A DNA stretch of 64,000 nt from a virus. Lineage: Duplodnaviria; Heunggongvirae; Uroviricota; Caudoviricetes. Both the position numbers and the translations under genes were made by a program. The stretch spans positions 64,001-128,000 of the IMG/VR virus record IMGVR_UViG_3300036770_004943; one strand, 5' to 3'. The notes beneath the pieces were generated by a model, which did not search any database, was not told where the DNA came from, and saw only the letters and a program-made list of their open reading frames with translations. This document shows positions 1 through 64,000 of the stretch, in pieces. The stretch's first letter is position 1, and each line of letters starts with the position of its first letter.

Positions 1-99
1 TGTAAGAAACCCAATTATTAAAGTGATTGAAGATATTTTTGACCAAATCGAAGAGGATAAAAATAATAATAATAACGGAAAAAAATTATTAAAAGATTA

Positions 100-768
100 A
101 TGAAAATAGGTGTTTCAATTAACGGGGTGTTAAGAGATTTTTTTGGTAGGATTGAAAAAATTCATACAAAATATTTTAACCCAGAAGACGGACAAGAGGT
201 CCAAGTAAAAGATTACGATTTAGAAAAATGGGTTTGGTTTCCTAAAGAAGAGATTGTTAGACAAGAAATGGAATTTAACCCTAATTTTAATGAAAAAGAA
301 TTTTTAGCGGATAATAATTCAGACAACCAATTAGTAGAAGTTAAAGACGATGAAATAACTGTTGAGGATTTTGTATATGACAAATGTTGTCTTGAAATTT
401 TTGGGTATGCGGATGAGGTACTTGACGGTGTTGTACAATCTATAAATGATTTGGAGTTACACCTTAAAATGATTGGTAAGGAGTGTGAAATTATTATTAC
501 AAGTCGTGAAGCTGGTCGTAGTGTTCCAGCAACTTTATTTTTTTTATCTAAAACCGGGTGTATGATTCAAGACATTAAATTCACAATGGGTACTACAGAT
601 TGTTGGCAATTTGCTGACATTATGATAACCGACCACCCTGAAATTATAAATTCAAAACCTGAAGGTAAAAAAGTTGTGAAAATAGAAAAACCTTTTAACC
701 AAGAAATTCCGGCTGATTATACAGTTAAAAGTGTAAAAGAATTAGTTGGTTTAGAGTTGTTTAATTAA
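100..768 (+). CDS. HAD-superfamily 5'(3')-nucleotidase-like protein, catalytic motif degenerate
   Basis: N-terminal KIGVSINGVLRD matches the xIxxDxDGVLxD HAD motif I with both Asp residues replaced; late MITDHP resembles the LIDD motif. Confidence 0.55.
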   Translation: MKIGVSINGVLRDFFGRIEKIHTKYFNPEDGQEVQVKDYDLEKWVWFPKEEIVRQEMEFNPNFNEKEFLADNNSDNQLVEVKDDEITVEDFVYDKCCLEIFGYADEVLDGVVQSINDLELHLKMIGKECEIIITSREAGRSVPATLFFLSKTGCMIQDIKFTMGTTDCWQFADIMITDHPEIINSKPEGKKVVKIEKPFNQEIPADYTVKSVKELVGLELFN

Positions 769-804
769 GGTTTACTTATAAAGTTTCTTATTTAAAATTA
801 TAAT

Positions 805-1188
805 ATGAGATACAAAAAAGAAGAACCTTCAGAATTTTTTAGTATTGCCGGTAGTCAATATTATTTTGATTTAGATGAATTAAGTCAATTCATTAGAATA
901 GAAAAAAATGAAACTGTTGACGATATCTTAGGTGAAACTAAATACGAAAAAAAAGATTCTAAAGAAAAATCTGAAGAATCTGAAGAATCGGAGGAAACCC
1001 CACTAGAGGGCCAAATAATTGATTTGACTAAATGGGAAACTATTAAAGTTATGATAGAATCCGTTTTAAGTGAAAATGGACCCGTAGATGAAGCTATGGG
1101 TAAAACCAAATTAGGGGAGCAACTATCAATACCTTTTAGATTATCCTTTAATACATTACTAAATTATAAAATAATAAAAGAACAATAA
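805..1188 (+). CDS. hypothetical protein
   Basis: Clean ORF, tightly coupled to the glycosyltransferase genes. Confidence 0.6.
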   Translation: MRYKKEEPSEFFSIAGSQYYFDLDELSQFIRIEKNETVDDILGETKYEKKDSKEKSEESEESEETPLEGQIIDLTKWETIKVMIESVLSENGPVDEAMGKTKLGEQLSIPFRLSFNTLLNYKIIKEQ

Positions 1189-1189
1189 T

Positions 1190-2263
1190 ATGGAAGATAA
1201 CATCAAAGACTTACTTAAAGACTCTATTTCTAAATTAGAGAAAAAAGAATTTAGAATATTCTTCTTTGTCATGGACACAAAGGGGAACGCAATTGCAAGT
1301 ATTGCCAATATTTATGAACATGTTAAAATTTTACGTGAATTAGGTTATGATGCACAAATTTTACACGAAAAAAACGACTACACTCCAATGGGTGCGGCTT
1401 TAGGTGATGGTTATGCAGAATTACCACACGTTTCAATTGAATCACAACAATTAAAAGTTAATACACACGATTTTATTGTGATTCCTGAAATTTTTTCCAA
1501 TGTCATGGAACAAACAGCTAAATTACCTAGTAAAAGAATTGTTTTATTACAATCTTACGATTATATATTTGAAATGTTAATACCTGGTAAAAATTGGTAT
1601 GAGTATGGAATTAAAACTGTTATTACCACTACTGAAAAACAAAAAAATTATGTAGAAAATCTGATGAGCAATAAAGTTCAAGCAGAAGTGATACCTGTAG
1701 GCATACCTGAATATTTTAAACCGTCAGATAAACCTAAAAAACCAATAATTGCTATATCAACTCGTGACCAAAGAGATTTAGTTAAACTTTATAAATCTTT
1801 TTACTTAAAATATCCTCATTTAAAATGGGTTTCTTTCAGGGATATGAAGGGTTTACCTAGAGAAGTTTTTGCCAAATCTTTAGCCGAATCATGTTTAGCA
1901 ATTTGGATGGATAGACCTTCGTCTTTTGGTACTTTTCCTATTGAGGCGATGAAATGTGATGTACCAGTATTGGGGTTAGTACCTGATATGATTCCTGAAT
2001 GGATGGGTGATAAAAACGGTTTGTGGACACAAGATCCTAACGCTATCGTAGATTTAGCAGCAAACTACTTTCAAGCTTGGTTAGAAGATGGTGAACCACA
2101 AGAACTTTACGATGAAATGTCAAAAACCAAAGAGTTATACACTTTAGAACAACAAAAAAATAAAACAATCGAGGTTTATGGAAAAATAATCCAAGAAAGA
2201 ATTGATGAATTAAAAGCCAATTTACCTTTAGAAGTTGAAAATAATATAGAAACCCAAAATTAA
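1190..2263 (+). CDS. glycosyltransferase, GT-B fold (GT4-like)
   Basis: SSFGTFPIEAMKCDVPV matches the E-x-FG-x-x-x-x-EAM-x-x-G-x-PV donor-binding motif. Confidence 0.7.
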   Translation: MEDNIKDLLKDSISKLEKKEFRIFFFVMDTKGNAIASIANIYEHVKILRELGYDAQILHEKNDYTPMGAALGDGYAELPHVSIESQQLKVNTHDFIVIPEIFSNVMEQTAKLPSKRIVLLQSYDYIFEMLIPGKNWYEYGIKTVITTTEKQKNYVENLMSNKVQAEVIPVGIPEYFKPSDKPKKPIIAISTRDQRDLVKLYKSFYLKYPHLKWVSFRDMKGLPREVFAKSLAESCLAIWMDRPSSFGTFPIEAMKCDVPVLGLVPDMIPEWMGDKNGLWTQDPNAIVDLAANYFQAWLEDGEPQELYDEMSKTKELYTLEQQKNKTIEVYGKIIQERIDELKANLPLEVENNIETQN

Positions 2264-2267
2264 TTAT

Positions 2268-3071
2268 ATGTCAGAAATTAAAACAAATATTACAGCAATA
2301 TTACCAATACATAAAATGGATGAAAATATTTCATCCTATTTAGAAAAAGCTTTGAAAAGTATTGAGTTACAAAAAGTTAAACCTGATGAGTTAATGATTG
2401 TAAAACCAAAAGATGTTATAGTTAACTTACCAGAAACTTCATTTAAAATAAATGTCATAGAAAATGACGGTGAAACTGATTTTTGTTCTCAAATTAACTT
2501 TGGTGTACAAAAAGTAGAGACAAAATATTTTAGTATTCTTGAGGTGGACGATGAATATTCTAAAATTTGGTTTGATAATGCAGTTAAGTATATAGAAGCT
2601 TATGATGAAGTTGATGTTTACTTACCTATAGTATTAGATGTTAACGTTGAAGGTAAATTTTTACACTTTACAAACGAACCTGTTTGGGCTAAAGATTTTT
2701 CTGATAAATTAGGTTTTTTAGATAATGACGCACTTTTAAACTTTCCAAACTTCCAACTTTCTGGTTCAGTAATTAAAGTTGAATCTTTTAAATCCGTTGG
2801 TGGTCTTAAACCAAGTATTAAATTACAATTTATTTATGAGTTTTTATTAAGAATGTCTTATTATGATAAAAAAATGATGACAATCCCTAAACTTGGTTAT
2901 AAGAAAACTAATATGAGACCAGATTCTTTATTTTTTAATTATTACAGTGTAGAGAATAATAGGATTGATGCTGTTGAGGCAAGATTTTGGTTTACTACCG
3001 CTAGAAAAGAATGTTATTTTAAAAACGATCGCGGAATAAAATTTGATAGAGAAAATGTGACACTTCAGTAA
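2268..3071 (+). CDS. glycosyltransferase, GT-A fold (GT2-like)
   Basis: ITAILPIH start, ALKSI..Q, INFGV..VETKYFSILEVDDEY (DxD-type motif), EFLLR. Confidence 0.65.
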   Translation: MSEIKTNITAILPIHKMDENISSYLEKALKSIELQKVKPDELMIVKPKDVIVNLPETSFKINVIENDGETDFCSQINFGVQKVETKYFSILEVDDEYSKIWFDNAVKYIEAYDEVDVYLPIVLDVNVEGKFLHFTNEPVWAKDFSDKLGFLDNDALLNFPNFQLSGSVIKVESFKSVGGLKPSIKLQFIYEFLLRMSYYDKKMMTIPKLGYKKTNMRPDSLFFNYYSVENNRIDAVEARFWFTTARKECYFKNDRGIKFDRENVTLQ

Positions 3072-3844
3072 TGTCAACCGAAAAAAAAAGAGGTAGAAAA
3101 CCACAAAAAGATCCTTATTTTGGTTTGGTGGAAGAAACTGCTGTTAAAGAGTTTTTATCATTGGGTGATTTAATTCAGGATCCTAATAGTTTGGAGGGTT
3201 TTAGATGGACAGGAACCACAAAAGAGGAATTTAGACGTAACGAAATTTATAAGTTACATCTACAAGCTCCATTAAACAAAATGATAGAAAGTATTATCAG
3301 AAGATATAAATTATACTCAAAAAATATGTCTTTTGAAGATTTACATTCTGATACACTTTCATTTTTAATGATAAAATTCCATAAATTTAAACCTTCTAAA
3401 GGTAAAAAATCTTACTCTTATTACGGTACCATTTGTAAACATTATCTTTTAGGTAAAATAATTAAAGACGATAAGAAATTAAAAACTTTAATATCTTATG
3501 AAGATGTGGCAAGTGATTTAGAAGAGAATGAAGAATATTCTTACGAAATAGATAATCATGATACAGATTTAAACTACCTTATAGAAGATGTTTGCAACTC
3601 CATTAAACAAGAATTAGAAAATAAAATTCTAACCGAAAATGAAATCAAAGTAGGAAATTCACTAATTTCGATACTAGAAAATTGGGAACGTGTTTTTGAA
3701 GGACGAGACTCAACAAATAAGTATAACAAAAATCTTATATTGTATTATATGAGAGAAATGACATCATTAAATACAAAAGATATAAGAAATGCGATGAAAC
3801 GTTATAAATCGATTTACAAATTTATAAAAGATGGTGGTTTTTAA
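3071..3844 (+). CDS. phage sigma factor (sigma70 region-2-like; probable late sigma)
   Basis: MIESIIRRY...FEDLHSDTLSFLMIKFHKFKPSKGKKSYSYYGTICKHYL parallels sigma70 regions 2.1-2.4 (KFDPxKGxKFSTYA); lies directly upstream of the late structural genes. Confidence 0.7.
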   Translation: MSTEKKRGRKPQKDPYFGLVEETAVKEFLSLGDLIQDPNSLEGFRWTGTTKEEFRRNEIYKLHLQAPLNKMIESIIRRYKLYSKNMSFEDLHSDTLSFLMIKFHKFKPSKGKKSYSYYGTICKHYLLGKIIKDDKKLKTLISYEDVASDLEENEEYSYEIDNHDTDLNYLIEDVCNSIKQELENKILTENEIKVGNSLISILENWERVFEGRDSTNKYNKNLILYYMREMTSLNTKDIRNAMKRYKSIYKFIKDGGF

Positions 3845-3876
3845 AAACCACCATTTTGATATTTATAAGTAAAAAC

Positions 3877-4269
3877 ATGGCTAGACCGAAAAAAAAAGAT
3901 ATTAGATTAACAACCGATAGTTTTTTGTCTTTAACACAAGAAGCTTATAATGAATTAGTGGAACAAAGAAGTACTTGCATTAGAACTATTAATGAAAACA
4001 AATCCAAAGTTAATGTTGAGGATATGCATGATTTAGCTAATCTAAATAAAGCTAACACAGATTTATTAAAAATAGTGGATACTACTATAGATAAAAAAAT
4101 CACTTTGGTTAAATTAATGGGTCAATTAATTTTTAAACCAGGTACGGGTGACGGTGATAGTAGTAACGGTAATATCACACCAGAAGATATGGCATTATTA
4201 AGGGATATTTTTAAATCGGAAGATAACAAAGAAAACGGTGACGATAAAAAAGAATATAAGATTAAATAA
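3877..4269 (+). CDS. late hypothetical protein (start corrected to MARPKK)
   Basis: ATG at 3877 follows the late motif GATATTTATA (3858-3867) and an A-rich spacer. Confidence 0.6.
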   Translation: MARPKKKDIRLTTDSFLSLTQEAYNELVEQRSTCIRTINENKSKVNVEDMHDLANLNKANTDLLKIVDTTIDKKITLVKLMGQLIFKPGTGDGDSSNGNITPEDMALLRDIFKSEDNKENGDDKKEYKIK

Positions 4270-5765
4270 TGGGGTTTATTGACGACAAAATACAGACAGT
4301 AAACAGTGTTGCATTATTTGAGGTTTTAAATAACTTACCTAAAAGTAGATCTACGTCTTCTTTAGAGTCTGTTATTTCTAAAAATAAAAATTTATTACCC
4401 TTTTTAATTGATTTATTGAGTGTTGTCTGTAAAGATAACACGAAAAATCCGAAAGATAGGGGTAGATGTGAGGCCACAAGAATTTTACTAGAAATATTAG
4501 TAGAATATTTTCCGGTGTTATTAAAAATACTTAAAGAAGGGTTAGCTAAAGCAATAAAGGCTGGTCTAGCCTGTGGTACCGATTTTACATTACCAACCTT
4601 TAATGTGAAATTTAAAATAAATTTAAAAAATTTAGATTTTAATAAACTTTTAAAAACAAACCCATTAAGTGAAGCTGGATCAACTTTTTACGGTAAAAAT
4701 GCTACAACGGATTTAAATTGGTTTTTAAATAATTTGATACAAAATAATGGCTCTGGTACGTGGAAAAACATAGTTGATTTTAATTATAATCAGACCAGCC
4801 AAGAAATGGAGGTTGGTATTAATCAAAGTTATGCTACAAGTGGTGGTGGAAAAACTTTTGATGGTTTTATTTTAGACTACATCAACTCAATAGAATTAAT
4901 TACTTTAGAACAATTCACCGCAAGATTAACTGATAAATTAACTGGTGTATTAATGGCTAATGTTGGATCTAGTTTGGACCAAATTTTATCTATGGAGCAG
5001 GTTAACAAATTACAGGATAGAATCAATAATAGTGATCCTTGTAAGGAAGACTATCAAATAGATGAAAGTTATTTTCAGTTTTCAAACGATGAAATGTTAG
5101 AAATGGAAAACATTGCCAACCAAAAATCTAAAGGTGTTGTCATGTTAAATCTAGGTTGTGGTATGGTAGAATCTACAGTACCATTGGAGATTGTCAAAGA
5201 AGTTTTTGATGAAATAAGAAACACACCACCATCTAAAGTTAATGTAGTTATAGAAAAATCTTTAACAACATTAAATGATAATTTAACATCGAATGTGGGT
5301 GAAGAGGATAAAAAAATAGCTAAATTATCCTTAAATACTAAATTTATAGAGTCAATACCAAAAATATTAACTGATATTGTTTTAGAACCTAAATTGGTTA
5401 TTTTATATCAGTTAGCCTCTAAATTAGTAAACGGACCTTTAAACCCATCAACACCAGCAGTCGGTTTAGGTGCTCCAGTAAATATTGATATAAGCCCTAA
5501 AATAGTAGTACCGGACGGTTTTAACTATGCAAAAGCGACCAGTGTATTTTTTGAATTTGTTGTTAGGGAATCCTTGGCAGCTTTATTAGAAATAATATTT
5601 AAACAAGTTAAAGAAGAAATTTTAAAATTAGTTTCAGATTTAGTCGTTAAAATAACTAAAGAACAGGCTAATAAAAAAATAAAAGCATTAACATTTTTAA
5701 CTGGTGGTCTTGTTGGTGGGTTATTATCTGCCGTACCAACACCAGATACGTCTAAATTCAATTAA
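4269..5765 (+). CDS. putative virion structural protein (baseplate/tail cluster)
   Basis: Long ORF in the late operon upstream of the gp5-like gene; no motif recognised. Confidence 0.45.
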   Translation: MGFIDDKIQTVNSVALFEVLNNLPKSRSTSSLESVISKNKNLLPFLIDLLSVVCKDNTKNPKDRGRCEATRILLEILVEYFPVLLKILKEGLAKAIKAGLACGTDFTLPTFNVKFKINLKNLDFNKLLKTNPLSEAGSTFYGKNATTDLNWFLNNLIQNNGSGTWKNIVDFNYNQTSQEMEVGINQSYATSGGGKTFDGFILDYINSIELITLEQFTARLTDKLTGVLMANVGSSLDQILSMEQVNKLQDRINNSDPCKEDYQIDESYFQFSNDEMLEMENIANQKSKGVVMLNLGCGMVESTVPLEIVKEVFDEIRNTPPSKVNVVIEKSLTTLNDNLTSNVGEEDKKIAKLSLNTKFIESIPKILTDIVLEPKLVILYQLASKLVNGPLNPSTPAVGLGAPVNIDISPKIVVPDGFNYAKATSVFFEFVVRESLAALLEIIFKQVKEEILKLVSDLVVKITKEQANKKIKALTFLTGGLVGGLLSAVPTPDTSKFN

Positions 5766-5767
5766 TT

Positions 5768-6199
5768 ATGTCAAAATGTAAAGAAACAAACCCTAATAAA
5801 ACTGATTTTAAAAACCCTAACTCTATTTTAAAATCACTACTTAATTTACTTAAATTAAGACCAAGTAATACCAGTACCACTATACCGGCAGAACTTTTAT
5901 TAGGTGCTAGATGTGGTAGTTTTAATTCTTCAGAAATAGCTGCAAGAATAATACAAAGACAAGCCGAAGCTGGTATACCAGTAGGACCACTACCAAGTGG
6001 TGAGATATCACCTGATGAAATTATGGAAAGAATTAGAGTTGAAGAAATGGTGGAAGCTATCAGTACAAAATTAGTTATGCAAGTCGCGATACAACCTGGT
6101 GCCGCACTACAAGGTACAGGTGGTAATGCCGGAGGACCAGTTCAAGTTGCTGGTACAGTAATCGGTATCGCTAAAGGTAAAGCTATGGTTTGTAATTAA
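5768..6199 (+). CDS. putative baseplate-associated protein
   Basis: Gly-rich C-terminus (GTGGNAGGPVQVAGTV); late operon context. Confidence 0.4.
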   Translation: MSKCKETNPNKTDFKNPNSILKSLLNLLKLRPSNTSTTIPAELLLGARCGSFNSSEIAARIIQRQAEAGIPVGPLPSGEISPDEIMERIRVEEMVEAISTKLVMQVAIQPGAALQGTGGNAGGPVQVAGTVIGIAKGKAMVCN

Positions 6200-6204
6200 A
6201 AATT

Positions 6205-6387
6205 ATGGAAAATATTAAAAATAAATCAAACACAGAGTTAACAAAAATTCAAAAAGAGTTATCTGAAGAATTTGAAAAAGTTCGTAAAGATTTAATAAAA
6301 ATTTACGATTATTGGGTGTCTTTGGAAAAAAGATATAATGAAATAACAAACGAGTTAAACGATAGATTCGGTATTAATAATAAATAA
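6205..6387 (+). CDS. small coiled-coil hypothetical protein
   Basis: Heptad-like pattern; coupled to flanking genes. Confidence 0.5.
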   Translation: MENIKNKSNTELTKIQKELSEEFEKVRKDLIKIYDYWVSLEKRYNEITNELNDRFGINNK

Positions 6388-7490
6388 TGGCTGACAATAG
6401 AAGATACGACTTAGGTTACGGTGATTTAACATCAGATAAAAAAAGTTTTGAGTTATGGCATTATGGTATTGTTGTAGATGTTAATGATCCTTTTGATGCC
6501 GGTAGAATAAAAGTTAGGATATTTCCTTTGGATAATGATGTACCGTTATTTAATAACGCCAATCCGAAATCTTTAACTTTAGAAAATGAGTTAAATGATT
6601 TACCATGGTGTGAACCATTATTACCCAAATACATAAATGTAGTACCTAAAGTAGGGGAAATGGTTAAAATCATTACCTTTGATTATCGTAATAAAAAAAT
6701 TAGGAGACAATATATAGGTCCTGTAATCGGTCAACAAACCCCTAGTGATTTATTAAATTCTAACTATAACGATGCTAAACTTAGAGTTGAAAATAAGGCA
6801 TATACTTCTAGTTGGACCCAAAATGTCGAAGCTTCTGATGGGGATTGGAAAATTTACCCTAATAAAGAAGATGTTGCCGTTCTTGGTCGTAAAAATACTG
6901 ATTTTATATTAAGAGATGCTAGTTATTATGATGAAATTTTATTAAGAACTGGGAAAATAGATCCCAATAGTTTAGGTAAAAACAATAATAATAATTTATC
7001 ACCTTTTATTTTAAACAAAAAAAACCCTGGTTATGTATCCATAAATTTTACCCAATCAAGTGCTTTAAAAAATTCAAACAACTCTGAATTAAAAAAATTA
7101 AATTTACAAAATGATAGGTCACATGTTAATATAGTCGCTGATAAAGTAAATTTAATTAGTCATGAAGGATCATCAAAAAAAGGTTTTACAAGAACTATAT
7201 TAAAAGGTGAGGATATTTTAAATCAGATAAAAACTGAAAATGAAAAACTACACCCAATAGCTTACGGTGATGTTTTATGGGAATTTTTAAATGTTTTAAG
7301 ACCGTATATAGAGGGTCATATACACAAAGCTTCTAGAAGAGAACCAGATGGTGATATATCTAAAAATAATTTAATAAAGTGGTTTAATGAAAATATGGGT
7401 ACTGAAGTTTCTAAAGTTAACCCTGACGGTACAAATTATAAAACTATAGAAGGTTGTAGATTCTTAAGTAAAGGCGTAAAAACTAACTAA
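6387..7490 (+). CDS. baseplate hub/spike protein, gp5/gpV-like N-terminal OB fold
   Basis: YGIVVDVNDPFDAGRIKVRI...LPWCEPLLP...VPKVGEMV is the typical gp5-N/gpV motif set; C-terminal HIH. Confidence 0.65.
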   Translation: MADNRRYDLGYGDLTSDKKSFELWHYGIVVDVNDPFDAGRIKVRIFPLDNDVPLFNNANPKSLTLENELNDLPWCEPLLPKYINVVPKVGEMVKIITFDYRNKKIRRQYIGPVIGQQTPSDLLNSNYNDAKLRVENKAYTSSWTQNVEASDGDWKIYPNKEDVAVLGRKNTDFILRDASYYDEILLRTGKIDPNSLGKNNNNNLSPFILNKKNPGYVSINFTQSSALKNSNNSELKKLNLQNDRSHVNIVADKVNLISHEGSSKKGFTRTILKGEDILNQIKTENEKLHPIAYGDVLWEFLNVLRPYIEGHIHKASRREPDGDISKNNLIKWFNENMGTEVSKVNPDGTNYKTIEGCRFLSKGVKTN

Positions 7491-7518
7491 TTAGATATAT
7501 TTATAGTAAAAAGAATTA

Positions 7519-9090
7519 ATGGGAATTTTACGCACATACTTTTCTAAAGACAATACAATTATTAAAAATTCTTACGTAAATACGGGTAGGAACCCTATTG
7601 TAGAATTATTTCATGGGGGCTCACTAAACCCCAACGAGGTTAAATACTCAAGGTATATATTTGATTTAAATTTTGATGGTATCTTAAATAAAATAAATAC
7701 TAAGGCAGCGTCTTTAGATAAGATGACCCATACTTTAAAAATCACCAATACTTCTACCTTTGATGAACCACAATTTTGTAAAACAGTGGACTCTTGTATT
7801 GGTGAAATTAAAAGGGCGACTTGTTTTGATTTAATACTGTTTGAAGTCCCTGAAGAGTGGTGCGAAGGTAATGGGTATGATTACACACCTGTAAAAATTG
7901 CTTGTTCAGATAGTGATAAAACATACTGTGAAGGACCTTCTAATTGGTTTCAAAGAGAAAGTGTTATTAGTTGTTGGTCAAATAGTGGTATATATTCAGA
8001 CCCAACAAATTGGTGTGGTTACTCCGGTTCTTCTAGTGGTATGACAGGTAATACTATTTGTACTGGTGGTACTAATTTAATTATAGCCACACAACACTTT
8101 GACCATGGTGATGAAAATATATGTCTTGATATCACAGAATATATTAACGGTCTTATATTAAGTGGATATACGGGTTTAACATATGGTTTAGGGTTAGCCT
8201 TTGATTATCCATTAGAAATTGCTCCATTAGAGGATGCAGAATACGTTGGTTTTTTTGGTAGGGAAACAAATACTGTTTATGAACCATTTCTTGAAACCGT
8301 GTGGGACGATACAATTAAAGATGATAGAGATAGTTTTTACTATAATAAGGAAAATAACCTTTGTTTATATGTTAACGCAGGAGGTGAAGCAACAAACGCA
8401 AATTTTAGTGGTGTAACAATATACGACCAAAACGATAATGTATATTTAACAATACCACCTTCAGGCATCACCCAAGTAACTACAGGTGTTTATTGTGTTA
8501 AAGTACAGGTTGATGAGGACCCAAATTTAGGATATTGTAATGAATTACAATTTAGAGATGTATGGAACGATGTTACTATAGGAACTAAAAATTTAGGTGA
8601 TATTGAACTTGAATTTGTGATTTTAGACGATTCGGGTTATTACAGTATTGGTGGTTCTGGTAGTGCAAAATCAAACGGTTTAGGTGTTGGTAGCTCAAAT
8701 AACATATCAATTTATGAATACGATTTTAATATCACTGGTATTAAATATAAAGAAAAAATTAAAAGAGGTGACACCAGAAGGGTTAATATAAATGTACGGG
8801 TACCTTATACTTTTGATAAAACAGCTCAATTGGATAAAGTTTATTATAGAATTTTTATTAAAGAAAGTGGGAGTTATCAAATTGATTATATTGATTGGCA
8901 AGAAATTAGTAGAACACCTGATGGTAACTTTTTTATTGTAGATACCTCTTGGTTTATACCAAACGACTATTTTGTTGAAATTAAAATTGTGTCAGGTAAT
9001 GAAGTTAAAACTTCACCAACAATAATACCTTTCACTATTGTTTCTGAAGAAGATTGGTGTAAATCTTATGGATTAGATTACTTCCCTTAA
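7519..9090 (+). CDS. Cys-rich putative virion structural protein
   Basis: Own late motif (TATTTATA 7498-7505); beta-rich, with many Cys and SG/TG motifs. Confidence 0.5.
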   Translation: MGILRTYFSKDNTIIKNSYVNTGRNPIVELFHGGSLNPNEVKYSRYIFDLNFDGILNKINTKAASLDKMTHTLKITNTSTFDEPQFCKTVDSCIGEIKRATCFDLILFEVPEEWCEGNGYDYTPVKIACSDSDKTYCEGPSNWFQRESVISCWSNSGIYSDPTNWCGYSGSSSGMTGNTICTGGTNLIIATQHFDHGDENICLDITEYINGLILSGYTGLTYGLGLAFDYPLEIAPLEDAEYVGFFGRETNTVYEPFLETVWDDTIKDDRDSFYYNKENNLCLYVNAGGEATNANFSGVTIYDQNDNVYLTIPPSGITQVTTGVYCVKVQVDEDPNLGYCNELQFRDVWNDVTIGTKNLGDIELEFVILDDSGYYSIGGSGSAKSNGLGVGSSNNISIYEYDFNITGIKYKEKIKRGDTRRVNINVRVPYTFDKTAQLDKVYYRIFIKESGSYQIDYIDWQEISRTPDGNFFIVDTSWFIPNDYFVEIKIVSGNEVKTSPTIIPFTIVSEEDWCKSYGLDYFP

Positions 9091-9094
9091 ATAA

Positions 9095-9126
9095 ATAAAC
9101 CCCGAAATTTCGGGGTTTATTTTTTT
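9095..9126. terminator. bidirectional intrinsic terminator
   Basis: ataaaccccgaa/ttcggggtttat inverted repeat between convergent genes, with A and T tracts. Confidence 0.8.
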
Positions 9127-9147
9127 ACATACATTTTCTCAAAATCC

Positions 9148-9576
9148 TTATGCGTAGTAACGACCTTCTTTACTAGCTTTCATATGATCGATATGTCTTT
9201 GTCTTTGTTTTTGTTTCATATATGACATATGGTCTTGTTTACTTTTTTGTTGAACAAAAGTACCGATAGTTTCTTTTGATTTACGAACCTTATCTTCTAA
9301 CTTTGTAAAGTCATTTACAATACCGTCAATTTCTTTAGAATAACCATCTTTACCGGTTAATTTGGAATTACATAAATCCTCAAAAGCCATTTTAGCTTGT
9401 TGAATTGCTCTAACAATCTCATCAACTGTAGATAACTCACCGTTATTGGTTTTAAGTAATACAAGTGATTTCCCTTTTGGTTCAGCTGGTTGAGCCTTCA
9501 TTTGGGTATCATCTTCACGGATAATTTTTTTAACTAAGTTTTCTATATCGTTCTCATTAAGTCTAACTACTTTCAT
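9148..9576 (-). CDS. late hypothetical protein with IRE-type leader
   Basis: MKVVRLNENDIENLVKKIIRE; late motif at 9591-9600. Confidence 0.65.
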   Translation of the reverse strand: MKVVRLNENDIENLVKKIIREDDTQMKAQPAEPKGKSLVLLKTNNGELSTVDEIVRAIQQAKMAFEDLCNSKLTGKDGYSKEIDGIVNDFTKLEDKVRKSKETIGTFVQQKSKQDHMSYMKQKQRQRHIDHMKASKEGRYYA

Positions 9577-9651
9577 AATTACATTTTCTATATAAATATC
9601 TCACAATTAAATAAAATATCAATATATGTTGACGGATTAAAACAAAAAGAT

Positions 9652-9659
9652 TATCTTTG
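9652..9659 (+). promoter_or_regulatory. Bacteroidota-type -7 promoter element (TATCTTTG)
   Basis: TAnnTTTG with a GTTG element 20 nt upstream, ahead of ORF 9694. Confidence 0.65.
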
Positions 9660-9693
9660 TATAGTTATTAATCAAAATAGATTGTTTTAAAAT

Positions 9694-10452
9694 ATGGCAA
9701 AGAAAAAAGACCTTAAAGAACAGAACCCTAAGTTTATGATAGATTTAGTTGAAATCTTAGCGGAAAATGACCCATCGGTAACAAATAAATATTTACCGTT
9801 CATGATTAAACAAGCTGAAACTTGGGTTGATTGGCTTAAAGAGGAACTTAAAACCAACACATTCAAAGAAATGTTTGATATTGTAAAAGAGTTTGAGGAT
9901 TTATCTAGTAAAAATTTATTAGATAATAAAGACATCTATTCTTACGGCTCAAATCAAGAAATTGTTGATACCATTAAATTGGCACGTGAAAAAGTAACCA
10001 AGAGTCAGGTTAAAAAATTTGAAACTATTACTTTACACGAAGACGATAGATTTTTGGTACTCCAACCATTAACTTCTCGTAGTTCAAATGTTTATGGTAA
10101 ATCAACCAAATGGTGTGTTTCTTCTGACCAAAATGATTTTAAGAAATACTTTAACCAATACACTGAGAATGGTGTTCTTGTGTTTGTGATTGACAAATCA
10201 ATCAAAGAAGAACAAACTCGTGATAACATCTTCTCTAAGGTGGCCTTCCATAACGATAAAACCAAAACAGGTCATTCAGCAACTACAATTTGGGATTCAA
10301 AAGATGTTCAAGTTTCAGCTGTAGGTATGATGGAGTTGATGGAAATTATACCACAGGATGTAATGAAAGTGGTTAACACAACTCTTAAAGGTAAGACCAA
10401 TAAGGAACTTGCCAAAGAGAGAGGCATTAAAGATGATATCTACAAAGGGTAA
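9694..10452 (+). CDS. DPS..KY/YG..T.WC family protein, early leaderless copy
   Basis: NDPSVTNKYLPFM and VYGKSTKWCVSS are shared with ORFs 29769, 50084, 58880 and 61454. Confidence 0.75.
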   Translation: MAKKKDLKEQNPKFMIDLVEILAENDPSVTNKYLPFMIKQAETWVDWLKEELKTNTFKEMFDIVKEFEDLSSKNLLDNKDIYSYGSNQEIVDTIKLAREKVTKSQVKKFETITLHEDDRFLVLQPLTSRSSNVYGKSTKWCVSSDQNDFKKYFNQYTENGVLVFVIDKSIKEEQTRDNIFSKVAFHNDKTKTGHSATTIWDSKDVQVSAVGMMELMEIIPQDVMKVVNTTLKGKTNKELAKERGIKDDIYKG

Positions 10453-10468
10453 TCTTTAATCTTGATAG

Positions 10469-10834
10469 ATGGGAAGTATTTACAAAATTACTTCCCATTT
10501 TTATTTTTACCTTGTGATTAAAAAGAAAATAAAAAAACATCATCTTACTTATACGGAGGAGAGCCATTTGTTGGATATACCACACTTTGACTTAACCGAA
10601 GGAGCCACGATTGGTTACACTATTGCCCAAAACCTCACGATAGAAAACGTGGTAAATAATTGGCGGGTTAATTTAGGTGGGGAAGAAAGACTTCATTTAG
10701 ACTCAAATGGTGATATGAGAATAACTGGTGTGATGAAAGCATTAGGTTCGGTTAGATGGAATCAAGAGTTTCAAATACTACAATTTTGGGATGGGAACTC
10801 TTGGGTAAATTTAGTCAGCCAAGGCATCGTTTAA
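10469..10834 (+). CDS. hypothetical protein
   Basis: ORF follows 9694; start position uncertain. Confidence 0.4.
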   Translation: MGSIYKITSHFYFYLVIKKKIKKHHLTYTEESHLLDIPHFDLTEGATIGYTIAQNLTIENVVNNWRVNLGGEERLHLDSNGDMRITGVMKALGSVRWNQEFQILQFWDGNSWVNLVSQGIV

Positions 10835-11134
10835 AAACTGTCTAATTGTCCTTCTAACAATTGGTTCGGGGATGTTTGAAAAATCTTCTGAAATTTCAAA
10901 ATAAATTTTATTCACCAAATACTTCTTATGGTCTTCAATAAATCTAGGTTTATCATCGACAATAATATATTTTTTGTTTGGGAAAATGTCGTGGGTTGAC
11001 GGAAATTCCCATACACGATATTCTTTGATTAAAAAATTCATCAAACCTTTACTAATACCACCCAAATATAAAGGGTCAACCCAACTATAATCTTCTTCGG
11101 ATTCTTTTAATATTTTTTTAATTAATTTTCTCAC
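10811..11134 (-). CDS. late hypothetical protein with LKE leader
   Basis: MRKLIKKILKE|SEEDYSWV; late motif at 11138-11147. Confidence 0.65.
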   Translation of the reverse strand: MRKLIKKILKESEEDYSWVDPLYLGGISKGLMNFLIKEYRVWEFPSTHDIFPNKKYIIVDDKPRFIEDHKKYLVNKIYFEISEDFSNIPEPIVRRTIRQFLNDALAD

Positions 11135-11173
11135 ATTTATAAATATCCAATAAATTATGTTTATATTTGTGTT

Positions 11174-11410
11174 ATGAAATTTAAATCTTTAAAAGAACAG
11201 TATACTGAAATGATGGGTAATAAAATATCTGTTAGTCTTGAGGATTTAACGGATAATGAAAAAACCCTTATTGAGGCCGGATTTGATTTATTTTCCGAAA
11301 AAATGGAAGATATTAAAATTCTTAACGATGAAATTAGAAGAATTTCAATTGAATTAGCTAATTTAAAATCTTTTAATGAAGATTTGTTTAAAGATAGTGA
11401 TGAAGATTAA
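11174..11410 (+). CDS. early hypothetical protein
   Basis: TATATTTG at 11162-11169 immediately upstream. Confidence 0.6.
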   Translation: MKFKSLKEQYTEMMGNKISVSLEDLTDNEKTLIEAGFDLFSEKMEDIKILNDEIRRISIELANLKSFNEDLFKDSDED

Positions 11411-12099
11411 TTGACAATATATTTACCACCTTTGGATAAATTATCCTTTTCCCATAACGGTTGAAGATTATTTAATGACCAACAATCTTGAAAGTCTTTA
11501 TCGGTTGGTTCTTTAATATTAAAAGAAACCATTGGTTTAATGTGGTCGACATGCCATTGTCCATAGTTTTCCCAAGTCATATCTTTTACGAATTTAGATT
11601 CTAAATGTTTAATTAGTTCTTCCAAAGTATAAGGCAGTAAATCAAAAGTATTTTTATACTTATCGACATTTCTTTCTTTTAAACAAGTGTAGATGGCAGT
11701 TCTGGTATAACAAGCCAGTTTATAAGCCGGGTCAGAATCTTTTTTGGTTTTTTCGTAATGTCTTTTATATTCGTTTAATAATTCACGATTTTCTTCACGC
11801 CATTTAGCATGATATTCACGTAAATGATTACGGTTTTTTTCGGACCATATTTTGTGGTATCCGGATAATTTTTCTTTATTTTTATCTCTCCATTTTTTAT
11901 CAGCAATTTCTTTACCACCAGTCCATTTACGACCAGAGGGACCTAATTTAACACCTTTATTTTTAAAATTTCTTAAAATAATTGATTTATGGAACCCAAA
12001 CCTATCGGATAATGAAGGTGTACCGACATATTCATCGTTGTACAATCTTATCATTTCATTTAACACATCTTCTGGTATTTCTATTTTTTTCTTTCCCAT
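11407..12099 (-). CDS. free-standing HNH homing endonuclease
   Basis: WHVDHIKP...CWSLNNLQPLWEKDNLSK; basic repetitive N-terminus; own late motif at 12104-12112. Confidence 0.8.
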   Translation of the reverse strand: MGKKKIEIPEDVLNEMIRLYNDEYVGTPSLSDRFGFHKSIILRNFKNKGVKLGPSGRKWTGGKEIADKKWRDKNKEKLSGYHKIWSEKNRNHLREYHAKWREENRELLNEYKRHYEKTKKDSDPAYKLACYTRTAIYTCLKERNVDKYKNTFDLLPYTLEELIKHLESKFVKDMTWENYGQWHVDHIKPMVSFNIKEPTDKDFQDCWSLNNLQPLWEKDNLSKGGKYIVN

Positions 12100-12144
12100 A
12101 TAATATAAATATACCCGTATTACATATTATTGTAAATGGATTAT

Positions 12145-12172
12145 AAAAAAAGAGGGACTTAGTCCCTCTTTT
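12145..12172 (-). terminator. intrinsic terminator after the major capsid gene
   Basis: aaaagagggac-tta-gtccctctttt hairpin with a T tract on the minus strand. Confidence 0.8.
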
Positions 12173-12192
12173 CTATTATTTAAGATTACTTA

Positions 12193-13980
12193 TTAACGTA
12201 ATTCTCTAACGTCAAAAGTTCTCAATCCGTCTACTCTGATATGGCCGTAAAAGCGGTTGTTCACCATTTTTTTGGCGTAACGAGTCATGATACCTTTTAC
12301 AGGTACGAAGTTGAACGGATTGTACATTGTAGGAGTTAACTGCATCGGTACGTATGGAGCGTAGATGTAGCCAGTGTCTAACAATGACTTACCTTTGTGT
12401 CCAATGATAATTGAGTATGCTGGAGCGTAAGGGTCACGGTATACAGTGTAACGACCACTTAATGAACCTACTCTTTCAATACCCATGTTATACTGATCTT
12501 GTTCAGGAGCCGCGTTAGATACGTGGAAGTATTCTAAATCATCAAATACTGCTGATACTTCAGAAGATACAACTACGAAGTTAGCACCACCTCTTAAAGT
12601 TGATTTGTGAATTTGAGCTGAGATTTGGTTGATAGCGGTCATCAAAGTCTGATTCCAATCTTTTTGAGTGTAAGCAGTTGATTGAGGTAAACGCTTCCAT
12701 CCGTTGTAATCCCAACGTAATTGCCATGCTGCACCTTTTCTTAAGTCGATTAGGATTTCACGGTCAATTTCAGCCGCAACTTGTTCTGATAACAATGCTG
12801 TTAATTCAGCTTCAGCATCAATGTTGTGGAATGCACTAACGTCTTGTGCTAATTCAGGAGTCCATGTTGCTCTCAATTTTCTTTCAGTAACAGATACAGT
12901 TACAGATTGAAGTTCGAAAGAAACTTCACCCATTGCTGATTCAGCTTCAAGGTCAGAATATCTTCTCCAAGTTACTAACGGAGCAGAATCACAAATTGTT
13001 GTTCCAGTGTAGTCAGCACCGATGTAACCATCGAATGTATTAGCTCCACAAGAAACACAAACTGGGTGAGTTAAATCCAATTCAATATAAAGTTTTCCGT
13101 TAGGAGAACAAATATCACTGTATTGAACCATTGCTTTACCATATTTTTGTGTTACAACACGGAAAGGAATTGAGTCACCTGTAGCGAAAATAGTTTGACC
13201 GTTTGGATCTAAAACATCAGCTTGAGCAACTACAGTTAAAGATGCTAAGAAAGTCTCAGTATCCATTTCATTACCATCTGGAGTTGATAAACGACCAGCA
13301 TCGATAGATGAGAAACCGTTTAACTCAATGATTTGATGACGTAAAGAACCATCAGAAGCTGCTGGAGCTTTACCATCCATAAATTCCATACCATTTGTAC
13401 AAGCTGTCCAAGTTACACACTTAGCTGTATCATCAACAACTAATGTAATTTCACCTTTTGATTGATCGTACATTCCGTCATTGTAGAAAGCGTCATAAAG
13501 ATTCTTTAAACAATTGCTGTAAGTTGTAGGATCACATTCACTGATACAAGTCGCGATAAGTGGTTGTCCGTGTTTAGATGTACCACCGTTAACACCGTCG
13601 TTAAAATTAGTATCGTTTATTCTTTCAGAATACTTAGGAATGAAATAAAACAATTTACCGATAGGTAAATTTAAAGCCTGTACAGAAACGATGTCGTTAG
13701 CTAATAATTTAGAGAAAACACGTCTTACGATAGGAAACACAACTGTTTCGAAAGAACCAGAAGAACTAGCTTGTGATCCAACACCACCAGCTGTAGTAGT
13801 TTCGTTAATAAGAATTGACGCTTGATTTTCATATAACAAAGCGATGTTTTCTTTAATGTGGCCTTCAAGACCCTCTAGAAATCCTAATGATTCCCATTTG
13901 TTTACGGTTGCCTCACGGATTGCTTTTTGGTGTTTTAACCCGATGTTTCCAACCTCACCTGATTTTAATAGATATCCCAT
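12193..13980 (-). CDS. major capsid protein (T4 gp23-like)
   Basis: WESLGFLEGL, FPIVRRVF, RKLRATWTPELAQD, AEIDREI, GYIYAPYVP, GIMTRYA. Confidence 0.95.
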   Translation of the reverse strand: MGYLLKSGEVGNIGLKHQKAIREATVNKWESLGFLEGLEGHIKENIALLYENQASILINETTTAGGVGSQASSSGSFETVVFPIVRRVFSKLLANDIVSVQALNLPIGKLFYFIPKYSERINDTNFNDGVNGGTSKHGQPLIATCISECDPTTYSNCLKNLYDAFYNDGMYDQSKGEITLVVDDTAKCVTWTACTNGMEFMDGKAPAASDGSLRHQIIELNGFSSIDAGRLSTPDGNEMDTETFLASLTVVAQADVLDPNGQTIFATGDSIPFRVVTQKYGKAMVQYSDICSPNGKLYIELDLTHPVCVSCGANTFDGYIGADYTGTTICDSAPLVTWRRYSDLEAESAMGEVSFELQSVTVSVTERKLRATWTPELAQDVSAFHNIDAEAELTALLSEQVAAEIDREILIDLRKGAAWQLRWDYNGWKRLPQSTAYTQKDWNQTLMTAINQISAQIHKSTLRGGANFVVVSSEVSAVFDDLEYFHVSNAAPEQDQYNMGIERVGSLSGRYTVYRDPYAPAYSIIIGHKGKSLLDTGYIYAPYVPMQLTPTMYNPFNFVPVKGIMTRYAKKMVNNRFYGHIRVDGLRTFDVRELR

Positions 13981-14010
13981 TTTTATTTGTTTTTGTTTTT
14001 TTGTTATTTA

Positions 14011-15465
14011 TTATTTTTTATATGAGTACTCCCAAAGTTTTTTCATGTTTTGTAACTCAGGGTGTACAAATACGCTTGATTCATTGATTTGTGCTCCACT
14101 TGAAGCGGTTTTATTGATTTTCTCATCGATAGATTCCTTAATAGGTGTTTTACCGTTTGAGTATTCTTTAACAAGTTGTTTATAAATTGATTGAGACTCT
14201 TTTAAATCTTTAGCGGAATCTAATCTTTTTAAAATGTCTTGTTTTTCTTCTTTAGTGGTAGAGTTTTCAGTGAACAATCTTACAGCGTAAGTAAGATTGC
14301 TATTAAATACAGCCACTTCTTGAAGTTTCTTTCTGAATTGTTTAAGAGCGTCAACCATTTTTTCTTGAGTTTCTTTTAATTCAGTATTTTCATTTTCAAT
14401 AGAAGTAAGTTTTGTATTTAAATTTGTATTTTCTTTGATGAGTTTTGTGATTTGTGGAGTTGTCGATTCACCAACGTACAAATGTCTTGGTGCCGCTTTT
14501 GGTTTATCCAACCCTTTACGACCAAATCTTCTACCTGCACCCAAAGTACGAGACATGTAAGACATTTCATCTTCATCGTCTTGTTTACCCATTGATTTTT
14601 CTATAGCCATACCTCTTTTCTTTTCATAAGAAGAGATGTCATGGTCTTTATTTAAATCAGCTTTTTCTGGGTGTTTTAAACCACTTTTTTTGTAGTTCAT
14701 GTAAGAAGACATATCATCTTCAGAATCCATATAATCCATGTGATCTTCAGAATCCATATAATCCATGTAATCCTCATCTACAACAATTTCATAGATAACT
14801 TCACCAGAATCTTCAACACCCTCTTCAATTTCACCAGCTTCAACGCTAGTAACACCTCCAGTTGGGTTCATTTCGATTCTGTATTCAGAACCAGATTTGT
14901 TATCTTTTAAAGTGACCATACCATTGTCATTAACAACTTCAATTTCATCTTCAGGTCCCATTTTCTTAAAAACGGAAATCACATCAGGTAATTTATGATT
15001 TGTAAGGTCTTGAACCTCAACATCACCAGTTGTATCCATGCCCATGTCAAAGTCTAAATCCATTTCACCTTCTTCAGATTCATCACCTAAATCAAGATCC
15101 ATGTCTTCAGATTCGTCACCTAAGTCGATATCTAAATCTTCTTCTTCACCTTCACCCTCTTCAGTGTCAAAGTCTAAATCCATTTCACCTTCTTCAGATT
15201 CATCACCTAAATCAAGATCCATGTCTTCTTCCTCTTCATCTTCTTCAGTGTCAAGGTCGAGGTCAAGGTCTTCACCTTCCTCTTCTTCCTCTTCTTCTTT
15301 CAATCTTTTCGAACCAGTTAATGATTCCTTTACCATTTCTTCAATTTCTGAACTCATTGTTTGAGTCAGTATTTCTTTTGCGTTAGATTTGAAAGCGGCG
15401 TCGATTTGTTCAGCCTCTAAAAGAGCTTCCTCAATAATTGATTTCTTTTCGTTTGCCATTTTCAT
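14011..15465 (-). CDS. prohead core/scaffolding protein, highly acidic
   Basis: Directly upstream of MCP; D/E-rich middle region and coiled-coil C-terminus (LQEVAVFNSNLTY). Confidence 0.75.
   Translation of the reverse strand: MKMANEKKSIIEEALLEAEQIDAAFKSNAKEILTQTMSSEIEEMVKESLTGSKRLKEEEEEEEGEDLDLDLDTEEDEEEEDMDLDLGDESEEGEMDLDFDTEEGEGEEEDLDIDLGDESEDMDLDLGDESEEGEMDLDFDMGMDTTGDVEVQDLTNHKLPDVISVFKKMGPEDEIEVVNDNGMVTLKDNKSGSEYRIEMNPTGGVTSVEAGEIEEGVEDSGEVIYEIVVDEDYMDYMDSEDHMDYMDSEDDMSSYMNYKKSGLKHPEKADLNKDHDISSYEKKRGMAIEKSMGKQDDEDEMSYMSRTLGAGRRFGRKGLDKPKAAPRHLYVGESTTPQITKLIKENTNLNTKLTSIENENTELKETQEKMVDALKQFRKKLQEVAVFNSNLTYAVRLFTENSTTKEEKQDILKRLDSAKDLKESQSIYKQLVKEYSNGKTPIKESIDEKINKTASSGAQINESSVFVHPELQNMKKLWEYSYKK
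15045..15228. repeat. 64-bp direct repeat (15045-15108 and 15165-15228) in the scaffold gene
   Basis: Identical copies encoding EDMDLDLGDESEEGEMDLDFD. Confidence 0.85.
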
Positions 15466-15601
15466 TTTTTTAATTTAACGAATTATAGAATCCTGCATGT
15501 GTATGCAAGATTTTTAAATAAATATGTTTGCCTACAGCAAAGTGCGAGAAGTCAAGATAAAAAATGTAAAAAATTTAATTAAAAAATTAGATATTTATTA
15601 A

Positions 15602-16081
15602 TTGATGAAAGAAAGTATTAAAAAAATACTCAGAGAATACACTGAAAAATGGTCAAATCACCATGATTTTATGAAAAAGGTTGATTATGCACAGGAAAAA
15701 GCGATAGAGGATTCAGATTTTCCTGCTGAAACAGAAAAAATTGACCACATGAAAAATAAAATTAAAAAAAGAGTAGAAAAAGCTTACAAAGAGGTTACTG
15801 GTAAGGAACCTGTGAGTGATGATAATATTATTGTTAAAGTTGATGATAATATTAAAGCCGGTAAAATAGGATCATTCAAACACCCAGAAAGTAAAAAAGA
15901 CCTCGGGATTATGAAAGTACACCCCAAGGCCTTAAATGATATTAGTTATGTTGAGGACATAATTAAACACGAGTTAATTCATGCCGCTCATGGATTAGAA
16001 GACGAAGAAGCTAGAAACCACGGAGGTGTCTTTCAACAAGTCGCCGATAAAGTGGGTTTACCCAAAAAATATCGCCGTTAA
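15602..16081 (+). CDS. SprT-like zinc metalloprotease with LRE leader
   Basis: IIKHELIHAAH (HExxH) plus downstream HGGVF; MMKESIKKILRE; late motif at 15590-15599. Confidence 0.7.
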   Translation: MMKESIKKILREYTEKWSNHHDFMKKVDYAQEKAIEDSDFPAETEKIDHMKNKIKKRVEKAYKEVTGKEPVSDDNIIVKVDDNIKAGKIGSFKHPESKKDLGIMKVHPKALNDISYVEDIIKHELIHAAHGLEDEEARNHGGVFQQVADKVGLPKKYRR

Positions 16082-16311
16082 GTTTTAACAGGAACTTCAA
16101 TTACATCTTCGATTGGACTTTTAGTTGTACTTACAATTTCATAATCCATTACAGAATCTTTTAAATAAGTACGTGTACGAGCCTCAGCCTCAGTACAAGT
16201 CATTGCATCCACAAGGTACTGTGTTTTAATTTTTTTCATCTTACCATTACTTTCGTTGATGGTTTCAAATTCTACTTTTACTAAAAAGTATTTTGCTACG
16301 TTGTTATCCAT
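16078..16311 (-). CDS. DUF4494-like protein
   Basis: YFLVKV...KKIKTQYLVDAMTCTEAEAR resembles the Bacteroidota DUF4494 family. Confidence 0.65.
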   Translation of the reverse strand: MDNNVAKYFLVKVEFETINESNGKMKKIKTQYLVDAMTCTEAEARTRTYLKDSVMDYEIVSTTKSPIEDVIEVPVKT

Positions 16312-16403
16312 TTTTAAATTATTTTAAATCGTTATATAGTAATTTTATACAAAAAAAGGGGATATGTAAACTACAATCCCCTTTCTATTAACTAATTTAA
16401 AAA

Positions 16404-16937
16404 TTATTTTATCTGAAATGTTTGAGCAACTGTTGCTTTGTAATAAAAAGGTCCCCCACCTTTAAATAATTCATTACCAAAAATGATATTATTCTTTTTG
16501 ATTAAATTCTTGAGTTCGACATGAACAGCACCGTATTTATCATCCGATAACATAATTTTATTATGACTTTTACTAAGATACCAACCATAAACTGTTTGAG
16601 TAGCACAAAAAATGTTAAAATCTTTTATAACATCTTCGTAAAATAGATTATAATATTTTTTAATAAAAATTTTATATCCATCAGTTATTAAAAAACCATT
16701 ACCATACGCAACATTTTCCGAATAGGTATAACCATGACTATGGTAGATACTATCATTCATAATCATATTATTAGAATGTTTTACACAATTTTTGTAAAGT
16801 TCATCGGACCAAACTAAACCGTTTTTACCATTTTTAATACGATATTGGTTTATATAACCAAAAGTTAAAGAGTCTAAATTCTGACTAAACAAAAATGTGT
16901 TAACAAAAACAAATATAATTGTTATAAGATTTTTCAT
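16404..16937 (-). CDS. secreted CAP/SCP-domain protein (start corrected to MKNLITII)
   Basis: Signal peptide; INQYRIKNG..L.W...HSNNM..HSH..ENVA..W..S..H..IML pattern; TATATTTG promoter on the minus strand at 16942-16949. Confidence 0.65.
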   Translation of the reverse strand: MKNLITIIFVFVNTFLFSQNLDSLTFGYINQYRIKNGKNGLVWSDELYKNCVKHSNNMIMNDSIYHSHGYTYSENVAYGNGFLITDGYKIFIKKYYNLFYEDVIKDFNIFCATQTVYGWYLSKSHNKIMLSDDKYGAVHVELKNLIKKNNIIFGNELFKGGGPFYYKATVAQTFQIK

Positions 16938-16985
16938 AAAACAAATATACAAAAAAACCACCAATAAAGGTGGTTTTATAAAAAA

Positions 16986-18500
16986 TTATTGATGACTAAA
17001 ATCTAAAAATTTTGCTATTTTTTTCTGAGAGAAACGAGGACAATCAACCTTACTACACTTCTTTTTAAATTTCTTTTTAATTAAAGGTTTGTGTTTTGGG
17101 TTTCTTTTAACTTTAACATGAGTGTGTTTAATTTTTTTATCTATGGTTTTAACCAAAGTATAAGTATTCTTCTCAATGACTTTCATTTCTGGCTCTATGG
17201 AACCAATTATAGTGTCTTGATAAGTTGCGTTAATTGTTATTTTAACGTATCTATAAGGTGCTGTTTCTTTACGTGCTAATTCTCTTTCAGATTTAGACAT
17301 TGTTTTGTTATAAAGGTTTGGTCCTTGGTCAGGTTTAACATTTACACTTACACTATCAACATCAGTAAAGTATTTAGAAACACTTTCAGCTCTTAATTCA
17401 GCTAATTTTTGATTACCCATTTTAATAGGTTCTCTATCTGTTGAAGATTCTATCATGACAGATTCTATTTGACCACCCACTTGTTCAATTGAATCTTTTA
17501 TAGCTTGGAGAGATTCAATACCTTCTGGTGATAATTGATATCCACCAGTAACAAACATACCGTCACTATTAAGACTAAAATCTAAAGATTCTGTATAAAC
17601 TATTACTGTGTCATTACCTTTTAATGTATCACTAGTTGTTTCAACACCGGTTAAAGCATAACCTTGTTTTAGTTTTGAAGCTAATTGCTTATCATCTTTA
17701 ACTTTTACTGTTGAAGTAACCCTGCCGTGTCTACCTTCTAGATTTTCTAAAGCTTTATCAGCATTTTTAAAAATTTTATCTTTTACTTCAGGTGATAAAT
17801 TTTTTGTAATCTTATTTAAAGTCGAAGTATCTTGAAGAGTTGATTCTATTTTATTTTTAACGTCTTCTTTAGATATCACATTTTTTGCTGTTTGTGCCTG
17901 ACTTTGATTCAACCCAACACCAGTTAATAAAGCAATACCTAAAAGAACGTCTTTCCACCCTTCAGTTAATAGGGTTTCGTTTAACTGTTGTTCTGTTAAA
18001 TTTACTTTAAAAAAAAAAGATTCGTCTAAATCTCTTGGGGTTGGTCTACCACCTCTAAGGTTACCTAAATTTTTCTTTTCAAAATTAATAATAACTTTTG
18101 ATAAGTTTTTCATAGGCCCTTCTACTTGGGAAAGAAAATCGTCGATACCCGTTTTTAATTCATCATCAATAACAGATTCAGAACCGATTTCATTTAAATG
18201 GTTTAAAATTTCAGATAAAGCATTGTAAGAACCTTTTAAATGACCTGCTTGACCGCCGGCATACATTGCAAACATTGAAGGATCATCGTAACCACCAACC
18301 TCATTTATAGTATTTTCTTTGATGTTTTGTTTTTTCTTAACATCTAAAACACATCTTTCGTATTTTTCTTTTTGGGATTTGGTCCAGTCACTCCTTTCGG
18401 TAGAACCTATTTTTTCACCAATACTCGCTGTACAAACGGCCCAAGGATTAACTTTTTTACCTCTCTTTTTAGCTTCCAATATTAATTTATCTATATTCAT
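16986..18500 (-). CDS. multi-module late protein with hydrophobic segment and OmpA-like C-terminal domain
   Basis: FVTGGYQLS...IESSTD...NQKLAELRAESVSKYF (OmpA_C-like); several [IL]xE junctions. Confidence 0.6.
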   Translation of the reverse strand: MNIDKLILEAKKRGKKVNPWAVCTASIGEKIGSTERSDWTKSQKEKYERCVLDVKKKQNIKENTINEVGGYDDPSMFAMYAGGQAGHLKGSYNALSEILNHLNEIGSESVIDDELKTGIDDFLSQVEGPMKNLSKVIINFEKKNLGNLRGGRPTPRDLDESFFFKVNLTEQQLNETLLTEGWKDVLLGIALLTGVGLNQSQAQTAKNVISKEDVKNKIESTLQDTSTLNKITKNLSPEVKDKIFKNADKALENLEGRHGRVTSTVKVKDDKQLASKLKQGYALTGVETTSDTLKGNDTVIVYTESLDFSLNSDGMFVTGGYQLSPEGIESLQAIKDSIEQVGGQIESVMIESSTDREPIKMGNQKLAELRAESVSKYFTDVDSVSVNVKPDQGPNLYNKTMSKSERELARKETAPYRYVKITINATYQDTIIGSIEPEMKVIEKNTYTLVKTIDKKIKHTHVKVKRNPKHKPLIKKKFKKKCSKVDCPRFSQKKIAKFLDFSHQ

Positions 18501-18559
18501 TTTTTCTGATCTTTTGCTGCTTGCTAAGCTGCTTTTGCAAAAGCGCAGCTGCGCAATTT

Positions 18560-19342
18560 TTATTTTAAAAATTTATTTAACCCGTCAATTATTTTTTGAT
18601 TTCTATTACCAGTTAAATCAACAAAGGATATTGTAGTTGGTTTTACATCTTCCATTAAATTCCATTGACAAGAATATCCATTACAACCTTGAGTAGATTC
18701 GGTAAATGTTTTTAAATCACCAGCATCTGTAGAAATCCAAGAACCCGGAGTTGATGGAGACGTTACGATATCCCAACAAATTAATTCAAAGTCATCTTGA
18801 ACTACGTTTTTACCATTTTCAACTTTAAGGGATCCAACACCACGAGATGAAATACCAACAGTCCAACCTTTTCTAATCATGTTAACCACTTTATCACCAA
18901 CCGATGAAATAATACCTAATTTGTGGTAACCTGGTGTAGTATCTAATTCCATTTCACCCATAAGAGTTTTACCTTCCCACCATGTTTTAGTAATTCTGTG
19001 GGAAACTCTGTCAGCATCAATGATAGAAGACTCGGGGTGATTTAATTCACCTAATGAAGTCCCCATTTTAATATATTCTTGATATCTAACATTTTCTCTT
19101 TCAAGAATTTCTTTTGGGTATAATCTACCATTCTTGTTTTCAATACCCCATTTTTGAAGTACTGCGTAAACAATTATTGTATCTGGTAAACTACCGTCTT
19201 TTCCTATATTTGTACCTGATTTAAATTCTCTGATTAAATCAGCATTTTTTGTACCTTTATACGTTAAATCAGGGGAAATGTATCCCGCATCGTATTCTAC
19301 TAAGATACCTCTACCTGTTTCGTTAGCTTTTAAAATTTTCAT
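18560..19342 (-). CDS. prohead core protease (T4 gp21-like)
   Basis: NKNGRLYP, GELNHP, RVSH, GISSRGVGS, WDIVTSPS; late motif at 19361-19369. Confidence 0.92.
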   Translation of the reverse strand: MKILKANETGRGILVEYDAGYISPDLTYKGTKNADLIREFKSGTNIGKDGSLPDTIIVYAVLQKWGIENKNGRLYPKEILERENVRYQEYIKMGTSLGELNHPESSIIDADRVSHRITKTWWEGKTLMGEMELDTTPGYHKLGIISSVGDKVVNMIRKGWTVGISSRGVGSLKVENGKNVVQDDFELICWDIVTSPSTPGSWISTDAGDLKTFTESTQGCNGYSCQWNLMEDVKPTTISFVDLTGNRNQKIIDGLNKFLK

Positions 19343-19395
19343 TTTGTAAAAGTTTTTCTATATAAATATGCAATAAATTCATATATTTACATTAT

Positions 19396-19815
19396 ATGAA
19401 GAACCTGATTCGAAAAATAATGAAGGAGGAGATGGTAAGAAAAAAAATACACATGGATTTACCCAATTCTGTATTGAAAATGAATCGGATTTTCAAGGAA
19501 AATGGGTATGAACTATATGTCGTTGGTGGTGCTGTGAGAGATTTGTTATACGGTAATGAACCTAAAGATTTTGATTTAACTACAAACGCTAAACCCGAAG
19601 AAATCAAATCTATGTTGAATATGTATCGTACTATCGAATTAGGTGAACAGTTCGGTATTATTAATGTGATTACAGAAGATGGTCAGTATGAAATTGCCAC
19701 TTTTAGACGTGATTTATCTTTTAAAGATAAAAGTATGAGTTCTTTTTTAGTATATTTGAAAACGTTAAATAACGGTAGTTATGAACTATTTTTAGAGAAA
19801 CTAAAAATGAAATAA
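19396..19815 (+). CDS. cca: CCA-adding enzyme (class II tRNA nucleotidyltransferase), N-terminal fragment
   Basis: YVVGGAVRD, PKDFDLTT, QFG, EIATFRRD, then 34 unrelated residues and a stop. Confidence 0.85.
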   Translation: MKNLIRKIMKEEMVRKKIHMDLPNSVLKMNRIFKENGYELYVVGGAVRDLLYGNEPKDFDLTTNAKPEEIKSMLNMYRTIELGEQFGIINVITEDGQYEIATFRRDLSFKDKSMSSFLVYLKTLNNGSYELFLEKLKMK

Positions 19816-19855
19816 CTACATTCAGAAATATCATGATATTTATAAATAAAATATC

Positions 19856-20530
19856 ATGGAAAAAGGTTACATTTACAAATTAATAGATCCAACAAATAAT
19901 GAATGTAGATATATCGGTAAAACTATACAAAAACTTAAAGTTAGATTATATCGACATTTAAATGATATTGATAAAAGTATTAGCCATAAAAATAACTGGT
20001 TAATTGGTTTAAGAGATAAGGGTTTATTAAACGATGTTAAAATAGAAATTTTAGAAGAATGTGATTTATACATTTTAAACGAACGTGAGGTGTTTTGGAT
20101 TAGTGAGTTTAAAAATAACGGACATAAATTAACTAATCTAACAATCGGTGGTGATGTAGGTTCTATGGGTCATAAACATAGTGATGAGGCTAAAAGGAAA
20201 ATATCTGAGGTTTCTAAAAAAATGGATAGGTCACATATGAGGACTAAAGAATTTAGAGATAAAATTAGTAAATCACTTATTGGTAATAATAGACATAAGG
20301 GATCTAAACATAGTGAAGAAACAAAGAAAAAAATATCTGAAAGTAAAAAAGGTACTGTGAGTTGGAATGCACAGTCAGTTTTACAATTAGATAAAGAAGG
20401 TAAGGTGATAAAAGAGTGGAGGAGTGCTAAATACGCTGCCGAACATCTTGGTTTAAGTCAAGGTAATATTTGGTCAGTAATAAATGGTAATAGAAATAAA
20501 TGTGGTGGTTATAAATGGAAATTAAAATGA
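19856..20530 (+). CDS. GIY-YIG homing endonuclease with NUMOD3-like repeats
   Basis: GYIYKL...RYIGKT...R...H; HSDEAKRKIS and HSEETKKKIS; C-terminal HTH; own late motif at 19836-19845. Confidence 0.88.
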   Translation: MEKGYIYKLIDPTNNECRYIGKTIQKLKVRLYRHLNDIDKSISHKNNWLIGLRDKGLLNDVKIEILEECDLYILNEREVFWISEFKNNGHKLTNLTIGGDVGSMGHKHSDEAKRKISEVSKKMDRSHMRTKEFRDKISKSLIGNNRHKGSKHSEETKKKISESKKGTVSWNAQSVLQLDKEGKVIKEWRSAKYAAEHLGLSQGNIWSVINGNRNKCGGYKWKLK

Positions 20531-20760
20531 ACGAAAATAAAACAACCTATATAAATAGAGATGGTGATTTAACTATTAATGGAACTTTTAACTTTGAGGG
20601 TTCGTTAATTGAATTACGTAATATAATAGATAAAACTATTGAAGAATATAGTGAAGATACAAAGTGTGAATTAGCCACTTTTGGTAGTTTCCCACATAGA
20701 TGGTCTTCACATATAATTATTAAACAAGATAAAAATGGAAAACTGGGAACAAATAGCTAA
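20515..20760 (+). CDS. hypothetical protein inside the cca-splitting insertion
   Basis: ORF overlaps both the endonuclease stop and the cca C-fragment start. Confidence 0.55.
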   Translation: MEIKMNENKTTYINRDGDLTINGTFNFEGSLIELRNIIDKTIEEYSEDTKCELATFGSFPHRWSSHIIIKQDKNGKLGTNS

Positions 20761-22015
20761 AGAATTACTACCTAAAGAGTATAGTGAATTCATGAAATTT
20801 ACTGGTTCAGGTAGAAGACCTGACTCTGTAGAATTCACCACAATCGACCAAGACGTTAAGCGTCGTGATTTAACCATTAACGCTCTTTTCTATGACATTG
20901 ATAAAGGTGAAGTGGTTGATTTAGTTGGTGGTATTGGTGATATTGAAAGTAATGTAGTTAGAACCGTTGGTTCCGCTTCGGAACGTTTTGATGAGGATAA
21001 ATTACGTGTACTTAGAGCACTTAGATTCGCAGCCCGTGTTAATTCTAACGTAGATAAAGACATTGAATCTGCGATAAAAAGGGATAAAACACCAATTAGT
21101 GGGAATGGTTTACCTGTTTCACAAGAACGTATTAGAGATGAGTTTCTTAAAGGTATTAAACAGGCCAAATCCGTTGGTTATTTTACCCAATTAATAACCA
21201 AATATAATCTTTGGGATTGGATATTTGGTCGACTTGTAGTTACAACCGAACCCTTAATTGAGGTTAAAAACCCAATCGTACTTATAGCGTCTTTACTTAG
21301 AAGTAATGAACCTACTTTGATTGAAAAGACCCTAACTAATCAATTTAAATATACTGTTGAAGAAGTAAGGGAAATTGTTTTTTTAATTAAGTTTTTACTC
21401 CTCGGAGAAGATGTTTATAAATTACGTGAGAGGTTTGATGTCATTAGAATGGACACTGAAACATTAAAAACTTTCGGTAGTTTAATGGGTGTCCCTAATA
21501 AAATTATAAATACTTTTCTAAAATATCGTATAACAACTTCAGGTGAGGATTTAATGAAACAAGGTTTTAAAGGTCGTGAAATTGGTCAAGAAAAAGAAAG
21601 AATAGAAAAAGAAAAATTTAAAAAACTTATGAAAGAGTCCACAAAGAGAGTTTCTTATTCAGGTGTAATACTAAATGAGAAATCAAGAGAAATGTTAAAA
21701 AATTATATTAAATTCCCTAAAGACTGGGAGTTTATTGGACATCACATGACAATTAACATGGGACCAATAACAGAAGAATATAAACCACTTATAGGCCAAT
21801 CAGTAGATTTGTTAATTACCCATGTTGGGTCGACAGATAAAGTTGTTGCTGTTAAAGTTGAAACTGAAATTAAAACTAAAAATAAAACACCACACATTAC
21901 TATAGCTGTAGATAGACGTAATGGTGGTAAACCAGTAATGTCTAATGAAATAACTGATTGGGCTCTTATTTACCCATTTGAGGTTGAAGGAAAAATTGAA
22001 GAAATTTCTTTTTAA
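20735..22015 (+). CDS. cca: CCA-adding enzyme C-terminal fragment fused to a 2H phosphoesterase
   Basis: GRRPD..DVKRRDLTINAL, FDEDKLRVLRALRF, SQERIRDEF; C-terminal HHMT and PHIT (two HxT motifs) after 21638. Confidence 0.85.
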   Translation: MENWEQIAKELLPKEYSEFMKFTGSGRRPDSVEFTTIDQDVKRRDLTINALFYDIDKGEVVDLVGGIGDIESNVVRTVGSASERFDEDKLRVLRALRFAARVNSNVDKDIESAIKRDKTPISGNGLPVSQERIRDEFLKGIKQAKSVGYFTQLITKYNLWDWIFGRLVVTTEPLIEVKNPIVLIASLLRSNEPTLIEKTLTNQFKYTVEEVREIVFLIKFLLLGEDVYKLRERFDVIRMDTETLKTFGSLMGVPNKIINTFLKYRITTSGEDLMKQGFKGREIGQEKERIEKEKFKKLMKESTKRVSYSGVILNEKSREMLKNYIKFPKDWEFIGHHMTINMGPITEEYKPLIGQSVDLLITHVGSTDKVVAVKVETEIKTKNKTPHITIAVDRRNGGKPVMSNEITDWALIYPFEVEGKIEEISF

Positions 22016-22041
22016 TTTTTTGCCTAAGTTAAAAATATTTC

Positions 22042-22049
22042 TATCTTTG
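22042..22049 (+). promoter_or_regulatory. Bacteroidota -33/-7 promoter
   Basis: TTTG (22019-22022), 19-nt spacer, TATCTTTG. Confidence 0.75.
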
Positions 22050-22086
22050 TATTGTTAATTAATCAATCACCTAAAACGATAAAATT

Positions 22087-22725
22087 ATGGCAACAAATCT
22101 TTTTAACAAAGCAAAGGCTAAATCAACCGATACAAAAACCCCAAAGTCGAAAGACAAATCACACGTAATACCAAAATTTGATTCAGCCGTTGAAATGGCA
22201 GAATTTCACGCCAAACTTGTAAAATTAGCAACCCTTAAAGAACAGATTGACAAACTTGAGGCTGAGATTAAAGACGCGGATAGTTATGTTCGTGACTTAG
22301 GTATGACCGAGTTTTCAAACTTGGTAGAACGTACAGGTAAACGTGAATCTTCATTCATTATGGCTTCTGAACAAGGTGCGTCTGTTATGGTTGTTGTTCA
22401 AGACAAATATAAATCCATCAATGAAGAAAGAGCTAATTACCTTAAAGAAACTTACGGTGAAGATATCGTTGATGAAGCAACAGAGTTCAAGTTTAATAAC
22501 GAAGTTCTTGAACGTAACCAAGAGGTTATATCCGAGTTAATTGAAAAATGTGATAAAATCTCTAACGACGATAAAGAAAACCTAATCGTTGGTATCACTA
22601 AATACTCGGTTAAAAAAGGGTTGATTGACAGTATATATAAAGTTTCTAAAGATAAGGGTATTAGTTTAACAACCTTGTTAGCAGAAGTGGAACCACAACT
22701 CCAACTTAAGTCCCCAAAGGCTTAA
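22087..22725 (+). CDS. early hypothetical protein
   Basis: Host-type promoter upstream, terminator downstream. Confidence 0.7.
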   Translation: MATNLFNKAKAKSTDTKTPKSKDKSHVIPKFDSAVEMAEFHAKLVKLATLKEQIDKLEAEIKDADSYVRDLGMTEFSNLVERTGKRESSFIMASEQGASVMVVVQDKYKSINEERANYLKETYGEDIVDEATEFKFNNEVLERNQEVISELIEKCDKISNDDKENLIVGITKYSVKKGLIDSIYKVSKDKGISLTTLLAEVEPQLQLKSPKA

Positions 22726-22730
22726 AAATT

Positions 22731-22757
22731 AAAAACCCCTCATAAGAGGGGTTTTTT
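22731..22757. terminator. bidirectional intrinsic terminator
   Basis: aaaaacccct-cataag-aggggttttt between convergent genes. Confidence 0.8.
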
Positions 22758-22758
22758 G

Positions 22759-23190
22759 TTATCCTTTTCTTCTAAAAAATTTAAAATCTTCATCTTTTTC
22801 AAAAACATCTGTTATTATTTTTTCAGATATTTTATTTAAAGTTGGTAATAGTTTATCGGAATTAACTGGTATTGGATTTTTTTGAAACAATGTCATTTCT
22901 ACTGACATGTAACTTCTTTTTTCATACGAAATACCTGAAGATGCCATGTTAAAATCAACAATTACTTTTGGTAGAAACTGTTCGGTGTCTAACATTTCAA
23001 ATAGTTTTCTTTTAACTCTTTTAGATTTTTGTTTAATTAACGAATCGAAATCCTCTTCGTCTTTATTCTTTGGTTTACCCCAAGCTGATATTTGTATGTA
23101 GATTGATTCTGGGTTTCTATTATCTACAGCCCCTGAAATTACATTATATTCATAAGGTAAATTTAGTTTAATTTCTTTTCCTTTTTTCAT
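22759..23190 (-). CDS. hypothetical protein
   Basis: Clean ORF. Confidence 0.65.
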   Translation of the reverse strand: MKKGKEIKLNLPYEYNVISGAVDNRNPESIYIQISAWGKPKNKDEEDFDSLIKQKSKRVKRKLFEMLDTEQFLPKVIVDFNMASSGISYEKRSYMSVEMTLFQKNPIPVNSDKLLPTLNKISEKIITDVFEKDEDFKFFRRKG

Positions 23191-23200
23191 AAAATGAGTG

Positions 23201-24337
23201 TTACGCCACTGTTATTCCAGCTTTATCGAATACAGTCTCAATCATAACATTAGAAACTTTATAAGGGTCACAATTAGCCGCCGGTCTTCTATCCTCAAAA
23301 TAACCCCTTTCATTGGTGTAAGTTTGTACTGGGATACGTATACTAGAACCTCTATCTGAATTGCCAAAACTAAATGTTTCTATGCTTGAAGTTTCGTGTT
23401 TCCCAGTTAATCTTTTGTCATTAAATTCACCATAAACTTCAATGTGTTCTTTATGTCTTTCAGATAGTTTATTACAGGCTTCTAATATTTTTTTAAGTCC
23501 ACCTTTTTCACGCATTTCTTTAGTTGAAAAATTAACGTGACACCCACTACCATTCCAATCACCGTTCACAGGTTTAGGGTGATAAGAAATCCCTAAACCT
23601 TTTTTCTCAGCAACTCGCTCAAGTATATAACGTGAAATCCATAATTGGTCTGAACCGTTTAAGGCAGTCACAGGACCGATTTGATACTCCCATTGACCTA
23701 TCAGTACTTCCGCATTAATTCCACCGATATTTAGACCTATTTCTGCACATTTAGTTAGATGTTCCTCTACTACATCCCTACCAATAACATTAAGACCACC
23801 CACACCACAATAATAATCTCCTTGTGGTCTTGGTTTTTCCGACCCTTGATTAAAACCTAATGGTAGACCACCACCCCATTTAAAATGATTTGTTTTTTCC
23901 GGTGCATGAGTAATTACATATTCTTGCTCCCACCCAAACCAAGGAACCTCTGAAAGGTTTGCATCGTATTCTTTAAATTTAAGTTCGGTTAATAATTCTC
24001 TTAAATTACCCCTTGTATTTGATTTGTGGGGTGTTTTACCATCGGGATTAAAAACTTCACAGAGAACTAATTTATGACCTTTACCTCTAAATGGGTCGTC
24101 AACTACATAGACAGGTTTTAAAACACAATCGGTACCGTCAAAACCGTATTCTGAACCACCAGCTTGTTTTGTTGAACTGCCATCAAAACTCCAAAGTGGA
24201 TATGATTCAGGATATCCTTGTTTTCCGTTACCATCTCGTTCTAAAATTTCAGTATTGTCAACAACTTTTGTTTTACTTCTTAGATTTTGGGGATTGTTAC
24301 CGTCCAACCAAATATACTCTAAAAAAACTTTACTCAT
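23201..24337 (-). CDS. glnII: glutamine synthetase type II
   Basis: WSFDGSST, QGDYYCGVG, INAEV..GQWEYQIGP, HPKP..GDWNGSGCHVNFST, RGSSIRIP, YFEDRRPAANCDPY. Confidence 0.92.
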   Translation of the reverse strand: MSKVFLEYIWLDGNNPQNLRSKTKVVDNTEILERDGNGKQGYPESYPLWSFDGSSTKQAGGSEYGFDGTDCVLKPVYVVDDPFRGKGHKLVLCEVFNPDGKTPHKSNTRGNLRELLTELKFKEYDANLSEVPWFGWEQEYVITHAPEKTNHFKWGGGLPLGFNQGSEKPRPQGDYYCGVGGLNVIGRDVVEEHLTKCAEIGLNIGGINAEVLIGQWEYQIGPVTALNGSDQLWISRYILERVAEKKGLGISYHPKPVNGDWNGSGCHVNFSTKEMREKGGLKKILEACNKLSERHKEHIEVYGEFNDKRLTGKHETSSIETFSFGNSDRGSSIRIPVQTYTNERGYFEDRRPAANCDPYKVSNVMIETVFDKAGITVA

Positions 24338-24413
24338 AATTTTGCCATTTTTAAAAATTTATTATATAATTTAATTATACTAAATTAATTCTGTTTAGAA
24401 AACAGCTATAAAC

Positions 24414-24441
24414 AAAAAACCCTCCTAAATGGAGGGTTTTT
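24414..24441 (-). terminator. intrinsic terminator
   Basis: aaaaaccctcc-taaat-ggagggttttt. Confidence 0.75.
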
Positions 24442-24444
24442 AAT

Positions 24445-24789
24445 TTAAAAAAAATTTTTTAACGAGAGAAGAATACCAATTATTATTTGAACAAATAATA
24501 AAATAGCTATTGTGGCCGTCCAACGATTTTTTTGTTTATATAACTCATCTTTAGCCTCTTTCATTTGTGTTGGAGACCAAATCTCATTTACTTTTTCTTG
24601 CCACACCTTTAAGTCTTGGACGGACCTTTCAGTGTTTTTAACATCACTAAGTTTATTATTAATGTCTTTAAATTTCTCTTCAATATTATCTCTAAGAGTT
24701 TCATAGTTGTTGTTCATCCTATCAAGCTCTTTAAGAACTAATTTAGAGTACTCAGCCCAAAGGGTTTTAAAATTATCTTCTTGTGACAT
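24445..24789 (-). CDS. coiled-coil protein with C-terminal transmembrane helix (holin-like possible)
   Basis: Coiled coil followed by WTATIAILLFVQIIIGILLSL. Confidence 0.5.
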   Translation of the reverse strand: MSQEDNFKTLWAEYSKLVLKELDRMNNNYETLRDNIEEKFKDINNKLSDVKNTERSVQDLKVWQEKVNEIWSPTQMKEAKDELYKQKNRWTATIAILLFVQIIIGILLSLKNFF

Positions 24790-25035
24790 TTAAATTAGGT
24801 GTTTTGTTCCTTCTAAAAGTGTAATTATGGAAGTGAATAAAGATTCATAAGATTTTAATTTACAGTCTTTATTTGTTTCAGAATTAATTTTCCCCATTTC
24901 AATGTGAATTAAGTCATCAATACTTTTAGTTAACCTTTCGTAATCACTGTCACTATCGAAATCAAAAATTTGATTATCAATTTCTTTTACTATTTCACGT
25001 AGCTTTTTTAGGTTTTCCGATTCGGTTTTAACCAT
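24790..25035 (-). CDS. hypothetical protein
   Basis: Coupled ORF in the head gene cluster. Confidence 0.55.
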   Translation of the reverse strand: MVKTESENLKKLREIVKEIDNQIFDFDSDSDYERLTKSIDDLIHIEMGKINSETNKDCKLKSYESLFTSIITLLEGTKHLI

Positions 25036-25045
25036 AATAATAAAA

Positions 25046-25837
25046 TTAACTTAAACTTATTTTTAAATTATAAACTTTTAATATATCCTCTTTAAAAGAT
25101 TCTTTATTATAACTTATATTATAAATCACATCTTTAGCCTCTAAAAGTTTTTCTTTAACCTCAATATTATCACTAAATTGTTTTATATTAGTGTTTAATA
25201 AAACAATAGATTCTTTAACCATGTTTTTTAATAAATTTTCTTTTTCTAAATCATCTTTGGAAAGAATTGTTTTTATAACTCTTTTTTCTTCTTCGGAAAT
25301 GTTGGAATATTTTTCATTGTACTTTTTAGTTACAATCTCTAAAAATTTATTAGCATCAACAGGTTTAGACTTTTCTTTTGACTCTACTATTTTTTTAGGT
25401 GTGGTTAACCATTTTTTTACATACTCAAAAGATTCGTGAATAGTTTCAATAGTCTCAACCTTTTTTTCTAGAATAATTAGGTTGTTTATAGCTTCATGTA
25501 ATTTTTTTTTCTCTTCATACCCATTATACGTTTGTTCAAGGACATAGTTAGAAGGTAATTTAAGAAATAGTTTTTTATTTTCTTTAATAATATTTTTTTT
25601 AGAAAATTTCTCAAAAAGAAAAATATTTTCTTTTAAATATTCCACGGCACTAACCTCCGATTCAAAATAACCGTTTTCTATGTTTTTATACACAATAAAT
25701 TGCGTCCTTAATATAGAACTTTCATAAATATTTTTAATAAATTCTTTATATTTCTTTTTATTTTGTAGTTTTGATTCATTAATGTAAGAATCAATTAAAA
25801 ATTTTGTGTATATATCTTTAACTGCACCGAAATTCAT
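25046..25837 (-). CDS. late helical protein, possible prohead core component
   Basis: Follows the portal; late motif at 25853-25861; several [IL]xE sites. Confidence 0.5.
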   Translation of the reverse strand: MNFGAVKDIYTKFLIDSYINESKLQNKKKYKEFIKNIYESSILRTQFIVYKNIENGYFESEVSAVEYLKENIFLFEKFSKKNIIKENKKLFLKLPSNYVLEQTYNGYEEKKKLHEAINNLIILEKKVETIETIHESFEYVKKWLTTPKKIVESKEKSKPVDANKFLEIVTKKYNEKYSNISEEEKRVIKTILSKDDLEKENLLKNMVKESIVLLNTNIKQFSDNIEVKEKLLEAKDVIYNISYNKESFKEDILKVYNLKISLS

Positions 25838-25863
25838 AATAGTTTTTTAATATATAAATATTA

Positions 25864-27804
25864 CTAATCTTGTAATAAATTAAATTCATTTAAATCATCA
25901 TTGTTAATATTATCTTCTTCACCGATTAAGTTTTTAATACCTTCAGTCATCATAATAATATCTTCATTTTTTTGTCTACCCTCTAATAGAAGTTTATCTA
26001 TAATATTTTTATCTTTATAACGGAAACTTTCACCGAATCCACCTCCAGTTTCTTCAGCACCTCCAGTTTCTTCAGCACCTCCAGTTTCCTCACCAGTCTC
26101 ACCTTCACCACCAAATTCTTCACCACCAACACCTAAGTCAAGACCCCCACCAAATCCTCCTCCACCAAACGATTCACCGCCACCAGCTTCACCGCCACCA
26201 GCTTCACCGCCACCAGTTTCCCCACTTTCAGTTCCGGCGGGTAAACCAATTTCACCATAAAGTTTTGTTACACGGTCAAAAAAACCAGTTTTCTTAATGT
26301 TTTCAGGTGTGTTTTCCAGTTCTTTTGATGCAGCTCTTTCCATCATTTGTTGCTCTAGGTCGGTTTTAATTTCTTCATCAGTCCAATTAAAAATATTTTT
26401 CTTAGCCCAAGTATGTGACGAAGGGGCTATACCACCATCAATTTGTGATACAAGGTCTTTGTAAAGAGTAACTTTCTCTTTCCATTGTTCAACTTTTAAC
26501 ATCTCACCTTGAGTTGATGGGTTTGTAAGATTTAAAGTAAAATTATTTAAATCATCCGTAAAACCTAAAATAAATAAATGTATAATTGCTAATTTATTTA
26601 ATTCTTGAATCATAGATTGCTGTATACGATTAATTGTTCTCGCGAAACGTATATCTAATAAGGCTAAATTTTTACCCTCACCGGCTGGCTCATCAAAACC
26701 TAAAAAAGGTTTAGGTACCCTAAGTGCTGTTAATAATTTTCTTTGAATATATTCTATATCAGCGATTTGATCTAAATTACTGGCACCAGCTAAGGTATCT
26801 ATAGGGTTTGGTGCGTTAGGATCCCTTACAGGTACGAAATAATCTTGGTCTACAGCCAATGTATTGTATCTTAGGTCAACCTGACCAGATTTTTGGTCAA
26901 CTAATTGTTGTCTTTTAAATTTATTAGCAACTTTTTGTACGTATGCATCAACATCTTTATCATCAATGTTACCCACATAAATTTTAAATACGCGTCTTTC
27001 AGGTGCTCTAACAACACGATAAACTAACATTGCGTCTTCAGCCAATAACATTTGTTTCCAAATACGTCTAGCTTTTTCTAACATTGAGGTTCCGTAAGGT
27101 AAACGTCTATCGTCACCTAATAAACGAAAATGTGCAATTTCCCAAGGATTAAAATCCATATTTTTTTCACGCCAGTGAAAAATTACTTGTTTTTTCTTTG
27201 TTTGTTGTTCAGTGTTATTACCTTCTTTTTTGGTGGGGAACATTCCTTCTTCTTTTCGCTCAATTTCAATATTGGTTAACTGTGAAGAACCTATAACCCC
27301 TTTTTTATTATCAATCTTTAAAAAAACAAAATTGTCACCATATTTACACGTATTACGAGTCCACATTGGTAAATTTGTTTGAATATCGAGGACATTATAA
27401 AACAAATCTTCTAAAACGTTTTTTACTCTTTTAGAATTTGATTGAATTGTTAAAACTTTACCTTGTTCACTTGTTGTACAAGATTCTTCAGCCATAATAT
27501 CTAAAGCCGCTGAAATTTCAGGTGTAAATTCCATAGCTTCATAATCCATGTAGGAAGCTATTCTTGAAGTTTCATAATAAACTGCTTTTTGGTATAATTC
27601 ATTATCTACTCTTTGCCACTGTGCTTCAAGATAACCTTTTTGTTGTAACTCTAATTTTTGTTTATCATATTCTTGTTTTGATTGTACGGTAATTAAATCA
27701 CCGTCACCAAAACTATATTTTGGTGTTGTTCTTTCAGGTTTTTTATTTTGACCAAAAAGGTAAAATAATTTCTGATATACTGTTAAATCTTTATTATCTG
27801 ACAT
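25864..27804 (-). CDS. portal protein (T4 gp20-like) with Gly/Glu-rich tail
   Basis: PEISAALDI, LAEDAMLVYRVVRAPERRVFKIYVGN, DYFVPVR, IDTLAG, LLTALRVPKPFL. Confidence 0.95.
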   Translation of the reverse strand: MSDNKDLTVYQKLFYLFGQNKKPERTTPKYSFGDGDLITVQSKQEYDKQKLELQQKGYLEAQWQRVDNELYQKAVYYETSRIASYMDYEAMEFTPEISAALDIMAEESCTTSEQGKVLTIQSNSKRVKNVLEDLFYNVLDIQTNLPMWTRNTCKYGDNFVFLKIDNKKGVIGSSQLTNIEIERKEEGMFPTKKEGNNTEQQTKKKQVIFHWREKNMDFNPWEIAHFRLLGDDRRLPYGTSMLEKARRIWKQMLLAEDAMLVYRVVRAPERRVFKIYVGNIDDKDVDAYVQKVANKFKRQQLVDQKSGQVDLRYNTLAVDQDYFVPVRDPNAPNPIDTLAGASNLDQIADIEYIQRKLLTALRVPKPFLGFDEPAGEGKNLALLDIRFARTINRIQQSMIQELNKLAIIHLFILGFTDDLNNFTLNLTNPSTQGEMLKVEQWKEKVTLYKDLVSQIDGGIAPSSHTWAKKNIFNWTDEEIKTDLEQQMMERAASKELENTPENIKKTGFFDRVTKLYGEIGLPAGTESGETGGGEAGGGEAGGGESFGGGGFGGGLDLGVGGEEFGGEGETGEETGGAEETGGAEETGGGFGESFRYKDKNIIDKLLLEGRQKNEDIIMMTEGIKNLIGEEDNINNDDLNEFNLLQD

Positions 27805-27892
27805 TAATTAATTTTCAAAACTTGTTATTTTATTTAAAATAAATATCCAACTTAAAAATAAACCACCATTTTTAAATGTGAAGGCACATGTG

Positions 27893-29722
27893 TTAAGTTT
27901 TTCTATTTATTATTTTCTTATTCATTTCTTTATCCTTAAAACCAGACATACCAAAAAACACCCAATTGTGTTCAGATAACGCGGACTGAATTTGTTTAGG
28001 TGTAGATTCTCTGTTTACTACTGAATTATATTCCGAAGTATTTAGTTCACTAATGGTTTCACTAGTATTAGTAGATACTACCCAAGAATCTAACATTGCT
28101 TTAGCCTGTCCTTTACTTTTTTCAAAATCTTTAAAAGATGTTTGAGAAACATAACAACACATGGCAATTGCCATAAGTAAATCATCATGATACCCTTTCA
28201 TGTGGTCAGGGCGACCATTTTTAAACACAAAAGTATCCATCTCAGCTATCGCTCTAATTGAACGTACTTTAAAAGAATCTAACCTAACAGATTCTTCTAA
28301 TTTTGTGATAATTGTATTTCTGTTTTTTTGAAAATTTAGACCTGGTAATTTACCGTCACGCATATGACGTTCTAAGTTTTTATTGTTTGTTACCGAATCA
28401 ATACCCAAAACAACATCGTAATACATTTTTTTGGACGAATAATTAAGTTCAATCATTTTTAAAACCGAAGAGACACCATAACCGCCCGTAATATCAACAA
28501 CAACAAAGGCCTCATACCTATTACCATATTCTACAGCAATTTCACCTAAAGTATCGGGTGCAACTTTACCGTGATATTCGGCAACTTGAAATCCTGTGGT
28601 AAAATCCATAACACAAATACTTGCGAAATCATCTGCAGAACCAGATGCGGCATCAACAGAAAGAATGTATTCATGTCCTAATTGAGGATCTTCCCAAACC
28701 CACATGTTACCATCCAACCATTCAGTTCTAATAGGGTCTTTTACATTATTTTTCTTTTGATATTCAACATATTTTGAGTTAATAACATTATCACCAGAAC
28801 CGTTAAAGGCACACAATAATTCTTGTGCAATTGTACGAGGGTTATTATTTAACTGACCACACATCATCTCAAACCAAGGAGCGGTTGGTTGCCAACCATC
28901 AAGTTCTAATTGTTCAAAATGACTGTAATCCATGTCAATTTTTTCTTCTATAACATCTCCCGCATCATTTTTCTTTTGCCAAACCATATTTTTGTTGTAA
29001 CGAGGGTCTTGGAACCATCTCATCTCAACAATGTTAAACGGGTTATTAGTTTTTTCTTTGGTTTTAGCTGCCATATATGTTTTATAATATAATGGGTCCA
29101 TACCGTTTGGTGTACTAATAAGGATGGCTCCACCACCTGTAGAAAGTGCTGGTTGAGCTGCCGCGTAAACTTCTTCACCACCTTCAATATAGGCCGCCTC
29201 ATCCATGACAAGTAATGTTGGTGTATAACCACGTAACGCATCTAATGATGTTGCAACAGCTTTAACCTCGGAACCGTTTTTTAATCTATAATGTTTTGCA
29301 GAGTTTTTTTCAGAATCATACCATGAATCATCATTACCAGATGACCAAACATTCATCCAAGTCGGTAACTGTGATGTAAAATCTTTAACTTTTTTAAGAA
29401 ATTCAATCGCAGTTTCTTGTTTATTTGCTAAAATAAGAACCCTTTGTGGACTATTTGGGTCGGCCAAAGCCGTCATTACCGCTATATAAGCAGCAGTTGT
29501 GGTAGAAACACCCGCCTGACGAGGTTTCATCACTATATTAAAACGGTTATCTTTATAAGCCGTTATTAATTCTTTTTGTTTGGGGAATAATTTGAATCTG
29601 ACAAAACCTTTCTGTGTTTGGTCAAAAGTTTCAAGATAGTTCTCAATGGCATATATCGGGTCTTTCATAGACTTACCGATTTCCATCAATTTTTGAGCCT
29701 TACTTTGTGGTACATTTGACAT
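27893..29722 (-). CDS. terL: terminase large subunit (T4 gp17-like)
   Basis: KPRQAGVST Walker A, LLVMDEAAY Walker B, ISTPNG, LSVDAASG, HDDLLMA. Confidence 0.95.
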   Translation of the reverse strand: MSNVPQSKAQKLMEIGKSMKDPIYAIENYLETFDQTQKGFVRFKLFPKQKELITAYKDNRFNIVMKPRQAGVSTTTAAYIAVMTALADPNSPQRVLILANKQETAIEFLKKVKDFTSQLPTWMNVWSSGNDDSWYDSEKNSAKHYRLKNGSEVKAVATSLDALRGYTPTLLVMDEAAYIEGGEEVYAAAQPALSTGGGAILISTPNGMDPLYYKTYMAAKTKEKTNNPFNIVEMRWFQDPRYNKNMVWQKKNDAGDVIEEKIDMDYSHFEQLELDGWQPTAPWFEMMCGQLNNNPRTIAQELLCAFNGSGDNVINSKYVEYQKKNNVKDPIRTEWLDGNMWVWEDPQLGHEYILSVDAASGSADDFASICVMDFTTGFQVAEYHGKVAPDTLGEIAVEYGNRYEAFVVVDITGGYGVSSVLKMIELNYSSKKMYYDVVLGIDSVTNNKNLERHMRDGKLPGLNFQKNRNTIITKLEESVRLDSFKVRSIRAIAEMDTFVFKNGRPDHMKGYHDDLLMAIAMCCYVSQTSFKDFEKSKGQAKAMLDSWVVSTNTSETISELNTSEYNSVVNRESTPKQIQSALSEHNWVFFGMSGFKDKEMNKKIINRKT

Positions 29723-29768
29723 AAATAACGTTACTTTAATATATAAATATCAAGAACGTTGTTAATGG

Positions 29769-32585
29769 TTATTCCACATTTGATAACTCTTTGTGTAAGA
29801 TGTTAGCAACTTCTTCAATAAAAGTTTCCTTATTAGGTGACCAACCACTTAAAAAGTGATCTAAATCAGTATAATCAAAAGTTAAGTAACTTTCAAATCT
29901 ACCAGAACCTTGGTCCATTAAATAAGTTATTAAATGGTAAACCGAATTAGGTAAATCATCTTCATACCAAACAAAATCATCAGCATAAGCCTGAATATCA
30001 TCCATTAAATAATCATATCTAAAAGTGTAAACTCTTTCTGTTTTTTTATTTTTTGTTACAATTTCTTTTTGTCTTACAAAATCACTACCAAAAACATCTT
30101 CTACCATAGATAAAACATTATTTATAACATCAGTTGAAGCCAAATTGTTATAAGCGTCGTTATAAGATTTAAGGATAATTTTTCTAAGTTGTTTTAATTC
30201 AGGAGAATGCTCTATCAAAGATTGTAATTGATAGTCTGACATACCTTCAATTCTTTCATCATATAAAGCAACGGTAAATTTATCTAATTCATCGTCAATA
30301 TCCTCAACCCAATTATCAAACTCATCAACCCAATCTAAATCTAATGTTACTTTTTTACCTCTAAAATGGTTAAATAAAAAATCAACAATTTCTTTTTTAA
30401 TTTCAAGATTATCTAAAAAATAATAAATGTCTTCTAAACTTCCATAATGAGTAGCATCAATGTCTAAACTTTTTAAATCACCTTCTAAAATTTTATAAAC
30501 ATCATGTTCACCGTTAAAAAATCCGGCTAACCTACCTAAGTCACTAAAAGCAACGTAATCACTTTTACCTTCAGGAAATAATAAACCACGATTTGTGTCA
30601 CCTTTTAGTAAATCGTAAGTACTGGATAAAATAGCCTCTCTTAATCCAGTTTTTTCCCCGACAGGGGCATCTTGGTAGGCTTTTATTAAAATTAACGGGG
30701 TTAAATCATATAAACTATTTCTATTATAATAATTAAGATATAATTGATAATAGTCACGCTCAAAAAAACTGTTCCATAAAATTTTTGGTGGTAGGGTGTA
30801 AGAACTCCAATCAGTTTTAAATATTTCTTTAACTAAAGAATCAAACTCCCCGATACTAGGAAAAAACTCTATAATATTTGTATTATCTTGTAATACATCC
30901 TCAATAGTATATTTTAAATCATCTTCATCGTTATATTTCATTTTTATATAACTTATAAAAGCCTTTCTTGGGTTTTTATAAAAAGAATTTAAATCGTTTA
31001 ATGTTATGTCGGTTATTAATTTTTTAGATATTAATTCATTTAAAACGTTTAAGCCATTTTCAGTTGAACCCAAGTATTCTAAAACTTTTTCGGTTGGAAA
31101 ACCGTAATTTTCTAAAGTACTTTTTAGGTAATCAATATTATTTAAAATATATTTTAAACGTTCAGGGGTAATTTTTTTGTTAGGGTCATTAGATTCCATC
31201 GGAAATTTTTCTTTTATTAGAATGTTCATACCTCTAACATCTATTTCTTGAAATAGATTAACACCAATTGATTTGGCATAACCAAAAATTAAATCAACAT
31301 CTTTAAACAATTCCATTAATTTTTGACCCGTCCTTGAACCCCACCAATCATCTGGTCTTTTACTACCATAAAAACTATTTAAAAGTCCAAAAATATTATT
31401 TTGTCCCCGTTCTTTATTTAAAAATTCTTTGAAGTTTGGGTCTGATGATGCATTTAAAAACTCATCTAAAGATATTGTGCCTTTAGAAACGGCATTTAAA
31501 AGACGGTCATAATGGTCTCCGGCAAACATTTTTACCAAAGGGTTTATACCCACCGATTTATAACCATTCCAAATTTCTTTTATTTTTTCACCCCATTCAC
31601 TATCTTTTGTAACATAAAGGTTGATTAAATCTTTAAAACTAAAATATTCGAAAATAGATATGTTTCTTTTTTTAAGATAATTAATTAAAGGTTCTAAACC
31701 TATTTTTTTAGTAAGTTCTTCTGATGATAAAGATTTTAATGGGTCCAAACCTTTAGACTCTAACCAAGCAATTAAGTCTTGACCAAAATAAAAATTATCA
31801 ACCCCTTTTAAATTATTCTTAAAAAGATATTCAATAATCACATCTTTAATCGTATCCCAATTAGAACCTAAATTTTCTGCCGCTTTTTGTATACTTGTTG
31901 GATTATCGGGAGCGTCAAAAGCTTGAGCCTCACCGTTATTTTTTATTAAAAACGCAGTTTTATACCAAGGATTAGTTTGAGGTTCTTTTTTATTAATAGT
32001 ATAAATTAGTGTACCTTCAGTGGTGTATCTTTTAAAATAATTGTCACTATCTTTAGTTGTGGTACACCATTTTGTACCTGAACCATAAAAACAAGAAGCT
32101 CGATGTGATTTAGGTATTAAAATTAAAAGATTACTATCATTATATAAAACATTAGCTTCTAACTTCTTAACATCAGACTTACTAAGTTTTTCACCAACCA
32201 TTTTAAAAATCTCTAAAGCAATACCATAATCTTTGTAGTTATTAATATCTTTAGGATTTTTATAAATGTTTTGAAAAATTTTGGCTGCAGGCGAATTATC
32301 AGTAAGTAACCAACTCCATTTTTTTTCTTCAATTAATTCATCTAAAAATTCTTTAGTTAGTTTGTTAACGTTTTTATGGAATAAATTAATAGCCTTAACG
32401 ATTCTAGCCTGAGAAACACCCAACCTACTACCATAAACCATCCAATCAAGGTATTTGTTGTTACCTGATGGGTCTAATCTTGATAACCCTTCTATAGTAT
32501 CTTTACGAACTTCAGGGTATTTTTTTATAACATCATCTAAACGACTCTCTAAAAGTAACTCTTCTAATAAAAAAGTATTTCTCAT
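29769..32585 (-). CDS. DPSGNxKY/YGxGTxWC family protein, late copy with long C-terminal extension
   Basis: LLLE|SRLDD, DPSGNNKYLDWM, ASCFYGSGTKWCTT; late motif at 32590-32599. Confidence 0.75.
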   Translation of the reverse strand: MRNTFLLEELLLESRLDDVIKKYPEVRKDTIEGLSRLDPSGNNKYLDWMVYGSRLGVSQARIVKAINLFHKNVNKLTKEFLDELIEEKKWSWLLTDNSPAAKIFQNIYKNPKDINNYKDYGIALEIFKMVGEKLSKSDVKKLEANVLYNDSNLLILIPKSHRASCFYGSGTKWCTTTKDSDNYFKRYTTEGTLIYTINKKEPQTNPWYKTAFLIKNNGEAQAFDAPDNPTSIQKAAENLGSNWDTIKDVIIEYLFKNNLKGVDNFYFGQDLIAWLESKGLDPLKSLSSEELTKKIGLEPLINYLKKRNISIFEYFSFKDLINLYVTKDSEWGEKIKEIWNGYKSVGINPLVKMFAGDHYDRLLNAVSKGTISLDEFLNASSDPNFKEFLNKERGQNNIFGLLNSFYGSKRPDDWWGSRTGQKLMELFKDVDLIFGYAKSIGVNLFQEIDVRGMNILIKEKFPMESNDPNKKITPERLKYILNNIDYLKSTLENYGFPTEKVLEYLGSTENGLNVLNELISKKLITDITLNDLNSFYKNPRKAFISYIKMKYNDEDDLKYTIEDVLQDNTNIIEFFPSIGEFDSLVKEIFKTDWSSYTLPPKILWNSFFERDYYQLYLNYYNRNSLYDLTPLILIKAYQDAPVGEKTGLREAILSSTYDLLKGDTNRGLLFPEGKSDYVAFSDLGRLAGFFNGEHDVYKILEGDLKSLDIDATHYGSLEDIYYFLDNLEIKKEIVDFLFNHFRGKKVTLDLDWVDEFDNWVEDIDDELDKFTVALYDERIEGMSDYQLQSLIEHSPELKQLRKIILKSYNDAYNNLASTDVINNVLSMVEDVFGSDFVRQKEIVTKNKKTERVYTFRYDYLMDDIQAYADDFVWYEDDLPNSVYHLITYLMDQGSGRFESYLTFDYTDLDHFLSGWSPNKETFIEEVANILHKELSNVE

Positions 32586-32625
32586 ATCAAATAAATATCT
32601 GAATTTAAATTAGAAACTAAATAAT

Positions 32626-32702
32626 AAACCCATCTGGAGCGAACAGATGGGTTTAATTTTTGAAGATTCTCATCTTCATAACTTAACGGTCCTAACGCTA
32701 AG
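32626..32702 (-). other. three consecutive hairpins in an intergenic region (terminator plus possible structured RNA)
   Basis: cttagcg/cgttaag, tgaagat-gaga-atcttca and aaacccatctg/cagatgggttt on the minus strand. Confidence 0.55.
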
Positions 32703-32705
32703 GTT

Positions 32706-34520
32706 TTAATACTTACGATCTAATATTGATTGATAGTAAGCTACCATTTTATAATCTTCATTATCTAAAGCTTCATCTCTTGCGTTTTCAAGGTCACGTT
32801 TAGACCAAGTACTAGGGTCATCAACAGGTTCTTCTTCAGTTTGTTTACCTTTTTTACCTAAAAGTCTGGCTAATAACTCATCTTCTTCTTCAGGAGCTTC
32901 TGGACCTTCAGGTGCTTCTGGTGTTTCAGTATCGTCATCATCACTATACGAATCCAACACATCATCAGCCTCTTCTTGTCTCAACTCAATTAAAGATTCC
33001 TGAGCTAATTCTTTTACCTTGTTTTGTGCCTCATTCTTATTAGAAATAAGACCCTCAATGATTTTATTAAATTCGTCGTCAGATAATTCTTGTAATTTAT
33101 GCCAAGTTAAAGATATAACTTCTTGATTGTCAACAGGCATTTGTTCAACAAATTTTTCCCATATTTTAGGTCCTAGACGAATATCGTTTGTTTCAGATTC
33201 CAAGTTATCAACCATATCAGCAACGTACTTTCTAACTTCAGGATCTTTAGATAAACCCCAAAGTGAGGTTAATTCCATGACACCTTTACCTAATTCATGT
33301 AAAAGAATTGGAAATGTCATACCTTGTGCAATAACTTTAGGTTTACCACCTGTTGATGATAGTTGTATCCTAGAGTTACCAGCGTGAATACCTTGTTCAC
33401 CTTGTGATTTAATAGTTTCATTACTCATTAAAAAATAAGAAGCGTCATTTGCCGCCATCAAATTACTATAACCCCTAACTAATTCTGGGTTTTGTTCACG
33501 AAACTCATCGTCCATCATGTGTAAATTTTGACTTTTTCTGGCTGCCCCTTGCATCATTGCGTTAGTAAGTCTACGTCTTTTAACAGCTTTCTTTAATTCG
33601 TCAGTTGATTTACCTTGAGGTGGTCTTGTATTCGCTTTCGACATTTTAAGACCTTCACGATTAATTTTACCTATTTTAAAACCTTGTTGTCTAGAAATCA
33701 TTTCAATTTCTCTAGGGGAAGCATTGTCAGGTAATCCTAACATTTGTGGGGGGATACCAGTTATAGTAGCCTCAAAATCAACAGCATCTACAGGTATATT
33801 ATATTTTTTTCTAATAAGTTCTACAGCCTTTCTTTCCAAATTTTGGATACCCATTTCGTATTCTTTTTTAGCTGTATTGATGACTGAATCACCTAAAAGT
33901 TCTTGTACATCTTGTAATGTAACCCTTTGTCTTCCAGTTTTTTCTCTGATTTTAGAGGCAATTTCTTCAAAAGATTCTCTAGCTAACCTATCAGTTAATT
34001 CTCTACCTAAAATTTCGGAATAATCGTTTTCACCACTTTCAAAACTTCTCCTAACACTGTCTTCCATATCTTCATTAACTAATCTTCTTGATATAGTTTC
34101 TATAAGTTCACTTTTGGTCATCCTAGCCGGTTCACTTGATTCCACCATACTAAGTATATCCTTTTTTGTTAATTTAGCCATTATATTTTGTTTTTTATAT
34201 ATTTTATTCTCACCTAAATCAGACTGCCTCTCAATATCATCTTTGCTTAGATTACTAATTTCTATATCTATAGCTTTAATTCTATCGTTATTGATTTTAA
34301 CCGATTGAATTTCGGCATTTTTTTTTGCTGTAAATTGTTTTTTTCTTTCTGAAGCTTCAGAACCAGAAACTGGGTCTGATGCTTGAGAACCGTAGGCTGA
34401 TGCTGTTGCTTGGTCGGCAGGTATTTGTTTTTTAGAAGCACCTATTTTTTTTATTAGGTTGTTTTTCTCATCTTCTAATTTTTTAATCTTTTCTTTATTA
34501 GAAATTTCTTTTTCTGCCAT
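32706..34520 (-). CDS. late protein with C-terminal UVR-like motif; possibly two fused units (second start MAKLTKK at 34181)
   Basis: RRLVNE| junction; ends DLENARDEALDNEDYKMVAYYQSILD. Confidence 0.6.
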   Translation of the reverse strand: MAEKEISNKEKIKKLEDEKNNLIKKIGASKKQIPADQATASAYGSQASDPVSGSEASERKKQFTAKKNAEIQSVKINNDRIKAIDIEISNLSKDDIERQSDLGENKIYKKQNIMAKLTKKDILSMVESSEPARMTKSELIETISRRLVNEDMEDSVRRSFESGENDYSEILGRELTDRLARESFEEIASKIREKTGRQRVTLQDVQELLGDSVINTAKKEYEMGIQNLERKAVELIRKKYNIPVDAVDFEATITGIPPQMLGLPDNASPREIEMISRQQGFKIGKINREGLKMSKANTRPPQGKSTDELKKAVKRRRLTNAMMQGAARKSQNLHMMDDEFREQNPELVRGYSNLMAANDASYFLMSNETIKSQGEQGIHAGNSRIQLSSTGGKPKVIAQGMTFPILLHELGKGVMELTSLWGLSKDPEVRKYVADMVDNLESETNDIRLGPKIWEKFVEQMPVDNQEVISLTWHKLQELSDDEFNKIIEGLISNKNEAQNKVKELAQESLIELRQEEADDVLDSYSDDDDTETPEAPEGPEAPEEEDELLARLLGKKGKQTEEEPVDDPSTWSKRDLENARDEALDNEDYKMVAYYQSILDRKY

Positions 34521-34939
34521 TACTTTTTAATTTTAGTATCATCATAATTTAAAACCAAATCAAGGGAATATAATTTTTCCTCAACAGATTCTTTAATCTC
34601 ACCAAATTTAAAAACTAATCTTTCTTCTGGGTAATCCTGGTCATCTTGTAATTTTTCCCATCCTAATGCAACAATACCTTCTACAGCATTATAAATTTGA
34701 AAAACCCCCGAATTCTGTATTAGTTCTAAATCTAGTTCAGATGTTTTTAAACCACCCACAAGTTTAATAAAACTTGGGTCGGGAGTCAAATCATTTTTAT
34801 CCGTAACAACAGAAGATTCATACCAAGACTCATCCCAATCCAAATTAGTTCTATCAGAAAAGAGGAACTCAAAAATGTGTTCCCCTTTAAAGTTAGTACC
34901 AATTTTATTTATGTATATTAAATACAGTTCTTTATTCAT
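34520..34939 (-). CDS. hypothetical protein
   Basis: Coupled ORF. Confidence 0.65.
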   Translation of the reverse strand: MNKELYLIYINKIGTNFKGEHIFEFLFSDRTNLDWDESWYESSVVTDKNDLTPDPSFIKLVGGLKTSELDLELIQNSGVFQIYNAVEGIVALGWEKLQDDQDYPEERLVFKFGEIKESVEEKLYSLDLVLNYDDTKIKK

Positions 34940-37463
34940 ATCTTGTACCTAATTTTTTTCTACCCGCTTTAGGTCCCGGTTCTTCACCTGGTGTAATATG
35001 TGGTGGTGGAGTAAACGGTCTCTTAGAGGGAGACGGTCTATCTGTATCAGGTCTTCCTGGTTTAACAGGTGTTTCAGGTCTTGTTTGAGGTTTTGACGGT
35101 GCTGGTGCTGGACTCATAGTTGTTTTAATTCTTTTTTCACGTAAAACTTCGTCAAAATCTGAATGAGAATCAACTGGTTCACCTTTAAAAACTTTACCTG
35201 TCATATGACCCATTTCAACATCACCCGCTGAATTAATTCTAATTTTAGCTACTGCTTTACCTTTTTTAATTAAATCTAAGTAAACAGTTTGTTCTTCAGG
35301 GTCTTTAGCTCTATCTTTATGACAAAACTCAACATCCATACCGTGTTGTCTAGCCATATCTTCAACATCTTCATACGCAACTTCTTGTTCATAAGATACC
35401 ATTTTATTGTTTATATGGTCTTCTTTAAGGGTTTTTTTATTACGTCTACTATTTTCACCCATATTAAAAGGGAAATTAAACTTCTCTTTGTATTGTAATT
35501 TATACTTCATACCTTTTGGTAACGTAGAAGATGGTTCTTCTTGATATCCCATAGGATTTGCTGAATCTATATAAGGTTCGTCTACTTCACCATCCATTTC
35601 CATTCTTGGGACTTGGCCCAAACCGGCACATGTGATACAAACTTTAGGTCTACGGCCAAAACCTATAGTACCTTGTTCATGACCTCTACCCCCACAGGCT
35701 TGACACATTTCCATATTTTCATCATCTTCCATATAACTCATACCTTCGGTTGGTCCATAATATTCATCACCATATTCATCACCATATTCGTCATCCTCCC
35801 AAGCTTTAGGTCCCGGTTCTTCACCTGGTGTAATATGTGGTGGTGGAGTAAACGGTCTCTTAGAGGGAGACGGTCTATCTGTATCAGGTCTTCCTGGTTT
35901 AACAGGTGTTTCAGGTCTTTCTTGTGGCCTTGCTGGAGCGGGTTGTGGCATCATATAAGGATCTTCCATATATGGGTCATACATATAATCCTCCCCCAAA
36001 TCACCAATAGATTTTTGTAATTTACCTAATTCTTCAAAACCAAAAGGTTTACCGAACTTAGAACCTTCTTTATGTAATATATAACCAGTCGGTTTTACTT
36101 CTACATAACCAAAAGATCCGACAACTTTATTATCGTCAATATGGACCACACTAGCACCACCTAATTTATTTTGAATTTTTTTTAAGTGACTATCTATTTC
36201 ATGTACATCCATTTTTTTACCAGGTACTGCACGTTTAACGTTTTTAGCAAATCTTGACATGAAATCAGTTTTTGGTTCTGACATCCAATCATCTTGCATA
36301 CCTGGATAGTTACCCATTTCAGTTTCATCTTCATAATAAGGTCTACTTCTATCGCCACAATATGAGCAATTATCTTCATCATCTAATATCACCTCACCCG
36401 GTTTCACATCACCATTACCAGGTCCGTACATATCATCTTCCATGAAATCTTCCATGTTCTCGACACCAGTTCCCATACACCACTCACATTCTTCACCTGT
36501 CATATCATCATGACCCATACCACCACAGTGTGAACACATATCCTCACCATCGTATTCAATTTCATCATCACTTGAATGATTTACAATTTTAGCTTTTTCT
36601 TCATCAGATAACCTACCCCAATCAACCATATCATCATTTGACATATAAGTTATAATTGGTGTTGTCATAATTTTTTCATCGTCCATAAAATCAAATTCTT
36701 CGTCAGAACCTTCGTCTTTTTTCTTCTTAATTGTACGAATCAAATCTTTTTTATCCTCAGAATCCATATCTTCTAAGCTTAAAGCGGATAAAACACTTTT
36801 AGCCACCCATTTACTTAAATCAGAAGATTTATCTTCAGTATCTCTAAGTTTTTGACCTAACTTACCAGTCATTCTTTGAATTACCTTTATAGAATCCTCA
36901 CTGTCATCTTCTAAATCTAAATCCTCATCAGTTTCTTCCGTTTCTTCCCCTTCAGTGGTGTCTTCTTCCCCATCAAAATCAAAATCTCCACTTTCTTCCC
37001 CACCTTCCTCTTCAGTACCATCCCCACCAAAATCAAAATCACTACTTTCATTATCTTCTGCACCACCAAAATCAAAATCAATAGCCTCATCATCTGTTGA
37101 TTCAGGTGTAGGATTTTCAATTTTTTTCTTTTTAGTTTTAATAACAAACTTTTTCTCTTCTATAATATCAGGTGTTAAGACATCACTATCCTCAATCATT
37201 AAATTAAGTCTTCTAACTGCCTCCTCAAAAGAATTATATTGATTTTTAGTTTTATTGGCAACACCACCTATAAAATCAAAATTGATTCCGTCGGTAGATT
37301 CTTTAATAAAATATTTTTTAATTTCTTTTACAACACCATATATTTTACCGTTAGGTGCTTTTTTCTTTAACTCGATGTTTGAAAGATTGATGTTTTCGTT
37401 AATAGATTTTTTATTACCCATTAACTCTCTCATTCTTTGTAATTCTTTATTTGTGATTTTCAT
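34932..37463 (-). CDS. acidic low-complexity late protein with four CxxCxGxG motifs and a duplicated Pro-rich segment
   Basis: CSHCGGMG, CEWCMGTG, CQACGGRG, CITCAGLG; SINE| leader. Confidence 0.65.
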   Translation of the reverse strand: MKITNKELQRMRELMGNKKSINENINLSNIELKKKAPNGKIYGVVKEIKKYFIKESTDGINFDFIGGVANKTKNQYNSFEEAVRRLNLMIEDSDVLTPDIIEEKKFVIKTKKKKIENPTPESTDDEAIDFDFGGAEDNESSDFDFGGDGTEEEGGEESGDFDFDGEEDTTEGEETEETDEDLDLEDDSEDSIKVIQRMTGKLGQKLRDTEDKSSDLSKWVAKSVLSALSLEDMDSEDKKDLIRTIKKKKDEGSDEEFDFMDDEKIMTTPIITYMSNDDMVDWGRLSDEEKAKIVNHSSDDEIEYDGEDMCSHCGGMGHDDMTGEECEWCMGTGVENMEDFMEDDMYGPGNGDVKPGEVILDDEDNCSYCGDRSRPYYEDETEMGNYPGMQDDWMSEPKTDFMSRFAKNVKRAVPGKKMDVHEIDSHLKKIQNKLGGASVVHIDDNKVVGSFGYVEVKPTGYILHKEGSKFGKPFGFEELGKLQKSIGDLGEDYMYDPYMEDPYMMPQPAPARPQERPETPVKPGRPDTDRPSPSKRPFTPPPHITPGEEPGPKAWEDDEYGDEYGDEYYGPTEGMSYMEDDENMEMCQACGGRGHEQGTIGFGRRPKVCITCAGLGQVPRMEMDGEVDEPYIDSANPMGYQEEPSSTLPKGMKYKLQYKEKFNFPFNMGENSRRNKKTLKEDHINNKMVSYEQEVAYEDVEDMARQHGMDVEFCHKDRAKDPEEQTVYLDLIKKGKAVAKIRINSAGDVEMGHMTGKVFKGEPVDSHSDFDEVLREKRIKTTMSPAPAPSKPQTRPETPVKPGRPDTDRPSPSKRPFTPPPHITPGEEPGPKAGRKKLGTRYE
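34966..35919. repeat. 117-bp perfect direct repeat (34966-35082 and 35803-35919)
   Basis: Both copies encode RPETPVKPGRPDTDRPSPSKRPFTPPPHITPGEEPGPKA. Confidence 0.9.
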
Positions 37464-37471
37464 AATATTTT

Positions 37472-37762
37472 TTATTTAATGGAGTATGATCCTTTTGCGT
37501 TACCACTATCATTAGATAATGGTGTTTCCCAAGTACCGGTGTAACCAGATGTTGCACCAAATTTTTTATTACCTATTAAAAAAATATCACCAGTTGCATC
37601 AGACTGTTTACTAATACCGATAGGTAATATTACTGTTGAATTCATGGTTGGTAACGTGGTACCGTTTATTGTTGTACTAACACCGTTTGGTATTAATATA
37701 GAATTATACCAATAATCGTTAAAATTGGAACCAGATAATGGATGTATAATTTCTCCTGTCAT
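37472..37762 (-). CDS. small putative structural protein
   Basis: Thr/Gly-rich, beta-like; in the late operon. Confidence 0.5.
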   Translation of the reverse strand: MTGEIIHPLSGSNFNDYWYNSILIPNGVSTTINGTTLPTMNSTVILPIGISKQSDATGDIFLIGNKKFGATSGYTGTWETPLSNDSGNAKGSYSIK

Positions 37763-38562
37763 TTTAATATGTTTTTAAATAAATATCTGTTATTTTCTAA
37801 TGTCACAGATTTATCGTAAGCAACAGTTTTGATGTCTGAAAGTCTATCTAACATGCCGTTTCTCCTCAAAACTTTAAAAACCAAGTTCTCAACAGAAAAC
37901 TCGCCACTTTTATCTAAACCTGCTTGACGCATTTTTTTAATTTTATCCTTAATTTTGTCAGCCTTTTCAACGACAATCTCGTAATTTTTTTCTTTTTTCA
38001 TTTCATCATATAAATCATCAATAGAATCCATTATACGATTTGCTTTTAATTTAACGTTTTTATCATCAACTGTAATACGTTTTTTTTCAGGTTTGATTAA
38101 CCATTCATTATTTAAGATAGAATAAACCCCCGTTGAAACGTGTTCTTCATTAATATCTTGAACATAAAGTTCTACGTCATAACCGTATATTTTAACATCG
38201 TGACTTTGATTCCAAGAAGTACTTTTAGATTTTAAAAAGTCTTGGATTAAAGATTCATCAACTGGTACTTCATCGTAATCAATTAAAATATGTAAATCAA
38301 CATCGGAGTATTGGGACCAATTGTAATTGGCTAAACTTCCAGTAAAAGTAACATCTTCTATATCTAAATTTTCAATACCTAAACTTTCAATATAGTCATC
38401 AGCTATTTTAAGTAAATTTTTTCTAATTTCAGGACGTAGTTTACCACCTTTATCCCATACTCTAGGGTTTAATTTATCCTGCATTTCAAAGCCGGTTAAA
38501 TCAACGTACCTATCACTTTTAGTTATTTTAGTAACTTCCTTTATTTGTACAGTATTTTTCAT
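37759..38562 (-). CDS. Pol-beta superfamily nucleotidyltransferase
   Basis: FTGSLANYNWSQYSDVDLHI (GS..DxD) plus DVELYVQD; late motif at 38569-38577. Confidence 0.8.
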   Translation of the reverse strand: MKNTVQIKEVTKITKSDRYVDLTGFEMQDKLNPRVWDKGGKLRPEIRKNLLKIADDYIESLGIENLDIEDVTFTGSLANYNWSQYSDVDLHILIDYDEVPVDESLIQDFLKSKSTSWNQSHDVKIYGYDVELYVQDINEEHVSTGVYSILNNEWLIKPEKKRITVDDKNVKLKANRIMDSIDDLYDEMKKEKNYEIVVEKADKIKDKIKKMRQAGLDKSGEFSVENLVFKVLRRNGMLDRLSDIKTVAYDKSVTLENNRYLFKNILK

Positions 38563-38598
38563 CTACATTATAAATATTCGTGATATTTATTAAAAAGA

Positions 38599-38931
38599 AT
38601 GAAAAAGAAGATTATTTTAAAAGAACATCAACTTAGAAAATTAATTGAAACTCGTATTAACGATTTTAATATTGAAGATATTGCAAAACAGTTAGAATCA
38701 ATCGAATGTACAGGAGCTGACTTAAAATATTTGGTTAGTGAGATACTTTCAAAATACGGTTATGAGGATATTAAAGTTCTTTTTTTAGGGCATGAAAAAG
38801 AAACAAAAGAACTTAGATATATTGTGCATACAGAAGGACCTGTTTTAACTTATAAAACAAAATCTGAAGTTACGGCGGATGATAGACCTTGTTTATCTAT
38901 TTACGACGTAAAAGTCTATCAACAAATTTAA
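38599..38931 (+). CDS. late hypothetical protein with LIE leader
   Basis: MKKKIILKEHQLRKLIE|; GATATTTAT at 38582-38590. Confidence 0.65.
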   Translation: MKKKIILKEHQLRKLIETRINDFNIEDIAKQLESIECTGADLKYLVSEILSKYGYEDIKVLFLGHEKETKELRYIVHTEGPVLTYKTKSEVTADDRPCLSIYDVKVYQQI

Positions 38932-39020
38932 AATTTACCCCAACCAGAATGCATCATGCATTTGATTCTTTCTTGTTCAAGGAAATCTAAAAATTTTATT
39001 ATTTTTTTTATTGTTTTCAT
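38928..39020 (-). CDS. 30-aa small ORF absent from the ORF track (MKTIKKIIKFLDFLEQERIKCMMHSGWGKF)
   Basis: ATGA overlap with the stop of 39017-39250; fills the gap exactly. Confidence 0.45.
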   Translation of the reverse strand: MKTIKKIIKFLDFLEQERIKCMMHSGWGKF

Positions 39021-39250
39021 TTTTTATGTTTATTCGATACGGAACATGAATCAAATTTACGACCCCAGTAACTAATTTCACTTTCTTTAAATTGTAGTTC
39101 ATCTTTCATAACATCTATTTCAATTTCCTGTTCTTTTAAGATAACCAATAAAGAGTCGTATTCTTTTTTATAACTTATTTCATATTGTATTGGTTGTGTA
39201 CATTTACAACTTACAAACAAAATTAAAGATAGTAATAATATTTTTTTCAT
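39017..39250 (-). CDS. putative lipoprotein with coiled coil
   Basis: MKKILLLSLILFVSC lipobox-like signal. Confidence 0.55.
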   Translation of the reverse strand: MKKILLLSLILFVSCKCTQPIQYEISYKKEYDSLLVILKEQEIEIDVMKDELQFKESEISYWGRKFDSCSVSNKHKK

Positions 39251-39251
39251 A

Positions 39252-39452
39252 CTAATGACCTATGTGTTTTAAGTATTCTTGATAATTCCTTTGAGAAGTG
39301 AGCTGAGCCAAATTTTCATGTATCATTTTAATATAATCTTCGGTGTTCATTCTTCTTTTTTTATATTGGTTTGTTAAAAACTCAATTGATTTTGTAGCTT
39401 CTTGAATTTTAGCTACATTTATTGAACCTGCTTCGTATTTTTTGTTTTCCAT
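39252..39452 (-). CDS. hypothetical protein
   Basis: Coupled ORF downstream of thyA. Confidence 0.55.
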   Translation of the reverse strand: MENKKYEAGSINVAKIQEATKSIEFLTNQYKKRRMNTEDYIKMIHENLAQLTSQRNYQEYLKHIGH

Positions 39453-39455
39453 AGT

Positions 39456-40715
39456 TTAATTTGATAAAGGTGCCTTAATTGTTGGGTGTGATTGATAATT
39501 TTCAATAACAAAATCAGTATTATCTAAATGAGTCACTAAAGATACATCTTCAGATAATGATTTATAGAAATCATCAGTTTTCATATGTTTTAATGTTGGT
39601 AATGGATATGGTTCTCTTGTTCGAGTTGGTACTTTTAAGTCATCCAAAAGTAGTGAAGAGATAACCTCTGGTTCATTTAAGTGTTGTGATAACGATGATT
39701 TTGCGTCTTTGTTTGTTTCGAATAATTTTTCTATTCTTTCTATGTGAGTTAATTCTCTACCAATCTGTTCTTTTGCTTGTTCAATATGATTACTATAAAG
39801 GTGTACATCACCGAGATTTCCAATCAATTCATCAGGAACCATATTAACTGCTTTAGCAATGATTTCTAATAACAATCCATAAGAAGCAATGTTGAATGGT
39901 AACCCTAAGAATGTATCTACTGAACGTTGATTCCACATTAAAGAGATTGCTCGTTTAGGAATGTTTAACTCATCATAATTAACTTTAAGTAATTCATCAT
40001 ATGATTTAGTTTCATTCTTTTTCATATAATGTTTTCCGTAATATTCCATTCTTTCAACAACACTCAACTCTCTTGTATAAACTTGAAATCCATAATGACA
40101 AGGTGGAAGTACCATTTGGTCTAACTCTCCAACATTCCAAGCATTCACCATTAATCGTCTTGAGTCTGGATTTGTTTTAAGGTCGTTGATTAGGTTTGCG
40201 ATTTGGTCTACGTCACCATAGTCAGGATAAGCTTTGCGTATTATATCACCATCTTCAATTCCTATTCTTCTAATGGATGGCCACTTTCTCCACTGCTTAC
40301 CATAAATTGGTCCTAATTCACCCCACTTCTTAGCAAACATATCATCTGTTTTGATTTTATTGATGAAGTATTCTTGTGTTAATTGCCTATAAGTATTTTC
40401 TTTATTTTCAACTTCTATGCTATGTGGAGCTTTTTGTTGATAATTCTTATACGCATCACCATCCCAAATATGACAATCGTTATCAACTAAGTACTTAATG
40501 TTTGTATCACCTCTTAAAAACCATAACAATTCTGTTACAATTTGTTTCCAAGCCATCTTTTTAGTTGTAAGTAAAGGAAACCCATCACTCATTTTATGAC
40601 GTATTTGTCTTCCAAATACTGAGATAGTTCCTGTTCCAGTTCGGTCACCTTTGGTATAACCATTATCCAAAATGTCTTTTAGAAGGTTTTGATAATCTAA
40701 GTCTAATTTATTCAT
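39456..40715 (-). CDS. thyA: thymidylate synthase with insertions
   Basis: GFPLLTTKK, ELLWFLRG, GPIYGKQWR, DSRR, LPPCH, QRSVD..LGLPFNIASY, GDVHLY. Confidence 0.96.
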   Translation of the reverse strand: MNKLDLDYQNLLKDILDNGYTKGDRTGTGTISVFGRQIRHKMSDGFPLLTTKKMAWKQIVTELLWFLRGDTNIKYLVDNDCHIWDGDAYKNYQQKAPHSIEVENKENTYRQLTQEYFINKIKTDDMFAKKWGELGPIYGKQWRKWPSIRRIGIEDGDIIRKAYPDYGDVDQIANLINDLKTNPDSRRLMVNAWNVGELDQMVLPPCHYGFQVYTRELSVVERMEYYGKHYMKKNETKSYDELLKVNYDELNIPKRAISLMWNQRSVDTFLGLPFNIASYGLLLEIIAKAVNMVPDELIGNLGDVHLYSNHIEQAKEQIGRELTHIERIEKLFETNKDAKSSLSQHLNEPEVISSLLLDDLKVPTRTREPYPLPTLKHMKTDDFYKSLSEDVSLVTHLDNTDFVIENYQSHPTIKAPLSN

Positions 40716-41439
40716 AATATTTCCATTTAAACTTACCAGCCGTTTCTTGTTTACCTTTACAAACCGCTGATATATTGTATATTTTTAAAAAATTTTCAGC
40801 CTCTAAAATAGAATCCCATATTTTTACTATTTTATCATCTATTGTTAATTGTACAACTTTTTTTCTAGATTTAGAAGGCCCATTAGATACCCCTTTTTTA
40901 ATTTTTGAAAGTTTTTCTGAAAAACCTTTTGGTTTTGGTTTTTTCATTTTATTTCTTGTTTCTTGGGTAATAATTTTACCTTTTTGTGCTTCTGAGATTT
41001 TTTTTCTAACTTCCTCAGTTTGAGACCAACCATTTAACATTTTTATTTTTTGATACTCAGATATTTTTTGTTTCCACTCACGATGTTTTTTATCAGCCTC
41101 TTCTTTACCATATTTTTCTAACCAAGTTTTATACCTACCTTTTTTTATAAGAGAATTGTACCCTAATTTTCTATCACCTTCTTTACTACCATCACTTATA
41201 TTATAACCTATTTTTCTATCTGTTGATTTATAATAAAGTATCCAAAAAATTTCTCTTTCATTTAACATCTCTTCACTATCACAAACCTCAATCACCTCTT
41301 TTAAAAAATTATTTTTACCATATTTTTTAACAGCTCTTTTTAATTTTTTACCGGAACCTAAATAATTTGGGTTATTATTTTTGTCTTGTCCGATATAAAT
41401 TTTATTGTTTATCAGATTTGTTGTTTTGTATATTACCAT
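40708..41439 (-). CDS. GIY-YIG homing endonuclease, free-standing upstream of thyA
   Basis: VIYKTTN..NNKIYIGQ..YLGSG..GYN; TEEVRKKIS; late motif at 41453-41460. Confidence 0.88.
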   Translation of the reverse strand: MVIYKTTNLINNKIYIGQDKNNNPNYLGSGKKLKRAVKKYGKNNFLKEVIEVCDSEEMLNEREIFWILYYKSTDRKIGYNISDGSKEGDRKLGYNSLIKKGRYKTWLEKYGKEEADKKHREWKQKISEYQKIKMLNGWSQTEEVRKKISEAQKGKIITQETRNKMKKPKPKGFSEKLSKIKKGVSNGPSKSRKKVVQLTIDDKIVKIWDSILEAENFLKIYNISAVCKGKQETAGKFKWKYYE

Positions 41440-41599
41440 CTTTTTTATTAGATAAATATGTTCTGTCTTTTTTTTGTACTACATTATTTTCTAATTTATT
41501 ACGAAGATCTATACTAAAACTACCATTTATACATTCGGTACCGAATATCATATCCATGTTATCCTCCAAATATTTTTCAATATTTTTTTCTTGTTCCAT
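41402..41599 (-). CDS. hypothetical protein, possibly truncated by the endonuclease cassette
   Basis: Its 3' end runs through the endonuclease promoter and start codon. Confidence 0.4.
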   Translation of the reverse strand: MEQEKNIEKYLEDNMDMIFGTECINGSFSIDLRNKLENNVVQKKDRTYLSNKKDGNIQNNKSDKQ

Positions 41600-41613
41600 T
41601 TTCTAATATATCT

Positions 41614-41934
41614 TTAAGAAGATTTTGATACTGTAGATCCAGCTTGTTCATTTAATATTTGTGTTACGTTGTTTAACAATTCTGTAGGGTCAATATCAGG
41701 GTTTTTAACAGTTGGGTATTTTTTAATGTACTTATTAAAAATTTGTCCCTGACTTTCCGCCATTTCAAAACGATGGTAGTCTTTATAATCTACACCAGAA
41801 TAGGTATATTGACGACCAGCGTTAAAAGTTATGGTTAATTCTTTTTTTTCTTGATTATATTTTGAGGCCAAAATATTTGACGATTTAAATAAACAAGAAA
41901 CTGTATTTCCTTCTTCTATTCTTTGAATAAACAT
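41614..41934 (-). CDS. KTSC-domain protein
   Basis: SSNILASKYN...LTITFNAGRQYTYSGV..Y..F..AESQGQIFNKYIK. Confidence 0.85.
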   Translation of the reverse strand: MFIQRIEEGNTVSCLFKSSNILASKYNQEKKELTITFNAGRQYTYSGVDYKDYHRFEMAESQGQIFNKYIKKYPTVKNPDIDPTELLNNVTQILNEQAGSTVSKSS

Positions 41935-42125
41935 TAGTTAATGTAAGTTTTCCATGTTTTTATACCATCTAAATGGTGTACTTGTGTTGTAACTTCTGTA
42001 CTATCATCATTGTGAATAGATAAGATTAGGTAATTTCCTGAAATAGTAACACTAACTCTTTCAAAGTCTGTGGCGATAACTGAACCGTTATCTTTGAACC
42101 ATATTGTAACTCTTTTATATAACAT
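41934..42125 (-). CDS. hypothetical protein
   Basis: Coupled ORF. Confidence 0.55.
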   Translation of the reverse strand: MLYKRVTIWFKDNGSVIATDFERVSVTISGNYLILSIHNDDSTEVTTQVHHLDGIKTWKTYIN

Positions 42126-42221
42126 AATTTTTATTTTAAAACTAATAATTTAAGGGTTAAAAGAAAACTTTTCTTTCGTATAATTTTAAATATATTTTAA
42201 TCAGTAAATAAATTATTAGTA

Positions 42222-44738
42222 ATGAAAAAAATGACATCTAATATGAAAACCGTTGTCAGGGAATCTTTTAAAGAAACTTTAAGATTGGGTGACAATAAAA
42301 TAAAACCAGAACATTTGATTTTAACAACTTTATTGGTTAAAAACAACGAAGTGACCCAAGTGTTAAACGAAATGGGTTCTGATGTTGATGATTTAGCAGA
42401 AAAATTAGAAAGTTATTTGAGAATTAAAGTAAAAAACCCTAATATTGTAGAACCTAAAATTATACCTTTAAATGTTTCCTCAAAAAACGCTATTAGTTCA
42501 GCGGAACTTGAGGCTGACAAATTAAAAGATGATTTTATTGGTGTCGAACATTTATTTTTATCTATTTTAAAAAATAAATCATTAGACGGCACAAAAGTTT
42601 TAGGAAATCAGGGTATTACCTATAGAACTTTTAAAGAAACTTTAGTACATTTAAAAAAACAAAAAATAATGAATATGACAGGAGATTTTGAAGAAGTAGA
42701 CGATTTGGGTAAAAGAGCTAAGAAAGCCGCCCAAGGGAAATCAACAACACCAATCCTTGATAATTTTGGTAGGGATATCACAAAATTGGCTTCAGACGGT
42801 CAAATTGACCCAATTATTGGTCGTGAAGATGAAATTGAACGTGTTTCACAAATTCTTTCAAGACGTAAAAAGAATAACCCAATTCTAATTGGTGAACCAG
42901 GTGTTGGTAAAACCGCGATTGTTGAGGGTTTGGCGCTTAAAATTGTTGAAAGAAAGTGTCCACGTATTCTTTTTGATAAAAGAGTCGTTAGTTTGGACTT
43001 GGCATCATTGGTCGCAGGAACTAAATACCGTGGTCAGTTTGAAGAAAGAATGAAAGGTATCATGCAAGAACTTGAAAAGGCGGATGATGTAATTCTTTTT
43101 ATAGATGAAATCCATACAATGGTTGGTGCGGGTAACGCTTCAGGTTCACTCGACGCATCTAACATTTTAAAACCGGCTTTAGCTCGTGGTGAGGTTCAAT
43201 GTATCGGGGCTACAACTCTTGATGAATATAGACAAAACATTGAAAAAGATGGGGCTTTGGCAAGAAGATTCCAAATGGTTATTGTTGACCCACCGTCAAA
43301 AGATGAGACTTTGGTTATTCTTAATAACATTAAAAATAAGTATGAAGACCATCACAAAGTTTCTTACACTAAAGAAGCCATTGAATCTTGTGTAAACTTA
43401 GCTGACCGTTACATTAGTGACCGTGAACAACCCGATAAAGCAATTGATATTCTTGATGAAGTTGGTGCTAGAATGCAAGTTCACATTAAACCACCACAAG
43501 AAATTGTAGATCTTGAAGAAAAAATTGCAGATGTGGGCCGTCAAAAAATAGATGTTGTTAAAGCTCAACGTTATGAAGATGCCGCTAAACTTCGTGATGA
43601 AGAAAAAACTCTTCAAGAAGAATTAGAACATTCCACAAATGAGTGGGCTAAAAATTTAGATAAATTCAGACCTACTGTTAATGAAGAAGATGTTGCGAAA
43701 GTTGTTTCAATGATTACAGGTATTCCTGTGACTAAAGTTTCCCAAACTGAAAACGAAAAACTTCGTAATATGGATAAGGAATTAAAACACAAAGTTATCG
43801 GTCAAGACGAGGCTATAGATAAAATCAGTAAAGCAATTAAACGTAATCGTGTCGGGATTAAAAACAAAAATAAACCAATCGGTTCTTTTATGTTCCTAGG
43901 TCCAACTGGTGTAGGTAAAACTTATTTAGCTAAAATGTTAGCTGAAAGTATATTCGGTTCCCAAGACGCACTTATCCGAGTTGACATGAGTGAGTATATG
44001 GAAAAACATTCAGTATCTAAATTAATCGGAGCACCTCCAGGTTATGTTGGATATGAAGATGGTGGTCAGTTAACTGAAAAAATCAGAAGAAAACCGTTTT
44101 CAGTAATTCTTTTAGATGAAGTTGAAAAGGCTCACCCTGATACTTTTAACATATTGTTACAAGTTTTAGATGATGGTCATTTAAGTGATGGTTTAGGTCG
44201 TAAAGTTGACTTCAAAAATTGTCTTATTATCATGACTTCTAACGTTGGGGCACGTAAATTACAAGAATTTGGTACTGGTGTTGGTTTTGGTACTAAATCT
44301 AAAATGGACGGTAATGACGAAGTGGCGGAAGGTGTAATCCAAGACTCACTTAAAAAGGCTTTTTCACCTGAATTTTTAAACCGTATTGATGATGTAATCG
44401 TTTTCAAGTCACTTGGTAAAGAAGAAATTAAGAAAATTGTTGATATACCACTTATCGAGGTTATTGAAAGGGTTAAAGAAATGGGTTATACACTTAAAAT
44501 TGATGACACTCTTAAAGAATACTTGGTTGAAAAAGGGTATGATGAGAAATATGGAGCTAGACCTCTTAATAGAGCAATCCAAAAGTATGTAGAAGACCCA
44601 ATATCTGAAAAAGTACTAGAAAATGAACTTAGTATTGGTGATACGGTAACAATATCTTATAACTCTAAAGTTGAAGATGTTAAAATTAGTATCAAAAAAG
44701 CTAAAAGCACTAAGAAAAAAGAAGATACTGGTGAATAA
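42222..44738 (+). CDS. clpC: ClpC-type AAA+ unfoldase
   Basis: Double Clp-N (PEHL, VEHL), GEPGVGKT, FIDEIH, UVR-like M domain (QRYEDAAKLRD), GPTGVGKT, GVGFG ClpP-docking loop, YGARPL. Confidence 0.93.
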   Translation: MKKMTSNMKTVVRESFKETLRLGDNKIKPEHLILTTLLVKNNEVTQVLNEMGSDVDDLAEKLESYLRIKVKNPNIVEPKIIPLNVSSKNAISSAELEADKLKDDFIGVEHLFLSILKNKSLDGTKVLGNQGITYRTFKETLVHLKKQKIMNMTGDFEEVDDLGKRAKKAAQGKSTTPILDNFGRDITKLASDGQIDPIIGREDEIERVSQILSRRKKNNPILIGEPGVGKTAIVEGLALKIVERKCPRILFDKRVVSLDLASLVAGTKYRGQFEERMKGIMQELEKADDVILFIDEIHTMVGAGNASGSLDASNILKPALARGEVQCIGATTLDEYRQNIEKDGALARRFQMVIVDPPSKDETLVILNNIKNKYEDHHKVSYTKEAIESCVNLADRYISDREQPDKAIDILDEVGARMQVHIKPPQEIVDLEEKIADVGRQKIDVVKAQRYEDAAKLRDEEKTLQEELEHSTNEWAKNLDKFRPTVNEEDVAKVVSMITGIPVTKVSQTENEKLRNMDKELKHKVIGQDEAIDKISKAIKRNRVGIKNKNKPIGSFMFLGPTGVGKTYLAKMLAESIFGSQDALIRVDMSEYMEKHSVSKLIGAPPGYVGYEDGGQLTEKIRRKPFSVILLDEVEKAHPDTFNILLQVLDDGHLSDGLGRKVDFKNCLIIMTSNVGARKLQEFGTGVGFGTKSKMDGNDEVAEGVIQDSLKKAFSPEFLNRIDDVIVFKSLGKEEIKKIVDIPLIEVIERVKEMGYTLKIDDTLKEYLVEKGYDEKYGARPLNRAIQKYVEDPISEKVLENELSIGDTVTISYNSKVEDVKISIKKAKSTKKKEDTGE

Positions 44739-44741
44739 TAC

Positions 44742-44769
44742 AAAAACCCCTTGAAAAAGGGGTTTTTTT
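44742..44769. terminator. bidirectional intrinsic terminator
   Basis: aaaaacccctt-gaaa-aaggggttttt. Confidence 0.85.
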
Positions 44770-44795
44770 GTTTTTTTAATAAAAAAAGGGGTTAT

Positions 44796-45083
44796 TTACC
44801 CCTTTTTCTTTTTCTGTCCATAAGGAATCGTCCTTGTTGGCATATAATCTCTAAATTTAGTATCCTTTAAATTTCCTGGGATTTTTGGAAAATCCATTCT
44901 ATCAGTGTGTAGTTTAAAAAATCTGTCAAATTCTGTTTTAAGAAGTTCCATAACTTCTGTATGAGTTAGATTTGGGTTACTTTTTTTAATGTCTATCATT
45001 GCATCGGTGAAACTAGTTTGAACATCACCAAAACCTTCTCTAAGTAATCTTTTAGTTTTATTAAAATTATCCATTTTGAACAT
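44796..45083 (-). CDS. late hypothetical protein with LRE leader
   Basis: TKRLLRE|GF; overlaps the end of the DHH gene. Confidence 0.55.
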   Translation of the reverse strand: MFKMDNFNKTKRLLREGFGDVQTSFTDAMIDIKKSNPNLTHTEVMELLKTEFDRFFKLHTDRMDFPKIPGNLKDTKFRDYMPTRTIPYGQKKKKG

Positions 45084-46509
45084 TTGTTGGGTTATTTGCT
45101 ATTATTTTTGACGTTAATTCTTTTTCGAATTCGGCTTGAAAGTCTTTTAAATAAGGCACCCCTTGTTTACCAAAATACATCAAACCTGAAATATTAGTTA
45201 TACACTTGTGTCCACCACTATTAGCCTGAATCATGTCCCACCCTGAAACCTTTAACATTTTAAGGGCTTTAATTTCATTATCATTTAAAGTTGTGTAAGG
45301 TTTATCCATTACTTTTTTAATTGCATTTCTCCATCTTTCTACAGTATAACCTTCTTTCGCACCTTGAGGTATTGAGTCTAACCCCACTACACCACCTTCT
45401 GTTTGACCGTAAATAGCGATAAGGTCGTTGTAAGTAAATCCCACAGATTCTTGACCGAAATCTTTATGTTTTTCCGCAAAATATTTGATAGTATCTACCG
45501 TGATCTCAAATTGTTCTAATTGTGGTTTAAATTTTAATAATACTTCTTGTGCAATTTCCCCTAAATTTACACCTTTAAGACTTCTTTCAGCTTTAAAAGG
45601 GTTACAACTTGCTTGTAATAAACCTAAAGGCCAAGCTATAATTAAGAAATTCGCTTCGGGAAAGTTTTTGAAAGGAACGTATCTATCATAAGAACCTGGT
45701 TTTATCATAGAACCACCACCATATTGTGAGATAATACCTGTTGTTGGGTTATACTTCACATTTTGACTAGTTTTCATAGTCTCAGCATATTGTTTAGCGT
45801 GTTGGGTCATAACTTCTGGTGATGCGTAACCTTCTTCTTTAGCCAATCTAACAATATTTTGGTAAATACTTAAAAGTGAAGCTGAAGACTCCATAACTAA
45901 ACGTTCTAGAAATCTTGGTTTGTTTTTATAGGCTAACAATAATTTATTAGTTACAAGGGACATTGCCTTTTTGTTTTGTTCTAAACTTTTTTCTTTTTCT
46001 AAAACAAAGACATAATTCATAACCTGCTCAGGTGTTATACCCATTCTTGCATAATCGGCACTATCAATAGTGGATATCATTAAAATATCTGAGTGGGGGA
46101 AAATCTCTGCCGGTGAAATAATTTGAGATATAGTCTCAACATTTGAACGGGATTGTCTAAAGGATTTAGACGTTTCTTTTTCAACACCAACCTGTTTATC
46201 ATGGTGATCGGTATGTATTACAAACATTGGTTTACCGTGGGCAAAATCAACCAAAACCGGCATGATATCACCTTTTGCCATAGGTTTTTTAATACTAAAT
46301 TCTTTATCACCGTACTGTATTACCTCAGTCTCAACCACTTTAATACCGTGCTGTTCAAGATAATTTTTCATCGCAATAGCGGTTGTTACACCGTCTAAAT
46401 CTTGGTGGAAATATATTTTCGCATTTTCATATCGTTGTGCTAATTCGTTTATACCCCTAATACCAGTTTCGGTTATTAAGAATTTTTTTTCTAACAATAA
46501 AGTTGACAT
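45067..46509 (-). CDS. DHH/DHHA1-family phosphoesterase with leader
   Basis: FHQDLDG, VLVDFA, HTDHHD, IDSAD, SGGHK; MSTLLLEKKFLITE|; late motif near 46526-46534. Confidence 0.8.
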   Translation of the reverse strand: MSTLLLEKKFLITETGIRGINELAQRYENAKIYFHQDLDGVTTAIAMKNYLEQHGIKVVETEVIQYGDKEFSIKKPMAKGDIMPVLVDFAHGKPMFVIHTDHHDKQVGVEKETSKSFRQSRSNVETISQIISPAEIFPHSDILMISTIDSADYARMGITPEQVMNYVFVLEKEKSLEQNKKAMSLVTNKLLLAYKNKPRFLERLVMESSASLLSIYQNIVRLAKEEGYASPEVMTQHAKQYAETMKTSQNVKYNPTTGIISQYGGGSMIKPGSYDRYVPFKNFPEANFLIIAWPLGLLQASCNPFKAERSLKGVNLGEIAQEVLLKFKPQLEQFEITVDTIKYFAEKHKDFGQESVGFTYNDLIAIYGQTEGGVVGLDSIPQGAKEGYTVERWRNAIKKVMDKPYTTLNDNEIKALKMLKVSGWDMIQANSGGHKCITNISGLMYFGKQGVPYLKDFQAEFEKELTSKIIANNPTNVQNG

Positions 46510-46533
46510 TAAAATTACTTTTAATAATAAATA

Positions 46534-46755
46534 TCACGAATTTTCTTTCAATTTTTCTTCTTGAATTTTTATGTATTTGTCTAAATATTGTTTAGCTTTG
46601 TAGAGGTCTTGAATACCATTTTTATGTTTCCAACGAGTCACGTATTTAACAACATTACCCTCAAAAAAATCAAGGTCGTGTTGTGCGGAATAGTCCCACA
46701 TTTCTGTCTTTCCTTGATTATAATGGGACGGATGTTCAACTTGTTCTTTACTCAT
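46534..46755 (-). CDS. DUF3310-like protein
   Basis: VEHPSHY...FFEGNVVKYVTRWKHKNGIQDLYKAKQYL. Confidence 0.85.
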   Translation of the reverse strand: MSKEQVEHPSHYNQGKTEMWDYSAQHDLDFFEGNVVKYVTRWKHKNGIQDLYKAKQYLDKYIKIQEEKLKENS

Positions 46756-46824
46756 AAATAAATTTGTTTAATTGAGTCAATTGTTATATCTTTGTAATTG
46801 TAAATAAAAACTAAAACAAACTGT

Positions 46825-47763
46825 ATGTCAAAAACTAAAGAAACGGTAAAAATTGTAAAACTAAACGATTTTAATTTCCCACCCGAAGTTTTTATACCAT
46901 TAAAAAGTGGTAAATTTATTGATAATATAATTTCTAAAAAAGGTGGTACAATGCCGGCAACTATCTCAGTTGTTGTTGGCGAACCTGGTTCAGGTAAAAC
47001 TACAATGTTAGTAGACAAAATGGCTGGTATTGAGAAAAACAACCCAGGTCGTAGATGTCTTTACATATCTTCTGAAATGAACCCGATTGATAATCGTGAG
47101 TTGGCTGAAGAATTACCACAACTTATGAATTTAAATACACTTTATTTAGCCGACTACGATAATCCTAAAGTTGCTTTAGAAGAAGCTCTTGATATGGGTT
47201 GGGACTATGTCTTGATGGATTCTTTTATGGATGTAAAAGATAAAATCAAAGATTCTCAAAATAAAATGAACGCATCAACAGTTGAAACATGGTTAATTAA
47301 CTTATTGGTTAAACACACTAAGGGTCAAAATCAAAATAATAAATTTACCGCTTTCGATGTTATCCAACACATTACTAAAGGTGGTGAGTACGCTGGTTCG
47401 ACTAAACTAAAACATAACACAACCGCAATGATGTATGTTCGTATTGATGAAGTTACAGGACAACGTTATGTTGTTTATGTTAAAAATCGTCGTGGTGATA
47501 TCCGTAAAAAACTTTACATGATTCTTGATAGGGAATCTGGTGAACTTAACTACGATGTTAAAAAATACAATGAGTTAGAAAAAGCGATTGAAATCCAAAA
47601 ACAAATGGATAACTTTCAATCAGAAAACGACCAAAAACTTTTAGAATTATTACAAAACTCCGAAACTTCAGATAAAGAAATTACCAGCAAAAATTTTTCT
47701 ACTAAAGAATCTGTTGAAGATTTGGTTACGGCAACATCAGAAGTTGAAGATTTTGAAGATTAA
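46825..47763 (+). CDS. RadA/Sms (RecA-fold) ATPase
   Basis: GEPGSGKTT, YISSEM, VLMDS, HITKGGEYAGS, VKNRRG; TATCTTTG at 46787-46794. Confidence 0.75.
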   Translation: MSKTKETVKIVKLNDFNFPPEVFIPLKSGKFIDNIISKKGGTMPATISVVVGEPGSGKTTMLVDKMAGIEKNNPGRRCLYISSEMNPIDNRELAEELPQLMNLNTLYLADYDNPKVALEEALDMGWDYVLMDSFMDVKDKIKDSQNKMNASTVETWLINLLVKHTKGQNQNNKFTAFDVIQHITKGGEYAGSTKLKHNTTAMMYVRIDEVTGQRYVVYVKNRRGDIRKKLYMILDRESGELNYDVKKYNELEKAIEIQKQMDNFQSENDQKLLELLQNSETSDKEITSKNFSTKESVEDLVTATSEVEDFED

Positions 47764-47818
47764 TAATTTAGCTTGTATTTATCTAAAAACATTATTATAT
47801 TTGTATAAAATTAAAAAC

Positions 47819-48925
47819 ATGGAAAACATAAAGTACGAAAATTTCAAAAAAGAAGTTAAAGAAAACTACCCAATACGTAAAGTGATGACACTATCTGAAC
47901 TTAATATCGATTTTGAGGATATTGAAAGTCGTAATGGTAATATTACTCTTGAAGGTGTTAAATTAAAGTTATCTTCTGGAGCTTTTAAGTCATTACTTAA
48001 AACCCTTAAAATCACTGATTCTTTTATGGGTAAATTTACTGACATATTTGGTATGAATTCTCGTAATCAGTTGGTTAAAGTCATTAAAAATAAAATGGCA
48101 ATTCAAAAAGATATGAAAGTAGGTATCTACATTTCACCATCTACTAGAAGAGTAGTTGCTGTTACAGACGCTAATAAACCATATATTTCACCTGATTTTT
48201 ATTTCGATATGGTTGAAAATGTAATCAATGACCACCAATTGGATGTTGGTAACATGTCAATTTCAGGTGACGGAAATATTCAAATTTCAACTGTTAAAAA
48301 TGGTTGGGGTTTTGATATCCCTGATTTAAAAGATGAGGCTTTTCATACAGGTGTTATTGTGACAGCTGGTCCGACAGAAGATATCGCAATTGACCCTTAT
48401 ATTCTTCGTCTTGTTTGTACAAATGGTCTTGTGGGTCCTCGTCGTCTTGAAATGGGCCCTCGTTTAATGGACAACTCAATTGAAAGTATCAATACTTTTA
48501 TGAGAGACATTAAAGGGTTATCTGAAACAAACCAAAAATTTCAAGGTGTTTTTACAGACCAAGTAAGAAAAATGAATTCAATTTCAGCTTCTTACAATGA
48601 GTTAACAAAAATTCGTGAAATGGTTGCAAACAAAGTTACCGATAAGAATGACGCTCGTGTTGAAGCTGTTCTTGATAGATTCTTCCCAATTAACGAAGCC
48701 AAATCTATGTACAAAGAAAAAGGTCATAACCTTGACACCCTAACAAATCGTCATTGGAAAAACGCGAAAACCAATATGACAACTTGGGAGTTATTAAATT
48801 CACTTACTGATGTCGCATCCCATGACTACGGTATGGGTATTGGTGACTACGCTAAGGCTGATTTAAGAAAACAAGCTGGTTTGTTTATGTTCAATAAGCA
48901 GTTTGATTGTGAATATCTACTTTAA
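47819..48925 (+). CDS. DUF932-like protein (start corrected to MENIKY)
   Basis: YILRLVCTNGL, T.WELLNSLTD.ASH; TATATTTG at 47796-47803. Confidence 0.6.
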   Translation: MENIKYENFKKEVKENYPIRKVMTLSELNIDFEDIESRNGNITLEGVKLKLSSGAFKSLLKTLKITDSFMGKFTDIFGMNSRNQLVKVIKNKMAIQKDMKVGIYISPSTRRVVAVTDANKPYISPDFYFDMVENVINDHQLDVGNMSISGDGNIQISTVKNGWGFDIPDLKDEAFHTGVIVTAGPTEDIAIDPYILRLVCTNGLVGPRRLEMGPRLMDNSIESINTFMRDIKGLSETNQKFQGVFTDQVRKMNSISASYNELTKIREMVANKVTDKNDARVEAVLDRFFPINEAKSMYKEKGHNLDTLTNRHWKNAKTNMTTWELLNSLTDVASHDYGMGIGDYAKADLRKQAGLFMFNKQFDCEYLL

Positions 48926-49615
48926 ATCACGATTTACTTTACTACAAAGAGGTTGGAGGTTGGTGTAATGATTTAATCTTAATACATCAACCTCTTTTTC
49001 TGCGGAGTATAATGGTATTATGTGGTCTATATCCCATCCGTAATTTAACTGACCGTTGTATAAACCATAATTATCCCAAGACATCCAAGGTTCAAACTTA
49101 GACTCTAAATGTTTTTTAAAATCTTCAAACGAACAACCTAAAATTTCAATAGTTTTTAAAGATTTTTTAAAACCCTTTCTTTTAATTCCTGAATTTATAT
49201 TTGCTCTAATACTTTCTTTTAACCTAAACAACGGATCCTTGTATCTTTTTTCTTTATTGTATTTTTTATGTGATAGGATGATACTTTCTTTATTTTCTTT
49301 ATAATAATTTTTATGATATTCCATCATTTTTTCCTTATTATCTAATCTCCATTTTTTTAAATATTCTTTTTGGTATGTTTTGGTTTTTTCTTTGTTTTTT
49401 TCTTTATATTTTTTTTGATAATCAGATATTATTTCTTTGTTTTTTTCTTTATATTTTTTTACTGTATCCACATACCCGTTTTTTTTATATCTTTCATTAC
49501 TACTTTTACGATTACAAGATAAGCAAACATATCCGATACCAAATTGACAATCTTTACGTTTGACAAATTCAGAAAAATCTTTTTCTTCTTTACACTTATT
49601 ACAAACTCTTTTCAT
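48917..49615 (-). CDS. free-standing HNH homing endonuclease with N-terminal Zn ribbon
   Basis: CNKC..CLSC; WDIDHIIP..LNHYTNLQPLC..N; late motif near 49622-49630. Confidence 0.8.
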   Translation of the reverse strand: MKRVCNKCKEEKDFSEFVKRKDCQFGIGYVCLSCNRKSSNERYKKNGYVDTVKKYKEKNKEIISDYQKKYKEKNKEKTKTYQKEYLKKWRLDNKEKMMEYHKNYYKENKESIILSHKKYNKEKRYKDPLFRLKESIRANINSGIKRKGFKKSLKTIEILGCSFEDFKKHLESKFEPWMSWDNYGLYNGQLNYGWDIDHIIPLYSAEKEVDVLRLNHYTNLQPLCSKVNRDLK

Positions 49616-49683
49616 ATAATAATAAATATCTGATTTTTCAAAAAATAATTTGATACAGAATTTATTTTTATTACATTTGTGAT

Positions 49684-49908
49684 ATGAAAGTCAAAATAAC
49701 ACCGTTACCACACATTGATAAAAATTTGGGTTTTGAATATTGGTTTGAACCTGTATTTAATTCGGTAGGTGAAATATCTGGTTATTATTACGGTGAAAGT
49801 GGCTGGTACGGACACCAATGTTTTATTTCTGATTTAAAAACGGGGTTAATTAGTATTATCGAAGACTTTAAACCAAAAAAAGAAATTAAAAAACTATCAT
49901 TAGTATGA
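49684..49908 (+). CDS. early hypothetical protein
   Basis: TTTG-N19-TACATTTG (49672-49679) upstream. Confidence 0.6.
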   Translation: MKVKITPLPHIDKNLGFEYWFEPVFNSVGEISGYYYGESGWYGHQCFISDLKTGLISIIEDFKPKKEIKKLSLV

Positions 49909-50087
49909 GTAGAATTAAAGAACAATTTATCGACGAAATTAATTGTGTAATTGAAGACTACGATTATCAATACACAGAATGGCTTAAACAACAAGAGGAT
50001 AAAGCTATTGTAGATTTTTACGAGGAAAATAAAGAAAGGTTTGAGGGTGAAAAAATATTTAATCTAACAAATACCTACCCTTTTTAG
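49905..50087 (+). CDS. early hypothetical protein
   Basis: ATGA-coupled to the previous ORF. Confidence 0.55.
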   Translation: MSRIKEQFIDEINCVIEDYDYQYTEWLKQQEDKAIVDFYEENKERFEGEKIFNLTNTYPF

Positions 50088-51778
50088 TCTGTTGGGAATA
50101 TGTAGTATTTATCACCATCTATTGTTACATAATCGTAACTACCAGTCCTACTAAAATATTCATAATCTAAATCATCTGCCATATCATTAATTAATTCGGT
50201 TTCGTCAATACCGACCAAACCGTTTTTAATTGCATTTTTATCTAAACCAGTTTTACTACTCCAGTAACCAAAGTCTTCCAACCAATCTAATGGGTCGTCC
50301 GTTAAACGACTAACATAATGTTCGTAATAATCGTTATAAAGTCTATCTTTAATGGATTCTAAAAGTTTATCGTTGGTTTTTTCTATAGACTCATTTTCGG
50401 CCTCCAATTCTGATAATTCTTGCTCTTCGTCTTCATCTAATTCATCATATCTACCCATCATTTCGTCGATTTCTTCTTGATTACTTTCCATGATTGATTG
50501 GTTAACTTCCCACTCTTCAACCATGACTTTAGTTTCTTTATCTAACCTTTTTCCTTCGTGTAGTATATCATCATTATCTAAATCCCCTGCATAACTTTCA
50601 GCCATATCACGTGCAACACCTCTTGGGTCATTGATGTATATATATTTTTCAGGGTTATTACCGATAGCTTCCCAAACGCCTAAATCACTAATGTAATTTT
50701 CCGCCCATTCGTGTTTAGCTCTTTCAACTTCATCCGTTGTCGCTACAGCATAATCATCACTACCGTCTACGGTATAAACACGCATACCGTAATAACCGTA
50801 ATTTCTTTGTTCAACTTCTTCAACTTCTTCTTCACTTAAAGCCAAATGTTCAACCAAAGCTTGGATGTAAGGATCCTCAACGTAAGCCATGTTGGCATAC
50901 ATTTCATCCATTTTTGTTTGCATGTATTTTAGAATAACTCCCTTAACAGATGTTGGAACCGTATCTAAATAATCATAACCAGAAGAACCTCTACTCGCAA
51001 TATTAGTGTCTTCAGCATTCCATAATTTAATTTTATCAGTATTTAAAGTCCAAACCGAGGGGTTACCTGGTGTTGAGGTGACATATTTATTTACTTTTTT
51101 GACATATGGTATTTGCCAAGCAACTTTATATTCAGGGTTATCAGAATTTTTACTTTTATTAATCACATAAATTAAAAATTTACGGTCGGTTTCACGTTTA
51201 AAATGTGAATCAGTTTCTTTTGATGTTGTACACCATTTAGTTCCGGCACCATAAACACAAGAAGCACCCCAAGTTTTAGGTCTAACCACTAACCAATTAC
51301 CATCTTCGTAAATTTTGTCAACACCTTTTTTAGCCTCTTTTTCTTCGTCTTTTCTTTGTTTTCTTTCTTTTGCTTGGGCTAAATCACTACCTAAGTAATG
51401 AATCATATCACTATCAGTAAATTTATATTGATAAAGGTCTGTAGTACCGTATTTTTCACCAGAAACTTCATCATTATAGACCATATATGGTAATAATTCG
51501 TGAAATTTTTTAACTAACGTCATTAAAAAGCCAGCAATCTCACCTGCTTCTGGTGATTTAAACTGCATTGTTTCGTCTAAAATATCTTCGACTGATTGCA
51601 TCGTTGGTTCGTGTACCATAGCCTTAACCAACCATTCTAAATATTTTTGATTACCTGATGGGTCATTTTTTACAAAATAATCCACAATTTCAGAACTAAC
51701 GTCAGGGAATTTTTTTCTAACATCATCAACCCGATTTTCTGATAAAACTTTTCTTATATTTTCTAACGTGATTTTCAT
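50084..51778 (-). CDS. DPSGNxKY/YGxGTxWC family protein, late copy with acidic C-terminal extension
   Basis: VLSE|NRVDD, DPSGNQKYLEWL, ASCVYGAGTKWCTT. Confidence 0.75.
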   Translation of the reverse strand: MKITLENIRKVLSENRVDDVRKKFPDVSSEIVDYFVKNDPSGNQKYLEWLVKAMVHEPTMQSVEDILDETMQFKSPEAGEIAGFLMTLVKKFHELLPYMVYNDEVSGEKYGTTDLYQYKFTDSDMIHYLGSDLAQAKERKQRKDEEKEAKKGVDKIYEDGNWLVVRPKTWGASCVYGAGTKWCTTSKETDSHFKRETDRKFLIYVINKSKNSDNPEYKVAWQIPYVKKVNKYVTSTPGNPSVWTLNTDKIKLWNAEDTNIASRGSSGYDYLDTVPTSVKGVILKYMQTKMDEMYANMAYVEDPYIQALVEHLALSEEEVEEVEQRNYGYYGMRVYTVDGSDDYAVATTDEVERAKHEWAENYISDLGVWEAIGNNPEKYIYINDPRGVARDMAESYAGDLDNDDILHEGKRLDKETKVMVEEWEVNQSIMESNQEEIDEMMGRYDELDEDEEQELSELEAENESIEKTNDKLLESIKDRLYNDYYEHYVSRLTDDPLDWLEDFGYWSSKTGLDKNAIKNGLVGIDETELINDMADDLDYEYFSRTGSYDYVTIDGDKYYIFPTD

Positions 51779-51795
51779 TAAAGAATTTTTTATTT

Positions 51796-51809
51796 ATATT
51801 TATAAATAT
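51796..51809. promoter_or_regulatory. palindromic bidirectional late motif ATATTTATAAATAT
   Basis: Perfect 14-bp palindrome, 17 and 15 nt from two divergent start codons. Confidence 0.65.
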
Positions 51810-51824
51810 TAAAACAAAAGTAAA

Positions 51825-52625
51825 ATGGCATATTCCGCGTTTGACAATGATTATAAAAACATAATAAATAATATAATTAGAGATCTGTATGCTGATACAG
51901 AATATTGGGGTGTTGGTGAAGGTGGCAACCAAGGTATTGTTAGACCAATAACCGAAAACGATGACCAATTGTGGTCCAATTACAACTACGTTAATACTAA
52001 TTGGATTGTTAAAAATAAAATTGTGTTCCCTTATATAGATAGAGTTAGACCAGGTTTGGTAGAAAATCTAGTTCTTAATGCAAGATATGATGAGAATGAA
52101 ATAAATGGTGAATTTTTTAAAGTTTTATGGGAAGAAAGGGAGAACATATTTGGTCTTAATTCTACTTTAAAAAATAACATTATTAATATAATTAATAAAA
52201 CCAGAAATAAAGGTGATCGTGATGAAAACTTTACTAAATTGGCTTTAGAATCTATACCAGGTTTTACTGTTAGTAAAATCGCTCAAGCAGGTGGTTCAGC
52301 CGATTTTATGGGTATTGATTTAACCATAAATTCTACCAACGGGTTACTTCCTAAAAATTCATCAACAGCCCAAGTAAAACCTTTTAATAATTTTTATCCA
52401 AATAAAAAAAATTGGTACATATACACCAAACTGATTAGAACTTATAACACTGATTTAATGATTTTTACTAAACAAAGTGGTGTTGAGGTTCACGTTGCCG
52501 TATTTTTAAATGATCCAAAAAGAATTATTATTGAACCTGAAAGGGTTATAATACCATCTGATTTAGTAAAACTTTTAATTAATTATAATTACAGAACAAA
52601 AAAGAGTAATTATAAAAGTTATTGA
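51825..52625 (+). CDS. putative PD-(D/E)xK nuclease-fold protein
   Basis: KGDRDE helix, DFMGIDL, AQVKP. Confidence 0.5.
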   Translation: MAYSAFDNDYKNIINNIIRDLYADTEYWGVGEGGNQGIVRPITENDDQLWSNYNYVNTNWIVKNKIVFPYIDRVRPGLVENLVLNARYDENEINGEFFKVLWEERENIFGLNSTLKNNIINIINKTRNKGDRDENFTKLALESIPGFTVSKIAQAGGSADFMGIDLTINSTNGLLPKNSSTAQVKPFNNFYPNKKNWYIYTKLIRTYNTDLMIFTKQSGVEVHVAVFLNDPKRIIIEPERVIIPSDLVKLLINYNYRTKKSNYKSY

Positions 52626-53839
52626 CAAAAAACTTTAGGTTTAACAGCGACATCAAGTTCTAGTGGGGTTAATTGGTTACTATGTGTTTTTGAATCGTAT
52701 GTGTAAGCCGTAACATTTGGATTTATAATTTTAAACCTAATACTTAATCTACGTTCATCACAACTTCTTTGCCCTTTGTTACTCCAATAAAATTCAATAT
52801 CTTTTTTTAATACAATTATATTTTTATCATACATGATACCATCAACGTTATCAGCTATTTTATTAATCATGAATTGACCTTTTTCTTGTACGTTTTTAAA
52901 AATACCGTCAATAATCATATTATATAATTCTTTAAAATCTTCTTCTTGAGCTATTTCAGGTATGCTACTATTTTTGTATATTGCAAAATATTCTGAAAAA
53001 TAACTATCAATTTCATAGTCAAATTTTTTAACTTCAATACTTGAACCTTGTGGGATAATAACATCTTCCCCTACCATCAAATCATTTTTTACTTTTAAAT
53101 CGGATTTATAAAGTAAGTCACTAATATCAGTATTTAGAACAGCATTAGAAACTGAATCAATAAATAAATTAACGTCAATATTTCCTTCATAAACACTTCT
53201 AACCATCTTAAAGAATGATTCAGATTTACCGGTTTCAGGATTTATTTGACCGTGATTTAGTTTACTGCCACCTCTTAATAAATCAAAATTATTACTTGAA
53301 AAAGATTCTTCGTATTTGGAGTACTCTTTAAATCTCGCTTTTTTAAGAAAATCTTCTAACTGATCCTGTGGTACTGACTCCTCATTCCTAAAATTTATAA
53401 GTGCTTTTTTAACATCATCTTTATCAAAATCAGGGTCGGTTAAGAATTTAGATATTAACCTTAATGAATTACCAGGGTTTTCATTTTTTAATATGGCTTT
53501 AATAGTTTTAATAAAAACAACCCTATTATCTTTTTTAATTGGTTTAAAAAAGTTATATAAATTATCTATAGCTTTATAAGTTTCTTCAGCTAAAGCTTGT
53601 GGTAATTCATCTAAAAGTTTTGCTAAATGACAATAAACACTATCTTTGATGTTACGAGCAATATCTTCTCCACAGAGTTGGGTTAACTTTAAAGTTTCTT
53701 TTCTATCGTCACCTTCAGAAATTAAATTTCTACGTAAAAAAGAAGTTTCATTTAAATTAGGTCTTCTTTTTAACGCTTCTTGTACGTGGTAACCTCTACG
53801 AAGTAGAGCTCTTTCTTTATGTCCTTTTATTGCCATCAA
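52619..53839 (-). CDS. late hypothetical protein with LNE/ISE leader
   Basis: Late motif at 53841-53850; RRNLISE|GD. Confidence 0.6.
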   Translation of the reverse strand: MMAIKGHKERALLRRGYHVQEALKRRPNLNETSFLRRNLISEGDDRKETLKLTQLCGEDIARNIKDSVYCHLAKLLDELPQALAEETYKAIDNLYNFFKPIKKDNRVVFIKTIKAILKNENPGNSLRLISKFLTDPDFDKDDVKKALINFRNEESVPQDQLEDFLKKARFKEYSKYEESFSSNNFDLLRGGSKLNHGQINPETGKSESFFKMVRSVYEGNIDVNLFIDSVSNAVLNTDISDLLYKSDLKVKNDLMVGEDVIIPQGSSIEVKKFDYEIDSYFSEYFAIYKNSSIPEIAQEEDFKELYNMIIDGIFKNVQEKGQFMINKIADNVDGIMYDKNIIVLKKDIEFYWSNKGQRSCDERRLSIRFKIINPNVTAYTYDSKTHSNQLTPLELDVAVKPKVFCQ

Positions 53840-53848
53840 ATATAAATA

Positions 53849-54085
53849 TCAATGTAGTGTACCATCTTCTTTTATTATTGTAGAAAAAGGTGCTCTAAAA
53901 TGGTTATCGTATGAAAAAACCTTAGTTGGATAGTTTGGGTTGTAAATTTTATAATTACTGTGGGGAAAAATATTATTAGAAGACCATTTTAATAAAGATT
54001 TTTTATCTTCTAATTCTGAAATTTTATCTAAATAACCGGTTTGGTTTGTAATACTTAATACTGAATCATATAACTCATCTATCAT
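53849..54085 (-). CDS. hypothetical protein
   Basis: Clean ORF. Confidence 0.45.
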   Translation of the reverse strand: MIDELYDSVLSITNQTGYLDKISELEDKKSLLKWSSNNIFPHSNYKIYNPNYPTKVFSYDNHFRAPFSTIIKEDGTLH

Positions 54086-54137
54086 AAATTTAAATCGTTT
54101 GTATTAACTTTAGACAATTTAAATTTGATTATAAACT

Positions 54138-54542
54138 TTAATCTAAATTAATATCGTCCTTTTCAGGTTTAAAATCACGAAGATGTTCAATCGCTTCAAT
54201 AATATTTTCTAATTGATCCACAACTTGTCCTATATAATCTTCTGAAGATGTTTCAGGCCAATCATCAGCTAAAACATCAGGTTCTTTTGTTTGAATAATC
54301 ATCAAATCTTCTACGATATCATACAAAGAACTTGCCATATCACCAAACGCTTTTAATGCTTTGTCACTGAATCCTTTAGTTTCTGGAGCGTTTTCAGGAT
54401 CTAAATCTTCTTTACGTTCTTTTAGATATTGTTTAATAGCCTTATCTATTTTAGATTCGTGTACAAAGGTCCCATCTTTCTTTAGTTTTTCACTAATAAG
54501 CTTTTTAAATTTTTCGTTATTAAATCTAACTTTCTTTTTCAT
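54138..54542 (-). CDS. late hypothetical protein with leader
   Basis: KFKKLISE...FVHE|; late motif near 54559-54566. Confidence 0.6.
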   Translation of the reverse strand: MKKKVRFNNEKFKKLISEKLKKDGTFVHESKIDKAIKQYLKERKEDLDPENAPETKGFSDKALKAFGDMASSLYDIVEDLMIIQTKEPDVLADDWPETSSEDYIGQVVDQLENIIEAIEHLRDFKPEKDDINLD

Positions 54543-54571
54543 TTTACCTTTGTTTAATAATAAATATATGT

Positions 54572-54817
54572 TTAAAGATTAAATCGCAAAGTCTCAAGGC
54601 CTTTAAAACTATCAAACTCTTCTTTTGTTATCTGTTTAATTTTAAAACCATTATCAAAAAAACCGTCTAATAAGTTAACCATATCTTCAGTATCAACAAT
54701 AAGTTTAACTTTAAAAATAACCTCATCACCATCTAAAACCTCAACATACTTAGCTTTAGACTCTCTTAAAGAATCTAAGATGACAAAAACGTTACTAATA
54801 TGTTCTTTATTTTCCAT
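54572..54817 (-). CDS. hypothetical protein
   Basis: Clean ORF. Confidence 0.55.
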   Translation of the reverse strand: MENKEHISNVFVILDSLRESKAKYVEVLDGDEVIFKVKLIVDTEDMVNLLDGFFDNGFKIKQITKEEFDSFKGLETLRFNL

Positions 54818-55007
54818 TACATATAAATATATGAGGTTTTAAACTCTTTTTAGGGCCAACTGATTTTTCTTTATAATTTAACTTACCGTCTTTAAAATAA
54901 GGTATATATAACTCCATCATTTTCATGTGAGCATCTATAAAACTAGATGATTTACTTTTGGTGTAAGCGTCAACAAAATAATTTTTCATAAGATTAATAT
55001 TGTACAA
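54807..55007 (-). CDS. hypothetical protein
   Basis: Overlaps the next gene's start. Confidence 0.45.
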   Translation of the reverse strand: MYNINLMKNYFVDAYTKSKSSSFIDAHMKMMELYIPYFKDGKLNYKEKSVGPKKSLKPHIFICNGK

Positions 55008-55034
55008 TAAAATATAAATGTGTATGTTTGTATT

Positions 55035-55931
55035 ATGAAAATTGGCTACGCTTGTATCAACATGACTTTAGGTGAGAAAAATATCACGACTAATCGTGGT
55101 ATGATTCGAAAAACTTTCGACTCCAAAGGTCTAAATTATGTTTCTGAACTTTCTCTACAAAATGTTCGAGACCTTATAGAGGTTATCAAGTGGAATGAGA
55201 AAAACAACATCAGTCTTTACCGCATGTCTTCCGATATGTTCCCATGGTCAAGTGAGTATGATTTTAATGACTTACCTGATATTGGTAAGATTCGTAATTT
55301 ACTGTCAGGTTTAGGTAATCTTGCCACCCAATACGGACATCGTTTAAGTTTTCATCCAGGTCCGTTTAATGTTTTAGCGTCACCAAACCCTGAAGTGGTT
55401 AGAAAAACAATATCAGAGTTGGACAAACATTCCGAGATTATGGATATGATAGGTTTACCCGTATCACCTTATTCTAAGATTAACATCCACGTTGGTGGTG
55501 CTTACGGTAATAAACAAGATGCTCTTAAACGTTGGGTTGACAACTTTCAACTACTGGGTGAGAACACCAAAAAACGTTTAACTATTGAAAATGATGATAA
55601 ACCAAACATGTTTACAGTCAAAGATTTGTTATACATTCACGAACATACTAAAACACCTATTGTATTTGACTATCATCATCATAACTGTCACAATGATGGT
55701 ATGAGTACCAAAGATGCCTTAAAACTTGCCGTGGCAACTTGGCCTTCTGATATAACACCTGTTGTTCATATTTCCGAACCAAGAGACGAAAAAAATTTTC
55801 GAGCCCATCATGACTATGTTCAAAATGAGGTAAACACTTATGGTTATGACTTAGATTTAATGTTCGAGTCTAAAGCAAAAGAACTTTCTGTGTTAGAATA
55901 CCGTAAAAAATTTGGTCTTTTGTTGGTTTAG
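55035..55931 (+). CDS. uvdE: UV-damage endonuclease (start corrected to MKIGYAC)
   Basis: IGYACIN, YRMSSDMFP, RLSFHPGPF, INIHVGG, LTIENDD, IVFDYHHH, VVHISEP, HHDY, MFESKAKE; TATGTTTG at 55023-55030. Confidence 0.92.
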   Translation: MKIGYACINMTLGEKNITTNRGMIRKTFDSKGLNYVSELSLQNVRDLIEVIKWNEKNNISLYRMSSDMFPWSSEYDFNDLPDIGKIRNLLSGLGNLATQYGHRLSFHPGPFNVLASPNPEVVRKTISELDKHSEIMDMIGLPVSPYSKINIHVGGAYGNKQDALKRWVDNFQLLGENTKKRLTIENDDKPNMFTVKDLLYIHEHTKTPIVFDYHHHNCHNDGMSTKDALKLAVATWPSDITPVVHISEPRDEKNFRAHHDYVQNEVNTYGYDLDLMFESKAKELSVLEYRKKFGLLLV

Positions 55932-55996
55932 ATATATTTACAAATAGGAAATAATTAATTATAATTAAAAAATAAAAATTAAAAACTTAAAAAAAA

Positions 55997-56176
55997 ATGA
56001 AAAAAGTTATTTTAGCGTTAAGCGTAATCGGTTTTATGACCGCTTGTTCATCTTCAACACCTGAAGAAGTAAAAACTACTGATAGTACAGTTGTTGCTAC
56101 AGCTGTTGATACTGTTGTTCCAACTATGGATACTGCAGCAGTTGCAACTAGCACAGTAGAGGCAGCTACAAAATAA
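55997..56176 (+). CDS. 59-aa Thr/Val/Ala-rich lipoprotein absent from the ORF track
   Basis: MKKVILALSVIGFMTAC lipobox; A-rich RBS; late-like ATATTTAC upstream; terminator directly downstream. Confidence 0.8.
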   Translation: MKKVILALSVIGFMTACSSSTPEEVKTTDSTVVATAVDTVVPTMDTAAVATSTVEAATK

Positions 56177-56193
56177 TTGTAGAATTGCACAAT

Positions 56194-56222
56194 AAAAAAA
56201 GGACCTTTTAGGTCCTTTTTTT
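56194..56222. terminator. bidirectional intrinsic terminator
   Basis: aaaaaaaggacc-tttta-ggtcctttttt. Confidence 0.85.
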
Positions 56223-56622
56223 ATTTTATCTCAATCCCAACATTAAATACTATAAATTTAAAATCCTTAAAACCAATTCTTATTAATTCAAAAGTGCCGG
56301 AACCCCAATAGTTAACAAATTTTAACTTTTTTTTAGGTTCTTCTTTTTTTTCGTTTAAAGATTCAAATATTTGTTTTTCTAATTCTTCTCGTTGTGCTTT
56401 TTGTAATAAAGAAGGTGAAATTACATGAAACTCTTCTTCACCATTTAAAATATTGTTTAATTCTTTTTGTAAACCAGCCGCAACTTCATACTCTTCCCTA
56501 TCAATAGAAGCTTCAATCCACATAGACAATAAACCTACACGTTCTACCGTATTCATTTGGTGTTTATAAAAATTATATAAACCGACAATACTTTTAACTT
56601 TGTTTTCTACCTTTTCATCCAT
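56221..56622 (-). CDS. UVR-motif-containing protein
   Basis: IEASIDREEYEVAAGLQKEL matches the UVR coiled-coil motif. Confidence 0.6.
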   Translation of the reverse strand: MDEKVENKVKSIVGLYNFYKHQMNTVERVGLLSMWIEASIDREEYEVAAGLQKELNNILNGEEEFHVISPSLLQKAQREELEKQIFESLNEKKEEPKKKLKFVNYWGSGTFELIRIGFKDFKFIVFNVGIEIK

Positions 56623-56675
56623 AAAATTAATATAATATACATTGTGTATTAAATAAATAATCGTATCTTTGTGTT

Positions 56676-57974
56676 ATGAAAAATATTTTAAATCGTCTTC
56701 AAGAACTTGTTACTAAATTACAGTCAGATTCTTCTTCAAATAAAAAAGTAGAACTTTTAAAAGAATATCTACACGATTCTGATTTAAAAAAACTTGTAAT
56801 GTATATTCATAACCCATTCTATCAATTCTATGTAACTTCAGATAATTGTAAGAAGTTAAATACGTTACTTGATTTGTCTGAATATGAATATAATATTTTT
56901 GAGTTGTTAGATGATCTTCGTAATAGAGAAATAACTGGACACAATGCCATTGGTGTTGTAAATTCGTTTATAAAATCAAATATTGAACATAAAGAATTAA
57001 TCTTCAACATTATTGATAAAGACTTGAAGTGTCGTGTTGGTGAAAGTCTTATCAACAAAGCCGTTCCTGGTACCGTCCCAACATTTGATGTTGCTTTAGC
57101 AGAAAAATTTGAACCTGAGATGGTGAATTTTGAGACTGAGGATTGGTACGTATCTCGTAAACTTGATGGTGTACGTTGTATTACTGTTGTTGACGAAAAC
57201 GGTAAAGTTACTTCTTTTTCTCGTCAAGGTAAAATATTTGATACCTTGGGTAAAGTAGAAGAAGTAATTACCAGTCTTGGTCTTCGTAACATTGTTTTTG
57301 ATGGTGAAATTTGTATGGTTGATAAAAACGGTGACGAAGATTTTCAATCCATTATGAAAGAAATTCGTAGAAAAAATCATACAATTCAAAATGTAAAATA
57401 TAAGATATTCGATTGTTTAACCTTGGAAGAGTTTTCCAATCAAAGAAGTGTTCGTAAACTTTCTGAACGTCTTAAAGTTTTAGGTGAAACTATTATTTGT
57501 AATGAAGATAATTGCACCCTTGAAGTTCTTCCGCAAGAAAAAATTAAAAATTTAAATCATTTCCAAGAGTGGATGGATGAATCTGAAAGCGGTAAATGGG
57601 AAGGTGTAATGGTACGTAAGAATGTTGGTTACAAAGGAAAACGTAGTAAAGACCTTTTAAAGGCAAAAAAATTCCATGACGCAGAATATGTTGTTAAAGG
57701 AATTAATTACGGACCTATTCGTATTGTAGTTAACGGAAAAGAAATTACAGAAACAATGACATCACAAATTGTGATTGAACATAAAGGATTTGAAGTTGGT
57801 GTGGGTAGTGGTTTTAGTATTGAACAACGTCAAGATTTTTATAAAGACCCATCTAAAATTGTGGGTAAAACCGTGACAATCCAATATTTTGAAGAAACCA
57901 AAAACCAAGAAGGTGGAGTTAGTCTTAGATTCCCTGTTTTAAAACATATTTATGAAAATGGTAGAAATGTTTAA
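56676..57974 (+). CDS. lig: ATP-dependent DNA ligase
   Basis: RKLDGVRC (motif I), FDGEI, EGVMVR, LLKAK, VGSGFS, LRFPV; TATCTTTG at 56664-56671. Confidence 0.93.
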   Translation: MKNILNRLQELVTKLQSDSSSNKKVELLKEYLHDSDLKKLVMYIHNPFYQFYVTSDNCKKLNTLLDLSEYEYNIFELLDDLRNREITGHNAIGVVNSFIKSNIEHKELIFNIIDKDLKCRVGESLINKAVPGTVPTFDVALAEKFEPEMVNFETEDWYVSRKLDGVRCITVVDENGKVTSFSRQGKIFDTLGKVEEVITSLGLRNIVFDGEICMVDKNGDEDFQSIMKEIRRKNHTIQNVKYKIFDCLTLEEFSNQRSVRKLSERLKVLGETIICNEDNCTLEVLPQEKIKNLNHFQEWMDESESGKWEGVMVRKNVGYKGKRSKDLLKAKKFHDAEYVVKGINYGPIRIVVNGKEITETMTSQIVIEHKGFEVGVGSGFSIEQRQDFYKDPSKIVGKTVTIQYFEETKNQEGGVSLRFPVLKHIYENGRNV

Positions 57975-58020
57975 ATAAATTACCTAAATTTGTGGGGTGA
58001 CAGTTATTAAAGTTTTTATA

Positions 58021-58248
58021 ATGAAGATTTGGGTTGATTATATAAAAGTTTTAAGTGTTATTGATAGTTGTAACACTACGGAACAATTAAAGTCCGCGGC
58101 TAAGTTTTTAGCTCTTTGGTATGATAAGTATTTAGATTATCCGATTTATAGAAATACATTCTCAGGTATCGAAGAAAAATTTTTTGATTTGGGGGGTGTG
58201 GATTCAAATGAATTATTTTTAACAAAAAATAAAGATGAAAACTTTTAA
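58021..58248 (+). CDS. early hypothetical protein (ATG start at 58021)
   Basis: TAAATTTG at 57985-57992 upstream. Confidence 0.55.
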   Translation: MKIWVDYIKVLSVIDSCNTTEQLKSAAKFLALWYDKYLDYPIYRNTFSGIEEKFFDLGGVDSNELFLTKNKDENF

Positions 58249-58663
58249 ACATAAAATAAAAAGGTGGCTTCAAAAATTAGCTATAAAATACCTTAAAATA
58301 TTTTCTTTAGATAAAGAATTTGAACACGGTGAATTTGAAAATGAGGGTTTATCTATTTGTAAAAATTTAATTTCAAAAGAAGAATCTAAACTTTTAATAT
58401 CACCAATATCTAAAAAACGTTATATCAAAAATGATGATAAAAAAATATTCATTATTTTTGAACCTACAAGAACTTTAACAATAGTTAACCATCTGTATAG
58501 TTACACAATTGATTTACATCCTAAGGCTTGTGAAAGATTAATCGATATTTTTGATAACGAGGTTGAGTCTAGGAGATCAGCAATGGAAATGGAAATTAAA
58601 TCAAATGTAAAACATTCATTATCTAGTATATATAAAAACTTAATCAATGAAAAAAACACTTGA
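58235..58663 (+). CDS. hypothetical protein
   Basis: Coupled ORF. Confidence 0.6.
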   Translation: MKTFKHKIKRWLQKLAIKYLKIFSLDKEFEHGEFENEGLSICKNLISKEESKLLISPISKKRYIKNDDKKIFIIFEPTRTLTIVNHLYSYTIDLHPKACERLIDIFDNEVESRRSAMEMEIKSNVKHSLSSIYKNLINEKNT

Positions 58664-58883
58664 TATTTTATTCTACACAGGTCTTTCAATGGTGGGATTC
58701 CCAACCATTATTTTATTTTTCTTTATTTTTTTACATATATCTTCAGAAAAAAAAGAAATAAATGAAGAGGTTAGAAAAGTATATGATACTGTAACCGTTA
58801 AAAAAGTGGTAAAAATTTACGATACAGTTTACGTAAAAAAAACAAAATGGATAGAAAAAGTAAAAACCGACACAATTAATTAA
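58647..58883 (+). CDS. small membrane-anchored protein
   Basis: One transmembrane helix; DTV, DTV and DTI motifs in the exposed tail. Confidence 0.55.
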   Translation: MKKTLDILFYTGLSMVGFPTIILFFFIFLHISSEKKEINEEVRKVYDTVTVKKVVKIYDTVYVKKTKWIEKVKTDTIN

Positions 58884-59857
58884 CTGTGTGTTTCATAAAA
58901 TTTACCTATCTTATCTTTATGATAATCTTCAGCCCTCATAACCCCCGACCAAAAAGCGTGAGCTGATTCTAAACCGTAAACATCTTTTACCATGTCGGAT
59001 ATATTGTGAGCATCAATTTCCCCGTCTGAGGCATCGTAAAAAACCATATCACCGTCAATGTTAATATGAAGAGCCACTTTACTCATATCAAATTCTTCGT
59101 CTAAATAATCTAAAAAATAATCAGAAATATCTTTAATTGATTTAGTTTTAGGGATAAAATAAAATAAAGAACTTGTATTACTTTGATACCTATTAAACTG
59201 AACGTCTTCTTTTGCTGTCGTACACCAACGAGTTCCGGCACCGTAAGTACAAGAAGACCTGTGTGTTGTTGGTATAATAACTAACCAATAGTCATTATCC
59301 ATTAATTTAATGGACTCTTTTTTGATATCACTTTTAGACGGCAATTGTTTAATTGCGTTAGTTATTTCAAACAATAAATAATGGTCATAATATGAATTAA
59401 TATCTTTTGGATTTTTCATTATATTTTCTAATTCAGCTATCGGGTATCTAAATTTAAAATAAGGTGATGGAGTACCATAAGAAATTGAAAATTCTTTTGG
59501 GTTAGATATTGCACTCCAAGCCACAACCTTATCGATATTTTCTTTAGTTAATTTATTTTGTAAATTATGAAAGTTAGTAATCCCTGTAATAAGGTTTTCA
59601 ATTAACATACTAGCAACGTTAAAGGGGTGGAATTTACCTGTGGCTTTTTTAATTTCTTTTAAGGCCCACATTAAATATTTTTGGTTTCCTGAAGGATCAG
59701 AATTTACCAAATCTACAAACCACTCAGGCATTTTTCTACCTTCTTTATAAGATTGTGGTATTAAATAATCTTGGAAATCTTTAATAACAAAAGATTTAGC
59801 ATCATCTAGTCTTCCTTCCGATAAAATTTGTTCCGATATAATTTTTCTAACTAACAT
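58880..59857 (-). CDS. DPSGNxKY/YGxGTxWC family protein, late copy
   Basis: ILSE|GRLDD, DPSGNQKYLMWA, SSCTYGAGTRWCTT; late motif near 59869-59877. Confidence 0.75.
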   Translation of the reverse strand: MLVRKIISEQILSEGRLDDAKSFVIKDFQDYLIPQSYKEGRKMPEWFVDLVNSDPSGNQKYLMWALKEIKKATGKFHPFNVASMLIENLITGITNFHNLQNKLTKENIDKVVAWSAISNPKEFSISYGTPSPYFKFRYPIAELENIMKNPKDINSYYDHYLLFEITNAIKQLPSKSDIKKESIKLMDNDYWLVIIPTTHRSSCTYGAGTRWCTTAKEDVQFNRYQSNTSSLFYFIPKTKSIKDISDYFLDYLDEEFDMSKVALHINIDGDMVFYDASDGEIDAHNISDMVKDVYGLESAHAFWSGVMRAEDYHKDKIGKFYETHS

Positions 59858-59911
59858 GTTTTCTAATTAATAAATATTCTATATCTTTGTAATAATAAAT
59901 AACTTACATTA

Positions 59912-60181
59912 ATGGATTTAAAAGAATTTCTAGAAAAAGTTGTCGGTTCGGGCTTAATCCATCTTTCCGAAGGGGGGTGGGAGATAAAACCTTTTGAAAT
60001 TAATACCGGAATTAGGTGTATAACCTTTAAGGGTGAAAGAATCCAAGATTATGGTAACACGGATCCGTACATACTTGAATCGATTGTGCAAGGAATGAAT
60101 TACGCTTACGGTATGGCAATAAAAGATGTTGTTGGAAGTGGTAACGTGTCACAAAGTATAAAACCCTTTAAGTTTATTTAA
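59912..60181 (+). CDS. early hypothetical protein
   Basis: TATCTTTG at 59882-59889. Confidence 0.6.
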   Translation: MDLKEFLEKVVGSGLIHLSEGGWEIKPFEINTGIRCITFKGERIQDYGNTDPYILESIVQGMNYAYGMAIKDVVGSGNVSQSIKPFKFI

Positions 60182-60186
60182 AGGGG

Positions 60187-61044
60187 TTATTCTTTTTCAA
60201 TAACAATTTTTCTTTTACCACCTTCAGAAGTATCGTAAATAACGAAATGAACTTCAGGGTACATAGTACTTAATTCATTTTCAAGAAAATCTTGTGCTGC
60301 TTTAACATTTCTTTTGTCATCATCAGAAAATCCTAAAGATATTTTTTTGTATTTACCGGCAACCATATGTTTTTTAACACCATCAAGTAATTTTTTAACA
60401 AAATTTTCAATCGCTACTTTCTTAGCGTGTTCAGGATTTGACGCTCCGCCTTTAACTTCAAGACCAAATCTTTCACCAAATTCTTCAGAAGAAACAGGAT
60501 AAAATTCCCCTCTTTCATCTAAATACAAATCTAATAATTGTGTGGCATTAAGCCCCTGAGTTAAACTACTTGGTAATTCTTTTTGAATGTTTGTAAACAT
60601 CATTCTTTTTTCGTCGTCACTTAAAACCATTTTAACAAAAAGTTTAACCCCCTTTTTTAAAGTTTCAGGACTATGACCTCTAGCCGTATTGATAGCGAAA
60701 GGGTTTGCGTGTGTTAAAGCCTCAATAAATTTTTTGTAACTTGGTGCAAAACTACCATTATGTATAGCCTTTTCAGCGTCAACCAAGAAAGATTTGTTAT
60801 CAGTAAAGTCAGCAAATGAATTTGGTGTTGTTCTATAATTAGGGTCTGACCTAAAATGAGCAAACTCTTCAGTTGAAACTTTTACGGGGACCCAACTACC
60901 GTTTTCATTTTTTTCCATGTTAACTTTAGTGGGCATTCTTAAAATATTATCATCCCAATCAAAAACATAAGACCTTAATTTATTTTCAAGTAGTGATTTT
61001 CTAAGTTTTTTATATTGTGTTTCAGTAATTAAAAATTTTTTCAT
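60187..61044 (-). CDS. HAD-superfamily phosphatase with leader
   Basis: SLLE|NKLRSYVFDWDDN (DxD), INTARGH, KK, FSDDDKRN; late motif near 61059-61068. Confidence 0.75.
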   Translation of the reverse strand: MKKFLITETQYKKLRKSLLENKLRSYVFDWDDNILRMPTKVNMEKNENGSWVPVKVSTEEFAHFRSDPNYRTTPNSFADFTDNKSFLVDAEKAIHNGSFAPSYKKFIEALTHANPFAINTARGHSPETLKKGVKLFVKMVLSDDEKRMMFTNIQKELPSSLTQGLNATQLLDLYLDERGEFYPVSSEEFGERFGLEVKGGASNPEHAKKVAIENFVKKLLDGVKKHMVAGKYKKISLGFSDDDKRNVKAAQDFLENELSTMYPEVHFVIYDTSEGGKRKIVIEKE

Positions 61045-61104
61045 CTAAATTTGTTTATTTATAAATATTACATATCTTTGTATTATAATTAAAGATTTAC
61101 ACAC

Positions 61105-61431
61105 ATGAACTATTCGGATTATACAATTAATGAAGTTTGGAAAAATGTATCAACAGAAGAAATTATTAAAATAAAAAAAGCTGCAAAAAAACTTGTTATT
61201 TTAAATAACGAATGGTTTTTATTTCATTTGTTTATGTTGGTGTTTTCACTACCGTCTTTTGTGTTAATGTTTAGTAATTTATCTTTTGGTTTTAATTGTT
61301 TTGTAATAAACCTTGTGATTTACACACCTATATGGTTTTTCTATCTTAAAATAAAACACGTTAACACAGAGTTATTGGAACAGGCGAAAAAAAGAATAGA
61401 AGAAATGGATATTGTCTTAAAGTATCGTTAA
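61105..61431 (+). CDS. early membrane protein (two TM helices)
   Basis: TATCTTTG at 61073-61080; two hydrophobic segments. Confidence 0.6.
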   Translation: MNYSDYTINEVWKNVSTEEIIKIKKAAKKLVILNNEWFLFHLFMLVFSLPSFVLMFSNLSFGFNCFVINLVIYTPIWFFYLKIKHVNTELLEQAKKRIEEMDIVLKYR

Positions 61432-61433
61432 AT

Positions 61434-61455
61434 AAAAAACCCCATAGGGGTTTTT
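61434..61455. terminator. bidirectional intrinsic terminator
   Basis: aaaaacccc-ata-ggggttttt. Confidence 0.7.
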
Positions 61456-62869
61456 ATCTTATTTTTTGTAGGAAAACACCGTTTATATTAACACCTGTGA
61501 GTGTTATGGTTTGATTACCGGTTTCAAAATCATCATCTGGACCTAAATTTAATTTAGGTAACAGTTTATCTGTTTTTTTTAAGTCGATTGTATTATAAGC
61601 TTTATAAAAATCACTAGTATAATCACGGTATTGTCTAATTCTTTTCGGTACGTAAACGGTATAGACTCCTGCATCATCTTGGGGTAATTTAGTTCCTTTG
61701 GTTCCCGATCCGAACCATGTGGCAATTACATAACCTTCGTCACCACGTATATAACCGTAACCACTAGCTAATAATTTAACTTTATCACCTTTTCTAAGAC
61801 GTACAGGGTTTTCATTTTTTTCGTAAGGTATGTCACCTTTTTTCTTTTTAGCTATTGAGACTACAACCTTTTTTTCAACAAATCTTAAAAGTTGTTGTAA
61901 TTTTTCTGGTAAATTAGACTCTTTTATAAACTCATCCCAATTAATTTCATCATCTTCAGCATTCCAATAAGTTGTTTTTGAACCACCTTTATATAAAGCA
62001 GATAAACCACCCCTAGGATTTCTAGGAAACCTTTCAGCTGGTTTATCGACATAACCATAAAATAATTTAACTTCTTTATGCCAAGGTAAATTAATATTAA
62101 CATCTTGTGGTTCCGATCCCATTGGAATTTTAGTATGTATCGCCCATTTTCGGTTTGCAGCTTTACTAATAACAAAAATCAAATACTCACCATTGTCAGT
62201 GTAATTTTTAAAATAACTATTATCACCTCTCATAGTAACACACCATTTAGTGTTAGCACCATAAGCACAAGAAGATTGATGTGTTTTAGGGGAAACAAAT
62301 AACCATTCATTATCTTCATAAATTTTGGTTACATCTTTCGCTAATTCTTTTTCTTGAGATTGTAATTTTTTATTGGATAAAGCGTCTTTTAAAGTATTAT
62401 AGTTATATCTATTAATATCTTTAATGGGTAATGCATTAACAAATCGATGAAAATATTTTACCTCTTCAATTAAAGCGTCGGCTAAGTCTTTAAGAAAATA
62501 TTTTACCTCTATATTATCAAAATTAGTTTTTTTAACTCTGCTACTAAACTCATTGGCTAAAATATTTTGACAAATTGGTGGTTTTGTTGGATCACCCTTT
62601 TCATCAGGATAATCATGATTATCCTCTAACCACTGATATATGGTTGATGTGTTTGAGGCCCATTCCATACCTGTAATCTCGTTAACCCCTTCAGAATCCC
62701 AAGCGTTTTTACACATCCATTCAAGATACTTGTTATTACCTGATGAATCTCCAGCTGATAAATAATCAATAAATTTTGGTGGGAGACAAGGGTATTTATC
62801 CTTTGCCTGTTGTATTCTATTCTCGGTTAAGAGTTGTTCTAATATAATATATTTAAAAATATTTTTCAT
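61454..62869 (-). CDS. DPSGNxKY/YGxxTxWC family protein, late copy
   Basis: LLTE|NRIQQ, DSSGNNKYLEWM, SSCAYGANTKWCVT; late motif near 62878-62886. Confidence 0.75.
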   Translation of the reverse strand: MKNIFKYIILEQLLTENRIQQAKDKYPCLPPKFIDYLSAGDSSGNNKYLEWMCKNAWDSEGVNEITGMEWASNTSTIYQWLEDNHDYPDEKGDPTKPPICQNILANEFSSRVKKTNFDNIEVKYFLKDLADALIEEVKYFHRFVNALPIKDINRYNYNTLKDALSNKKLQSQEKELAKDVTKIYEDNEWLFVSPKTHQSSCAYGANTKWCVTMRGDNSYFKNYTDNGEYLIFVISKAANRKWAIHTKIPMGSEPQDVNINLPWHKEVKLFYGYVDKPAERFPRNPRGGLSALYKGGSKTTYWNAEDDEINWDEFIKESNLPEKLQQLLRFVEKKVVVSIAKKKKGDIPYEKNENPVRLRKGDKVKLLASGYGYIRGDEGYVIATWFGSGTKGTKLPQDDAGVYTVYVPKRIRQYRDYTSDFYKAYNTIDLKKTDKLLPKLNLGPDDDFETGNQTITLTGVNINGVFLQKIR

Positions 62870-62886
62870 CCTATCAAATAAATATC

Positions 62887-63249
62887 TTAATCGTCATCAT
62901 TATTATAAATAGACGAAGAAGGTTTTTCAGATTTTTTATGTAATTCATCTGTTAATAAGTAGTTCGTAATCTCTCTAGCCTTTTCTTGGTAGGTTGAAAT
63001 GTTAGCTTCTTGCATTATTGCCCTAACCATCATGAAAACAATAGTGTAGTTTTCATAATATTTTATAATATCATTTAATGTTATATTCGATTTTTTCTTA
63101 ATCTTCTCAAAATCCTCAATAATATTGTCGTTCATTGTCCTAATAAAATGAACTAAATCTTTATCCCGCATTAAAAGGCTAAGTTTAATGACTTCATATA
63201 ATGCTCTAACACTATATGTTTCGTTTTTTGTATTACCTGTCATAACCAA
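62887..63249 (-). CDS. late hypothetical protein
   Basis: ATATTTAT motif near 63263-63270. Confidence 0.55.
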   Translation of the reverse strand: MVMTGNTKNETYSVRALYEVIKLSLLMRDKDLVHFIRTMNDNIIEDFEKIKKKSNITLNDIIKYYENYTIVFMMVRAIMQEANISTYQEKAREITNYLLTDELHKKSEKPSSSIYNNDDD

Positions 63250-63297
63250 TTTATCTATATTAGATAAATATAGTTCTTAGAAATAAAAATGATAGGG

Positions 63298-64000
63298 TTA
63301 ATCTAATTGATTGAAGATGTCTTCAGGGTTAAAAGAATCAAAGTCTTGTTTATGTTCTTTTGGAACCAATTGAAACCATATACCGTAATGCCAATCTGTT
63401 TTAGGGTCAGTACTAAATTGATGCGCGGTTTTACTGTTATTGATTATTTCTAACCTATCTCTATTTAAAACCTTTATAATAGGGTAGAATTTACCTGCTG
63501 TTGCCTCTCTAAATCCATCATCTTCCATGATAACATCTTTATAACAATAAAGGTAGTCATCAACTTTTGGTTTTGGTTCTTCTATAGACTCATTTAAATT
63601 AGAAAAAATGTTGGATGTTTTATCAAAATCGGTATCTACATCTTTGTAGTAAACCCAATTCGGGTGTTCTTTTATTTCATCTAAATTTAAATTAATATCG
63701 TCAAAACTACCATAATCTAAAAAAGGCCACGGACGATGGCCGGTTAGATAAAAATAACCCAAACCAGTACGGTAGATAAAATCGTCAAGTTCAGTAAGAA
63801 AATCTTCTTTATCGTGTTTATCGTAATCTTTATAACCCACACTAACTAAAAATTGATATACTCTTTCAATGTCTTCTCTATTAGCCGATTCATCAAACCA
63901 TATTTTTTTCCTAAATAAAAAAGGTTCTTCTTCAGTTGATTCGGACATAAATCCGGATTCATTTATTTTATTGAAAATATCATAGGTATCAGTCGGGTTA
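63298..64000 (-). CDS. modular protein with repeated IF.x.[IL]NE linkers, 5'-partial (frame open to the window edge)
   Basis: The frame upstream of ATG 63948 reads NPTDTYDIFNKINESGF without a stop. Confidence 0.65.
   Translation of the reverse strand, partial: NPTDTYDIFNKINESGFMSESTEEEPFLFRKKIWFDESANREDIERVYQFLVSVGYKDYDKHDKEDFLTELDDFIYRTGLGYFYLTGHRPWPFLDYGSFDDINLNLDEIKEHPNWVYYKDVDTDFDKTSNIFSNLNESIEEPKPKVDDYLYCYKDVIMEDDGFREATAGKFYPIIKVLNRDRLEIINNSKTAHQFSTDPKTDWHYGIWFQLVPKEHKQDFDSFNPEDIFNQLD

Follow-up and report, generated by a model that had tools for sequence, protein, structure and literature searches.

Bacteriophage T4 carries enzymatic or anti-defence proteins in its head that are injected together with the DNA. 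The T4 prohead protease gp21 cleaves after L/I-x-E, and a capsid targeting sequence of ten residues suffices for head loading and delivery (PMC9026906). In phiKZ, 201phi2-1, and SPN3US, numerous head proteins are cut after Glu and enter the host by ejection (PMC9026906). These phages belong to a different lineage from the phage described here; their gp21-like protease acts at S/A-x-E with a small P3 residue, whereas P3 is hydrophobic here, and their known cargo consists of vRNAP and inner-body proteins, not of RNA-end enzymes. A further likeness is found in the polyvalent proteins (Iyer et al., 2017; PMC5512222), which are inferred to be injected and combine Pol-beta nucleotidyltransferase (NTase), GNAT, 2H, and peptidoglycan hydrolase modules. 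However, these modules form one polypeptide with an embedded metallopeptidase, whereas in the phage here each module is a single-domain protein by itself, with a leader of its own, and a T4-type head protease would do the processing at h-x-E linkers. Neither DHH nor CCA enzymes are mentioned in the text of that paper.

With the T4 internal proteins IPI/II/III and Alt, the phage here shares a gp21-family protease, a gp23-family capsid protein, and a short N-terminal I/L-x-E peptide on late proteins. The leaders differ in sequence (MKTYQEFIAE in T4, MKxLI+KIL+E or KKFLITE here), and so does the cargo, which, judged from genes alone, would here comprise a CCA-adding enzyme with a 2H domain (CCA-2H), a HAD phosphatase, a DHH phosphoesterase, and an NTase. 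No such nucleic-acid-end or nucleotide enzyme is known as cargo of the T4 head. The proposed function also resembles T4 Pnkp/Rnl tRNA repair, in which end healing by cyclic phosphodiesterase and phosphatase is coupled to tRNA resealing or rebuilding. The target here would be the 3' terminus and not the anticodon loop, and the genes here have late promoters and leaders, whereas those for repair in T4 are early genes. A parallel to the CCA-phosphoesterase fusion is the CCA-adding enzyme of E. coli, which carries an HD phosphohydrolase domain where the phage has 2H.

Four nucleotide-handling enzymes in a T4-type jumbo phage

IMGVR_UViG_3300036770_004943 is a fragment of an uncultured jumbo myophage, approximately 40% complete, with T4-type head genes and early promoters of the Bacteroidota type; no cultured relative was found. 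We analysed a stretch of 64,000 nucleotides of this record (positions 64,001 to 128,000; the window), in which a preliminary description had recognized four nucleotide-handling enzymes. All four are real and have intact catalytic motifs, and their genes are spread across 42 kb (Table 1). No kinase or RNA ligase was found in the 130 kb available.

Table 1. Coordinates of enzyme genes, head genes, and late promoter boxes in the window. A slash marks a predicted or possible cleavage site.
Feature	Position	Strand	Remarks
Major capsid protein, gp23-type	12193..13980	-	Pfam Gp23 E 2e-69; predicted maturation site I-N-E60/T61
Prohead serine protease, T4 gp21-type	18560..19342	-	divergent from CCA gene; proposed processing enzyme
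Late box of prohead protease	19362-19369		
Late box of CCA gene, variant ATATTTAC	19383..19390	+	13 nt before CCA start codon; read directly
CCA-adding enzyme, piece 1	19396..19815	+	leader aa 1-11 MKNLIRKIMKE; catalytic GGAVRD...DFD head
Late box of GIY-YIG endonuclease	19836-19843		ATATTTAT
GIY-YIG/NUMOD homing endonuclease	19856..20530	+	Pfam GIY-YIG, NUMOD3, I-HmuI_NUMOD-like; splits CCA gene
CCA-adding enzyme, piece 2	20735..22015	+	motifs C-E, EDKLR, then 2H domain
2H phosphoesterase domain	21638..22015	+	HHMT ... PHIT; aa 302-426 of piece 2
Pol-beta superfamily NTase	37759..38562	-	leader aa 1-9 MKNTVQIKE
Late box of NTase	38570-38577		exact ATATTTAT
DHH/DHHA1 phosphoesterase	45067..46509	-	leader aa 1-14 MSTLLLEKKFLITE
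Late box of DHH	46527-46534		exact ATATTTAT
HAD-fold phosphatase	60187..61044	-	leader aa 1-8 MKKFLITE; second L-L-E/N site at aa 20
Late box of HAD	61061-61068		exact ATATTTAT

The CCA enzyme and the 2H domain had been described as a unit at 19396-22015. Both domains are real, but they do not lie in one gene, as a GIY-YIG/NUMOD endonuclease and an 81-aa ORF interrupt it; an Rfam search detected no group I intron at the split. Piece 1 matches Pfam PolyA_pol positions 1-80 (E 3.4e-19) and phrog_2244, and piece 2, which has neither a promoter box nor a leader of its own, matches PolyA_pol positions 74-126 (E 2e-14) and phrog_2244 (tRNA nucleotidyltransferase, E 1e-33). The gene is split in the same way in two relatives and unsplit in a third (510 aa, 81% identity). 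The 2H domain starts after an L-M-K-E/S junction. It matches phrog_36523 (E 2.8e-9) and, below the cut-off, tRNA_lig_CPD (E 3.8e-4); its atlas neighbours are tRNA_lig_CPD, 2H-SAK, Acb1, and LigT, all named ones belong to the 2H clan, and tRNA-ligase CPD and 2H-SAK are the nearest. Fourteen relatives retain the CCA-2H fusion; HHMT and PHIT are conserved in all relatives, and the h-h-x-E junction before 2H is also found in relatives.

The HAD protein had no Pfam match, and its DWDDN, T120, K208, and SDDD are invariant. Its model (pLDDT 81, residues 1-5 below 50) gave 5uj0_B (Z 10.5), 1ltq (Z 9.8), and 4xrp_A (Z 9.8) as top VIA fold matches, which are T4 Pnkp phosphatase and Pnkp1, whereas generic HADs reached at most 8.4; atlas shape matches were DUF2608, HAD IIIB, and HAD_SAK_1. 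The modelled fold is thus closest to polynucleotide 3'-phosphatases such as that of T4 Pnkp. The NTase matches phrog_36119 (E 2e-51) and has invariant G75-S76, D87xD89, and E131. NTP_transf_2 and MTPAP-like_central are matched by 16 of 16 family members and SidM_N by eight, and the PDB profile match is the AMPylase DrrA (E 1.4e-4). Besides DrrA, the palms of poly(A) polymerases are similar to this NTase. The DHH motifs (DxD, D, DHH, D, GGH) are invariant in 24 sequences, and the DHH model (pLDDT 78.6, residues 1-17 below 50) matches RecJ, GdpP, DhhP, PggH, and NrnA in Foldseek.

Late-type promoter boxes precede all four enzyme genes

In the window, 33 copies of the box ATATTTAT were counted, compared with 15.3 +/- 3.8 in shuffled sequences; the whole record has 59 sites. 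It is present in 46 of 150 upstream regions, i.e. about a third of all genes are preceded by it. The box stands upstream of each of the genes for portal, large terminase (TerL), prohead protease, sheath, and tube; it is absent upstream of the DNA polymerase gene, and a TAnnTTTG box takes its place before the ligase gene. As the preliminary description had stated, all four enzymes are encoded behind such motifs, with start codons 13-25 nt downstream of the box, the one of the CCA gene being a variant. In relatives, the CCA box reads ATATTTA[CT] at unchanged distance, and two relatives have the canonical box at this position. Homing endonuclease genes are also driven by the late box, which is hence not a marker of virion proteins alone, and this counts against packaging.

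N-terminal leaders and their association with late genes

The described leaders are also present on all four enzymes and lie outside the modelled folds, as fold matches begin at approximately residues 20-22, past the leaders. HAD and DHH have the octapeptide KKFLITET in common. Of 42 late proteins, 14 have the h-h-x-E motif within residues 4-15, as against 8 of the 85 other proteins (Fisher p 0.0013); with an internal background of 5.6%, late proteins are enriched about sixfold. The looser pattern [LIM]-x-E is present in residues 4-25 of 34 of the 85 non-late proteins and in about 24% of internal 22-residue windows; the L/I-x-E motif as such thus carries little information, which counts against packaging. 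Among relatives, leader length changes and the junction after E stays: in 44 distinct DHH N-termini, the leader varies from 8 to 20 residues, h-x-E directly precedes (S/T/G)G(I/L)R in 38, four are leaderless, and 34 keep the box. Two HAD relatives without leader have TAnnTTTG-like, host-type boxes upstream.

The prohead protease is of the T4 type (Pfam Peptidase_S77, E 8.6e-28; 35% identity to T4 gp21, E 4e-26), and BLASTP aligned the I-N-E of the capsid protein with L-T-E65 of T4 gp23, which is the cleavage site. DHH homologs were found in 259 viral contigs at 56-89% identity; T4 internal proteins are typically far less conserved, which argues against packaging. The 145 long DHH proteins are mostly fused to PG_binding_1, M23, GH19, or VanY, with MKNLIRQIIEE-type leaders and KKLILTE/T-type linkers. 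PG_binding_1 is found in endolysins too, which also counts against packaging, and in about 17 relatives DHH is joined to an ECF sigma factor; this fusion suggests a function in transcription inside the cell and again argues against packaging. In other phages, the NTase is fused to VanY, lysozyme/SLT with PG_binding, M23, GNAT, or a CCA enzyme, and the polyprotein P0013 has seven h-x-E/SNDFDW junctions. HAD is elsewhere fused to a leader-bearing paralog family that flanks HAD in the window.

Packaging and alternative explanations

As each enzyme combines a late box with a T4-like N-terminal tag, the four are probably head cargo that is injected with the DNA. Packaging, already claimed in the preliminary description, gains indirect, comparative support: the gp21-type protease, the capsid I/L-x-E site, the association of leaders with late genes, the leaderless homologs behind host-type promoters, and the DHH and NTase fusions to peptidoglycan hydrolases via leaders and linkers of the same kind all point to it. 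Late-gene lysozyme fusions have been used as an argument for injection before (PMC5512222).

The explanation that we favour, tentatively and at somewhat below an even chance, is the following. The late ATATTTAT promoters would transcribe the four enzymes as precursors with an N-terminal peptide of 8-20 residues ending in (I/L)-x-E, similar to the T4 capsid targeting sequence, which would bring them into the prohead core. The gp21-type protease would then cut the peptide off after Glu, probably also freeing the 2H module at L-M-K-E/S, and the mature enzymes would exit together with the DNA when the next cell is infected. Piece 2, which bears 2H but no leader, would have to bind to piece 1 in order to get into the head, which counts against packaging. 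In the new host, 2H as a 2',3'-cyclic phosphodiesterase, the Pnkp-like HAD, and the CCA enzyme would heal damaged 3' ends of tRNAs and rebuild them, and could, from the very start of infection, complete those tRNAs of the phage that lack CCA, with DHH and NTase as cargo effectors. The sequences show what the enzymes are and that their catalytic motifs are intact, and likewise the association of the box with structural genes, the type of the protease, the statistics of the leaders, and the fusions; what we infer is that the enzymes are made late, packaged, cleaved, and ejected, and on which substrates they act, also in tRNA-end repair. The previously suggested order of 2H, HAD, and CCA is biochemically coherent, and both the nearness of the HAD fold to the 3'-phosphatase of T4 Pnkp and the fusion of an NTase with a CCA enzyme in a different phage favour it. 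The repair trio is plausible in view of this HAD fold and of the likeness of 2H to tRNA-ligase CPD. The signalling-nucleotide role suggested for DHH and NTase found no specific support, neither in their fusion partners nor in the likeness of the NTase to poly(A)-polymerase palms and DrrA; for jumbo phages, the literature reads DHH as a counter-nucleotide enzyme and 2H, HAD, and CCA as RNA repair (Iyer et al., 2021; PMC7824862).

The preliminary description had also argued that enzymes for housekeeping in the same cell would hardly be expressed late. This premise was too strong, as near-complete relatives have 9-27 tRNA genes, of which only 7 of 39 examined end in CCA (about 80% have no encoded CCA), so that late translation could use the CCA enzyme in the producing cell. 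For this enzyme, such large sets of tRNA genes would be task enough within the cell, which counts against packaging. An unpackaged late service, in which CCA-2H and HAD mature and maintain the phage tRNA pool during structural-protein translation, DHH and NTase do other work in the cytoplasm, and the N-terminal peptides represent a helix or a feature of translation start that late genes have in common, is unlikely in our view. It agrees with the tRNA genes, with the non-virion homing endonucleases behind the late box, with the DHH-sigma factor fusions, and with published surveys, in which the CCA, 2H, and HAD enzymes of phages count as RNA repair inside the cell (PMC7824862; PMC3622015). However, it leaves unexplained why the E junction is conserved amid variable leaders, why leaderless homologs have host-type promoters, why the leader peptides turn up again as polyprotein linkers, why the modules occur in fusions with cell-wall hydrolases, and why the major capsid protein has a cleavage site of the same type.

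Rather improbable, in our estimate, is head cargo that serves entry and host takeover, but neither RNA repair nor signal quenching. DHH would then work with wall-breaching or transcription-redirecting modules, as its fusions to M23, GH19, VanY, PG_binding, and ECF sigma factor may indicate. The NTase would AMPylate host proteins or tail host RNA, comparable to the injected T4 Alt, which modifies RNA polymerase; the DrrA match and the GNAT fusion fit this. CCA-2H and HAD would have substrates other than damaged tRNA. In polyvalent proteins, NTases and GNATs have been read as protein modifiers, and 2H domains have been argued not to be repair enzymes (PMC5512222). The closeness of the HAD fold to RNA-end 3'-phosphatases, the union of 2H, in 14 relatives, with an enzyme that acts on tRNA 3' ends, and the NTase-CCA fusion argue against this explanation. 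Finally, the four could be unrelated late genes with a coincidental pattern in a Lys/Glu/Ile-rich proteome, as the frequency of the box, the many non-late proteins with [LIM]-x-E, and the scattering over 42 kb might suggest. We consider this very unlikely in view of the late-linked enrichment of the stricter h-h-x-E motif, the octapeptide common to HAD and DHH, and the Rosetta-stone fusions of NTase with CCA and of HAD with the leader-bearing paralog family.

Genome setting and promoter classes

The window spans bases 64001-128000 of a 130-kb IMG/VR virus record. The record is about 40% complete by CheckV, has a G+C content of about 30% and carries T4-like head and packaging genes, with sheath and tube genes in its first half. 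The closest cultured terminase, that of Flavobacterium phage immuto, is just 31% identical, and a nucleotide similarity search against deposited phages found none. The DHH protein described below matched metagenomic huge-phage records only, with no cultured relative among the matches.

Many genes of the record are preceded by TAnnTTTG, which we take to be the Bacteroidota housekeeping -7 element. A second motif, ATATTTAT, was counted 33 times in the window as compared to 15.3 +/- 3.8 times in shuffled sequence. The position of this motif is stronger evidence than its count, with 46 of the 59 sites in the record being at most 60 nt upstream of one of the 150 ORFs, most of them on the same strand and 12-45 nt ahead of the ATG. 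It is found upstream of the portal, terminase, protease, sheath and tube genes, one adaptor-like gene and several homing endonucleases, and it is not confined to virion genes. The DNA polymerase gene has no ATATTTAT, and the ligase gene has a TAnnTTTG box. By analogy with T4, we reasonably infer that ATATTTAT marks a late class (hence "late box"), to which the leader-bearing genes would belong because they share the motif with structural genes. At three compact divergent promoters, ATATTTAT stands back to back with an opposite-strand TAnnTTTG or a second late box.

Positions of the features discussed (window coordinates unless a relative's locus, prefix L, or a genome, prefix G, is named; G000 is the whole own record)
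Feature	Position	Strand	Remark
Portal	25864-27804		T4-like head/packaging gene
Large terminase	27893-29722		T4-like head/packaging gene
gp23-family capsid protein	12193-13980
Peptidase_S77 prohead protease	18560-19342
CCA gene, piece 1	19396-19815
CCA gene, piece 2	20735-22015
CCA split interval	19815-20760
NTase	37759-38562
DHH enzyme	45067-46509
HAD enzyme	60187-61044
phrog_17056 paralogs	58880-59857, 61454-62869, 50084-51778, 29769-32585, 9694-10452
DHH-sigma fusion examples	L025:2995-4938, L048:724-2649		relatives of the DHH enzyme
G000 ORFs with DF(D/E)W	6601-7077, 6159-6638
Divergent promoters	59857-59912, 61044-61105, 38562-38599
tRNA arrays	G001:C1:12000-22500 (L189), G003:C1:188500-200500 (L190)		near-complete relatives
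SprT-like metallopeptidase	15605-16081	+
OmpA-type domain protein	16986-18500	-
Thymidylate synthase	39456-41439	-
HNH/endonuclease VII-like gene	11407-12099
Glutamine-synthetase-like protein	23201-24337	-
AAA+ protein	42222-44738	+
SNF2-type helicase	G000:C1:25375-27192 (L185:5375-7192)	+

The CCA-adding enzyme and its 2H domain

The preliminary description had placed four enzymes, namely a CCA-adding enzyme with a 2H domain, a nucleotidyltransferase (NTase), a DHH phosphoesterase and a HAD phosphatase, behind late boxes and with N-terminal leaders, which we can confirm with the split CCA gene as a caveat. It had assigned CCA and 2H to 19396-22015, and the PolyA_pol motifs as well as HHMT and PHIT are indeed present, but this stretch is not one gene and has an endonuclease cassette inside. 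Piece 1 (139 aa) covers positions 1-80 of the PolyA_pol head domain (PF01743), which the 426-aa piece 2 takes up again at position 74, with E-values of 3.4e-19 and 2e-14 over the two pieces. The catalytic GGxVRD...DxD motif is present as GGAVRDLLYGNEPKDFDL, and motif D (EDxxR, nucleotide selection) was found in piece 2 as EDKLRVLRALRF. Whereas class II CCA-adding enzymes are single continuous polypeptides, the split here falls between motifs B and C, and the interval contains an ORF of 81 aa and a GIY-YIG/NUMOD endonuclease that has a late box of its own. As Rfam detected no group I intron in this gap, neither at gathering score nor up to E 10, we treat the gene as split rather than spliced. 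In the relative's locus L167 (81% identity), the CCA gene is unsplit (510 aa), and in the more distant loci L172 and L173 the same split occurs with both pieces intact (the 81-aa ORF is missing in L173), and the insertion is therefore tolerated.

HHMT and PHIT, the two H-x-T/S motifs of the 2H superfamily, lie in the C-terminal 125 residues of piece 2 and are kept in 9 of the 10 relatives read, the exception being L181 (304 aa), which has no 2H tail. The putative domain matched tRNA_lig_CPD weakly (20.4 bits, under the cut-off of 23), and its named atlas feature neighbours all belong to the 2H clan, with scores of only 0.77-0.87. It found no match in a PDB sequence search.

The NTase, DHH and HAD enzymes

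In the NTase, the hG[GS] and [DE]x[DE] motifs and the third carboxylate of the Pol-beta superfamily are invariant. A match to NTP_transf_2 (best E 4.5e-5) and to the poly(A)-polymerase palm was obtained for each of the 16 family members, and half of them match the DrrA AMPylase N-domain; the window copy itself reaches 18 bits against NTP_transf_2, which is below the cut-off of 21.

The DHH enzyme has invariant motifs I-IV and an invariant DHHA1 GGGH-type motif (D37, D39, D88, D101-H102-H103, D149, G432-G433-H434). Its model (pLDDT 78.6) has a two-domain DHH fold, the top Foldseek matches being all DHH proteins (probability 0.93-1.0), and the Pfam DHH match of the window protein is sub-cut-off (E 1.2e-3). 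The motifs and the model indicate a DHH/DHHA1 phosphoesterase, which may belong to the RecJ, NrnA or GdpP subfamily, and its substrate would depend on the subfamily. A variable anti-defence accessory gene was also considered for DHH and rejected, as the gene is too conserved and too widespread.

HAD motifs I (DxD), II (T/S), III (K) and IV (DD) are invariant in 11 sequences (D29, D31, T120, K208, D241-D243). Neither Pfam nor PHROG offered a family for the window protein, and searches with the 11 relatives gave no Pfam HAD family. The best fold match of the HAD model is the T4 Pnkp 3'-phosphatase (5uj0_B; Z 10.5, rmsd 3.1 over 132 residues; 1ltq, Z 9.8), followed by the Pnkp1 phosphatase of a bacterial RNA-repair complex (4xrp_A, Z 9.8), as compared to Z <=8.4 for generic HADs. 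The modelled fold thus appears nearest to the Pnkp phosphatase domain, a placement that comes from the exhaustive structure aligner only, as Foldseek of the model against PDB gave no clear match. Viral HAD clusters resemble the model by shape. Searches of PDB sequences, with single sequences and with profiles, were uninformative for DHH, HAD and 2H.

Leaders, protease and probable head cargo

The T4 protease gp21 cleaves behind L/I-x-E, and an N-terminal capsid targeting sequence of 10 residues suffices for even foreign proteins to be loaded into the head and delivered to the next cell (PMC9026906; cleavage sites are displayed in Figure 3 of that review). The prohead protease of our phage is 35% identical to T4 gp21. 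In an N-terminal alignment, I-N-E60↓T61 of the capsid protein (the arrow marks the predicted cut) falls on L-T-E65↓A66 of T4 gp23, presumably the gp23 maturation site. As with the gp21-processed head cargo of T4, the phage therefore has, as far as can be read from its sequence, a gp21-type (S77) protease, a gp23 capsid protein whose predicted cleavage site is homologous, and leaders on late genes. These leaders are of the T4 type, with about 10 residues and an L/I-x-E end, which is LITE in HAD and DHH, IKE in the NTase and IMKE in CCA (ILKE in L167).

Within residues 4-15, h-h-x-E was counted in 14 of the 42 late-box proteins versus 8 of 85 others (Fisher p 0.0013), and in 5.6% of internal windows. 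Among 44 distinct DHH N-termini, the leader of 8-20 residues diverges freely; in 38 of them h-x-E directly precedes the conserved (S/T/G)G(I/L)R, four are leaderless and start there, and 34 keep the late box. CCA relatives retain MKxLI+KxLKE↓ and HAD relatives MKKxhhxE↓, and distant HAD homologs without the 20-residue leader have TAnnTTTG-like boxes upstream instead. In both models (DHH and HAD), the leader lies outside the fold.

The protease, the capsid site, the h-h-x-E statistics and the DHH, CCA and HAD leaders are six observations that point the same way, in agreement with packaging, and the four enzymes are probably head cargo. Counted against this are the low information content of the cleavage motif, a DHH conservation that is unusually high for cargo, and the leader on CCA piece 1 only in this genome.

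Fusion proteins in relatives

Fusions in relatives and other phages are evidence that is independent of the window genome. Long DHH relatives are mostly joined to PG_binding_1, Peptidase_M23, GH19 or VanY; they have leaders of the MKNLIRQIIEE or MKDLIIKIITE type that end in h-x-E↓(S/G)G, and linkers such as KKKLILTE↓T between the DHH module and the hydrolase. NTase partners in other phages are VanY, PG_binding with tail lysozyme/SLT, M23, GNAT, ParB and MORN repeats, and the phage protein P0092 combines an NTase with a full CCA-adding enzyme. Effector domains fused to wall hydrolases in late genes are a published case for injection (PMC5512222). In P0013 (1072 aa), seven modules come after the NTase, every one of them opened by (I/L/V)-x-E↓S-N-D-F-D-W, and the protein resembles a chain of cargo units that a protease could cut apart. 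DF(D/E)W also follows the leader in the CCA relatives L174 and L177 and in two small ORFs of the G000 record.

About 17 related loci encode DHH proteins of 640-651 aa that carry a C-terminal ECF-type sigma factor (Sigma70_r2 + r4_2, E ~1e-15), some with a leader and some beginning exactly at the predicted cleavage point; the 933-aa protein P0121 is fused in this way, too. A homolog of the fused sigma domain was sought in the own 130-kb record and not found. The DHH-sigma fusion fits a transcription role and equally an injected takeover factor. Neither these nor the DHH-lysin fusions have been described previously. Two HAD relatives, P0241 and P0242, are fused to an SCxYG...WC (SCxYGGGTKWC) domain of the paralog family phrog_17056. 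Four of its copies have a leader and a late box, one is leaderless with a host-type box, and two adjoin the HAD gene. Polyvalent proteins carry several effector domains per polypeptide (Iyer et al. 2017), whereas the window proteins are single-module except for CCA-2H, and the multi-effector architecture was encountered in relatives only.

Possible repair relay or use in the producing cell

In the proposed relay, 2H would open a cyclic phosphate, the Pnkp-like HAD would remove the phosphate, and the CCA enzyme would rebuild the end. This sequence is chemically coherent and supported by the CCA-2H fusion, the HAD fold and the Rosetta-stone link, and we judge its chances to be about even. It agrees with ideas published for jumbo phages, the delivery route excepted (PMC7824862). 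That cargo status and relay hold together, with the enzymes acting at the start of infection, seems rather doubtful.

The preliminary description had argued that late synthesis would be pointless for use in the same cell. This argument fails, as three relatives (70-100% complete) have 9-27 tRNA genes, the near-complete relatives G001 and G003 carry arrays of at least 20, and just 7 of the 39 tRNA genes examined encode CCA. With such mostly CCA-less arrays, late translation could use the CCA enzyme directly in the producing cell. If the in-cell reading is right, what we describe would be an ordinary tRNA-maturation set of a tRNA-rich phage. The window and the 130-kb record, about 40% of a genome, contain no tRNA genes. 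The in-cell role and the injected role are not mutually exclusive. For the signalling-nucleotide role that had been proposed for DHH and NTase, we found nothing that favours it over nanoRNA/ssDNA hydrolysis, RNA tailing or protein AMPylation. The overall interpretation is supported in part.

A phage meets host defences first with the proteins that it injects, and few examples are known, namely T4 IPI* and Alt, P1 Dar, the N4 and phiKZ vRNAPs, and polyvalent proteins. Should the enzymes prove to be head cargo, the known injected functions would expand to tRNA-end repair and nucleotide chemistry, and the targeting-peptide logic of T4 would be a general, evolvable loading system of environmental jumbo phages. 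It is conceivable, although we suggest this tentatively, that a widespread Bacteroidota T4-like jumbo-phage lineage pre-loads its heads with an enzyme kit (2H/HAD/CCA for the healing and rebuilding of tRNA 3' ends and, in some members, DHH-ECF sigma) via an expanded targeting and protease system, so that translation repair and transcription takeover could precede phage gene expression. The finding yields cheap and concrete predictions of the exact positions of cleavage, of the substrates, and of the homologs expected to be packaged or left out.

Other genes of the record

A late-box gene with the leader MKESIKKILRE encodes an SprT-like Zn metallopeptidase (HELIH; Pfam E 4.5e-5, slightly below cut-off), a candidate for an additional cargo enzyme. 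Within the head-gene cluster, a protein of 504 aa has the leader MNIDKLILE and an OmpA-type peptidoglycan-binding domain (E 7e-9), and an HNH/endonuclease VII-like gene adjoins the capsid gene. The profile match of the thymidylate synthase (419 aa) comes in two stretches, which suggests an insertion, and the gene is preceded by a late-box ORF of 243 aa with a homing-endonuclease-like C-terminus. Also in the window are genes for a glutamine-synthetase-like protein (Gln-synt_C, E 8e-19) and for a ClpB/ATP-dependent-protease-like AAA+ protein of 838 aa (phrog_4871, E 1e-265). Elsewhere in the record, a late box precedes an SNF2-type helicase, whose best PHROG profile, a family of 1881-residue helicases, recalls virion-packaged proteins of the P1 DarB type.
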